A DNA stretch of 64,000 nucleotides from Isurus oxyrinchus (GCA_026770705.1 JANJGN010000025.1:10602001-10666000), one strand, 5' to 3'. Counted from the stretch's first letter, positions 1-64,000 are shown. Numbers and translations are program-made. Notes: generated from the letters alone by a model not told the origin.

Positions 1-698
1 TGCACTATTTTTGAAGGAACGCTAAACAAGAATAGTATTTGCCACTAAGTTGAAACTCTGTTTATGTTCATTGGTTCCTTTAAGGTCACAAAATTTAATC
101 ACTGTAAATGAACACAGCTTGCAGTCAATTAGGGGCCTATTGACAGGGAAGTTTTTCTATAGATTGGCTGCAAGTCCCTGGCTCCTTCCGCAAGGTCTGT
201 CCCTTTTTCAGTGCAACACAGAAATTTGTGTCTGTGTGAGAGGCATGTTCAGTGTCATTTATTTTATGTAAAATTTTTGAGATGAATAAGAAGCTTCGGT
301 GCAAGGCTGAAGTCTACAGCAAAGGCCATCAAAGGTTGAAAACAGTAGGGGAGACACTAGATAAATTAAACTAACAAACTTCAACTTTCATAAGCTGATG
401 GAAGATGGAGGGATTCAACGTGTTACACATTTAAAGGTCCTGGGAAAACATGAGTTGTGGAATACTTTCCAGACTTCAAGTTGCAGGGAATAGGAACAGT
501 CTGTTGGGTGGCATTTCTGAAACGCAGCAGGCATATTCCACAGCCACCCTATACAAGCCTCATAGCAGATGTGCTGTCCATCTTGTTCGGGAACAGAACA
601 GTACTACAATTTGCAAAGCCACAGACATTTATGTAGCATATCGGTAGCCTGTAAAAACCGGACAGTGGTGGATGGCAGCCCGTAAGGAATCTCATTAC

Positions 699-1069
699 CT
701 TTTTTCCAGTGTATCCTTAACAACTAAAGCACAAGAACTGTCTGGAGTAATAAGTGGTTAGCACAATTCCTAATCTGATCTCTGGTCCAAAGTGGGTGGG
801 AATAGATCACTCCTGGTGTTGATGCCCATTGTCAGTCCTCTCTATTTCCCAATATTTACCTGGGGCTCAAATGCAGAACCTTCCAGCCAGAGATCTTCCT
901 CTTTACAAGGAGGAGCTGCAGTATTTGTGGGGGAGGGTGTATTCATGAATTTGCCCTTACACCTCATGAGGTCAACAGCAGCAGTTGTTGTTGTGAGAGC
1001 CGTATGCCACTCCATTTTGCTGCAACTGGTTCAGGCTCCACGGGAAGGAACGCCAGAAGAATTAGATTC
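699..1069 (-). other. Leader (5'UTR) exon 2
   Basis: Acceptor cagtttatttttaaag|GAATC at 1069. Candidate donors are AAG|GTAATG at 699 and CAG|GTAAAT at 860. The exon could also run past position 1. Confidence 0.6.
842..1015 (-). CDS. Upstream ORF, 57 aa: MEWHTALTTTTAAVDLMRCKGKFMNTPSPTNTAAPPCKEEDLWLEGSAFEPQVNIGK; PTP4A/PRL-type conserved uORF
   Basis: Translated by hand (too short for the supplied ORF track). Strong Kozak context gcagcaaaATGG, with an in-frame TGA upstream in the same exon. The EW..AAVDL..C...F.NTP..W.EG pattern matches the recalled PRL uORF. Confidence 0.7.
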   Translation of the reverse strand: MEWHTALTTTTAAVDLMRCKGKFMNTPSPTNTAAPPCKEEDLWLEGSAFEPQVNIGK

Positions 1070-2461
1070 CTTTAAAAATAAACTGATGTATTCCCTTATT
1101 ATCGTACTTTTTTGTAAAACATGCAAGAAAACCTGCTATGGCTTTCAAGAGGTTAGTTAGCCATAATACCACTAATTGGTCAATTCTGACTTCAAGAAAG
1201 TGATCTAAAATTTCAGGAGTAATTAATTGGAAGAGAAATACTCAAGTTTTCCGTTTACACATTATTAGCGGTTAGATCACTGAAGTTAAATGAGTAGATT
1301 GGCTGCGGAGCAAGCATTAATCCCACCATCCAGGAACAAGGAAGCTCAGGCTAATTAAATCTCTTGGCAACTGCCTCAGATTTTAATCAACTCTTTGGGG
1401 GCCCTCTTCTAACCCACCACACAAAACCTTTGCACTCTCGCACCAGGCTCACATTAAAACAGCAGGTGCTCCAAAACCCAGGAGCAGTGCTACTTCTCCA
1501 GCGCCTAGGTTCGATGTTTGGCTGTGTTCCACACTGCTGGGGTTCCTACAGTCCTGGCTGTGGCCTTCCATTTGTCACTGCCTTCCCACTTAACAAAAGC
1601 AACTACCATGTGGAAAAGCAAGGCAACAAATAAACTTCTCCAAAATGGCTCAGAGCACTCCAACTATCTTTTCCCAAGTGAGTCACGATAGAAACATCAA
1701 AAAAGACACATAAGGCACGTTTGGTGTAAGGTCTCTAGAATCCTGAGTTCCACTAAATTATCTCTGCCCTTACTACATTACAAGCGACTATGCTTCAAAC
1801 ATATCCTGAGAGATTGTGAAATGCACTATGTAAATCTAAGTGTTTCTTTCTCAGGATGAATGAAACACTTCCACATAAAATAATGTAAAAGTCTCTCCTC
1901 TGTATAAACAACAGATTGTTTGCAGTTTTGGATGTTAACAGCCAACTCAAAATACTCTGTCTTGACGCTGCAATCCACCCTCTGTTCCTAACACGTACAG
2001 TACAACAGGAAGAAATTCAGTGCAGGACTGTTACTGGCAACAGCATATCAAGCTTCGACACAGAACACCATGAAGTGGGAGAGTGCACTCTGTTGCAATC
2101 CAAGACTTCACATATCAAACTGCCAACCTCAATCACACACCAGTGCACGGAAGTGCTGAAGAGAGACAGCTGCCTCACCACAGGGACAGAAGGAGAAAAA
2201 AAAACACACACAGCAAGCACTCAGGCAGAGTCGCTGTGCCGATATGATATACCGGTGACGATATACTGTACAGAAGTGCCACATATTGTATGGCAGAACC
2301 CAGTAAAAACAGCAGCTGACAGAGGAGGCAAAAGTACCAGGGCCATGAAGGAAGTTCAAATTTCTGGAACATGATCAAAAACCAGTTAGAACTGTATTTC
2401 TGGGTATTCTTCAGAGTTCAAATAAATGTACACAGTGTAATAAAGTAACATACCTCCCATT

Positions 2462-2965
2462 ACAACAACCTGTATTTATATAGCACCTTTAACACAAACT
2501 ATGAAGAGACTTCACAGAAGTGCAAATCAGACAAAAATCAACACTGTGACAAAGGAAGAGATGTTAGGAGGGATGGTTAGAAGTTTGATCGAAGAAGTAG
2601 GTTTTAAGGAGCATCTTTAAGAGCAGAAGAATAGTGAAGGGGGTTAGGTTTAGGGAGCGAATTAGAGAGTTTAGGATCTGGATGGTAAAAGGTTTTGGTC
2701 TTCCTGATGTTTAACTAGAGGAAAATTTGGGTCATCAGATATGGATGTCGGATGAGCAGTCTGACAAAGGTGGTATAAGGGTTGAGAGAGGTGGTGAAGA
2801 AGTAGAGCCGGGTATTGTCAGCATACGTGCAGAACCTCACATCAAGTCTTTGGATGGTGTTGCCAAGGGACAGCTTGAAGATGTGAAATAGGAAGGGGCC
2901 AAGGATAGATCCTTAGGGAGGCTCAGAGGAAGGGGTGCAGGAGCAGGAACAAAGGTCACTTTACT
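2462..2965 (-). mobile_element. L2-clade LINE 3' fragment
   Basis: Tail reads acaacaacctgtatttatatagcacctttaac on the + strand and is shared with copies at 18420, 30676, 38290 and 52705. Confidence 0.6.
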
Positions 2966-3227
2966 GCACTGATTCTGACGATACTAGTGACACGCCAGAA
3001 GCGATTCACCTGCCAGGTAAGCAAGGGTCCATACAGCATGAAAAGACCAGCATGAATTGCAAACATGCATGAATGTGGGAAAGGACAGGAAAAGACCCAA
3101 CATTTCACTCAGATAGGTGCAACCTTCATGCTCCAACCACACCACCCATACTTTGGAAAAAAAAATGATCCCCAAAGGCAAGCAAACAAGTCCCAGAAGC
3201 ATACGATAACATAACTGGAGCTATCTT

Positions 3228-3900
3228 GTGCCTAACATGCAGGTACAGCAAGCAATTAAGAAGGCAATTAGCATGTTGGTCTTTATTAAAAGAGGATTTG
3301 AGTATAGGAGTAAAGATATCTTACTGCAATATGTACAGAGCCTTGGTGAGACCGCACCTAGAGCAGCGTGCACAGTTTTGGTTCCTTATCTAAGGAAAGA
3401 TATACTTGCCATAGAGGAAGTGCAACGAAGATTCACCAAACCAATTCCTGGGATGGAGGGATTGTCTTATGAGGAAAAATTAAATAGACTGGGCCTTTTA
3501 TTCTCTGGAGTTTAGAAGAAGTGATCTCATTCAAACTTTCAAAATGTTTACAGGGCTCTACAGGGTAGATGCAGGAAGAATGTGTGCCCTGGCTGGGTGT
3601 CCAGAACCAAAGGACACTGTCTCAGAATAAGGAACAGGCCATATAGGATGGAGATGAGGAAGAATTTCTTCACTCAGAGGCTGATGTACTTTTAGAGTTT
3701 TCTACCTCACAGGGCTGTGGAGGCTCAGTCATGGAGTATGTTCAAGATGATCGATGGATTTCTACACATTAAAAACATTAAGGGATACAGGGATAGTGCA
3801 GGAAAATGGTGTTGAGGTAGGAGATCAGCCATGATCTCATTGAGTGGCTGAGCAAGCTCAAAGGGCTGACTGGCCTACTCCTGCTCCTAATTCTTATGTT
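3228..3900 (+). mobile_element. CR1 LINE 3' fragment
   Basis: ORF2 C-terminal remnant (..RGFEYRSKDILLQ..LRKDILAIEEVQRRFTK.IPGMEGLSYEEKL) and tail ctgctcctaattcttatgtt. Confidence 0.9.
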
Positions 3901-3924
3901 AAGTTCTTTTAAACTTTTTCTGTT

Positions 3925-6060
3925 CATAAGAACAAGAGCATAAGAACTAGGAGCAGGAGTAGGCAATTCAACCCCTCGAGCCTGCCCCGCCATTCAATAC
4001 GATCATGGCTGATCTCATTTCGGCCTCAAATCCAATTTCCTGCCCTCTCCCTATAACCTTTCAACCCGTTACTAATTAAAAATCCGTCTATCTCCTCCTT
4101 ATATTTATTCAGCGTCCTGGCATCCACTGCACTCTGAGGTAGTGAATGCCACAGATTCATGACCCTTTGAGAAAAGTAATTCCTCCTCATCCCTGATTTA
4201 TATCTACCACCCCTTAGCCTAAAACTATGGCCTTTCATTCTAGAATGTCCCACAAGGGGAAACATCTGCTCCACGTCTACTTTGTCTATCCCCTTTAGCA
4301 TCTTATATACCTCAATAAGATCTCCTCTCATCCTTCTAAACTCTAGCAAGTATAGGCTTAAACTGCTCAAACTCTCCTCATAAGACAAGCCCCACATCTC
4401 TGGAATCAATCTAGTGAACTTCCTCTGAACTGCCTCCAATGCAACTACATCCTTCCTCAAGTAAGGGAACTAAAACTGTGCACAGGTGCGGTCTCACCGA
4501 TGCCTTGTACAGTTGCAACAACACTTCCCTATTTTTATACTCTATTCCTTTAGCAATAAGTGCCAAAATTCCATTTGCCTTCCTTATTACTTGCTGTACC
4601 TGTAAACTAGCTTTCAGCGATTCATGCACGAGGACACCCAGATCCCTCTGCACCGAAGCATTCTGAAGTTTCTCTTCATTTAAATAAGAAGTCACCTATT
4701 TATTCTCCTAACCAAAATGGAGAACCTGACACTTATCCACGTTAAACTCCATCTGCCAAATTTTGGCCCATTCACCTAACTTGTCTATATCCATTTGTAA
4801 ATTTCTTATTAATTACAACTTACTTTCCCACCTATTTTGGTGTAATCTGTAAATTTGGCTATGGTACCTTCTATCCCTGAAACCAAGTCATTAATATAGA
4901 TTGTAGATAGTTGGGGCCCAAGGACCGAACCCTGTGGCACTCCACTAATTACAGCTTGCCATCCAGAAAAAGACCCATTTATCCCGACTCTGCTTTTTGT
5001 TGGTTAGCCAATCCTCTATCCAAGCCAATATATTACCCCAAACTCAGTGTGATCTTATCTTGTGTATTAATCTTTTGTGCGGCACCTTATCAAAGGTCTG
5101 CTGGAAGTCCAGTTATACTACATCTACAGGATCCCCATTATCCACTTTGCTTGTCACATTTTCAAAGAACTCTAGCAAATTAGTCAAACACGATTTACTC
5201 TTCATAAAACCACGCTGACTCTGATGGATTGCATTTTGGCTTTCCAAATGCCTCATTACTACTTCCTTAACAATGGATTCCTACAAGTTCCCAGCCACAG
5301 ACGTTAAGCTAACTGGTCTATAGTTTCCTACTTTCTGCCTCCCCCCTTTTTGAATAAGGGCGTTATATTAGCATTTTTCCAACCCACTGGAACCTTTCCA
5401 GAATCCAAGGAATTTTGGAATATTAATACCAATGCATCTACTATCTCCGCAGCTACTTCCTTTAAGACCCTGGAATGTAAGCCATCAGGTCCTGGGGACT
5501 TGTCACCCTTTAATCCCAATAGTTTGCTCAGTACTTTTTCTCTAGTGATGGCGATTGTTCTAAGTTCGTCCTTCTCTATATCCTCTGCTCTACCTGTTAG
5601 TATTGGGGTGGTACTAGTATCCTCCACCATGAAAACTAAGGCAAAATATTGATTAAGCGTACCTGCCATTTCTGCGTTCCCCACTATTAACTCCCCTGTC
5701 TCATCCTCCAAGGGACCAACATTCACTTTAGCTACTCTCTTTCCTTTTATATACTCGTAGAAGCTTATGCTATCAGTTTTTACATTTTGCGCTAGTTTTC
5801 TTTCATAATTTACCTTTGCTCTTTTTATTATTTTTTTTAGTTGATCTTTAAAGGTTTCCCAATCTTCCAGCCTGCCACTGACCTTTGCAATTTGGTATAC
5901 CTTAGTTTTTGCCTTTATGTTATCTTTAACTTCCTTGCTTAGCCATGGATGCTTTTTCCCCCTCTTACCATATTTCTTCCTCTTTGGAGTATATTTTACT
6001 TGGGATGAATTGAATATCTCCTTAAATATCTGCCACTGTTCATCAACTGTCCTACCTTGT
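3925..6060 (-). mobile_element. 5'-truncated, frameshifted CR1 LINE (reverse transcriptase region plus 3' tail)
   Basis: ORFs 5328-5726 (KSPGPDGLH.RVLKE, WKNANITPLFKKG), 4411-4695 and 4026-4460 (LEAVQRKFTRLIP, RRMRGDLIEVYK), plus a CR1 tail. Confidence 0.95.
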
Positions 6061-6879
6061 AGTGTTTCACTTCTGAAGGGTTAAACAATCAAGCAAATTT
6101 ATTTTTAAATCTTAAAAAAACCTCCAGCATTAGAATGTGGTTAACACCAACAAACAACATCCAAGAGTAAATGACAGAGGCCCATGTTTTCCACAGGCCA
6201 ACCAATTTGCTGTCTGACCTAGGTCCTCCTTTGATGACCTGCACACCCAAGACTGCTCAGTATGGCATGGTACTTGTGGAGCGCAACATGACATCAGATG
6301 CAAGGATGTAGATACATCGGAGGTTCAAACCCATGCCAATCAGGAATCGCTAATTATAGCCTTTAAAAAGAAAGTTAAACATTTGCAATCTTCTACCAAA
6401 TTTTTTGGGAAGTATAATTTTCAAGGAACTCCACTCATGCAAGAGCAGTTTACATGTGCCAACACACCCATCTCTAAGCACCCACTAGGCACTTAGAAAG
6501 CTCTTGATCCCCTAAATGTAGGATAGTTGGGTAAGGTGGTCATCTTGGCATTGCACCACTAGGTCATGGACCATACCAGGCTGAGCCTTGACATTAAAAG
6601 TTCTTACCATCTTTAATTAAAGCACGCACACCACGGCACTATTCTTCAGGTATTTTTTTTAAAATGGAAAAAAAGTGGGCAAATTAGGTAAATGAAAATC
6701 CTTTTTGCCAATCACCAGCACAACACACAAGTCCAGTCCATGTCTCTCTGCCACTCCAGGAAGTGGGTGCTCCACTCAGGATTGGCAGAGCCAGCTGATA
6801 CATCATGGAAAACAGGGAGGGACCTGTTCCCCAGATTTATTACCCAGGTCCATAGCGGGTATATAATGCGGTTAAAAAA

Positions 6880-7305
6880 GATTCGCATTTATATAACGCC
6901 TTTCATGAACACAGGGCATTCAAAAACGCTTTGCAGTCAATTAAGCATTTTTTTGACAGTTTAGTCACTGTTGTAATGAATGGAATGGGCAGCTAATTTG
7001 CACACAGCAAGTTCACACAAACAGTAATGTGATAATGGCCAGATAATCTGTTTCTGTGATGTTGATTGCACTGGGGAGAACTCCCCTGCTATTCTTCAAA
7101 ATAATGCCATGGGATCTTTCATCTCCAACTGAGGGGCAGAGTTTCAAGCCTCATCCAAAAGATGGGGTCTCTGATAGTGCAGCACTTCCTCAGTACTGCA
7201 CCGAAGTGCTAGCATTGATTTTTGTACTCAAGTCCTGGAATGGGTCTTGAACTCACAACCTTCCAACTCACAGCCAAGAGTGCTACCAAGTGAGCCATGG
7301 CTGAC
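6880..7305 (-). mobile_element. tRNA-derived DeuSINE-like SINE (SacSINE1-like)
   Basis: tRNA-like head, central domain (aaagatcccatggca..gaagaatagcaggggagtt) and L2-like tail; many homologous copies in this window. Confidence 0.8.
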
Positions 7306-8899
7306 ATGAGCTGGTTCTCCAGCACAGGGCTGTTTAAACCACAGAATGCAACCAGCAGAGGAACACTGACACACCTCCCATTGCCTACACTCCTTGGATA
7401 TAAAAACCTTATTGTTATGCTTCAGTGGGAAAGAATCAGACTTCTCATACCAGCAGAGACACCAGAATTTACCTTACACTACACTTTCAGTCCCAATCTT
7501 CCTTATATTATAAATCCCAAATCTGTCATGATGTGAACTCCTGTCCCTATGGCACTGGAGATATTTTTAAAAGTTAACTCAATGCACTCCAAAGCCAGGA
7601 GGTAATAATTCTACTCCTATGCCATATCTGAAATATTGTGGTCAGCTTACACACCCACCTAAGCCAGCCTCCCTGACTGAACTGAAATATATCCAAGATA
7701 TTTTAAACCCCATTCATGATAACCTTGGAGAACAGCAGCTAGGCACAGGAAAACTCAAACTGTGCTGTGTTCAAAGGGCTGAACATGAAAAAGATAAAGG
7801 CTAACACCTGTTCCTTGAAGAGAAGGGAAAATTCCTTTCATCTGATACACTTGAACTCCACCAAACCTTCAAGACTCCAATGAATTAGTCAGCATTTGTT
7901 TGTTCACCACAACAGTGTTTCCATTCTTTGTAATCAGACTACACCATACAAACTTGCTGAGCAGCTAGTCAATTCCTAGTTGGGCAACTTGAATCTAGCT
8001 AATGTTGCTCAGCCTTGTATTAAAAAGCATTTAAAGTACCTCAATTTGCTCTCATGTTGATGAAATCCACCAGCACCTTGAATTTCATATGTTGTAAATT
8101 ACAGGTGTAACAGTTTTCTCTCCAATACTTTGTCAAATCAGAAATTTGATGAAAATGAAATAATTTCATCACCTCATAGGATTTATTAGAAAGGACTTGC
8201 ATTTATTCACCACACCTGTGAATGATCCTGAAGTGCCTCACACACAGTAAATTACTTTGAAGTGCTTGATCCCAAAGACAGCAAAGCTATTTCTGATGGT
8301 GCTGTTTGGGGGGCGGGAGGGAGGAATGTTGGCGAGGGCACTCCAAGCTCTTCTTTCAGAAAGGCAATGGAATTTTAAAGGCAAACCTCAACCACCTCGA
8401 CACACAAACAGAGCCTGAAAAATAACATCCTGAGGACAACACTGCAGATAATGCAGTCATTGCTTAGTGTTGCATTGGAGGGTCAGCCTAAATTTCCTGC
8501 TCAAATTCTGGAATGCAGCTTGAACCCACAATCCTCTGAGTGCACCCAAGAGACCCAAATTCTGTCAAGCTATGCCAGCATTATTGACTTGTGGTGTTGG
8601 CATCATACCAAATAGCAAAAATATCAGCTTGGCCCAAACAACAGTACTCTGTCCTTGGAGTCTGTAGATTGAGAATTAAAGCCTTATTCTTGGACTTCAG
8701 ACCATAATCTGAAGACCCAATTATGAATATACAGAAAATGGAAAGAAACGAGCCTTGGATATGGAATGGAATCTGGTCCAGCAGAGGTTCAGCCCACCTC
8801 TTTCCCCAGTTTCAATAATTTGAGATATGGATAATCTGTGCTGTCAGGAGACAGGATTGGTACGATAATATTACTCATCAGATCCTTTTTCAGAGCTCC

Positions 8900-8952
8900 C
8901 AATGCAGAGCATGCCCTCAATACAGAGCATGCCCTCAATACAGAGCATGCCT
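8900..8952. repeat. Tandem repeat, three 18-bp units (caatacagagcatgccct)
   Basis: Read directly from the sequence. Confidence 0.9.
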
Positions 8953-11242
8953 ACATTGTGCTCATGTACCTCAGGTTTTGGTCCTGATGGAAATGGGATC
9001 AAATTTTAAGTGCTCTAATGGCAATTGATGGATTGACTGCTTGCTAACAGGCAAGTGTCAACTTCATAAATCAAGCCATTCTGAACACTCCGGCTGGAGA
9101 AGGCTGCTCCAGCCCACGTCCAACAAGGCATCAAATTGCCACTGACAAATCCTTAAGAGGTGGATGCCCAGGGAACACGCAACATGGTGCACGCATCTTA
9201 TCTCTTTATGCAAGTGACCTCAATGCCATGATTTGGAAGAGCCTACTCTGAGGGTGGCTGGTAACTTTCCGCACGCCTGTTCAGTTGCCACATAAATGGC
9301 AGTGGAGCAGACAGCTAGGAATCTCAGGGGCACATGGACTTTCCCATCATACAATTTACTGTCAGCAAGTGCCTGGATCAACAAAAGAAAGTTTTGTCTG
9401 TATGGCTCGAGTATAAAGTGAGCTGTGGTGGCAGGGCAGGGGATTGAAACTCACAAAGGCTCAATTCAAATCAAGAGATATGAAACTTACAGGAGAGAAA
9501 CCACAAGATGGAGAATCCCCAAAAAGAGGGCTAGAGAGAGAATTGCAAATACTGGATATGTACAAGTCAAAAGAAGAAAGGTACACTAATGTTTTGGGTG
9601 TAACCTTATATTAGAACAATGAGCTGCTGTGTCCTGCCAGCATTCTCTATATTTCAGACCCTACAATGTATAACACACACAATTCTGATTCTGTCAGAGA
9701 TGTAATAGCACAAAAGTAATCTGCCATTGGTTTTTGTCCTAGCCTTTGTGTCAACATTTACCATATAAATTGATATGTCAACATTTCTCCTTCAATTTTG
9801 CTACGTCAACTGTCACAATATATTTGCAGGTTTTAATGATAACACTGACCCTTATGAACGAGATTATAGCCACACTGTAAAATAGTTGAGAGGAGAGAAA
9901 TTGCAAGAGTGAGATGTATATCATTTTTTTTCACAATTTCAAATTTTTCTATTTATCTGCTTATGCAAATTCAAATTTGTCATAATAGCAAGATTTTTTC
10001 CCCACTGGCTTTGCCAAATGACAGGAAACTTTAAAAAATAAATTACAACAGGGTTTAATAGCTTTCTATCATTATACAAATGCACGGGACACAGAATCTC
10101 TTAGTAATGAGCAGCTATTATGCAGTCAATGATGTCATCACCATGGACACCTGTCAACAACGCTGCCTAACTTATAAGTCCGTATAGGATGCCATCTGCA
10201 TCCTGCGATTAGCTTCCCAACATATAAATCACTCCCAAACATCATTATTCTATGCGTAAATAGAGCTTGCCAAGGTCTCACTAAAATATGAGCTTTCTTA
10301 GTCATTAATGTACCCCCCTCCCTTAAAAGAAATTCTGCTTTATGGGTGCATTCTGTGCTCAGCGAGCTGAGGGGAGCAGTACAGGCAGATAGTGTGGACA
10401 CATTTGAGGGAGTGAATTATTGAAAGGCTTTCATTGTTGGCTGCAACCAGATGAAACTTATTTTTAGTGTCGTACTTTCTATGTGGGATGTTAGTGTTGG
10501 GAATCTACTTCAGGCACTCAGTATCAACAAAAAAGCACCCCCAAGTCAGGGACAACATGAATTAGACGCAGATTAAAGTTTGTTCTGCCCTGTTCCGCCA
10601 ACGTGCATCAGTCTCAATATCAGAGCAGCACTCCCTATTGCACCACCATTGCTTTCCATTTCACCAAAGCAGAGACTATGCTGCCTCTCAGGATAATTTT
10701 CAATTTTGTAGCTGTATTAGGGGCTGTTTTATATGATAGGCATATGCTGAAGGTGCTGAGCTTCACACAACATTCTTCACAGGATATAATTAACTTCAAG
10801 GTTTTATTTTGAATATTATGCTTTTTGAAGTTTGTGGATCAAACAACAGGGATACGCACATCAACTACATTATCACATTGCACCCAGGAACATATGCAGC
10901 CTCCAGGAAGGAGAGTCAAGATATGACTGATGATGTTCTTAAAAAGGGCATGTTATACCAAAACAATGCATGTGAAAAACAATGAACACGATGGAAGTTA
11001 TAGAACTTTGTAGCAAAATTGATGTGAAGTCTCAAATTTAAGATTCTCAACCTCTTGCTTAAATCCTTCCTTGGCCCAATCCTCTTCACCTCTAACTTTC
11101 TCAAGCTCTGAATTCTCTTCCCCAATCCCTTCCACTTTTCCCCCACCCCTGGGGACTCTCCATTCCTCTGGCTCCAGGCTCTTGTGCATCCCAGCCTGTC
11201 GCTTCAACACCATGGTGGGCAATACTTCTTTTTAAAATTCTC

Positions 11243-11600
11243 AAATCATTCATGGGATGTAGGCATCACTGGCTAGGCCAGCATTTATTGCCCATCCCTA
11301 AATGCCCTCTGACCAAGGGCAATTAAGAGTCAAACACACTGCTGTGGGTCTGGAGTCACATGTAGGCCAGACCAGGTAAGGACAGCAGATTTCCTTCCCT
11401 AAAGGACATCAGTAAACCAGATGGGTTTTTACAACAATCGACAATGGTTTCATGGTCGTCATCAGACTTCTAATTCCAGATTTTTCTTGAATTCAAATTC
11501 CACCATGTACCATGGCAAGATTCAAAGCCAGGTCCCCTGAGCATTACCCTGGGTCTCTGGATTACTAGTCCAGTGACAATACCACTACGCCATCGCCTCC
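11243..11600 (-). mobile_element. tRNA-derived SINE (MetaSINE-like core) inserted in an L2 fragment
   Basis: Core agggaaggaaatctgctgtccttacctggtctggcctacatgtgactccagacc. Tail matches the LINE end at ~23240-23307. L2-like sequence lies on both flanks. Confidence 0.75.
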
Positions 11601-12049
11601 CCAGCAGTCTCACTCCCAGGGCCCTTTCTAAAACCTTCTGCCCCAACCCCTTCTCCTCAAAGCCTCTGACCAAATATTTGGTCACCCCACTGAACCTCTC
11701 CATCTTTGGCTTTTTTTCCCTCTCTCTCTCCTACCTCCAAAGCATCATGGGCCAATTTTAATGCAAGTTACGGTAACGTTCTTTGCACAGTATATATGGT
11801 GCACAAGTGATTGATTCCTCCCTGCAAAAAATTAAAATAATCCTTATTTAAAGACTATTTGCAGAATGAAGGGACCTGGGTATAGCTGCCTGGCTAATAC
11901 ATTTCTGTGAGAAGGGAAGGAAAAGTCTTCACAGGAACAGTTAGGAACAGAAGACCACCTTTGGCCTTACAAATCTATTCTTTTTGTTTGAATTCAACGC
12001 TACTTTCCTCAGAGTCTCCTTCAAATTCTTTATTCCCCTAAGAAACAGG

Positions 12050-12425
12050 TCCCTCAAGCTTACTGAGGTGTATAAAATTATGAGGGTATAGATAGGGTAG
12101 ACAGGAAGGAACTTTTCCCCTTGGTGGAGGGATCAATAACCAGGAGGCATAGATTTAAGGTAAGGGGCAGGAGGTTTAGAGGGGATGTGAGGAAGAATCT
12201 TTTCACCCAGAGGGTGGTGGGAATCTGGAACTCACTGCCTGAAAGGGTGGTAGAGGCAGAAACCCTCATAACATTTAAGAAGTATTTGGATGCGCACTTG
12301 CGATGCCATGGCATACGAGGCTATGGGCTTAGTGCTGGAAAATGAGATTAGGATAATTAGGTACTTGCTTGACCGGCGCAGACTTGATGGGCCAAAGGGC
12401 CTTTTTCTGTGCTGTAGGCCTCTGA
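12050..12425 (+). mobile_element. CR1 LINE 3' fragment
   Basis: RKNLFTQRVVGIWNSLPERVVEAETLITFKKYLD motif and CR1 tail. Confidence 0.9.
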
Positions 12426-15299
12426 GACCCTACTTAAACCAATCATTCCAAAATTTATAAACTGAAATTTTAGCGCAAAAACTAGATCAGAACTGTGATT
12501 TAATCTTAAAAACCAACTTGAAAAATAACTATTGCTTACCAATGCTTGCCCCCATCCCAAATAAATTGGAGGGGGGGGGGGGGGGGGGGAGGGGTAACAG
12601 CAATCGGTACCCGAGTTGTTACAAGCAAGGCACAGGGCAGGGGGGTGCACAAGCTGCAAAACACTTCAGGGCGCCCAGACTCAACACACGTCTTTTGAAT
12701 GCGCCTTTATCAGCAGCACCACCCCTGCATCTCAACAGGCCACCTCGTGCCTTGTGTGTGAGCACATGGTTACAAAGCCACCAAGAAGCTTTGCCTCCTA
12801 CAACCTCTCGTGTAAAACAACCACCGCCAAAGCAGTTCTTTCGCACTCTCTTTCAACACTCCAAAGCAGCCTTTTGCATTTTATTTTTTTTGGGACTGAA
12901 GTTTTTTTTTTATTTATTTAATTGCTCTGCTCTTTGTTATTGTTTCCCCTCCACAGCAAGGTTGTTGCAAGGTGACGAGAGTGTTTCAGAATAGCCGTTT
13001 GCTCCCAGGGATTTTCTTCAGCCCGTTCTGCACTCTGCCACTGATGCGGGTTAAGTAGTGTTCCTGCCTCCCAGGACCACCCTCAGCCCTGCCAAATCCT
13101 CCATCCCCAGGCCAGGCCCATGGGACACAGCCCGCGATGCATTTGCTCCATGTTGCGCAGTGGCTGAACGCTTGGGCGGCTGTCCTGCTTGCAACACGTC
13201 CATCAAACTGGTTATGGGCATGGAGATGGGGCTGGGGGAGCTGCCAGTCTTCAGCGTGGCCCCTTCATTCCGTCAGGACTGGCAGTCCTTCCCAGGGAGC
13301 ATTTACCACCCAGTAGTGGTGCAAGGGGTCAGCACCCTCCTGGCCTTCCCCCAGACTTCAAGGGATCTGCTGCAACAGGAATTTCCCTCATCCACCATCC
13401 AGATTTCAGTGGTCAGCATCGTGGGCAAGGAACATCCCAGGCAGTCAAAGGCAAAGCATCCAAGACTTTGAATGTAACTCTGGAAAGCAGATAACTTTCA
13501 AAAAATGGGAAATTGGACAAATACTTATATGGCAGCAAAGGTTGTAGGAAAGAACCAAGGGAGAGTGAGACTTAATTAGAGTGAGACTCAAAAGAGCCAA
13601 CACAGGCACAATGGACAGAAGGCTCTCCTTCTTTGCTTATCATTTTATGATCTATGATTCCTCCAAATCTGAAATGCCCATCATGGGTTCCGCACCATGA
13701 CAAAGTTCCTGCGCTCAAGATCCAATTGCACTGGCGGTGAGAGCCCGAGGCTGTGCAGTCATTTGTTTTGACGATGCATTCTGGGTAACATAGCGCACCC
13801 TCAGCCATACTCTCCCCCTCGCTTGCAGATGCCGGCCCACTAAAGGACTACAGGACACAAAGCACGTTGCAAAGGTGCTCGATGGAAGCCAACATTGGAG
13901 GAACGCAACAAGACATAAAAGGCGTGACAGTTCACGAGAGTATGGTAAAACCAATTCTTAGCACTGATACATGACCCTAATTGTAAGGAAGTGGTACAGA
14001 TAATCCAAGTAAATGAGTAAAAGTTCAGAGCTACAGAGGCCTTCTTTTCCAAGCCATGTCCTAAGCAGAGCTAGTTTTCAGTTTGTTTCCCACCCCCCAG
14101 AAGTAGTACAGTTGTTCAGTTGAGTTTCTTGATGTGACTGGATTTGAAGTTGATGCTGTATTTACGATACTTGTTAGATCCTTATTTTACTTTTGTGTTC
14201 AAGTGTGTTTTGTAAAAGTTTTAAATGGAAACACGCTTGCATTTATAGAGTGCCTTTCACAACTTCACCAAAGTGCTTTTCAGATAGTGAAGTACTTTTG
14301 CAGTAAATGTTGTAATGGAGGGAATTCTGACACCCAATTTGTTGCACTTAGCAAGATTCATGAACAGAATGGACTAGATACTGTGGGGGGGGGGTGGGGC
14401 GGTGAAATTGGATTTTTGGGTGCAACGAGGTTCCTTAAAATTGCGAAATGCAGTTCACGGCACATACGCACACATTCTGACACAAAGTGTGATGGATACC
14501 ATATTGGTAAAAGGGTTAACGGCACACACCTAATGTTTCTCAGAAACATGCAGATTGTGACAGCAATCAGCAAGTAACACTGATCTGACACTTAAAATAT
14601 TAAAAAAATTTCAAATAAAATTTTCCCCAATTCCAATTTGTTTCTTAATATTCTAGGAATTTTTAGTTCCATCAGTTATTTATATACACTTGCTAAAAAT
14701 GGCTCTTACAGCACATTGACCTCTTGTCATGAAAAATGAGCCACAACAGCATGACTTCAGTAATGGATGAATAAAAATTGCAAACATGTGAAATACATGG
14801 AGCCTATGACTCAGCTTGAAGAGCTTAAATTAAAAGAAAGCTGATTGGTGAATCCTGAAAGGGGGAAAAAAACACGTATCATTGAGGAGGAGGGTTAAAG
14901 GGCCGGGGGCGGGGGCGGGGGGTGCGGTGGTTGGTGAGATGAGTGGCCTGGAAATAGGAAAAGCACCACGGCCCATGATTTCTCTCCCCAGTCCTGGTTA
15001 GAAGGTTGGAGTTACCACTGCTGACTGCACCTCAATGTAGGTTACACCAATGACAGCCACACTGGATCTCTGTGCACTAGGATGGATGCTCAAAGCACTG
15101 CCTTACCCCGCAAAGCCAGTTTATTCCAATATTTTTCAGAAGAGCACAGAGAGATCGCAGGCCTCTATTTACACAAGAAAAAGATCCTGTATGGTTTTTT
15201 TTTGAAAAGTAGTAAGCAAACCACCAGCGTACTATTAACATGCAGGTTTACACCAGCTTGGAGTTATGTCGCTGCTCTGGATGAAAAGACAACTTTGAA

Positions 15300-15465
15300 A
15301 GGGAGGGGTGGTGGGGGGAGAAGAGAGCAGGGTGGAGAGGGCGTGGGAAAGAGTGGGTGGAGGGGATGGAGAGTGGGCAGAGTGGGGGGAAAACAGAGTG
15401 GGATGGAGGGTGGGTGGGGGGGGAATAGTGGGGCGGGCAGGTGGGTGGGGATGGAAGGCAAGGGG
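15300..15465 (+). repeat. G-rich low-complexity tract with G-quadruplex potential
   Basis: Numerous GGG+ runs separated by short loops. Confidence 0.7.
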
Positions 15466-17029
15466 AGCAGCTCACACCATTTGTTGCTTTAGAATCAATT
15501 CCTGAGTCAAATTACCATTTTCAGGTTAATGCATGACAACCCCAACAGAACTGTATCCACTTCATAAACATGCAAACAACAATCCAGCGTTTCTTTCTAA
15601 TAATACTGCTCTGATACTACAGAAGGTGCTCAGGGGAGGGTCCTTTAACAAACATCAGGAGCACATGTGTACAAATTCTGTTTTTTATTGCATGGGAATC
15701 CAGGATTTTGGACATTTTTTTAAAAAAACATTATAGCAAAAGACGTGTTTATATCTGCACACAAAGGGATTGCTACTCCCTCTAATCAATCATGGTAACT
15801 AAATAAGCCAAGTTGTTATTACATAGAATTTCAATATTTTTAACCAAACTCGTGGTTTTGGTCATTCACAGACGATTGAAAAAGTCAAGTTTGTAAACTT
15901 ATGTTCGTTTATTTAAAAAAAAATCCATCCACAGTTCTGTCAGGAGAGTCGCTCAGCTAATTTTAAAAAAGGGACTAGTTAAACCAAATGGATTCATTCA
16001 AATGAATTCTGAATGTCAGACACCGCATCGAATATCAAAGTAACAGTATGCTGAACATCCTACAGCCGGAGAGTGTGCTTTAATAAATACTCAGTGTCGG
16101 AGTTCCCTGTAAGATGTGACCTTGATCCTTACAAAGCGGATGAACCGTGCGCATCCCTTCCCCAGCACCACTATTAATAACAAAACAGCGCATAACGCTT
16201 AGTGACAGACCCGGTACAGGGCGCCCAGAAACACAATCGAATATCAAACGTTTCAGCCTCTAGTCAGCGCTCCGACTTCGTAAATATGTCCAAATTAAAT
16301 AAAGGAAAAACAATTATAGAAAGTGCACCTGACGCCAAAGTAACTCACAAGCGAAACCCATCCACAACAAAACAAATGATCAAAATGTATCATTTGAGAA
16401 AAGACCACAGACCTAACGCTCCCCGGTTAAAGTGCTTTAGAAATCTACTTTTGGGGAAAGTTACATTTAAAAGTCCATGTAGGAAACATGGTGTTTCCCT
16501 CTCGTACAAAACTAAAACAAAAACAAGTTTTTCTTCCAAAAACGTTGTGATGAAATACTCTTTAAGAAGAAAATGCTTGAAAGGCAAATGAAAATAAACT
16601 TAGGAAAAGTGAAAAGCAGAACCGAAGTGGAGGTTACAACTTCTGAAAACTAAAGCAAACTTTGACAAGATTTAGCAAGGGGGGAGGGGGAGGGGGGTGA
16701 GGTGGAGGAGAGAGAAAACAAACCTTTTTAAAGAAAATAAAAACCACATCGATCTTACTGGGATTTTCATAGCAGGGGAGCTGCAAGTCTGAATCCCTGT
16801 TACACTGTATCCCTAACCCCCAGTAAAACACATAGACACTGGCCTGCAGGTAACAATGCAGTTGCAAAAAAAAAACAGAACAAAGCCCACAGTAAGAAAG
16901 AGGGATATTAAATTACACGATTGCAAATACATTCATCTTGCGAACATATATTTTGGCTTTCCTTTTTTTTGGGGGGGGGGAAAGAGGTGGAAAAAATCTT
17001 TAAAATGAAGTTCATTATAAAAATCTTAC

Positions 17030-17400
17030 CTTAACCAGGCCTCATTTAATGAGAACAGCTAGTTTTAACTGTGCTCCCTCATTGCCTCCGTCCTCATTCC
17101 CTCTCAAAGATGTTACCAACTCATTGCACTTTTGCTGTATTATAAAATGCTTTTTCTTCTTTCTTCTCTTCCCTCCCCCCGTCCTCTCTCTCTCTCGATG
17201 ATCTATATTTTCATTGAGTTAATCTCAGATATTGTATGGGGTTGTTGAGGTCGGGGGGGGGGGTGGTGGTGGTGGTGGTGGTGTTAATGGCCTGATCCAG
17301 CCCAGCTTCTACTTTCTTTCACCCCCCCCCACACACACACACACACAACTTGTTGCTCCGGAGACTCGACACTTCGCCCCTCAACTTGGATTAAAGGCTA
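17030..17400 (-). other. Non-coding first exon with four short uORFs (TSS approximate)
   Basis: Donor AAG|GTAAGA at 17030. uORFs MKI*, MSW*, MRTEAMREHS* and MRPG*. Lies directly downstream of the promoter motifs. Confidence 0.7.
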
Positions 17401-17560
17401 CTGCGCCTGCGCACTCCATGCCGGCTCCCTTTACTGCTTCCTCGTCCCTATTGGACGAACCCAACCGCAATCCCGGCATCTATTGGCTGTCTCCCGTGGC
17501 AATCATAATCTATAGCCGATCTATAGGTTGAATCGCCAGGCGTCGAGGACCGCCCCTTAT
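17395..17560 (-). promoter_or_regulatory. CpG-rich Pol II promoter
   Basis: NRF1-type TGCGCCTGCGCA at 17402-17413, minus-strand CCAAT boxes at 17450-17454 and 17482-17486, GC box CCGCCCC at 17550-17556, and local CpG enrichment. Confidence 0.8.
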
Positions 17561-18071
17561 TAAATTCTATGGGTCATAGAACCTTAATCCCATTTTCCAC
17601 AATGTGGAAGGGAGAATTTAGAAACATCTATTCCACAATCAGTTAATAAAAAATTAGAAATCCATATTCAGATTTAATTATTAGAATGCATTCTAATAAT
17701 ATAAACATTTTGAGTAATGCTATTAGTTTGGAAACACAAGCATAAAGCTATATTAGTGTTAACTACAGGTAGTCATTTCGAATTAACTAATTTTGCACTA
17801 ATTTGACTTTTATACGTATCTCCACTGGAAAGCAAAATCCATTAAACTTGGGGAGGGAGAAACACCCATCTTTACCTCTTTCCCATCTCTCATACCTCTC
17901 CATGCTTGCCTGATCCTTTGATGAGCCACAATTTTCACCAACTAAACTTTGGGAAGACTCACCTCAAGCTAGACCTAGTTTCTGCAACAACATTTCCCAG
18001 CTCAAATTGAGCCTCTGAACTAATTTTCTCTGTTTCACAAAGACTTTACTACATCTCCTGCCTTTGCCGCT

Positions 18072-18410
18072 ATGGTTGCCAACCCTCCAGGATTGGCCTG
18101 GAGTCTCCAGGAAGTTAAGATTCATCGCCAGGACACTGCTATCAACAGGGCATGAAAAAAGATTGTATTTTTTTTCATTTTCTTTGAACATTTCTTTTTG
18201 ACAGATATAAAATTATTGAAAATGGGAATAAAGGCTATTTGGTTGACAGCCAACATCATCTAATTTGGTCATTAGTCTTTCTGCTTTCCAGATGGTGGCA
18301 GAACGTCACAAGGATGGATGTATTGGCCAATTAATGGCTGGAGTGCGGGGAGGTGGGCAAGTCATGTGATGAAACCTCCAGGAATACATTTAATCACAGT
18401 TAGCAAGCTT
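18072..18410. mobile_element. Non-autonomous DNA transposon with GGTTGCCAAC-type ends
   Basis: Decayed inverted ends atggttgccaac / gttagcaagctt; homologous copy at 56969-57762. Confidence 0.6.
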
Positions 18411-18419
18411 GACTCTGGC

Positions 18420-18992
18420 CCATTTGCTGCTGAAACCCTCTTTTCACAAGACTTAATGGTTCCAATACAGTCATGCCTGGCATCTCATCCTTGATCTTTT
18501 ATAAACTTCAGCTCATCCAAAACTTTGCTGACAACTTCATATCTTGTACCAAGTCCTGTTCATCCATCATTCCTGTCCTTATTGACTTATTTGGACTCCC
18601 AGTCCTCAAACTCCTCAAATTTCTGATGATCATTGTTGCATTTTACATCCCTCCATGGCCTTGCCCTCTCCATCTGTGTAAACTCCTCTAGTGCTACTAC
18701 CCCACACCCACACTGCCACAAAAAAAATCTCCATCCTCTTTTGCCTCACATCTGTTAGTCATGCTTTCAGCTGTCCAGGTCTCACACTCTGAAGCTCTCT
18801 CACTAAGATCTGTGCATCCCCACTACCATGCTTTAAGCCTCTTCTAAAACCTATCTCCTTAACCAAACTCTTGGTTACCCTTTTGAAAATCTTTCTTTGG
18901 CTCAAAGTCAATTTTTTTCCTTACGCTTCCATGATATGTCTTGGGATATTTTTCTACATTAAAGGTACCGTATAAATTTTTGTAGTTGTTGT
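18420..18992 (+). mobile_element. L2-clade LINE 3' fragment
   Basis: KLQLIQNFA...IIPVLIDL remnant and tail attaaaggtaccgtataaat..gttgttgt. Confidence 0.7.
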
Positions 18993-20341
18993 AAAAGTTT
19001 TAGAGGGCAGTTGTCAGCTTGGGTCAATTATTAACACTCACTTTTCTGAGCCAAAATGTAAATTCAACTCCCAGTGCAAACTTGAGCTCATAATCTAGGA
19101 TGACATTTCATGTAGTACTGTCATTCAAATGAGACATTAAACTGAGGCCCATGTTCCTCTGCAGATAGATATAAAATGTCCCATTAAAAAAACAGGGGTT
19201 TCTCTTGATCTTTTACGCCATATTATTTCCTCAAAAACTTTAGCCAGGACACCAATTCAAGGTGAATGACAAAAGAATCAAAGGTGAAATGAGGAAAATC
19301 TTCTTTACACAGTGAGTGGCTGGGACCTGGAGGGTACTACCTGAGAGTATAGTGGAGGCAGTTTCAATCATAACTTTCAAAAAGGAATTGCATAATTACT
19401 TTACGAGAAGAAATTTTCAGGGAAAAGATGGGGGAGTGGCTGATTTTGCTCTTACAGACGGATGGCATGGACATGACAGGCTGAATGGCCTCATTAAATC
19501 TCTGCTGCAATCATTCTATGTTGTTGATGGGAACATGCTACGCACAGAATGCATGAAGCATTTTCCCTACTCTTACATCTGAGAGGCAGTTTCAAAACCC
19601 CAAATGGCTGAGTCAGTGATAAACTGGACAGTCGCCATCTTTACTTTCAGAATTGTGTGATGATATATTCATGTTTGTCCACTCCTCTGTATCTATTGTC
19701 TAAAATGTATTAAATTTGCTAAGCATGGCTCACATTCTTTATTTGGGCATCGCCAGCCTGCAACACTGTCATGCCTGCAGCTGGACATTTCTACCAGTCA
19801 ATGATGCTGATTTACCCCCTTACCCGGCTCACAGTGGTAAAGGCCAACTTCAGCCAACTGGCTTCACTAAAATCAGCCGCCTTAACACAGGCAGATGGAG
19901 AAATACAGCAACCTCAATCCATTTATGGACAAGGTGCAGAATTATAATGATAAAAATGGGAGCAGGTTTATTTGTTTTTTTACCAATGTGACTAGTTCCT
20001 GATCATAGTCAGCCTCAGCCTTGTCATCACAAATAAGGTGCGAAGGACAACTTTTCTGAGGAGTTGAAGACAAATTTGACCAACTCATTCTCGACTTCTC
20101 TGGTGCATCTCCTAGTGGCTGATTATAAAACAACACTGGAAGTGGTTTGAGAGCTGATCTTCATATCTGCCACAAATGATAAAGGGAAATGGAGAGAAAA
20201 AATGTATAAAACAGAAATTAATCCAATGTCACTGATACAAACTAACACTAAGGCTAGCAGTTATTTTTGAGAGTTTACTGAGATTTCCATTACAGTTAAA
20301 AGGTAGATTGAGATTTTAAAGCAAAGTAAAATGATAGCTTA

Positions 20342-20439
20342 AGACAAAAACAGAATTACCTGGAAAAACTCAGCAGGTCTGGCAGCATCGGCGGAGAAGA
20401 AAAGAGTTGACGTTTCGAGTCTTCATGACCCTTCGACAG
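20342..20439 (-). mobile_element. 98-bp Penelope-type insertion carrying a minimal hammerhead ribozyme fold
   Basis: Perfect 14-bp TSD aaaatgatagctta (20328-20341 and 20440-20453). Minus strand reads CTGTCGA-A-GGGTC-atgaa-GACTC-GAAAC-GTC. Confidence 0.8.
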
Positions 20440-20524
20440 AAAATGATAGCTTAGTTGTTGAGTTACTTATGATCACACAATAGCAGTGCCACATCTGTGC
20501 TATTAAACACGATGGAACCAGGAA

Positions 20525-20800
20525 AGAATTGATTTGCACTTATATAGACCCTTTGACCACCTCAGGATGTCTCAAGGAGCTATACAACCAATGAAGCACT
20601 TTATGAAGTGTGGTCGCTGCTGTAATATAAGAAATATGGCTGCCAATTTGTGCACAGAAAGCTCCCGCAAACAGTAATGTAATAGTGACCACATAATTTG
20701 TTCTTTAGTTTTGTGAAGTTGATCGAGGAATGAATATTGGTTAGGATATGTGGGAAAACTCCCCTGCTCTTCCTTCAATAGTACATGGGATCTTCTCTGT
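20525..20800 (-). mobile_element. DeuSINE-like SINE, 3' half
   Basis: Homologous to 6880-7305 and 29580-30022. Confidence 0.75.
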
Positions 20801-21319
20801 GCACTAGATTCAGGGAAGGTTGAAGAGTGGAGATGGTGGGGGTTTAAATCTGGGGTGTGAAATCCATAGAGATTAAGTGTGTGGGGTGGAGCCCTCGACG
20901 CAGTAGATTAAACAGGGCCTGTGGAGGGACTGGACTTGCTGCCACTGGTCTTTTTCTTATTGCATGGCTTCATATATTTTTAAGGAATAAATACAGTGAG
21001 GGCAGAGCCCAAGGCCAATATACTTTATAATAGGTGAAAAATCAGAACAAGAGTTTGCAAACGGGCAATGTCATGCTTGTAAAATCACTTGAAGCAATTA
21101 AGCAAGTCAGTAAAATTGCTCAAATTTACATCTAGGGAAATGAACACTTTCAGCTAAAATACTGATTTTAGACAGTGTCAACATTTTTAAAATTGAGAAT
21201 GTTTAGTGAAGAATCAAGTCTTGCAGCACAGCAGATGACACGTTTGAAAAGCATAGTTGTGGGGGGGGGGCGGGGGGCGGGGAGAAAATGAGATAAATCA
21301 TGCAGGTTCTTTTTGATTT

Positions 21320-21690
21320 CAGCCCTGGCTCAGTGGTAGCAATCCTGTCTCTGAGTCTAAAAGTCATCAGTTCAAGGCTCACTCCAGAGACTTAAGTGCA
21401 CAATCTAGGCTGATACTCAATGCTTCACTGTTAGTGGACAAACTATTAAAGTCAGATTCTGTTTGTTCTCTCAGGTGGATATAAAACACCCCAAAACTGT
21501 GTTCAAGGAAGAATAATGCTTCTCAACTAAACAGATTACCTAATCATTTATTTCATTGCTGTTTGTGGGAGCTTGCTGTGCACAAACTGGCTGCTGAGTT
21601 TCTTACATTATAACAGGGCTACACTTTAACTGGACTTTGTTGTAAAGCACTTTGGACAGGACTGAAGCCACAAAAAATGCAATATAACAT
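21320..21690 (+). mobile_element. DeuSINE-like SINE
   Basis: Head tggctcagtggtagc..gttcaagg (A/B boxes) followed by the shared body. Confidence 0.75.
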
Positions 21691-21721
21691 TACCTCAATA
21701 ATTCATTCATAACCCAATAAT

Positions 21722-21933
21722 TAATTGCCACAGAAGGCTGTGGAGGCCAGGTCATTGAGTGTATTTAAGACCGAGATGGATAGGTTCTTGATTGGTAAGG
21801 GGATCAAAGGTTATGGGGAGAAGGCGGGAGAATGGGGTTGAGAAATTTATCAGCCATGATTGAATGGCGGAGCAGAATTGATGGGCCAAATGGCCTAATT
21901 TCTGCTCCTATGTCTTATGGTCTTATGGTCTTA
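21722..21933 (+). mobile_element. Young CR1 3' end
   Basis: Ends tctgctcctatgtcttatggtcttatggtctta (repeated 8-mer tail). Confidence 0.85.
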
Positions 21934-22884
21934 TACCTTTCTTTGGATGACTCCAAATTTGGGTGTTAACAGCTTGTAGATTAGAGAAAGGAAGTTCCTT
22001 AGTGTTGAAATCCTGGCCAACAATGAGTTAAAATAGGAGATGGTGTAGTCAGAAGACAGGAAGGAGGAACAGTATAAGATTGAGGAGTTACAGCTAAGGG
22101 AAACCAAAAGGTGGAAGTTCAGAATCATTGACATAATGAGGCCAATAAAATAATATCAGGTTTTAGACATGTTTCACAGCTGTGCACACACTGAGATTTT
22201 GAAACTATGTCACAATATCAGAAAACTAACATACCACCACAAAAAATAAAGGAGGTATGACTGAAAATATACCATAATGGAAAGAAATCCAGATTAACAT
22301 CTGACCAAGGATTTAAATCCCACACTTAACCTGTCTAGATACTTACTGACCTGCAGTGGATTGGTAGCCTTTTGCTGCTTTTATTCCGGATTAAAGGACA
22401 GGAAGAATTAAGTTAACGTCACTTGTAACACAGATGTTTCTTGCAAAAGTGGAGAGTGCTCAACATTATAGCTCAAATGGAATCCCTGCTGGAAATGGAG
22501 CAGGGGAAGCTCAAATGCACTTATTAATGGGGTACATGAGAGAATGTCCCTGATCTAGAGTAATGTTCTCATTTAATTTTTGGGGGGAAGGAGAGTTAAT
22601 TTTTGCAATGCAATACAGTCCCCACTGTTTATAGTGGCTCCAAAATTTTCCTGTTACACCTGATGCTTGGTAAACTATAATAAATTTGCAACAGTGAATT
22701 AACAAGGGTCTTGGTGGGATGTAACCAACTGCGCATTTCCATTGAAGACTTCATTGGGATACTTTCCTGTTCATATTGGAAATATTTCACCTAGAGGTTT
22801 TAAAAAGTCAGGTACATTACAGAACACCTGAAATCTCCAATTTCCAACTGACCCTCCCATAATCATCAACAGTTGCATCTGAAT

Positions 22885-23307
22885 CAATTTCCACTTGATA
22901 GGCACCCCATCCATTATATTAAACATTCACTATCACCAGCGCACAGTGGCAGCAGTCTGTGCCATCTACAAGATGCACTGCAGGAACTCACCAAGCCTCC
23001 TTCAACAATACCTTCCAAACCCGCAAACTCTACCATCTGGAAGAACAAAGACAGCAGATGGATGGGAACATCACCTGCAAGTTCTCCTCCAAGTCTTTCA
23101 CCATCCTGACTTGAAATTGTATCATTGTTTCTTCACTGTCACTAGGTCAAAAATCCTGGCACTCCTTAACAGCACTGTTGGTGTACCTTCTCCACATGGG
23201 CTGCAGCAGTTCAAGGAGGCAGCTCACCACCACTTTCTCAAGGGCATTTAAGGATGGACAATAAATGCTGGCTTAGCCAGAAACGCCCACATCCTATGAA
23301 TGAATTT
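22885..23307 (+). mobile_element. CR1-clade LINE 3' fragment (second lineage)
   Basis: HQRTVAAVCAIYKMHCRNSP...GLQQFKEAAHHHFLKG* remnant and tail aataaatgctggcttagccag..cccacatcc. Confidence 0.8.
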
Positions 23308-23339
23308 GTCCCAAATATAGAACATATTGCCCATTGTTT

Positions 23340-26300
23340 TTTTCTAAGTGCAGTGGCAGGTGGGTTTTGCAATACGTTTCCCACTGATCATAGTGATGGC
23401 AAATCACACCTGATTTAGCACTTGGAAGCTCATTAATGATGCACAGGCGAGTAGCTCTCCATATCTCCTGGTGGATAGGGAGCTGAGTCGTCTACCCCAC
23501 TGTTACCTGGCCGGGTCGACGTTCCAGATGCCATATTTAAATGGCACCTGAGCACACATGTTTCACTCTCTCTAGCCCAGCTGTCTCCAGGACATGCACA
23601 GAGATGTCTGATGACCAGAGAGGGAAGGGTCGAACCACAAGAAGAACCCTGCACCCTGTTCCAGCCCTGATGCCCTCAAGGCCTTATTTTGAGGAGTGCA
23701 TGAGCATAGGGATGTGCTGTACCCGAGGGACGGCTCCAGAAAGCATACCAACCTCCCCCTCCAGCCTGGCAGGAAGGTCAGTGAGACCGGCCACTGCACC
23801 TGCAACATCATCCAATGCAGCAAGAGGATGAATGATATCATCGACTTCACCAGTGTAGGTCAACATTCAACCCCAATATCGAACTCCCATCCTGGCATCA
23901 TGTACTCAAAGGGCTACTTTCTTCAGGGATCTCACACAACCACTAGCGGGGGGGCACATGTCACCACTGATTGTCTCACGGAAACTTTCACATCACCGCA
24001 TTTCATCTATCACGTTGCTCACACTCCATCCTCAGCCCCTTCTCGGGAGGGCTCACCATACACAGGGGACATGCATGTTTCCCAACCTCTGCTCCATCCC
24101 TTCTCATTACGTTCCTTTCTTTTGTCTTCACTCGGGGCAAGCTGGCCCACAACAGAAACGAAAAATCCCAAACTGGAGGAGGGACGGCCGACATCATAAC
24201 CCTCACTAAGTTGGAGGATGCACCAAGCTGGCTGGCTGGGGAGGACAGGGAGATCGTCCTCGTCCTCCGAGTCCTGGAGACCTGGGCTGTCTGTGCCTCC
24301 GACTGCAGCAGGGAAGTGTCAGTGAGGTATTCTCCCAGAGGTGACCCCAAGCCAATCTAGAGTTACGCTCCACTGAGGTGGGTGTCTCTGTGCTGGTGAG
24401 CGCAGCAATGGTTCTTCCTCAGTGGCTTCCTCAGCTTCATCAGCCAACATGGTGTGGGAGCTGGGGCTTATTGTCGGCCACCCTCGTCTCCCTTCATCTG
24501 CTGGTGCCTATAAGAGAGGGAAGATAGTTTTAGTTCATGAGCATTCAGAACACTCAGAGTGTGGCTCGAGACCAGCCGCCCGCTCAATCCGCGTCGGATG
24601 AGGATCCCCTAAGAGCAGCCACCAATAAAATGCTGGGGATGCAACAATAGGTGGTGGGACATCAGGCAGCCACTAAGCAGACTGGAGCAAACAACGGAGG
24701 CATCCGTCTGTGTTCTGTATAATGTTGTGGCTCCAACATGCCAGTGCCTCGAGGTCACAATGGCAAGGTTAGCAACCACCGTGGAGAACTCGAGCCAGCA
24801 GGTTCTGCCAGATTTGTGCTTAGCCCTGGATTCCATGGCCACATGCACTGGTGGGCACCATCAGTGTCTAGGTGATAAGGGGGCGGGGCACCTTGACCTC
24901 CCTCCAGGTGCCCCTTCCCCTCATGGAGTCACGGAGGGGCCCTCGGGCACCCAAAGGGAGGATGAGCAATTTTGGACACGCCGGGAGCCTCCACTCAGGA
25001 CATTCCAAGAGTGTCCAGCTACGCAGAATCCCCTCTGCCTGTGACCACATCCAACCCACTTCTCAGGCAAAGGAGGGTGTTTCTGTCCCTGAGCAGGAGA
25101 CCCTTACCAGGCCGGGCTCTCCAGTTCTCGGGCCACCAGAGAATGCCTGCCAAGGTCACCACGGACATCAGGACATGGCAGTCAGCCTCCGCCTCAGCTG
25201 GGAATGTGGGGCTGCACCCAGACATAGTGGTAAAGTTAGGAAAATTAAGAAATATTGAAGTCACTCTTGGGCCACAGGTGTGCAAACACTAAAATTATTG
25301 CACTTTTGTTAATACATTTGCTGTTTCTGTGAATGGATTGGCCAGATGAAGGTGTTGCAATTATGTGCGTTTGAATTCTCTGATTTTGAGGTTTAGCATC
25401 AACCCACTCAGTGATAGTCTCTCTTTGTGAGATTCACATTCATGTGATATCGACCTCACTGAAGCTATTACCTGCACGCTTGCATGATGTCATGGAGATG
25501 TGTTACAATCTTTACTGGAAGCCTATGCTTTATGCGCTTGTAACCCTTTATCCTAATGATACACCATGATGTGAGGGCAGCTCAACAGCCATGAGGAATT
25601 AGCTGCAGTTGTGTCTCTTCAGCGATATCCCCAACCATGTCCTCACCTCACTGGTGCTGTAGTTTTTCATTAATGTAGTTTCTTCATCAAGTAAGTTGCT
25701 GCTGCATTCTCACTGATGTGTCAATTTTCATTCCCAGAGCAAGCACATACAGGATGCACTGCTGGCCTTCTTAGAAATCATGGCTTGGTGAATCATGAGG
25801 CTGGAAAGCTCAAGTCTGAATGCTGAACTTGCTGTCCATATGACTGGTTGGCCATCCCCTTGAAAGCAATGGAATTACATTAAGAGACAGGAGAAAAGTG
25901 ACCATCTCCTGTTGCCTTCATTTTACTCCTCCTGGAACCTGGCAGCAATTAAAGTGGCACAGGTACATCTTCCACATTATGCTTCCTCAATGGCATCATC
26001 CTGTGGAAGGTCACTCTCATCACCTCTTCATGGCCCTTGCCTCATGTGGGCCTCTACCCTCCCCTTCTAGAGGCTTTGTGTACAGTCACCTACAGAAGAG
26101 ATCCCTCCATTCCGGCCCCCAAAGAAAGCTTCACAACACCCCCCCGCCAACTTTACTATGTTTTTCTCATATACAGGCTGCAGATGCCTCTACAGAACTA
26201 GACAAGCCAATGGACCTGGACTGCGAAAACACCCAGCACACCAAGCTGTGCATTACCCCAAATGAGCACACAGCCCTTGCTCCTCCCTGGAGGGGGAGTA

Positions 26301-27410
26301 CAATTTGCTTGCCATGTATAGGACTGCAGCATTTGCTGCTGCACCCCAGAACTGTTTCTTCTCTATCACTCTAGACTGTGAGGTCCACAGAGACCAAGGA
26401 CAGCCTTTATTCTCTCATTCCGGACTGTGATCCAAAGGAGTGGCTCAACTCTCTGACTCTGACCTGCTGGCTCCAGACCAAGGACTTTGATTTTCAATGT
26501 GTTGACCATTGCCCTCATGACTGAACACTACATTGGCTCCCTTCCCTCCCTTCCTCCCACCTTCATGAGTTTCAGTGTGAGCCATACATCATCCTCCACA
26601 TTAACACGCTCCTAATCCGGAGTCTGCATGCATACCCTCCCATTCGTACTTGTTGTATCCCATTCACACCCTTGTTTGTCAGTGTCTCAGTTTCACTTGC
26701 TGGTCTCTAGCTTCCCACCCCTCGGTCTCCCCTCTGCCTGCTATCATTGTCCCTCTCCCTCCACCCCCTTGCAAAGCCTTCCTGACTCTCTGCCTTCCAT
26801 TGTTCCCCCTCATCCCAACCTTTTTGAATGCCTTTCTGCCTCTTTGCCCCCCCGACCATGTGTCCATTATCCTTTCGCCCCACAACCCCAGGTTGAAATG
26901 TTGGTCTCTGTCTGAATGTTCAGTCCTGCCTGATACCACTGCACACTGCTGTCCTTCTGGACTATGGAGGCAGCCACTGGAGGCAGACCAACCCAACATC
27001 CTCAGCAATGTAGCGTTCCAGTGGCATCGCAGCGAGAATGGTGCAGCGCTGAGGCTATGAGTGTAGCACTCACCTCAAAGCCATGAGCAAAGTGAGGTCC
27101 GACCACCGCGTGCCACCTTCTTCAAGTGTGAGTCAGACCGGTACAATTTGCCACTGGTGTGACGCAAGATTGGAAGGAGGCACGTGATCCCAGCAAGCAG
27201 CTGATTTAATGAGCATTCATGAGATGGTAATGAATGCAAATGATATTCGCATCACTCGTCAGCGAGATAGCCGACCCGCCATTAATCCGCCACTGGGAGA
27301 ACTGCAAACTATTTTCACGTCGGCGGGGTTCCAACTTTTTGGCTTCCGCTGCATTTTCTGATCCCGCCTGTCACAAAACTTGCCGCAGGCAGGGTGGGAA
27401 AATTCCTCCC
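23340..27410 (+). mobile_element. Decayed PIF/Harbinger-type DNA transposon with a Myb/SANT-like gene remnant
   Basis: RDVLYPRDGSR...IIQCSKRMNDI (~23710-23840), KLAHNRNEKSQTGGG (~24140-24185) and basic C-terminus AAPRHSGKVRKIKKY* (to 25258). Right end aaaattcctccc resembles the MITE TIRs. Left end is uncertain and no transposase was recognised. Confidence 0.7.
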
Positions 27411-27904
27411 AATGTTAAGAATCTCGTCAGTAGGGTAAACATACTTGACCAAATTGCAGATTTCCCTAATGTGGGTGACTGCCAATGATAAGTGATCAGT
27501 ATAAGTGCTGGAGACTGTATGAAAAGCTTCTTAATATGTTCCGGCAGCACTTCAGGTTGCTTCAGAGACCTATTCTCTTTCTTTTATCCAATATCCCCCC
27601 TCCCACCTCCTGAGGTGCTGACCTCTCTGAGATCGCCAACTTGCCCTCTTTTAAAGTAAGAAGTGAGTATTCTTCATGTGTGATTCTAGACACTGAGCAA
27701 CAGCAGGCTTTCAAGTTAATCCCACTGGAGCTTGTTGCTCATTCGACATCCACACACATGTACCTTTACAGCAGAAATCACTGGATGGCAAGTGCAGTGT
27801 TTAAAATTATATTGTGCAATTGAATCTGTAGCCAGCAGATGGGGACAAGTTATGGAGGTAATGCGACTTATTTGGTACGCGCCTGGCAGGCACCTTCCAC
27901 AAAA

Positions 27905-28345
27905 AGAAAGTGCTTGCATTTATATAGTGCCTTCCACAAGCTCAGGACCTCCCACAGCAACTGTGCAGCAAGTTAAATACTTTTGAGATGTGGTCACTAT
28001 TGTGTTTAGGAAACATAGCAATGAATTTGTTCACAGTAAACTCCCAAAAACGATCATGAGGTAAATGACCAAATAATCAGTGTTTGTGATTTTCATTCTG
28101 GGGTAAATATTGGTCAGGACATCAGGGTGAACTCCTCTGCCTTCAGAAAATAGCACCATGGGATCTTTTACATCCAGCTGAGAGGGCAGATGTGACCTTT
28201 GTTTAATGTCTCATCTAAAAGTCGGCATCTCTGCCAGTGCAGAACTCCCTCCGTGCTGCAGTGGTGGTGGTCTAGGTTTCATGCAGAATCCACAATCTTT
28301 TGACCCAGAGGTGTGAATGTTACCAGCTGAACCACAAATGGCATC
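27905..28345 (-). mobile_element. DeuSINE-like SINE
   Basis: Homologous to the other copies. Confidence 0.75.
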
Positions 28346-29579
28346 ACAGAATCACAGGATGTTGCGGCAGAGATCATTTGGTCAGTCAAGTCTGCGAATA
28401 TCTCTTCATCATAACCAAACTCCCACCCATCTGCTGGATACTTATATCTTTAAATATTCCTCTTTCTCAAGCAGCTAACTGTCTTTTTTAAAAACAATTA
28501 TACTGTCACATCTGTGACAGAGAATTGCACATTCTAACTCTATATTATTTTTGTTAACTGTCCTTTCATTGTTTTCATGATTGTCTTAAATTTGTGCCAA
28601 CTATTTACTGTCTCTCTAACCAGTGGAAAATAATGTAGTACTTTCCACTTTATCGTCACCCTACAAAAAACCTGAGGAGCTGTATCAGCACTGTTGAGAA
28701 AAGTGCTAACTGTTCAACTATCTCTCCCTTGGTAACATTCTAACTGATCTGCACTCCAGCTATAGCATATCTGTCAGGTATTAGAGTAAGAGGCCACCGA
28801 ATTGGAACATATGGTGCTGGAACGATGATCTTGAGAGTAATAAATTCAAAGATTTTGTAAAATAATTGATTTTCTTCAGTTTATTCAAGCCTAGTTCCAG
28901 TATATAACAGCCATCAGTAGAGGAAACCTAGCTGATTATATTTCCCTATATTTCCCTCTAACCACCCAGCTACCACCCCCAACAATTCTGGCTGAGCCCG
29001 ATTCTGGCATCTTCCCCCATGATCCTTATTTGGATTCTGCACTTTGTGTCCAAGATCAAATGAGCCATTGAGAAAATCCAACACACAGGTCTGACTAGGA
29101 CCAGCTGTTCTTTCCTCATTCTCCATGTAAACAACCCTGTTCTGTTTTTCAAATGTCCTTTAAAAAAACTCTTGAAGGATATTGTGGAGGGTAGATGATT
29201 TTGCTCACATGGCTAAGCAATCAAAGTCCTCACACATACTCAACATGTGTCTTTAATAAGTGTTTTCATCCAATTGCGTATCAACACTCACACAGTGGAG
29301 CAGAAACATAAACCCATTATATTCCATTTGCTGTTGGATTCCTGTTAACCATTCATTGAGTTGCCAGGATATTTCTGCGTTGCATCCAAAGAAAGAAACA
29401 AGGTCTAAGAAATCCATTTCCTGTTTGTTTTCATTTTCAGTTTTCTCCCCCTCTTCTGCAGGCGCTGACTCTAGTTGGTGTAACTCCACAAGAACTGACA
29501 GCTCTCGATTCCTTGCCCAAGTGGCCTTGTTTCAAGCAGCTGTTGAACCAGTGAATTCTGGCAGACTATTCCTGAGTGT

Positions 29580-30022
29580 CAGCCACGGCTCATTGGGTAG
29601 CACTCTTGCCCCTGAGATAGAGGTTGTGAACTCAAAGTCCCATTTCTGAGATTTGAGCACGAAACCCCAAACTGACTGAGGAAATGCTACACTGTCAGGA
29701 GTTCTATCTTTCAGAGGAGACTTTAACCTAAGGGCACTTGTGCATTCTCAGATGGATGTAAAAGATAACATGGCATTATTTTGAAGAGGAGGGGAGTTAT
29801 ACCCAGTGTCTTGACGTTATGTATCCCACAGTTAAAATCAGAAAAACATGTGATTGGGTCATTAACACATTGTTGTTTGTGGGAGCTTGCTGTGCACAAA
29901 TTGGCTGCCACGTTTTCTACGTTACAACAGTGAATGTCCTTCAAATTCACTTCATTGGTGGTAAAGTGATTTGCAGTGCTTTTAGGTTGTGAAAGGCGCT
30001 ATAGAAATGCAAGAGTTTCTTT
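29580..30022 (+). mobile_element. DeuSINE-like SINE, near full length
   Basis: Head, central domain and tail gaaaggcgctatagaaatgcaag. Confidence 0.8.
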
Positions 30023-30675
30023 CATTAAACTGTGCAATCGCTGGCACACTGAGTTAAAACATCTGAATCAGGATTCAGTCAATAGATGTGACTGGTCTGG
30101 ACAAGAGAAGCTTCCTGTTTAGTGGGTATTTTGGAAAAGCTATTCCTGTCTCCATTATTTCTGCATTTGACACAATAACTGTGGCCTCGAGAGAAAAACA
30201 CAAGCATTGGTGAGATAGTACTTCTTTGTAGTCTGAGCCATGTAATTACATTTGTCATTGTTCTTGTCCTCTAAAATCCCATTTCACACTAACCTCATCA
30301 AAATAAAAAGGGCGAGAGGAATAGAAAACTTTTTAAAAACTAATTTTTATTTTGAGTGAATTTTGTATCCACTATTCAAGCAAGTTTGTGCCAAGGAATG
30401 GAGTACTCGAAGGGCTAGCATCATATACAACAACATGCAAGGCTCTTTCTACTTCATTCCAACAATGTGCCTTAGCCCCAACCTTGAGATGGTTTCTCTT
30501 TCAACTTAGAGGGGTCACGGGCCATTAGTTCGTGACACGTGGATTTCATTCATTTAGTCACAATCTCCAGTAACTATGCTACATTTGCTCACTCTGGCTA
30601 ATGGGAAGACCTATCTTAGAGTGTAGGGAAGCTCACAACAAATTCCAATTATCAAGTGCCAAGCATTTGCAAGAA

Positions 30676-31440
30676 ACAACAACTTCTATTTATATAGACC
30701 CTTTAATGAAATGAAATGTCCCAAGGTGCCTCACATTATTTACAAGGAGCATTACAAAACAATGTATGAGCCTGAGCCACATAAGGTGACAATAGATCAG
30801 CTGGCCAAAACCTTGGTCAAATAGATAGGACTGAAGGAGTGTCTTATAGGAGGAAAGCAAAGTAGAGAGGCAGAAAGGTGTGGGGAGAGTATTCCAGAGC
30901 TTGGTGCTCAGGCAAATGAAAGCACAGCAATCAATGGTGGAGCTATTAAAATTGGGTGTGCACAGGAGGCTGGAGTTAGAGGAACGCAGAGAATATGTAG
31001 CATTGTAGGTCTCGAGGAGATTACAGAGATAGGGATGAGCGAGGCTTTGGAGAGATTTGAAAACAAACATGGGAATTTTAATATAAAAGCAAAATACTAC
31101 AGATGCTGGAAATCTGAAACAAAAACAAAAATTGCTGGAAAAACTCAGCAGGTCTGACAGCATCTGACAGAGAAAATCAAGACATTGCTTGACTGGGAGC
31201 CATTGTAGGTCAGTGAGCCCAGGGGTGATTGGGGAATGGGACTTGCTGTGAGTTAAGACACAGACAGCTGGGTTTTGGATGACCTCAACGTTATGGAGGG
31301 TAGGATATGGAAGACCAGCCAGGGGGTATTTGTATACTCGAGTCTAGAATTAACAAAGGCATGAATGAGGGTTTTAGCTGAGACAGGGGTGAAGTCGGGT
31401 GATGTTACAATGGTGGAAATAAGCAGTCTTAGTGTTTGCT
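30676..31440 (-). mobile_element. L2-clade LINE fragment interrupted by a truncated Penelope-type tail (~31082-31172)
   Basis: FKSLQSLAHPYLCNLL...LWNTLP remnant; insert gatgctggaaatctgaaacaaaaac..ctcagcaggtctg. Confidence 0.75.
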
Positions 31441-31496
31441 AATTTGAATAGGTCAGTGATACTATAGAATTCCGAGAATGATTGCATCAACTCTAT

Positions 31497-32012
31497 GGGC
31501 AGAATTTTGCCCTTGGTGTGCAGGATTGGCGGGGGCAGTTGGGAAGTTGACTGCTGCCTGCAATCAATGCGCCACGATTTTAGGCGGGCGGGCCAATTAA
31601 GGCCCGCCCAGCGTGACACACAAGTGGCAGTACTGAGCGCGGCCTGTGTGGGTGGGGGGAGGAATGCGAGCCGGCCTGGCGCCCACTTGGCGCATGCGTG
31701 AGAAAGAGCGCTGGGTGATTCCCCCCTGAGCTGCCTCAGGGAGATGAAGAAAATATTGAGGTTTCCAAAAAAAATTCATGGGCCGTTTGGCCTTTTGGCC
31801 TGCCCGCCAACCGTTAGGTTGAACGGGCAGTGAAAAGTTCAGGACAGTTGATAATTTAATGGCCTTAATAAGCCTTTTAATTGTTGGTGGGTGCGCTGCT
31901 GGCTGACTGAACTATCAGGCGACTCCGCGTTAATTTCGGCACGCTTGGCCGACATCAACGTGCGTCATTTCACGCTCGGTCGGTGTTGGGCGCCGAGCTA
32001 AAAACTCTGGCC
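31497..32012. mobile_element. Harbinger-type MITE
   Basis: TIRs GGGCAGAATTTT / AAAACTCTGGCC, 3-bp TSD TAT/TAT, CpG-rich interior. Confidence 0.8.
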
Positions 32013-33574
32013 TATGTTTATCAGCTCATGCAGTTCTAATTCTAAAATGTCTCTGGCTGAATACATAACTGTTTCTGTCCCAAGAACTTTGCGGTGGTGA
32101 CTCCAGTGCTTTGCTCCTTCTGTTTGGGCCTCAGCAATGGTCACACAGTGGAGGCTGCCATCGTCACTTGCCGTGTGCCTCGCTGTATTGAGCTCCCACC
32201 TCCGGAAACCGCCTCGCCATCCCTGATTGGATGATGAAAGTGGAGGCAGCCTCTTAATTAGTCGCATTCCATAAAATTAAGGTAACAGGCCTGCTACTGA
32301 AATATGTGGGCTCGGGACCCAGAAATGGTTCCACGTCTGATGCCCACAGGAAAGTTCAGCCCACATATCCTTTTTTGCATTTCTTCCTTGCAGACTCCCT
32401 GTGCTGATGTGTGTGTGTACGGTAGCCTCAAGTGGACAAAATGCACAATGCACTTTTCACTACACTACAGCCATCATCATATAGGATGCGGCAAAGACAT
32501 TATGAGGTTCCTGGTGGCCTGATACATCTGCCTCCATGAATTCTGCTCCCAATGGCAAGGCTGTGATATGGGAGGACAGCAGCCTTGCTATTTTCTACAA
32601 ATATCCATTAGATCATGTGTGCCACAGCCTTGAACCTCCACTGTGCAGCTGCCTCCTTGTACTCACAGGGGCCTGTGCGATGCTGGCAAGCCTGCTCATG
32701 GAATGTCCATTAAGTGCCTCACTAACTTGCTTAACTATCTGCCTGCTGGCGTCAAGCTCATTGGTATTTCTGGTGTCCAATGTCCATGAAAAGAGCGAGG
32801 AGGTGGGAGCCTGCCCAACGCTTCCATTCCAAAAGTCTACATGGCCCTGTCTCCAAAGCTGCCTCCCTGGGGCTGGGAAAATCCTGGCCTATGGCTTAAC
32901 TTAAGTTACTTAACATAAGCTTTGTGGGCATTGACTGACATGGAGTTCCAACAAATCCAAGGTACATAGCCAAGACGAGATGAACTTACAAATGAATGTT
33001 GCAGGTTAAGCAAATCCCAAGATTAGCCGGAAACCCCCCCTGTGATAACAGGCTGAGGCTGCATTTTTACTTAAAAACAGTTTAGATAAATTGCTTGGCT
33101 GTCAGAACAGTTTGTTTTTCTCCCCATGTTGTAAACACTCATTGGGACTAATTTTAACTTTGGACAATGACGTAAAGGAGGCGGTGTTGAATCAGCCACC
33201 TGTTTTACATCACTCCCAACTTTCAATTTCATTGAAGCGAATGAAAAGGAAAATCGGGGGGGGCTCATAGTGGGAGGTCAATTCAATATTGTACATTCTA
33301 TACTAATGCCCAACGTTAGAAACTCCCAATGTGTCTCCATCCATTGCCCCATCTATTCTCCCTATCTCTTGAGCCTTTCTAGCTCCACCGAAATGACAGT
33401 TGTGAGGCCAAAGGAAGTAAAGGGGAAATGAAGTTCTATGGTACAAGAAAGAAGCCAATGAACATGTGAGCTGTAAGGGAGCCAAGTTCTCAACATGACA
33501 CCCAGCTGTTTGCTAATTTGGGTAGGTCAGTGACTAGTGACTAGTGTCAGACTTGGCTCAATAATAGTGCTTTT

Positions 33575-34333
33575 GGGCAGAATCTTGCGATCTCGCTGAT
33601 GGTGAACTTGGAGGCGGGAAGGGCATGTAATTAGGCGAGGTGGTGGGGCACTGGAACCCTGCTGTCTTTCTGTCTCTGCCAGAATTAAGTCCTGGGAGGG
33701 AAGGCCCATGGTCGACCTCCCAGCCATGGTGTCAATTGAGGCCCTTAAGCGGCAAATTATTAACCACTTAAGGGCCTCATCCCACCACCGCAGGTATTAA
33801 CCCCAGCTGCAAATGGCCTATTGCCTTGCGGCATGCACGACAGGTGAAAATCTGCAAGCCGCTTGTCTCCTCAGGGAGGAGCGGGTGAGGTGGGGACCCT
33901 CGATCAAAGGCACTCAGTGCCTGATCAAGCGACTGGACATCAGGGAGTGTGGGGGGGGCCCATTGAGAGCCACCCCCTTGCCCCCTCTCCCTGCGACACC
34001 CACCCTCCCTCATCATTACTTACCTGTAGCCTGAGTCCTCTGTGATCCTGGGTCTCCAGTGGGGTTTGGGGTGTACTTCAGCAGCAGCAATGGCCTCCTC
34101 AGTGGCGCTGCTGAGCGCAAGAGCTGCTGGCCCCTGACTGGCTGACAGCTCTCGCTAGGCGGGACTTCTGCCCCTGGGGGACTTGATTCCTGGGCAAGGC
34201 CCCCCGGTGGCCTTGCCACTATCTGATTGGCTTGCAACTCGATGGGCCTTCCAGAAAGGAGGCAGCGTGGGTCCACCACTGGCTCTCTCCAGCTGGTGGG
34301 TGAGGCCCCCGAAGCCTCAGTAGGATTCTGCCC
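33575..34333. mobile_element. Harbinger-type MITE
   Basis: TIRs GGGCAGAATCTT / AGGATTCTGCCC. Confidence 0.75.
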
Positions 34334-34383
34334 AAAGTTTCTGAGTCAGGAAGTTGTAAGTTCAAGCCTTGCTGCAGAGATCT

Positions 34384-34991
34384 GGGCAGAATTTTCCCTT
34401 TGGGTCAAAGTCGAAATGGAGGTCAAATGGGGATCAAATCTCTGGCCTGCGTGGGAAACAAACAGCCCGCTGTGATTTTCCCCTAATTAGCCAATTCGTA
34501 GTCTGGAGATGGACTCACCATCCAATCGATAGGAAGCCCTCCTGCTCAGAAGAATCTGTAGCCTGCAGTTCAGGTAAGGGAGAGAAGGTGTCATCATGTG
34601 AGGCATCCTCTCTCCAACTTTTCACACTTTTAATTTTAAATTGCCCTTAGCAGCTGGGTCACCGTTGTGGAGGGGGAACCTTTTTACAGGTTGGCTTGCA
34701 ACTGCAGCTGTAATGCCGGCAGGCCAGGAGGCCCTCAAAGCCTGCCACATGCACTGGCTGCCCCGCTCGGACCTCAGGATGCCGCCTCCAGGCAGATGAC
34801 CACGGTCATTGATGCTTCCAGGGGCTTGTAGTCCGACTGGTAAACTCCAGCTGGCCTTGGCCTTCACCTATGCTTAATTGGCTACCCCCACTTGCAGGCG
34901 GGTAGGCCTTCCAACTCTGAACCCACCACCATGGGTATTTTCGTGCCCCTCCGCCATTATACTTGGCCAACCGTGGGTAAAAGTCCAGTCC
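34384..34991. mobile_element. Harbinger-type MITE
   Basis: TIRs GGGCAGAATTTT / AAAAGTCCAGTCC (decayed). Confidence 0.65.
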
Positions 34992-35739
34992 TTGAATGAA
35001 CACTGTTGCATGCTGTCTTTGAATGAGATGTAAAGCTGAGGCCCCATCCAGTTTCTGAGGTCATGTAAAAGGTCCCATGGCACTTTTCATTTGGTGTCCT
35101 GGCAAACATTTATCTCTTAAACAATACCATGAAAAACTCATTATTTGACATCCTATCTCCTTGCTGTCTGCGAGACTTTGCATTGCTCATATTGTCTGAA
35201 AGATCATCAACCTGTAATACTGAATCTGTTTCTCGCTCCGTAGATGTTGCCTGACCTGCTGTACTTCCAGCATTTTCTGTTTTCATTTCAGAGTTCCAGT
35301 AACTGCAGTGTTTTGCTTGCTTTCTTTTATTTTGTGACTGAGAGCCTGTCATGTTAGTAAACATTTCCGATAAATTTCTCATTCTTGATGGATGTTCCAC
35401 ATAAACAAAACAGCTCAGAACTAAACTGGTAGCCTGTCTTTCCTTTTATTCCACCCACAGTTGTGTGGCTGGCAGAATGTGTGAGTCTTGTCTTGAAGGC
35501 TGAATGATGTCTAAGGTCCGTTCCATCCCTTCCATCTCCAAATCTTCAATAATTTTATCCTTTTATCTAAATACCTCTGTAAGTCTTCTTTTTCAATTCC
35601 AACTTTAAATTTGTCAGTCCCTTCATTTCTCAGCCTCCAATTGTCTTTTCCCTCCATCAGCAACCCCTCAGTGTATTTATACCACCATCTTCAATTCTTA
35701 TTTGCTTACAGTCACTTGGTAGTACAGAACTTGAATATT

Positions 35740-36010
35740 ACTGAAAAGAGAGACATGTCACTGAAGCTTTTCAACTTGCACTCATCAGGACAAATGCAAG
35801 AATGCCAAATTTCAAACGATCACAACAATTTATACTACAGGAGTAAAAGTTGCTGATTGGTTGGCAAGCTGACTCTGGTTGGCTGAGGTATTGCCTTTTC
35901 TCCTGTACCGTAAATTGTTTGTAATCATTCAAAATTTGGCATTCTTGAGCTTGTCCTGAATAATGGCAAGTTGAATCATTGGCAAGTTGACTCTGATTGG
36001 CTGAGGCAAT
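35740..36010 (-). mobile_element. Penelope-type remnant of a second family, with a decayed hammerhead and an internal inversion
   Basis: Minus strand 35757-35791 reads GTC-CTGATGA-GTGCAAGTT-GAAA-AGCTTC. An inverted partial copy lies at ~35896-35959. Confidence 0.55.
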
Positions 36011-36024
36011 ATAATAATGAGCAG

Positions 36025-36290
36025 GGCTGTTTTAGTGATTTTGGTTGAGGGATAAATATTAATCCAGGACATTGGAGGAGCCCTCCTGCTCCTCATAACA
36101 ACGTCATGTTGCTCCCTGAGAGAGCAGATGGGGCCTTGGTTTAAAGCCTCATTCAAAAGGCAGCACCTTTGACAGCTTAGCACTCCGCTGCACTGGGAAT
36201 GTCTGCCTGGATTATGTGCTCAGATTGGACTTGAACCCAGAAATCTTCTAACTCAGAAGTGAGAGTGGTTCCAACTAAGCCAGTGCTGCC
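36025..36290 (-). mobile_element. DeuSINE-like SINE
   Basis: Homologous to the other copies. Confidence 0.7.
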
Positions 36291-37784
36291 ACGCTAACCT
36301 ATCACTAACCAGCATTCCTAAGGACATAAAAAGAAAGACTCTATTTATATAGCTCCTTATCACATCTCCTCAAAATATTTTAAAGTGCTTCACATACAGT
36401 TAAGTGTTTGCCAACTCAACAGTGGGAGTGTAAAGACTGTTATGCTGGCAAAGGCTGAAGCCATTGTGCATCAGTAAAATCCCACAAAGCTCATCACGAA
36501 TGAGCAATTGATCAGTTCTTTGGTGTGTTGGTTGAGGGAGAAACGTTGGCCAGAGTATTGGGACACCTTCTTTCTCAGCTTTCAGTCATGCCAGGGAATC
36601 TTTAATGTCCACCAGAACAAGCAGAGAGAGGGGGAAGTGAATTAGACAACAAAAACACAAGTTGGAAAAAAAAATGTTTACAGCTGAAATAGCAAATGCA
36701 AGAATTAAAAGTCTATTTTATTATATATTTCTCACCTCCCCATTGGATAGTCGGACACCCAGCAGGCACCCCCACTTAGTGCTGTAATTGCCAAAACAAT
36801 GGTGAAATTAAAGTATGTTAAAATTCTTGACCATCTCTTTCCTTGAATATAAAAGAACATTCAGAACATATGATGAATATAAATAATACTGATATTATCC
36901 TCTGTAATAAATATCACGTGTGTGTGGTTTATGCATCTGCTTTGCATTTGTTGATTGCAGCTTTTGCATTGCTAGGGTACTCAGGCATACAAAAAAAACA
37001 CAACACAGCAAACAAGCATATAGGTGGATATTGTGAATGAGCAATGGACAACCGATAGATTTTCCTACTCTGAAAGGACTGTAGGTCTTCCAGTCCCAGT
37101 TCTGTGATGCATTTGGGTTGCACCCGCACCCTCAAAATGATAAAAATGTTCACATCACTGTCTCCTCCGCCATCACCCATGTTGATATGGATCTAGGTTT
37201 GATCACTTTGCCCAGAAAAGTATTCATAATTTATTGAGTTGTTACCTTCAATGTGATCACAGACATGGTTTAGGAATCTTTATATAGTGACCGGAAATAG
37301 TCTTCTGTTTGATCCTGTTGTACAATGTATTTGAATATGTCGGTCAGGTCATGTGTTTTTTTTTTGCTTTGGGTGAGTTTTCTGGGGTCACTCAGGATAG
37401 CTGGCGATGAACCTGTTAAAGTGCTGCTGCATTCCTGGCTTTCTTTTTTGTTGCAAGAACATTGGAAGACTTCTTAATAACTTAATGAGTCCTTGAAGCA
37501 GTGGAAGTGCTGAGGCCCAGGTGGGAGTGGCAGTGCACAATGGAAGAGGTAGTGTTGCACTCTCATAGGATGTCAGCATGTCTAACCCTTTGCTGCCCAC
37601 CGCCCCCCACCCCCAATCTAATGTAGGCCATTGCAGGATAAATGCAGCATGGTAGCTCTCACCGTACCTTATACACACCTCCATGAAGGTGTTGCTGCAA
37701 CCATCCACCTGGTGCCTGCTGATGGACACTTGTGGCTCCTGCTCTAGTACTCAACTGTTGATATGCGTACAGTCCCACTGCTGA

Positions 37785-38135
37785 GATTTGAGCATAAAAC
37801 CTAGGCTGACACTCCAGTGCAGTACTGAGGGAGTTCTTTCAGGTGAGACATTAAACAAAGGCCCTGTCTGACCTCTCAAGTGGACATAAAAGTTCCCATG
37901 GTGTTATTTTGAAGAAGAGCAGGGGAGATCCCCCTGGTGTCCTGACTAATGTTTATCCCTCAACCTACGCCAATTAAATAGGATACCTGGTCATTATCAC
38001 AGTTCCCTTTGTGAGGCATTGCTATTGGGAAGTTGGCTACTACATTTCCTACTCTTCAAAAGAAACTTATTGTTTGTAAAGTGCTTTGGGATGTCCTAAG
38101 GTTGTTAAGGATGCTACTAGGAATGCACATTCTTT
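37785..38135 (+). mobile_element. DeuSINE-like SINE
   Basis: taggctgacactccagtgcagtactgagggag..gaagaagagcagggga. Confidence 0.75.
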
Positions 38136-38289
38136 CTTTTTCTTTATGGTGGCCTACATACCAGGGAAGCTAGCCACTGCTGCAAGAAACTGAGCTTTCC
38201 CTTGTTGCTTGATGAGCATTGAGATCAATGGGACAGATAAAACACAGTTCTGTACAGGCAAAGACCTACCTAATGCAATCCCCATCTTC

Positions 38290-38585
38290 ATAAGCTCTTT
38301 CAACCTTACAATCCTCCAAGATTTCTACACTCCAATTCTAGCGTAATATATATCTCTGATTTTAATCACTCCACCATTGGCACCCATGCCTTCAGCCCTA
38401 ATCTCTGATTTTTCTTCTAAATGTTTCCGCATCTGTATCTGTCTTTCCCCATTACGATGCTCCTTAAAACCTACCTCTTTAAGCAAGCCTTTGGTCATCT
38501 GCTCCAATATTTCCTTATGTAGCTCGGTGTAGTGCCTTGGGATGACTTACAGTGTTAAAGGTGCTATATAAATGCAAGTCGTTGT
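38290..38585 (+). mobile_element. L2-clade LINE 3' fragment
   Basis: Ends gttaaaggtgctatataaatgcaagtcgttgtt. Confidence 0.7.
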
Positions 38586-38619
38586 TTCTGTTGTTATGTA
38601 CTGCAGATTCTGCTATCAA

Positions 38620-38748
38620 GGCCGGGATTTTCAAGCCCCACATTGTGGGTCCCGCCCCGGGGGATGCAATGGGCCAGCCAAAAGTCAGTTGACTTTCGGC
38701 AGGGACTGGAAGATCCCAGCAGCGGCTGAGGCTGGAATATCTCAGCCC
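38620..38748. mobile_element. ~130-bp Harbinger-type MITE
   Basis: TIR-like GGCCGGGATTTT / AATATCTCAGCCC; homologous to 58193-58320. Confidence 0.6.
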
Positions 38749-38841
38749 AAGTTTATAAAACGCACGTTTGGCGTTATCTGAACGCTACCTCAGGATTTAC
38801 CTCACCTTCTCCCATCCATTATTCCGATATTGGTGGTACCC

Positions 38842-38881
38842 AACAAAAGCGAAAAGGGGCTTCGGCCCTTTCGCTTTTGTT
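38842..38881. repeat. Near-perfect inverted repeat (hairpin) with a C-TTCG-G loop
   Basis: aacaaaagcgaaaaggggc-ttcg-gccctttcgcttttgtt: 17 pairs and one 2-nt bulge. Confidence 0.85.
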
Positions 38882-40822
38882 TCTAAGTTTAAGTGGTAAA
38901 TGTCCTGACCTGCAGCAGCTCCCGCTTCATATTATTACTTCCATTCCATCCCATGTGTGCTCTACCTGAAGGCAGCTCCTTGGCTCGTTGTCTGCTGATG
39001 CTTCACCCTGAGCTGTGTTCTTGACAGTTTTTGTCAGCAGTGCTTTGCCATTGCCTTTCACTCTCAGGGGCAGGGTGAGGAGGCTGATCCCAAGTCTACC
39101 TCAGCTGGAACAGGAATCAAACCTGCCCTATTGATGTTATTCTGAGCGATGCACTAGCCATCTAAGCTAGCCGGCCCCGGTGTTGTTACCTGTATTGACA
39201 TAAATCACATGGCCAGCCAGGTATTCAAATGGTTTACCAAACTACTTCAGGGCAACATCCCCTGATTCTTGAATTAAAATAAGCTTTGGCTAAAAAATAA
39301 ACAGACATAAGAGGATTTTTTGAACCACATTATTTTGAGTGGCTATACGCATGTTCAAAAATAAATAATTGAAAATATGCTGTGGCCAGAATTCTGGGCT
39401 CAAAAGGCCACAAATTATCTGTAGTCCTTTCCACAGTTAGTGCAATGCAAGTTACCAGCCAAAAATACACATTCACAACAGGGGTTTATTCAAAGTCATT
39501 TTATTAGTCATAATCATACATTAAAAAAAAAGCAGCATTTGAAATAAACCTTGCTCTGAGTGGATCAAACTCATAATAATGAGCCATGGCTGTCCTTTCA
39601 ACACGTTCCGGAATGCAAATCGCTTTGGAATGAAGATGATCACAACAGAGAAGAGTATTAATCAGCCGAGTTTGCAGGCATGACTTCACAGCCTAGTACA
39701 GGTTGCACATTGAAGACCACCTCGGTCTCTCAGGTCTGACAACAAGTGAGGGTCCGGACTGCCTGCTCGGGTGAAGGTTGAAGATCCTCCAGCAATAAAT
39801 GAAGAAGTGCAGCGGTTTTTCCAAGTAACCTGGCCCAACATTCATCCCTCAACCAACAGCAGCCTAACTGGTGACTCATCCCACTGCGGGAGTTTGCTGT
39901 GCATCGAATGACGTTGTGCTTGCTGAAGTAAGAACAGTTTTGCACATTGAAGTAATTCATTGTGTGTGAAAGTAAGTTGAGCCATTTCTGAGGGACGTGA
40001 TAAGGCATTATATAAATACAGGATATCCATCTGCCATTCTTCCTCAGATTGTATGTAGTTATTTCTGCGATGATGCTTTTCTCTGATGTTTGCACTCTGC
40101 TGGCTTCAAAGTACATGGCACCAAACTTCAGAGCAGACTTCTAGCCTCCTTGATGCTTAGTTAAAGAATGCAGGGCTTGTCCTGCCACTGTGGGAACTTG
40201 TTGGTCTTTCTGACACTGCCCTGAGATTTCTCTTGTCGCCTACATAACTCACTGATGTGAAATGAACTGCACGCAGATTGATACATTAGCAAATGCTCTG
40301 CTTAAAACAATGCCTCTGTTTGGAGCCTGTTCCCTCCTCGGAAAGCTGGTGGCCAGTTGGCAAGGAGGTCATGATCAGTCGCTGCCTGTCTAGAGTTGCT
40401 GCATCCTCAGTTATTTGTGATGGGCTGAGATTTTAATTGAAGTAATAAAATGTTCACAACATTTTTATTCCAATTGTTTGATCCTTTAGAGGTTCATAAA
40501 AAAAAAATCAAACATTGTTGGTCGTTCTCCTTCCTCTATTAGTGGGATTGGTTTCTTCCCTCCAGCACCTTCAGTCGTGGGATTGGAATCTTTTGTCGTC
40601 TGATTAGCATTGACGCCAGCTTGGTTTGTGTTCTACATATGCTACTGGTTGACTCCAGAAATACATTGCCCAATTGTAACATTGGAATGCAAAGCCAACT
40701 GACATGGGGGCACCAATAAGTATGAGTTGAAGATACCCTGAATATTTTTATTCAGCATCCTGCAAAACAAAGCCATTACTAGCCATAAAGCCAACATCCT
40801 ATTTCTTCTTTCCAATGTGAAA

Positions 40823-41479
40823 GGGCAGTATTTGTGTAGACAATAGTGGCTTTGCCTGCTGGCTGGAGAGTCAGCAAGAGGCCCGCATCTTTTGTTTCAG
40901 AGAGGGCCGGCTGATATTGAGATAAACAGCCCTAGGATTAAGGACACTGCGTTCAGAATCCCTGATCCCTTTAAGCCGTCATTTAATCAGAGGCCGGTAG
41001 CTGTCCATTGCAGGCAGTACCAGTGGGAGTGGTGGCAGTTGCCGGTAATGCACCCAGTAAGAGGCCTGGGTTTGTTGAGGGACACACGCCACAGGTGAGT
41101 GAGGAGAGGGTGTGGGTCACGGACAAGGGTCCTGGGGAGGGGACTGGCAACAAGGGCAGGGGGTGTATCTCAGTGGGCTCCCCCTTCCTGATGCCACATC
41201 CCTCATTGAGTGCCTGACAATGAGGGACCCCCACCACTCAATTTGCTCTTCAGGCTTCCCACATGGTGACTGGTGGGATGAGGCCCTTAAGTGGGTATTA
41301 ATTGCCCACTTAAGGGCCTCAATTGGAGGTGGGGCAGGAGGGCTGTCCACAAGACTACCACCCTTGACTTAATAGGGGCAGTGATGGGAAGGCAGCCAAT
41401 GGGAATCCAACAGCCTCCCGTCCAATTAAATGCTCTCCGCCTCCAAACGCACCTTGGGGAAGGACATTAAATTCTGCCC
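40823..41479. mobile_element. Harbinger-type MITE
   Basis: TIRs GGGCAGTATTT / AAATTCTGCCC with AAA/AAA flanks; interior related to 33575-34333. Confidence 0.75.
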
Positions 41480-41484
41480 AAAGA

Positions 41485-42275
41485 CTTGCTTTTATGTAGG
41501 AAATTTCACAACCACAGGATGTCTCAAAGCATTTGACAGCCCATTAAGTAATTTTGAAGTGTAGTCACAGTTGTAATGTAGGAAACACAGCAGCCGATTT
41601 ATGCATGGCAAACTCCCACAAAAAGCAATGTGATAATGACCAGATAATCTGTTAGCTTTTTGTGATGTTAATTGAGGGATAAGTATTGGTGAGGACATCG
41701 ATGGATAGCTCACCTACTCTTTGTCAAAATAGTACCATGGGATTTTTTGCATCCACTCAAGCAGTCAAACAGGGACTTGTTCTGTTGAAGGGTCATAAGG
41801 ATTCGGAACGTCAACTGTGTTCCTCTCCGCCGATGCTGCCGGACCTGCTGAGTTTTTCCAGGTATTTTTGTTTCTGTTTTTGAAACAGGGGCATGTGTTT
41901 GTCTCATCCAAAAGAAGGTACCTCTAACAGTGCAGCGCTCCCTCAGTACTGCACTGGAGATGACTTTGGCTTTGATTTTTGTGTTCAAGCCCTCAGCCGC
42001 CATTTAATGGTAGTATCCAATGCAGTACTGAGGGAATGCTGCATTGTTGGCGGTGCCATGCTTGATCCCAGGAAAGGACCACTGCTGCCCAGTTAAGTGC
42101 CTGGCTGGCCCTTAATTCAGCAAGCCTTCCCAGGAGGAGGCGACAGGGGTTCTTGCTGCCTCTCCAGCCAACAGGCTAAACCTTGGTCGCCTCCATTAAA
42201 TACCACTCCTGTAGTGGGCTTGAACCCAGAACCTTGTGACTCAGGTGAAAATGTTACCAACTGAGTCACAGCTGA
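41485..42275 (-). mobile_element. DeuSINE-like SINE with nested insertions
   Basis: The SINE body is interrupted at 41779-41882 and again at ~41995-42205. Confidence 0.7.
41779..41882 (+). mobile_element. Penelope-type short insertion with a hammerhead fold
   Basis: GTT-CTGTTGA-A-GGGTC-ataag-GATTC-GGAAC-GTC-AAC; flanking direct repeat aaacaggg (41767-41774 and 41883-41890). Confidence 0.75.
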
Positions 42276-44236
42276 GAGTCCCTAACTCCACAGTCCCAGT
42301 CTCCCTCTGGTAGCTTTCCCTTCAAATTTTGTGATTGTAGGCAGTGAATAGTTGCAGGTTCTTCTCCCAGGCATAACACTTCTTATCCAGTGTACATGCA
42401 CTGCCTAGCAGGATTCTTTGGGCAGTGATCAAGAGTAGGAACAGCAGGGGAGTTATGGAAGTATTTATCATAAGAACATAAGAAATAGGAGAATGGGTAG
42501 GCCATTCAGCCCCTTGAGCCTGCTCATCCAGTCAATGCCCTGGGGCAGAGTTTAATGACACCATCCAGTGCACTACCGAGGGAGCACCACTGTTGGAGGT
42601 TCCATCATTGATCATGTCTTACTGCTGGCTATGATAGTCTACTCTTTATTGCCCTGAAATATTGGGCCTGAATTTAACTCTGTGAAAGTGAATGGGTTTT
42701 GAATGAGTTAAAATCTCACCCAATATTGGCTCCCAATAACCCAATGTCTGTGACAATGCTGTATTCCCTCTCTACTGCGTAGCTTGCTATCCATAGCACA
42801 TAGCTCCACTTTGCAAGACTGTTTCTAATTTAAATCAGGGATAGTAAACACACACTATTTAGAAGGAATGTCAGCTCATAAGCTCATGATGTAACCTCCA
42901 AAGAAATGATGTTTGGAGTCCAGTCAAGCTGATAGGGGTAGATAGGAATGTCTATTCTTCATCTCCTCGGCAAGTGAGCACTGGTGGGGGGTGGGGGGGG
43001 GGGGGGGTGGGGGGGGGGGCTTATGAATTTGTTAGAAACAAGATGCCAGCACATTTCTCAGCAGCACTTTTCACCTCATTAATGTTCATCAAAATACAAA
43101 GGACTCACAGCCAACTGTTCAAAATATGTACATAAGATGCCAATGCGATTTGGCCCTTGTGGAAACCATGGTGTTTGTGTGCAATCAGGAAGTGTGGGAT
43201 TGCGTGAATGAAGCAAATAAGAAAGCAGACTCTTACTATTCTTTGAACTTCAGCTTTTTACCGCAATGGAGGATAATTTCTTCTGCCCATATAACTTCCA
43301 TGGTGATAATGCAAACCATTGATAATTGAGAACCCCTTAGTCTTCAGTGTATGGTACTGAAAAGCACAATGCACCATAATGAAGGCAAGTACAAAATAAA
43401 CAACCAGGAAATATTAGCAGGCTGTGCAATAAGGTACATCGCTTGCAAGGTACTGTCTGGCAGATAATTGGAAAGGTGGATAGATATGGGACAGATAATG
43501 GAACTGCCACTACATGCGTTGTGTATATGTCCCTGTGACATTTGGCAACAACAAATGTTATAAGGGAATTGGTGCCCCAGTGGCTCAATTTGCAAAGCAA
43601 AACTGAACATGCTGCAGATCGCTTTAGCTTTGATCTTTAATCTGTTTCCTGTTTGTTGATCTAAACTGGGGTGACAGCAGCAGGTCTGGTTTATGGAGAG
43701 TGAAATCAGACGGTATTTTATTGAAATAGTTTTCATCTGTGGACACTGCTGCAATGCCAGGCTGTATTGCATCCCATATGTGATATAGCTGCTGTTACTC
43801 ACTGCCTAGGTCCGTGCATGAAGAATTGCCCCAGGGCTAAGAAGAGGAGCTGATACTGTAACCTCGGTACAAGCTTGTGCCTTCAAGGAAGGAAGGGAGA
43901 AAGTTAGAGGCAAGAGGAAGAAGGGAAGATAATGTCATCTTCATCAAAAAAAGAATTGGGAAATAAATCATTTTGGGTCAAATGGGCTCATGTCTACATC
44001 ATGACATGAACACATCCACCAAACTCACTGGTCATTCACTTCAGAAAGAGATTCACTCACTGCTCGTGTCAAAAATTAAATGGCAGGCAGATCATTGAGG
44101 AGCAGCTTTGAATGCAACGCTCACAAACTGAAAGTTAGGTCAACCCATGAAGATTTCACACGTCGTTCAGTGACAATGATTTCAGAATAATTTATTTGTA
44201 TGGTTATTGTATTTAGATAGAAAGTACAATAAGTGA

Positions 44237-44640
44237 GATGGGTGACAGTGGCTAATGACACTGGACCAGTAATCCAGAGGCCCAGGCTGGTAATCTAGGG
44301 ACACAGATTCAAATTCCACCATGGCAGCTGGTGTATTAATACATTTCATTAACTAATAAATCTTGAATTGAAAGCTAGTCTCGGTAATGATGCCATGAAA
44401 CTAGCATCGATTGTTATAAAAACCCGCCAGGTTCACTAAGTGCTTTAGAGAAGGAAATCTGCCATCCTTAGACCATCCTGGCCTACATGTGACTCCAGAC
44501 CCACAGCAATATGGCTGACTCTTAACTGTACTCTGAAATGGTCCAGCAACACTCAGTTATATCAACCTGCTACAGGAAAATTAAGGTTCAAGAAGGCAGC
44601 TCGCCATTGTCTTCTCAAGGGTGTTGCCCATCCCTAATTG
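44237..44640 (+). mobile_element. tRNA-derived SINE (MetaSINE-like core)
   Basis: Homologous to 11243-11600 (gaaggaaatctgccatcc..ggcctacatgtgactccagacccacagcaat). Confidence 0.75.
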
Positions 44641-46384
44641 CCACACTAAGTTCTGCTTGACCATCACTCTCCTTGCTGATCAAAATTGGCTCTCAGTCCA
44701 AGCTTTGGCTAGTTTATGCCTTTGATACCCTCCCTATCTTTGTAACCTCCTCCACGCCTGCAACAATCTCCACAACCCCAAACTCTCCGTTCCTCTGACT
44801 GTGGATGCTTCCCTTCCTTCGTCCCAACATTGGTGACTGTTTATTCCATTGTTCTGGGGCTTCTGCAGTTTTTCCACCATCTTTACCATGGACAAGCAGG
44901 CTAATCTCCATGGAAATTCACCACCCCCCCTAAGAGTTAGCAGGCCATTCGACATAGCATCAAAACTCAGAGCCATTATGTCCTCATGGATATCCACTTA
45001 AGTTGCCCTCTTCCACAGGAGTCTAATAAATACCTGGTTTATTCTTCCCCTCCTTAGTCCAAGGATACTGTGGCCAATCATAGCTGGCCAATTAGACCTC
45101 CCCAACTATAGCTCTGGTTAGGATAGGGAATTGATCATGGGATTTCTTAGCTCAGCTCCATACTGGTCAGTGCATTTAGCCTCTTGGGCAGTTGGGTGAT
45201 CTTTGCATGGAAATTTCATATCAAACTTTTTCTTTTTGTAGGAGCTGTAAGATGTGCCAAAGCCTGTGCCAAAATCTACGCTAATACTCCAGTACACTGC
45301 AGTACAGAGCAGTGCAGTATTGTCAGAGGTGCCAGAGAGGATGCCATGCCTGTTCCCATGGTCAGGATCCAAGGTGTTTTCAAATAAGAGTAGGCTTTTT
45401 CCTGGTATCTTGGTTAAAATTGTTTCCCTCTAACAAAAACAGACTAGCTAGCCATCTACTGCCTTCACCTATTGAGTGACAGCAATGCCACTTTAAAGCC
45501 TTTAATATTTGTGATGATTCTGAGAGATGAATATGGTGCTACATAAATGAATGACTTTCCTTGTGCTTGGAGTTGCCAACACAAACAAGGGGAAGGGAAA
45601 TTTATGAATCTGCAGCAAAGAATCTGCCAGTTCTTTCATATAATTACTAATTTTCCACATCCACTGGTTTCATGACAACATGGATCAGAGTGGCTGTCTT
45701 AATAAGGACAAAATATTTAAAGTTCTAACTGTGGTACACAGCAGGTCATTAAAAATAAAGAGAAGAGTCTCTAAAATAGTATCTTGCCACATCTGCAACT
45801 GTTCCTCAGCAGCCCCAGTTAGTAGGCCCCAATATGTCGAGAGTTCCAATGCCAAAAGAAACTTTATGTAATGTCTGCAGCGACGCAGAGCCAAAGACAA
45901 CAGCCAAGAATCCAGAAGTATACAAGGCCCTTTCGAAAATTGGGCAGGAATATGTTAAATATTTCAAAACATTCAGGGATATTTTTGTGCCTTCGGTTTG
46001 CCTGATTGCCAGGAGTCTACTTTTGGCTATTTCAGAGGCCTTGTTTTTGCAAAGGGCTCATGGTTCATTGGAGTTCGTGTGATGAAACATTGCGGCATGT
46101 GACCGTGCATTTGTTCAGGACACAATCCCTCTCCTGGCTTCACGGAGCATAAAGGAGCTCTTCGGGGAGCGCTCTGGCCTTGTCCACCAGTAGTTTGAGA
46201 CTTCTTTTCTGCTTGCTAATTGCATGGAAAAAGAGATGGGGAAGGAATGATAGCATTTAATGCTTTAAAATAAAGGCTGCACCCTCACAGTGGACTACAC
46301 CTTTCAGCCCTGCCCTACTCCCTCTGATCCCTGTTAATTAATTTTTAAATCATTGTCCTTGCCTTCAACCTCCTTACATTATGG

Positions 46385-46672
46385 AGAGCTGATGGTGCAG
46401 TGGGTATAGTATCTCTGCCTTTGAGCCAGAAACTATAGCTTCAAGTCCCTCTCCAGGAATTGATGACCAAGGAAGGTGTGTTCATAATGTGACCAAACAA
46501 GTTGAATATCAATCTGCAAATCCTTCCACTGCACAAGAATGGCAGGTGGAAGACATTCCTGGTCAGCCATGTGATGGAAAGAACTTTGGAGCCTCTACCA
46601 TCACTATCCATAGCTCCAGACTACAACATGCATGTGAAAGTACATGTTGCCACAGCAACTCAGGTTCCCTGA
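46385..46672 (+). mobile_element. tRNA-derived SINE, third family
   Basis: Head ggtgcagtgg..ttcaagtcc. The 3' half is nearly identical to ~61700-61828 (gccatgtgatggaaagaac..ggagcctctaccatca). Confidence 0.7.
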
Positions 46673-47404
46673 TTGATCACCACCTCCTTACATCAGCCTT
46701 ATATTCCAACCGTCAATCTACACAAGCCCTACCCATTACTGGCGCCCATACCAACTTATTCCTCAGCCTCTGTCTCCTCTGCTCTGTCACCCATGATGCC
46801 CTCTCCATCCTTTTTTTTCCTCAACACTTCTGCCCACTCTTTTTTTTTTAAAAAAGCCCCCTGAAGATCTTTCCCTTTGATCATGCTTTCGATCCTCTTT
46901 CCCTCCCACCCTCTCCATCCCTCTCCCTGCTCGGCGCCCACCCATCTCCAAAGTGCTCCAAGGTGTGTCTTCTTACAGGGCCATGACAGAAATCTAAGTT
47001 ATGGAAGAGAAACTGCGTAGTCTGTTGAAGGCAGAGCCAGGTCTAAGCTGGCTCAATAGCTTCTGTGTTTATAAGTAATTGGCCGGCACAACGATGGTTA
47101 TGGGTGACTCATTTTGTAAAGTACAGCAGCAGCTGCTCACATGCAGACTGCCTAGGCCCAGTTAATAACACTGAAAATGGAATTGCTATGTTTGCTGGTT
47201 AGAAAAGTAGGAGGTTGTTGCAATAGTAATGAAATAAAATTGCAGGGTGCTTTCCTTCTTAGTTGTAGGATGAGAAAGAAAACATATACTGTGATGAATG
47301 TATTTGTTGTTGCTGTGTGTTCACGTGCTGCACTGTTGTGGAGGCAGATCTTTCTATTCATTCTTGTCTGAGCTTCTCTAATAGCTGAACATAATTTAAA
47401 AGCA

Positions 47405-47568
47405 AAAATAAAAGAAAAAACTGCGGATGCTGGAAATCCAAAACAAAAACAAAAATACCTGGAAAAACTCAGCAGGTCTGGCAGCATCTGCGGAGAGGAG
47501 CACAGTTAACTTTTCAAGTCCGTATGACTCTTCAACAGAACTAAGTAAAAATAGAAGAGAGGTGAAAT
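47405..47568 (-). mobile_element. Penelope-type short insertion with a hammerhead fold
   Basis: Minus strand 47504-47542 reads AGTT-CTGTTGA-A-GAGTC-atacg-GACTT-GAAAA-GTT-AACT. Confidence 0.75.
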
Positions 47569-47659
47569 AAGCATTAACTTAAAGGTTGGGCCACAGCGTA
47601 AAATGGGCAGCATTGGATTAGAAGTTGATCGTACGTCCTGTCCAAGATCAGGAGAGGAG

Positions 47660-47990
47660 AATCGTCATCGGCTGTCCCGCGATTCGAGGATGAAGTCTAC
47701 TCAGGGTTGTGTGTTTCTGCCATGGGTCTTCATGTGGCCAAGCAGGCTGATTCTTGACCCACAGATCTTTGGACATAGGGGACAAGGTGTCGCACAAGGT
47801 GGTAGGATCCAGAGTGCAAGGTTTTCTTCTTTATCTTTCCTCCTCAGCCATTGCTCTGCCTCATCATTAAGACGTTGTGACTCAAAGTGTGATGCAACTT
47901 GATGGACAATTTGTCGCCCTCCTGAAGGACTGGTAGCAAGCTCCCCCCAGTCGCTAATGTCAATGCTGGCGCACTTCAAGGTGCGCTTTA
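47660..47990 (-). mobile_element. RTE-clade LINE 3' end
   Basis: C-terminal C2H2-like motif CPLCPKICGSRISLLGHMKTH followed by a short tail catcctcgaatcgcgggacagccgatgacga. Confidence 0.75.
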
Positions 47991-48999
47991 ACAGGCAGTT
48001 GATCCATTATTGCATGTTTTTCCTTCCACAATTGCCAGGGGTTTGAAATGATCCCTTTTTTGCCAGTGGGTAAATGTGCTGCATGGCATGGCCCAGAGCC
48101 ACACGCATCAAGAAGACCCCATCTTGGATTTTGCTTTGTTCTGTATTAGTTGAGTTGGCCGAGGTGGGGGGAGGGAGGCAGTGGTCACAGAAATGGGTAC
48201 TGGCAAACTCTGGGCAAGGTGGAGAAAAATCCGTCAGGATTCCTGCCTCTGATGGCTGTGCACGTGTATGAATGTCAAGGGAGAACAAGATCGAGAGCAG
48301 CTGAGATAGCACCTCACATGTTGACTCTCATTGTCAAAGCTCACATGTGAAGATTACCCATTCAGGTGACGTACTGGAAAAAACCATTAAATCCTGTTCC
48401 CTCACAGTAGTGGTAGACTCCTTGTTGTTTTAGTATGTCCAAGCCGTAAGTGCTTTCAAAGGTCACATTTTTTACAGCTAAACTTACACTAAGGAAATCG
48501 ATTATAGCGGAAGAGAGGTGCGTGCTACTGCCCCCACTCTCTTGGCTGCTTTTGGCAAGGATCCAGGATCCTTGGCAGCTGCAGTGGGTGGCTGGTACTG
48601 GGTACTTCTCTCCTTTCACCCTGAACTGCAGTCCAGCCAGGGTTACTAATTATGGTTAATGCCATCGTGTCACAATGGGACAAGGCGAGGAGGTAGGCTC
48701 CAAGAGCTACCTCAGGCTGTATGGGGATTAAACCCATCAGTTGGCATTATTTTGCACCACGCTTTTAGCCAACTGATCTAATTGTCCCCTAGCCCCCGTA
48801 AAAACAGCACCCTAAGGAGAGTGTTCTGGGATGGTCTTTCTATCTTGGACTCTTGGCATGGAACTTGGTTGGTAGACAGATTGTAGACATACTCTGGTGT
48901 CTGCTTAACACTTGTTTATTAGTACTACATCTAAACAGATTATAGAGTAGGTACATTGCTCCAAGGCATGATTCCAACCTCTCACACAAACTGACAAAT

Positions 49000-49722
49000 T
49001 AGTAGCAGGAGTAGGCCACTTGGCCCCTTGAGCCTGCTCTGCCATTCAATAAAATCATGGCTGATCTGATTATAACATCAACCCCACATTCCTGCCCACC
49101 CCCGATAACCTTTCACCCTATTGTTAATCAAAAATCTATCTAGCTCTGCCTTAAAAATATTCAGGCTTTGCTTCCACCGCCTTTCGAGGAAAAGTTTTCC
49201 AAAGACTCACGACCCTCTGAGAGAAAAAATTCTCCTCATCTCTGTCTTAAATGAGGGACACCTTATTTTTAAACAGTGACCTCTAGTTCTAGATTCTCCC
49301 ACAAGAGAAAACGTCCTCTTCACATCCACCCTGTCAAGACCCCTCAGGATCTTAAATGTTTTGATCAAGTCATCTCTTACTCTTCTAAACTCCAGTGGAT
49401 ACAAGCCTAGCCTGTCCAACCTTTCCTCATAACACAACCCACCCATTCCTGATATTAGCTGAGTAAACCTCTGAACTGCTTCTAACAGATTTACATCTTT
49501 CCTTAAACAAGGAGACTGATACTACACAATATTCCACATGTGGTCTCACCAGTGCCCTGTACAACTGAAGCATATCCTCCCTACTTTTGTAATCAGTTCC
49601 CTCACAATAAATGCTAACATTCTATTAGCTTTCCTAATTACGTGTTGTACATGCATACTAGCCTTTTGGGATTCATGCACTAGGACACCCAGAACCCTCT
49701 GAATCTCAGAGCTCTGTAATCT
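49000..49722 (-). mobile_element. CR1 LINE 3' fragment
   Basis: LGVLVHESQKASMHVQHVIRKANRMLAFI and GLCYEERLDRLGLYPLEFRRVR remnants, plus CR1 tail. Confidence 0.9.
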
Positions 49723-50099
49723 CTTAAGCAAGAGTCTAACATGTGACTGACCGATGTCAGTAGTACATCATCATCTATATCATATATTAGCATATTGCAT
49801 CCGTTATCGCTTTATAGTACAGAGATGAGGGGAGAAAATTGGGGGAAAGTAATATTTTGCCTTAAATACGTAGGGCTTTGTTTCTTTTGGCAAGTATTAT
49901 ATCCTGACCTCTTCATCAGTACACTTTGTTCAGCTCATTTTGTGCAGTAAGTCCTGGTCAATATGAAGTGTATGTTTGAAGCTTGCTTTTACTAGTCATG
50001 GGGATTTTTTTCCATAGCCCTGTTCGAGGTTTTATGACCTTATTCCCTTAGGTTTCATTTAGTCATCATGCTATGATCATTTACAGATTTGCAAAGGCA

Positions 50100-50531
50100 G
50101 AAAGTGCTTAATTGAAAGATGAGGTGCCATTCCTCAAGCTTCTGTTAAGCTTCATTAGAACATTGCAGAGGACACCAGAGTGGGACTGGGGAAGAAAATT
50201 AAAATGGAACAGGTTGGTCTCTTACAATTTTAATTCTCTGCCCCCAATTTCTCATCATAACCACTGCTCTCATTTCTGCAGCTGGTGCTTTAATGATATG
50301 TTATTGCCATTTACACCTCCTCTGGACCCATCACTCATTTCTTTATGTGTCCAGTTATTGCCTCCTTTGGCCTTGGACCATCATCTCTTTTATCACTTAA
50401 TCATTTCAGCCTTCCAACCTAGCACTCCTACCATTTGGGTCTTTCCCTCCACCTGCCTCTGTACCTGCTTAAGAACTGTTACATCTTTGACTTTTTCCAG
50501 TTTTGATGCAAGGTCCTAGACCTGAAACATT
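50100..50531 (+). mobile_element. Older Penelope-type remnant ending in a decayed hammerhead
   Basis: 50499-50531 reads AGTT-TTGATGC-A-AGGTC-cta-GACCT-GAAAC-ATT, preceded by a pyrimidine-rich 3'UTR-like stretch. Confidence 0.55.
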
Positions 50532-51068
50532 GGGCAGAACATTGTGGAGGCAATGGGGGTCTTGGCACCAGCTGGAGAGCCGGCTGGAGACCATGTCACC
50601 TCTTTTCGGGAAGACTTGCTGCATCTTGTTCCATTCTAGAACTTGACAGGTCAGTGGCGGGTCTCTCCTCAGGATCAAGACCCGGGGGCAGGAGTCCCGC
50701 TCGCCGAGAGCTGTCAGCCAATCAGACCCCGGCAGCTCTGTTCAATGGCAGCTCCACCGAGTGCAAAGGCCTTTTCTCAGTTTGAATTTGAGAAAAAATT
50801 GAGAGAGGGGACACTTCCCTTCCGAAGCGCCAACACCTTCACTTACCTGCTATGGCATCCCACTGCTGCTTCTAAACTGGAGGACCTCCTACTAGCCCTC
50901 CAGCTTCAAGAACCCATCTGCCGTCCTTAACTGGACAGCAAGCCCACCTTCTGACAATTAACTATCTGCTCTGGGGAAAATGAGTGGCTGTTTCCCACAC
51001 AGTGTGGGTTTCCAACCACCATTTGAGCCTGATGGTGAGGGTCAAAACCCCACAGGAAAATTCTGCCT
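50532..51068. mobile_element. Harbinger-type MITE
   Basis: TIRs GGGCAGAACATT / AAAATTCTGCCT; interior related to the 33575 and 60902 copies. Confidence 0.7.
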
Positions 51069-51092
51069 AAATTCTTTCTTTAAAATATATAT

Positions 51093-51380
51093 AATTGCAC
51101 TTACCAAAAAAGAAAGAGATGTTTTTTAAATCGTACTAGTTGTTTGTCTATGTGTCAGTATTCATGTTCCAAACTGTCTCCTGATATTAATAATAACCCC
51201 TCTCCCTGCCAAAACTCCGTCCTTTCAAGTACTGTTGTGTTACTGATAAAGTTAAGAGCCATTTCATTCCATAAATGAACACAGAACACCACTTAGCCAT
51301 GCAAGGAGCACAGAGGCATTGTCATGGAAAATAGATACCTTCTTGAATTCATTCTTCGTTATTAAAATGAAACTTGAAGC
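51093..51380 (+). repeat. Arm A of a long-range diverged inverted repeat
   Basis: Collinear reverse-complement match to 59054-59365, including ctcctgatattaataataa(a)cccctctccctgccaaa. Confidence 0.85.
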
Positions 51381-52009
51381 ATTATGTCTCACAGAAACTG
51401 CTCGAATTATGATCAGGGTGTAGATTTCATATTGTGACTCAGCGACAGGGGCAGCAGGTAAGAGTGTGTTATTTAATTTTTGAATTATTGTTTTAGAGTT
51501 CAGAATGTAGGAGCAGACATGACTTCATCCTAGTCTGCACACAAAGCCAGGGCAACAAGCAGAAGCCATCGTGTGTTCCAAATGTTATTAGGGGTTCCTG
51601 TGCTCCCAGCGAGGCGCTGTGCTTTTTAAAAACAAGCGCAAGTTTGAAAATTGGTGCTACAGCATTGTAGGCTTATCCCTGAATATGCTGCAATGGACTG
51701 TGGCTGCTCTCTGGAAGCATGGGATCAAAGGTCTTACTCCATTGCTCCTACTTTGCTCCTCTGAACTTTCCTATCTTGTCTTTCCAAATACACCACCATA
51801 CTCCTGCCCTTCAGCCAGGAAGAAAGAACTTGCATTTATAATGCACCGTTCACAACCTCCCAAAGCATTTACAGCCAACAAAGTTCTTTTGTAGTGCAAT
51901 CCTTCTGTGTTGAATTCAACGTTCACCCCACTGTCTTTCCTCAGGTTTGTAAGAATTAGACTTATTAAACCCTTCTTGGTACCAGCTAATGCAAGTGTCA
52001 ACAAGACCC

Positions 52010-52405
52010 GGCGGCAGCACTCTTGCCATCATGTCAGAAGGTCATGGGTTCACTTGAGCACATTGTCTAGGCTGACACTTCAATGCAGTACTGTGGGAGT
52101 GCTGCAGTTCCTCTTTCAGGTGAAATGTTAATCTGAAGCCTTCTTTGCCTCTTTAGGTGGACAGAGTGACACTATTCGAGGAAGAGCAGGGGAGTTCTCC
52201 AACTATGTTGGATGGCAATTATCCCTCAGTCAAACCTCCACAAAATAAAAAATCAACTCATCACTTGCCTTGTTGCTGTTTGTGGGATCATGTGTTGTGC
52301 AAATTGGTTGACACAAAACGTCAGCGGCTTTGGTTAAAAATTATTTGAAGGCTATGAGGCACTTTGGGATGTCGTTAGGTTGAGAAAGGCATACATCAAT
52401 GCATG
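52010..52405 (+). mobile_element. DeuSINE-like SINE
   Basis: Homologous to the other copies. Confidence 0.7.
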
Positions 52406-52704
52406 CCTGAGATGTTGATCAATTTCTCTGCTCTTGATATTGATTGTAACTCATGTTCAGCTCCACAATTCAGGAATTATTCCCTTATCACCACAGGTGG
52501 AGAGGTTGATAGTTGCAATTCTGTTACTTCATAAATTCCCAGTGTCATCTTTCGGCAATAAAGTGTAACTGTGCAGGTTTTCAATTTATTTCGTGCCATG
52601 GTCAACACTGTGATGTTTCCTTGGTGTGTGAGCTTTCTGTGCTCGTAAAAACTTCAGTGTTTTCCACTTGGTGTACATTTACCAGCTGTGTTGTAGCTCT
52701 GCTA

Positions 52705-53025
52705 CAACAACAACTTGCATTTATATACTGCCTTTAATGTAGGAAGAAGTCCCAAAGGGGCTTCACGGGAACGATAAAAAACAAAATATGAGGCTTACAC
52801 ATATGGCGATATTAGGGCATTTGGCCACAAACTTGGTCAAGGAGGTAGGTTTTAAGAAATATTTTAAGGGTTGAAGGAGAGGTACAGAGGTTTAGGTAGG
52901 CAATCCCAGAGTTTAGGGCCATGGTAGCTAAGGTCACGGCTCCCATTGATGCAGCAATTAAAATTGGGGAAGTATAAGGGGCCAGATTTGGAGGAGCACA
53001 GAGATCTGAGAGGATTGAGGGGCTG
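52705..53025 (-). mobile_element. L2-clade LINE 3' fragment
   Basis: Tail caacaacaacttgcatttatatactgcctttaa; homologous to the 2462 and 30676 copies. Confidence 0.7.
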
Positions 53026-53110
53026 GGGGAGGCCTCTCCCAGGGTGGCATTGTCTGGTCCCGTTGGCGTCGGGCGTCATGGCAGGTAGAGGAGGACAATT
53101 CGGTGTGAGG

Positions 53111-54660
53111 GGGGTGAAATTGGTTTCACGATGGGGTGAAAGCGCAGCGGGATTATCCGACGGTGTCCGTCACGGTGGAACACAAATCCCGCTGGAAGCC
53201 GGCGTGAACCCGGTTTGCATCCTGGGTAAGGCCCAACTGGAATCGTCTCCCCCACGCCAGAGTTACCGCCGGCCTAGAACATGTCTGGGCAAGCCTGATG
53301 TTCAGGATTTACCTTTAGGGTCTTGCTCAGGTTGCGAACATCGGAGGGAAAGATGATGCTGGAGCCTCACAGCTACCAGACCCTGGGGGAACACATGCAT
53401 CACATGCTGGGTGGATCCTCGTGCACTTGCCTCCACTGGGAAGCAGCTCAGCTTGGGAGGTCTCCAGTGATGTCTGGGGTCTGGTTCGGAACATCCCGGT
53501 CTTGACCATGGGATGCTATGGATGATCAACTCAGGGAGGGAGTGGGGGTGCTGCGGGAAGGTCTAGCTGTGAGTTGGAGAGGAAGATGTACTGGGGCGAT
53601 GGTTTTAGAGGAAGGTCTAGGTTTGACTGGGAGGAAGACGTACCGGGGAAGTGGGTTGGGGGGGTGGGAGGGAGTGGGAGTAAAGTTGGGAGTGGAGGAG
53701 GGAATGAAGGTGTCAAGGGAGGGTAAGTTTGGGAGGGAAAGGGGCAAAGGTGCCAGGAGTGAAGTGAGGCTGGGGTGGGGGATGTGAAGGTGTTGGGGGG
53801 GTGAGGTTGGGAGGGGGAGGAGGGAGCATGGGGGAGGAGGATGTAACAGGGGAGAATACGACAAATGAGGAGGTACGTGTAAGGTGGGAGGAAGGTATAA
53901 GGCAGGGAGTTTGGAGGGGGGAAGGTGCCTAGGGGAAGGGGGGAGGAGGGAGTAAGGGTAGAGGAGGGAGTAAGTGGTGGGATGTCCAGGCAAACATGTA
54001 AGGGAAGGGTCTGTGGAGTCAATGACTGCCTCTTGAGAAGCAAACTAAGAATGGACATGGTAGGAGGGAATGGCCAGTATGAGAGGGCAGGGGCCAGAAT
54101 GAGAGGGCAGGAGAGGAGATGCAGGTCAGCTCAAATGGACAACTGAAAGTGAACCCCAGCAGGCAGCATTGAAAATGCTTAGGGCAGTAAGATGAGTGTG
54201 ATGGAGGAAGGCTCCCCGTGCATGGGAGAGTGCTTGCATGAGTCTCCATAAGGCCCTGCCACATACACTTCTCCCTCCAGAATCACCTGTGGTCTGGCTA
54301 TGTGCATCTGAACTGCTAGTTTGGGGGGATGCAGGGAGAGCACTCACAAAGCTTGTAAATGAACCTGAAAGGCAACATTATACATTATTCAGTGAAAGTG
54401 AATATATGTTCAGATTAAAAAGTGACAAAATGTGTTCGCCTGTGAAACCACTTGTGATCAGAATTTCTTAACTTTTCTCAGTCTACCACTTCTTCTAGGT
54501 GCTGCCCTGACATCCGCAGCAGGGCTGGAGGCAGCCTGTGCAACCGTTGCCTCTGATGACTTTGGCATTTGTCCTCTGGAGAGCCGAGTCCTTGAGGGCC
54601 CCGGTTTGCTTTGGCTGTCCTCCTGTGGGCCAGCTGCTCCCTCTGCGGTTACAGTGTACC
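53111..54660 (-). mobile_element. Harbinger-type element remnant(s) with the Myb-like gene C-terminus
   Basis: TIR-like GGGGTGAAATTGG at 53111. Minus strand ~54457-54610 encodes ..AAPRRSGRLRKVKKF*, homologous to ..AAPRHSGKVRKIKKY* ending at 25258. Confidence 0.6.
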
Positions 54661-54724
54661 TTAAACTAGGAGCTTACTGCTGCCTGCTCTGCACAGCTGT
54701 GTTGTGGGTGGTATAAGGTGTTGC

Positions 54725-55640
54725 TTAACCAACCATTGTTCCTTATCTGAGAAGATGGGAACACTGGCTCCTGTGTCTTATTTGAAATTGATGAGTTGGC
54801 CGTTTACGGAGATGTCAGCATTCCAAAGGGGGAATCCAGGATCCTTGATCTCACACAAGAAGCTTCTTGGTGTGATACCTCAATCTTGTGGATTGTTTTG
54901 GGGTCCTCTGCATGTCTCAAGTCCTAAACTTATACAGTTTTCCAAAGTGCCCCAGCCAATTGCAATGGAAGCACTGTGCAGAGATTGCTGGACAATGCCC
55001 TTGCCTGTGTGGTCTTTTGACTCCACTGTGCTGATATGGTCTCCCACTAGCTTGTGGTCTGTTTGGGTATTGCCTCCTTTGGCCTGGAGTCTCCCTGCCC
55101 TTTTGTTGCTTTATGAGCAGGACAGTTGGGGTGGCTCTCAATACCAACCTCACCACGTAAAATGAACTGGTATTGTTGGCAGATTCCAGACTGCCTGACT
55201 ATTTGGATGGCTTTTTTAGGGTCAGATCTTCTTTTTCCTGTAGTACATCTGAAAGGGAATCATCAGCCGCTCCAACTACTATTTAGTTTCTTATGAGTTC
55301 TGATTTAAGATCATTGGCCTTCAGCCAATCTGTATAACTCATTTATGAAAGAGTTAACGGGTTCTCTAGGCTGCTGGACTTGCTTGTTGAATTTTTCTCA
55401 CTTTAAAATTTTACTATTTCTTAAATTAAAGTAGGTATCGAAGGACTTCAGGGCATCTTCAAACTTATCTGAACATTCAATTATTTCTTGCCTCGCAATT
55501 ATATCATTGGCTATTGGACTTACTGAGTACGGTAGCGTATTCACTTGCTTAGCCTCTGTCTTCTTATCTAATCCTAAAGCCATCATATATCTCAAAAATC
55601 TTTTTCGCCAAAACCCCCAGTTCAGCACCCACTTTATACC
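54725..55640 (-). mobile_element. Ty3/Gypsy retrotransposon gag-protease remnant (pseudogenised)
   Basis: Gag WGFWRKRFLRY..GLDKKTEAKQVNTL and EPVNSFINELYRLAE, decayed knuckle CFHCNWLGH, and protease ..FK*DTGASV near 54760-54790. Confidence 0.85.
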
Positions 55641-56294
55641 AGTCTAAATTGATCTGGTGGTGTTGATTTATTATCGATGACTGTCTTTCAGCACAGAGGA
55701 GCACAGCTTTAGCTGATGTGTCTGTTTTAAAGATGGTGCTGCAGTAACTGTTTGCTTTTCCTCTTCCTGCACTTGTCGGTTTTTGGTGGGCTCATGCTGC
55801 GATTCTAGGTCCAATTTCAAAGGAATGGATTATTTGCAGCAAATCTTTACACCAGAGGCTTGGGGCCCTTTAGAACATTTTCGGTGTATTTTAGGCCTAT
55901 TAAAAAATGAATCCCAGCTCTGGCTGAGGTTTTAAAGCTCCTTTTTTTTAATGGAGCTCGGGCTGCCACATGGTATAATGTCGATCCTACTGATAAAGGC
56001 ACGTTCAGCCTTTGTATTGAATTTTGCTTTCTTTGTTCATTGTTGTGATCTGGCTAGATCCTTTGTCTCTGCAATCGATGGGGATTCACAATGGACCTGC
56101 ATGTCCTCTGGTGGTGTCATTTAACTGCACAGTTCTTCTGTCCTTCCAGCCTCCACATCTGCAATGGAGCTTCTTTTAAGGATACGTACAGCTGTGTCTT
56201 CAGTTCAGGTGCATTCCAGTTAAGTCAGGATGCTGTTCCTTTAATTTATCAGATTCTGGGGCCCTTTGCCAGCTTCCCAGGGTTTGCTCCTTAA

Positions 56295-56524
56295 CTGCTA
56301 CCATGTTGTAATGTGGTTAGGTGTCTCACTAAGAGGCTTGTGTGGTTGAACATGAACTGTTTACTGTTAACACACAACCATATACACAGCCCTGTCTGGG
56401 TGCTATCTTCATGCCGACTTCTCCCAGATTCTCCGTACACACATTCTACCATCACGTGACTCTCTACATCAGAATGTGGGCAGCACTATTCTCCAGTTCC
56501 ACATTAATCTTGCTTTGCCCAACA
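56295..56524 (-). mobile_element. 5' LTR (56304-56524, TGTTG...CAACA) and adjacent primer-binding site TGGTAGCAG (56295-56303)
   Basis: Inverted 5-bp LTR termini. The PBS is complementary to the ..CUGCUACCA 3' end of initiator tRNA-Met. It lies upstream of gag on the same strand. Confidence 0.8.
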
Positions 56525-56622
56525 CCATTATGCGACAAGAAAGTTCTAAGTCTCCACTAACCTTGGTAGCAAAAAGTAGTTTCTGATTTCACTCCTGAAC
56601 TGTCAAACTCTAATTTTAAGAT

Positions 56623-56745
56623 AAAAACAGAAATACCTGGAAAAACTCAGCAGGTCTGGCAGCATTGGCGGAGAAGAGCAAAGTTGACGTTTCGAGTCCT
56701 CATGACCCTTCAACAGAACTAAGTAGAAATAGGAAAGGGGTGAAA
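56623..56745 (-). mobile_element. 123-bp Penelope-type insertion with an intact minimal hammerhead fold
   Basis: Perfect 12-bp TSD taattttaagat (56611-56622 and 56746-56757). Minus strand 56682-56720 reads AGTT-CTGTTGA-A-GGGTC-atgag-GACTC-GAAAC-GTC-AACT. Confidence 0.85.
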
Positions 56746-56968
56746 TAATTTTAAGATTGTGCATCAGTGTTCTGGATTCCCCCACCAGGAAATAATTTCT
56801 CTGTATCTAGCCTCTCAAATCTATTAATTATTCTAAACTCCTGCTCGTTAATCTTCTTTCAGTAGCCACAAGCTACATAATATTTTGAGATCAGGTCAGT
56901 GATGTAATCTATTGCTTCATAAAGCAATGAGTGATCTGTTGTCAACTTTAAGTTGCATCATAAACAGA

Positions 56969-57762
56969 TAGAGTTTCCAATCCTCCAGCAGTGCATGGGA
57001 ATCTCCACGAATTTAAGATTAATGCCCTGTGCACTACTGTGAGCAACACTCAGGAGAAAAACCACAGGGGTATTAAAATAATTTAATATGCAGTTTAAGC
57101 ACATGGACTGCACAAAGGTTAAAAAAAGGTCCATTTATTCCACTAGCATCAAAATTGTCTAAAGCGTCAAGGTAAAGTGTAACTCCAAGGAAGAACTATT
57201 TCCAGAGTATATTCACTGTTGATGCTCCAGATCTCTGTCCTAGTCGACGGCTCGGCTCCTCAGTGCAGCACTCACCAGACGTGTTCAGGCTTGTCCTGTT
57301 GCCCAGCTCCTGGCTGCAGTCCTGCTCCCCCAACCCTCCCCCCACCCACCCCCGTCTCCACGAGGCTTCTCAGACTCAGGGGTGCTGCCAGTCAAACTTT
57401 CTAATTCCCTTCCTGGCTCCTCAGCCACCCTCAGGGGCGGCAAGCTGCACCCTAGGCTCCTGCCACACTGCCGCTCACAAGTCCTGGCCGCTTCTTCCCC
57501 TCACCACATGGCATCTGGCTCTGCCTGTCAGCTAGTCAGACACACTCCTCAGCTCCCCTGCTCGGTGCTGTCCCCCACCATCGCCACCTGCGGCTGGAGG
57601 TCCTGCTACAATAATATTGTTGTTTCCTTTTCATTTTCTTCAAACGCTTTCATACATTAGTTATAAAAATATTGGAAGTAGCAATGCTGTTTTATTGGGA
57701 GGGAAGGGAAATCATAAGGTGAAACCTCCAGGAATGCATCTGACCAGAACTGGGAACACCAT
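56969..57762. mobile_element. GGTTGCCAAC-type MITE interrupted by a possible solo LTR (57082-57610)
   Basis: Both flanks match 18072-18410. The insert ends in ..CTACA and has ATAA/ATAA flanks. Confidence 0.5.
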
Positions 57763-58192
57763 AAATGGATCTATGAGCAGCTTATAGCGATATATATAGT
57801 TTCAAAATAATTGTCAATTTCTATTTGTGTTGTACATCCTGAATTGCACTCAGAATAATTAGCATTCAGTGGCTGAACTGGTCTGCAGTGCATATTTCAC
57901 CAAAGAGGCTTACCCCTTTCAATACACATGGAGTAAGGTATTTTTGACCACAGTTACACACAATTTGGCTAGTTGTCACATATCTGATGTGACAAAGATA
58001 CTTTGTTTTGGAGTCTGCACAAATTTCTTGTCCTGGAAACCAAACTCTCAAGTCCCCTTAAAGACCATGACCTTTGATTGGTCATTCCCATGTGATGAAG
58101 CCTCGACATGCTAATTTATTTCAGAGTGTCCGTGGACACCATTGTAACAATCAATGAGTTGGAGCTCTGCTGGGACTTATAATAGAAACAAC

Positions 58193-58320
58193 GGGTGGAA
58201 CTTTACAGCCCTGTCATGCTAGGGGTGGGGCCGGGTAATGTGACGAGCTGTTCCAAATTCCATTGACTTCAGCAGAGGCTGGAAAATCCCCCCGGCAGGA
58301 GGGGCAGTAAAATTTTGTGC
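58193..58320. mobile_element. ~130-bp Harbinger-type MITE
   Basis: Homologous to 38620-38748 (ttgacttc..ctggaa.atccc). Confidence 0.55.
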
Positions 58321-59053
58321 AATGTATTTTCTGGCAAACAATGTTTATTTACTTGACGAGTAGCAAAGCGAAATGAGTCTACTTACGGAATCTAGAGTCT
58401 GTAGCAAACAGAACTCATGGGTGAAACTGCAGCAACACCTCCAGATAAAAGCAGGGTGATTGTTCCAAGATGCAGCGAGTGGAGGATAGGTACATGTTGG
58501 AGTAAATCCCAGTCACTTTCAGCCAACCTGTCTCCAGGCAATGCAGGACTGATGCTACAGTTTCCCATACACTCAGCTCCTGATTTCAATTGCACTATAC
58601 TGTGGTCTACATGGCAGCCAGACAGCTCCCAAAAGAGTGACCAATACTCCTTAGAAAACCAAATGCTCTATGTTAACAGTCTCCTAATGACAATCCCTTC
58701 CTTCTTTTGCCGGGCAGTAGTAAATGGAAAGGGAACAGCATTGACTCCCAGTTCAGCCAACATCCCTGAGCTGGGGAAGACCATGAATGGGAGACACAAG
58801 TCTATGAGTTTGTCCAAGTCATGGATGAAGCTGTGCCAAGCGCCAAATGGCCTTTCGGGCTGAGGGACACGATGAGGGTCACCATCCTATAAAAAAGCAC
58901 AAAGAAAGTTGCTATCAGCCCTCACTTGATGTCATACAATTTTTTTTGCTTCAATATTCCTGTCACTTAGACACTAATTAGATTTAAATTCATGCTCTTT
59001 AATTTGCACTGTGCACATTCTCAAATAGTCTGAATTATTTATGATCTACAGTT

Positions 59054-59365
59054 TGCTTCATGTTTCATGTAACAGTGAAAAATGAATTCAAGATGGTCTC
59101 TCTCTGTTATCTAGAACAATGTCTCTGTGCTCCTTGTACGGGTAAGTGATGTTCTGCATTCATTTATGGAATATAGAGGCCCTTAAGTTTATCAGTGATG
59201 GAGCAGCACTTTAAGAGAAGGAGGATTTGGCAGGGAGAGGGGTTTATTATTAATATCAGGAGGAGAGATTGAAAACATGAACCCTCTCACACAGACAAAG
59301 AACAGGTTTGGATAAGTAACTGCCAGGATTTTTAAAAATACTCATGTTTTTCTTAGTAAATGTAA
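59054..59365 (-). repeat. Arm B of the long-range diverged inverted repeat
   Basis: Its reverse complement aligns with 51093-51380. Confidence 0.85.
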
Positions 59366-59479
59366 TTGAGCCAATTTTCTGGGCTTGCGTTGCTAGCAGG
59401 GGCCTTGCCCATTGGCAACGCATGTCAGGAAATCATACTCATGCTGCTCACACAGTACACCCATTAATGGAAAAATAAA

Positions 59480-59915
59480 AGAAAGATCTGCATTGATACA
59501 GCAACTCTCATGGCCTCAGGATGCCTCACAGCCCTTTACAGCCAATGAAGTACTTTTCAAGTGTAGCCACTGTTGTAATGTAGGAAACGCAGCAGCCAAG
59601 TTGTGCACAGCAAGGCCCCACCACAAACAGCAATGTGATAATGGCTGGATAATCTGTTTTTATAATGTTGATGAGGTATAAATATTGGCGCCAGGGCACT
59701 GGGGAGAACTCCCTTGGTCTTATTTGAAATTGTGCCACTTTTCATCTTTTTTTAATGCCTGCCTGAAAGGACAAACAGGGCCTCAGTTTAAAGTCTTATT
59801 CATAGCACGGCAGTGTAGCACTTCTTTCCCGTGTTGCACACTAGGAGTGTCAGCCTAGATTTTGTGCTCAAGTCCCAGAGTGGGCCTTGAACCCACAATT
59901 TTGTGACTCAGAAGC
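59480..59915 (-). mobile_element. DeuSINE-like SINE
   Basis: Homologous to the other copies. Confidence 0.8.
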
Positions 59916-60227
59916 TACACACTCAAAGTTGGCAGAATTGAATGCAGATGAGGCTCTTTATGGGCAGTGCAAATGTGAAGACTCAACCCAAATATCCTCC
60001 CTCCCTTGTGATGAAATCGGGACTCATTGCACTGTCTCCTATCTAGCTGGGCCTCCAAACTGCGGAGCTTCTCATCTCCCTTAGTTTTCCTCATAGAAAC
60101 TAAACACTTTTTAACACTCAAGGTTGATGCCAACTCCTGACTAACCTCAGTAATACTGTGCATCACGTGGCTGGTGCATTAAGTATTTTTTTCCATTGTC
60201 TGTTAATATAGGGATGATTTATAATGA

Positions 60228-60455
60228 ATCATAGAACAGTTACGGTGCAGAAAGAGGCCATTCAGCCCATTGTGTCTGCGCTGGCCAAAAAGAGAAAAAA
60301 GAAACTAGCTGCTCATTTTAATCCCACTTTCCAGCACCTGGTCTGTAGCCTTACAGCATTTCAGATGCAGATCCAGGTACCTTTTAATTGAGTTGAGCAT
60401 TTCAGCCTCAACCTCCAACTTAAGCAGTAAATTTCAGGTGCCCACCACCCTCTGA
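60228..60455 (-). mobile_element. CR1 3' end fragment
   Basis: atcatagaacagttacggtgcagaaagaggccattcagccc..cccaccaccctctg. Confidence 0.7.
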
Positions 60456-60901
60456 ACTAAGTAACACCAGCATAAGATAGCATTTGAACAACAAAAATGA
60501 ACCCTTCAAATTAACCCACCAGAGCCCAAACATCCAAACCTTGTGGCTAATATTTTTGACTTTGAAATTTGGTGTTTCCAAATATGGCTTCAAATTTCAA
60601 TGAAAAGATTTAGGCTGGAGCTCATCCAAATGGCTCAGGTTCAGCTGTGAGGTTCCCCGCAGTCAAATAGGTGACATACACTGACTATCTAGATTGCCAC
60701 ACAATAAAAGAAAATTAGCACCTCAGCGACAGACACTTTCAACTCTGGACCCAACATGGGAGTTTCCAAAACCAATTGTAGCATCCCTGCCAATAACTGT
60801 GAATCTGCTCTTCGTTGTGAATGATTTGGGCACAATCTTAGCCAGGCTCATTGAAATAGCAAGATGCCAGTCAGATGCTGCCAGCTTTTCTCCCAGTCTA
60901 T

Positions 60902-61503
60902 GGGCTGAATTTTGGTCAAGTCCCACTGCTGCGGCCAAAAGCAGGAGCCATATCCACTTCAGCTGGCAGTGGGTCTCTGGGCTGGCATTTTGCCGGTGAT
61001 GGCCAATTAAGAGGTTGCCATCCAATTATGGATAGGGGCCCTCCCCCTAGAGCTGCCAGCCCAATCAGAAGGCTAGTGGTGGCCATTGCTGAAGCACTGT
61101 TGAGATGGCACTTCAATGGTGGGGTCCTCTTAAAAACAGGTCATTGTGGTTGGGGGAAGCCAGTTGGGTTGTGATGTTGTGGAGCACTGGTAGTGCCGTT
61201 GCCCTGAGGATGGCCATTGTTGCTGGACTGCCCCTCCAGGGGCCATAAAGTGCCCATCCCCAAGGAGGAACCACCTGGCAGACTCTTCTGACGGAGGCAA
61301 CATGGCCACGAAGGCAGGAAATGGCCCTTAATGGACACTTAAGGTGGCTCTATTAGTTGTTTAGTGGGCGGCTGGTCCACCAAGTTTCCTGCTGCTGCCA
61401 GTATGGCACGGCAGTTGGAAGACACCAGGCTCCCTTCCTGATGCTTTCCCCTGCCACTCCCACCTTCCAGTCTGTCACCAATGGGCCAGGATAAATACAG
61501 CCC
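60902..61503. mobile_element. Harbinger-type MITE
   Basis: TIRs GGGCTGAATTT / AAATACAGCCC with TAT/CAT flanks. Confidence 0.7.
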
Positions 61504-61539
61504 CATAAATTTGCAAGTGTGTAAAATCCATGTGTAGGA

Positions 61540-61828
61540 AGTTTTGTGGTGCAGTGGGAAGTGCCTCTGCCTCTGAGCCAGAAGCTCTGGGTTTGAGTCC
61601 CCCCTCCCCGCTCCAGGACTTGACGGCCAAGGAATGTGCGCTCATAACACAGCCGAACACATTGAGTATCAACCAACACACGCCAATGGCAGGCGATGAG
61701 AGTGGGAGGGATTCCTGGTCGGCCATGTGATGGAAAGAACGTTGGAGCCTCTACCATCATTATCCATAGCTCCAGACCACAACATGCATGTAAAAGTGCA
61801 TATTGTCACTGCAACTCAGACTCCCTGA
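61540..61828 (+). mobile_element. tRNA-derived SINE, third family
   Basis: Homologous to 46385-46672. Confidence 0.7.
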
Positions 61829-62813
61829 GAGTGCAGCACAGCACCGACACCAAAACCTGGCGTTGCACTAGTTGTAATATCTACTACCCTACAGGAGGTG
61901 GCAGCATCAAGACCCTATCTCTGGTTTTTATTAAGAACAACCCTACTTGCTCCATTATTCTGTTAGGAAACACAGTGCATAGCACTGAACTAGAGCAGTT
62001 TACACATATTCACAACTACATCTATTTTAGTGGTTAATATTTTAAAATCCTGGTGCTCTCTTAAACTCTTAAATCTGTATTCAATTGGACTGTAGTAAAA
62101 CTTTATATATGATTCATTAATTATATGTAAACGAAAGAATAATTATTTGATACACTTTAAATTAGAGTAAGAATTCCACCTACAAAATCAATTTCAGATG
62201 TTTTATGACCTATTCGTATTTAATTTTGCTCTGTTCTGCTTTTTAATTATGGTAAGCCTTCATTCTGCATCAGTAATTCTGAATTATTTAAAGTTGGATT
62301 TTTTTTAATGGTTTCAGGGTCTTTTTTGAACTGAGCGTTAACCAATTAGCTGTTATAAGGTGAAGAAAGGATGGTGCTCAGCTGTGATTTACACCATGGT
62401 CTTATAATCTGTCCTCCACTCACGATCCAGTGAACAGTGGACAGTGAACATAACAACTGACGGATTGCCTGTGCACACGATGAGAGTCAGTGCCAGCAGA
62501 AAAGGATGGGTAGGAGGACAAAATGAATCATTCTGGGGGAATGTTTTGAGTTCAACAATCAGAAGTTGGAAGCTCAGTGACTGGCGAAATACTGGAAGCG
62601 TCAGCCCATTGCACAGTACCTCAGGCCCCCCTGAGCTATATGATGAGTGCCACACGCCCCCTGGGCTCTACCACGAGCGCCACAGCTATGAGGCATGATG
62701 CACGGATAGAAGGCCGGAGATAATTGTCAGGAGAAGGTGCTAAATGTTGTGGAATTTTCTAGACTGTCAGAACTAATGATTAAATTGATCATAGGGTAAC
62801 CAAAAATCAATAA

Positions 62814-63030
62814 GGGATGGGCAGGCGGCGGGGTGGTGGGGGGGGGGGGGTGTGGAGAGGAGGGGATGGGGGGAAGAGGGGGGAGGGGGACAGAGGGGGG
62901 AGGGGGAGGAGGAGGGAGGTGGGGGGGAGGGAGGCAGAGGGGGATTTGGGGGAGAGGGGGTGGGGGAGAGGGAGGAGGGGGCAGAGGTGGGAGGAGGGGG
63001 GAGGGGGGTGCGTGGTAGTTGGGTGGGAGC
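62814..63030 (+). repeat. G/A-rich polypurine tract with G-quadruplex or triplex potential
   Basis: About 200 bp of near-continuous G runs. Confidence 0.8.
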
Positions 63031-64000
63031 TGTGCAGGATGTGTACGGCAGCTTCACATGGACTTTCTGTTGAGTTACATATTTCATTTTGACTTGTATA
63101 CAAATGTGGAGAAGATGCTTTACTGTGACTGCACTGAACCTGTAGCCACATTGTGCTTGGTTAACCAGGTTTCTGTTGCATTACAAGAAGAATTTGAGAT
63201 TTGTTTTATTGATTGACATGTTGTGATTGATCTTGCATGGTGAATACTCACTCTCTTAATTTTCTCCCATTCTTCCTTGCAGGACTCCAATCTCCCTGTT
63301 ACCCAGTCTCTCATCAGGGACAATTCTGCACATATGAAGCTGGACTATGTTAGAAGGTTATTCAGCAGTGGGACACACCATAGCTGAGTCTAATCCTGCT
63401 CCTTCGTGACATCCAATTGAACAGGTTTACCAGGAGTTGGAACCTTAGCTGTTTTCAGCACCTGTCTTAGTGTGGACCACAGATGGAGCCTGGAGTCTTT
63501 CTGATCTTACATTGATCCTGACCAATGCTGTTTTTGTCACCTGTGCCATTAGGGGGAGTCCTTTCCTCATTTAATTGAATAAAAATTCTCAGACTAAATT
63601 ATTTCTGTTCATCGAATATAACATTTTCGACCTGTTCTTTCTGCATCTGTTGCAGACCCTTAATACTTTAATTCAGACAAAAAATACAAAGCAGATTTAC
63701 TGAGCTTATCAAATGCTGGCTATCAGTCAGTGGCTGGTCTTTCCTTGCCGAGTGATGGCCCTGTTTTCCCTCTTTTTGAGAGGGATATTTGAGAAATCAG
63801 TTGTCATTTGTTTGATTTATGGCTGGCTCTTTTACCTTGTAGCTGTGTTTTCAATCACAGAATCCTTTCTCTGTTGCATTGGTCAGTTCCTCCTAGTTGC
63901 CTGGCCAGTGACTGCCGACCTCCTGCCCTTGAACTGTCTGAAAACCTTCAACACTTCCTTCCATCTCCAATGGGATTTAATCATTTTGAATGCTGAAGGG

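Follow-up and report, generated by a model that had tools for sequence, protein, structure and literature searches.

Hammerhead copies in the window

The window (the whole stretch of 64,000 nucleotides of Isurus oxyrinchus DNA analysed here) contains four hammerhead motifs, each within a truncated end of a Penelope-like element (PLE). Reading the window confirmed that they lie where the first-pass annotation had placed them and that all four have the core CUG-U-(U/C)-GA, i.e. U rather than A at core position 6 (U6 and A6 hereafter). The other parts it had described, an extra A, a 5-bp stem II, G-A-A-A, an ACGT-type stem III and AACT, are present as well.

The copy at 20342..20439 (minus strand) is a 5'-truncated PLE 3' end of the young U6-C7 type. 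Over 101 nt it shares 98% identity with an intact unit of young age; it stops short of the optional tail and is flanked by a perfect 14-bp TSD (20440-20453/20328-20341). Its motif (20405-20439) begins at C3 of the hammerhead, the 5' arm of stem I being lost, with U6 at 20436 and a predicted cut after 20409. Two 5'-truncated ends belong to the intermediate U6-U7 type. One lies at 41775..41882 (plus strand; hammerhead 41778-41816), with U6 at 41785, a decayed A13G and an 8-bp TSD (41767-41774/41883-41890). The other lies at 56623..56745 (minus strand) and has a complete 39-nt hammerhead (56682-56720), with U6 at 56713, a GUC site and a 12-bp TSD (56746-56757/56611-56622). The fourth, a 5'-truncated end with tail at 47396..47570 (minus strand; hammerhead 47504-47542), is of the oldest U6 type. 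Its U6 is at 47535, the site is GUU, stem II reads GAGTC, and positions 11.1 and 15.2 have decayed. We searched for a TSD around this copy and found none. Clear TSDs were thus found for three of the four U6 copies.

An older copy at 50440..50531 (plus strand) represents an A6 subfamily with a 37-nt type of hammerhead (50499-50531; A6 at 50506) and a different stem II (AGGTC/GACCT). It had been presented as an older relative that keeps the A, and both points are correct, but it is decayed (C3T and A9C), it belongs to a different subfamily and there are closer A6 ancestors elsewhere in the genome. It stops at the cleavage triplet, where it is interrupted by an unrelated insertion (50532..51068, plus strand) that is bounded by short terminal inverted repeats and that we take to be MITE-like. 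Of 20 loci picked by hand elsewhere, 16 have the terminal motif of this insertion directly next to the cut position. The window also contains a tail-only fragment of the same PLE family without a hammerhead (31083..31180, minus strand) and a very decayed old copy with a remnant hammerhead and tail (about 35195-35314, plus strand). A tblastn search with the PLE ORF found no ORF remnant in the window, which contains 5'-truncated ends only. An Rfam scan of the window gave no hammerhead among 15 matches at E values up to 5.

Two other readings of the motif were rejected. The opposite strand lacks a core, which excludes an antisense hammerhead. A core in a shifted register, using the extra A (U-U-G-A-A-G-A), is possible only in the oldest U6 type, and the later change at 10.2 destroys this register.

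The element behind the repeats

The repeats are 5'-truncated 3' ends of an autonomous Neptune-type PLE. Longer genomic copies run upstream through a UTR of about 400 nt into the end of an ORF, which encodes a zinc-finger-like linker and a GIY-YIG domain. The intact ORF has 918 amino acids from the Met and comprises RT, linker and GIY-YIG. In one array (L074), three motifs 3.35 kb apart surround ORFs in head-to-tail arrangement, one of which is unbroken; a second locus (L075) has one unbroken 918-aa ORF. In these two copies the RT matches Pfam RVT_1 with E = 7e-8 and 3e-6 (above the cut-off in one of the two) and the endonuclease matches GIY-YIG with E = 9e-4 and 2e-3, under the curated Pfam cut-off. 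The ORF has the motifs ADKG, YIDD and VY...YIGET, and its linker has CPRKRCNTC (CX4CX2C) at residue 784, between the RT and the endonuclease. A PDB sequence search with the ORF returned no matches. All copies with an intact ORF are U6-C7, with the cut predicted 138 nt upstream of the ATG.

Inverted head-to-head pairs and one-sided tails are frequent among the genomic copies. The element thus has the hallmarks of EN+ PLEs: a single ORF with RT followed by GIY-YIG, tandem pseudo-LTRs, inverted truncated copies and an optional tail. Its linker has the CX2-5CXXC pattern of the Neptune and Nematis groups, and we assume, from the host group, that Neptune is the right one of the two. Neptune/Nematis-type EN+ PLEs have been described with the same single ORF, DKG-motif RT, CX2-5CXXC linker and C-terminal GIY-YIG, and also with tandem and inverted pLTR structures and an optional tail, of 30-40 bp (PMC8557442). 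The first-pass annotation had rightly recognized minimal hammerheads of PLE type and had proposed a search for the autonomous RT/GIY-YIG partner. The partner is the very element from which the copies derive, and its intact arrays carry the U6 motif. The idea of a stand-alone family of minimal insertions has to be abandoned, as the copies are truncated ends. A retrozyme or another stand-alone non-autonomous hammerhead element is ruled out by the variable 5' ends and by the copies that continue into the ORF-bearing element.

Fixation and history of U6

We searched the genome (4.98 Gb) for the motif in an identical 35-nt context. This revealed 74,026 copies, with 72,328 U6, 120 A6 and 1,578 C6 or G6. 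Most of the C6/G6 copies listed are C, the transition, which together with the 120 A6 copies places A6 at the level of rare point changes. The reversed 35-nt pattern has no genomic match, compared with 72,328 for the motif, which is therefore not a product of chance. A looser pattern retrieved 116,662 U6 and 10,618 A6 copies, but this ratio is no gauge of success because older copies decay out of such patterns. When the search was anchored in the flanks and ignored the motif, about 83 of the 100 copies listed, out of 8,825 from the older subfamilies, were U6 by eye, and no A6 was seen by eye among the 100 listed out of 10,966 from the intermediate subfamilies. The A6 core consensus (CUGANGA...GAA) is absent from the main copies and present only in ancestral subfamilies. 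The proposed fixation of U6 in the source element is thus borne out, with U6 dominant in the exact, flank-anchored and tree analyses. In a second organism, 69-70% of the sampled words of a young locus are present in ten runs not marked as RNA. In one run over the motif no other letter is listed at position 6 at a threshold of 5%, a missing row being no proof of identity. Raw DNA reads of three further organisms (X21-X23) leave the motif uncovered and so have no bearing on position 6.

For the history of the change, we used 133 flank-anchored copies, 76 of which reach the ORF end and entered a maximum-likelihood tree (663 columns, ribozyme columns left out). These loci come mostly from the start of one contig (C1) and were in part chosen by motif patterns. 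The tree is a ladder: a branch with a UFBoot of 100 separates 14 A6 tips at its base from the remaining 62. The U6 copies fall in successive subfamilies, the source element having gone on retroposing with U6, and the youngest of them comprises 11 tips whose terminal branches do not exceed 0.015. Two A6 copies within the U6 clade are isolated tips drawn from the A6 search. Hence, in this sample, the change from A6 to U has a single and ancient origin, and the element has been active until recently. Branch lengths along the backbone that follows the U6 branch add up, by hand, to about 0.33 substitutions per site, and pairwise differences among the oldest U6 copies are about 10%, so U6 is old and not a young quirk. 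One mutation rate reported for a shark, of another species, is 7e-10 per bp per generation (PMC10587355). The restriction of U6 to a young family is accordingly incorrect: the four window copies match different U6 subfamilies (young, intermediate and oldest), and the copy at 47504 matches the oldest. None of the sampled A6 revertants gave rise to a subfamily, a pattern compatible with neutrality as well as with an advantage of U6.

Constraint on the motif after the change

The motif has the layout of a minimal type I hammerhead, with stem I, a stem II that starts with G10.1-C11.1, an extra base after A9, a palindromic stem III and an NUH site. We compared five successive U6 groups (21, 5, 9, 7 and 20 copies) by their majority letter. 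Since these letters come from extant groups, the switch counts are lower bounds. The letter changed at five of the 39 positions of the motif, namely at N7 (U to C), at 10.2 (A to G, which turns A-U into G.U), at two loop positions and at H17 (U to C). The other ten core positions show no switch, the stems show one in 20 and the free sites four in eight, against 87 of 346 positions in the UTR and linker. Core and stems together differ significantly from the UTR (Fisher p = 0.003, or 0.005 at a stricter threshold), and the concentration of four of the five changes in the 8 free sites of 38 is also significant (p = 0.004). In the 26 bases just 5' of stem I, 14 switched, compared with 1 of the 30 structured bases. 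When compared with third codon positions (12 of 76 switched), core and stems give p = 0.07-0.15. The changes after U6 thus fall mostly in free sites, with none in the ten other core positions, and these sequence comparisons give moderate statistical support to a fold that looks still selected. What the sequence says about the variant or attenuated ribozyme proposed in the first-pass annotation is accordingly that its fold seems to be under constraint.

The stems are paired in 96% of 269 cells, a value that includes oldest copies chosen by a pattern favouring paired stems. Stem II covaries across subfamilies, with G-C or A-U at 10.1-11.1 and three pair types at 10.2-11.2. The cut site changed from GUU to GUC in the U6 lineage and also in an A6 sister clade, which likewise has G10.2 and C17. 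GUC is reported as one of the two fastest cleavage triplets (PMC3138052). Its parallel appearance could come from template switching between subfamilies. In thermodynamic folding of 18 copies, with A6 and with U6, the minimum-energy fold was never the hammerhead, and the probability of stem I was at most 0.26, the A6 copies included. A motif dependent on a partner or a protein would behave in this way, but the result lends no support either and does not discriminate between the explanations.

Junctions at the predicted cut

We searched for insertions whose junction coincides with the predicted cut. Among 584 junctions in a window of nine positions, 126 begin at the predicted cut, and about a third are explicable by microhomology. 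In a tally by eye of the 100 listed out of 584, 22 lay at the cut, 18 at -3, 12 at -2, 11 at +4, 10 at -4, 8 at +3, 7 at +5 and 5 each at -1 and +2, two indels being left out. For about 34 of these 100, again by eye, microhomology of 4-5 nt to the inverted arm offers an explanation. Thirty junction loci analysed by script included 6 with at least 3 nt of microhomology, 3 with less, 2 with a TSD adjoining the cut and 19 others. Once microhomology is subtracted, about 15% of the junctions lie at the cut, compared with 11% expected and with 11-12% at two neighbouring positions. The A6 sister clade shows a similar share (3 of 15 junctions begin at the cut), and a larger A6 control (799 matches) is confounded by a different insertion that often occupies the cut position. 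Junctions at the cut number a few hundred, compared with tens of thousands of copies that span the site, which suggests that insertion mostly uses uncut RNA.

Relation to known hammerheads

Minimal hammerheads of PLEs have been known since 2014. Those of metazoan pseudo-LTRs (Cervera and De la Pena 2014, PMC4209133) share with the shark motif the 4-bp stem I, the extra nucleotide between A9 and stem II, G10.1-C11.1, the palindromic 15.2-16.2 and the lack of loop III. They too lie in repeats flanking an RT-GIY-YIG ORF, and are mostly solitary and truncated or in inverted pairs. As monomers they are inactive and as dimers weak (PMC4209133). The core variant described in that work is U3-A8, while the core here is CUGUYGA, and neither its text nor its searchable supplement mentions a shark element.

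A change at core position 6 is also known from the phage Bcep176 (A6C; Perreault 2011, PMC3088659; Naghdi 2020, PMC7151607), where hydrogen bonds are predicted to be lost and the ribozyme is slow in Mg and active in Mn. That case is a C, in a single phage example with a monomeric ribozyme, whereas the change here is to U, in a dimer-type motif with more than 100,000 genomic copies, known from sequence. In the published results of a deep mutational scan, all single and double mutants of the CUGA turn except a C-G swap have low activity (PMC9901934). Our literature searches yielded neither an A6U in nature nor a PLE ribozyme from a shark; a paper on variants of the PLE hammerhead (Lunse et al. 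2017) fell outside them and could describe an A6U.

Another close system is PAc, a Poseidon PLE of the green anole (Frangieh 2024, PMC11167929), with which the shark element shares the tandem arrays, the pseudo-LTR hammerhead and a start of copying downstream of the ribozyme that leaves the optional tail. The anole hammerhead requires protein for cleavage and can be dispensed with for insertion in vitro; its core is not reported as a variant. Its ORF starts inside the ribozyme, whereas that of the shark element starts 138 nt after the cut. Naiad PLEs amplify without canonical hammerheads (PMC8557442). The Penelope hammerhead may process tandem transcripts, form circles, be a passenger or do nothing. 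The shark lineage provides matched ancestral A6 and derived U6 ribozymes, intact autonomous copies and more than 100,000 insertions on the U6 side.

Possible explanations

We give about an even chance to the following explanation. The motif is the pseudo-LTR hammerhead of a PLE in which A6U was fixed once and whose lineage kept amplifying, and the ribozyme would be a slow, probably protein-assisted cleaver that is not needed at every round. Transcription of tandem copies would yield a single RNA, and two motifs within it, at a distance of 3.35 kb, could pair via their ACGU palindromes. U6 would lower an already low cleavage rate. Most insertions would be copied from the uncut tandem RNA, with copying starting in the downstream tail. 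The residual low-level cleavage, probably assisted by protein, would still be useful and would keep C3, U4, G5, G8, A9, G12, A13, A14 and the stems.

A real but lesser possibility is that the ribozyme died with A6U and the sequence was kept for another role, either as a folded RNA to which the RT-endonuclease binds close to the tail, the starting point of copying, or as a promoter or splice signal at the DNA level. Changes at position 6 sharply cut activity in Mg (PMC7151607; PMC9901934), and given the low activity of CUGA-turn mutants in the latter, A6U may be effectively dead. The in vitro insertion with catalytic mutants of the anole element and the success of Naiad (PMC11167929; PMC8557442) point the same way, as do the weak footprint at the cut site, the neighbouring tail block, which is equally conserved (3 of 46 sites switched), and other invariant blocks of the UTR. 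On the other hand, the sites that changed are those that a hammerhead leaves free, including N7 within the core string and H17, and the latter moved to a better triplet in two lineages. A role at the protein or DNA level predicts no such pattern in particular. If U6 is dead, the lineage would be evidence, from in vivo, that massive amplification of a canonical PLE is possible without self-cleavage and with the fold maintained.

It is a bolder proposal, with rather less than an even chance, that this is a natural working A6U hammerhead, in which the RT-endonuclease or the dimer geometry rescues a crippling core change and the cut site was then re-tuned to GUC. If U6 cuts, the natural core consensus widens, and searches based on the core consensus miss a very large class of motifs. 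Position 6 would then act as a dial for the frequency of self-cleavage in Penelope RNA, and one genome, having subfamilies of both the A6 and the U6 kind, would offer a ready-made test of the purpose of the ribozyme.

We consider it improbable that the motif has been both dead and unconstrained since A6U, its conservation reflecting limited time and patchy rates while U6 hitchhiked with a successful master. The core alone does not differ significantly from the UTR (p = 0.06-0.07), 11-14% of the 30-column UTR windows are as conserved as the motif, and the comparison covers only five groups, one of them with 5 copies. However, the master lineage accumulated substantial change after U6 (the backbone length given above), and more than half of the bases just 5' of stem I switched, compared with a single one of the structured bases.

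Very improbable is a non-catalytic advantage of U6, by which it either does away with an upstream AUG that A6-U7-G8 creates in the leader of the following tandem unit or strengthens an alternative hairpin that hides the core: this AUG does open a 9-codon uORF in the GUU-type A6 subfamilies, but U7C would have removed it without harm to the core, a new AUG appeared in loop II of the later subfamilies, which are the most abundant, and the joints listed for three possible RNA runs (X15, X17 and X19, in which the region is present as contigs) include no splice joint (there are 58 more joints). As for the hairpin, U6 is paired in a long alternative hairpin with a probability of 0.9 in the folded oldest U6 copy, compared with 0.01-0.14 for A6, but the hairpin also forms in A6 copies and is weaker in the younger U6 groups.

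Evolution of the master lineage and its leader

The master lineage, i.e. the backbone of source elements in the tree of 76 copies, accumulated approximately 0.33 substitutions per site, versus a drift of approximately 0.05 in the oldest U6 copies. Gauged by this drift, it evolved about sixfold quicker than the host background. The 26 nt directly 5' of stem I (L074:1690-1708, in a tandem array with an intact ORF, and the subfamilies compared) changed fast after U6: 14 of these sites switched, judging from the majority letters of successive U6 groups. In the process, a pyrimidine tract gave way to a short possible hairpin, which overlaps stem I at its AG and which, in copies of the youngest subfamily, duplicates the ribozyme's own GGACTCGAA. 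Two other changes, G10.2 and C17, were gained both by the later U6 lineage and by a separate A6 sister clade (L082, L086-L093), through either convergence or template switching.

The leader of the tandem array carries possible splice signals between ribozyme and ATG (L074:1790-1880, G000:C1): a donor-like CAG/GTAATT and, some 90 nt further on, an acceptor-like end. No joint matching this pair was found among those listed for three possible RNA runs. In older subfamilies, a pyrimidine tract followed by AG terminates exactly within stem I, an arrangement also described for the Penelope intron of D. virilis (PMC4209133).

Rearrangements and neighbouring repeats

Two U6 motifs lie in direct orientation 304 nt apart at another locus (L045, G000:C1:98056-98392). 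This natural close dimer arose by partial duplication of the pseudo-LTR.

Directly at the cleavage triplet of the window's old A6 copy lies a short element bounded by terminal inverted repeats (50532-51068), which we take to be MITE-like. Such an element is found at the triplet in 16 of 20 hand-picked old A6 loci (L236-L255), and about half of the 100 matches listed, out of 799 in the underlying A6-copy search, look similar. This suggests that the old hammerhead contains an insertion hot spot, with a 3-bp duplication. Long inverted repeats of other families also occur in the window (3821-4016; 33733-33787/41271-41325; 35771-35975), and explain the sub-threshold miRNA matches in its Rfam scan.
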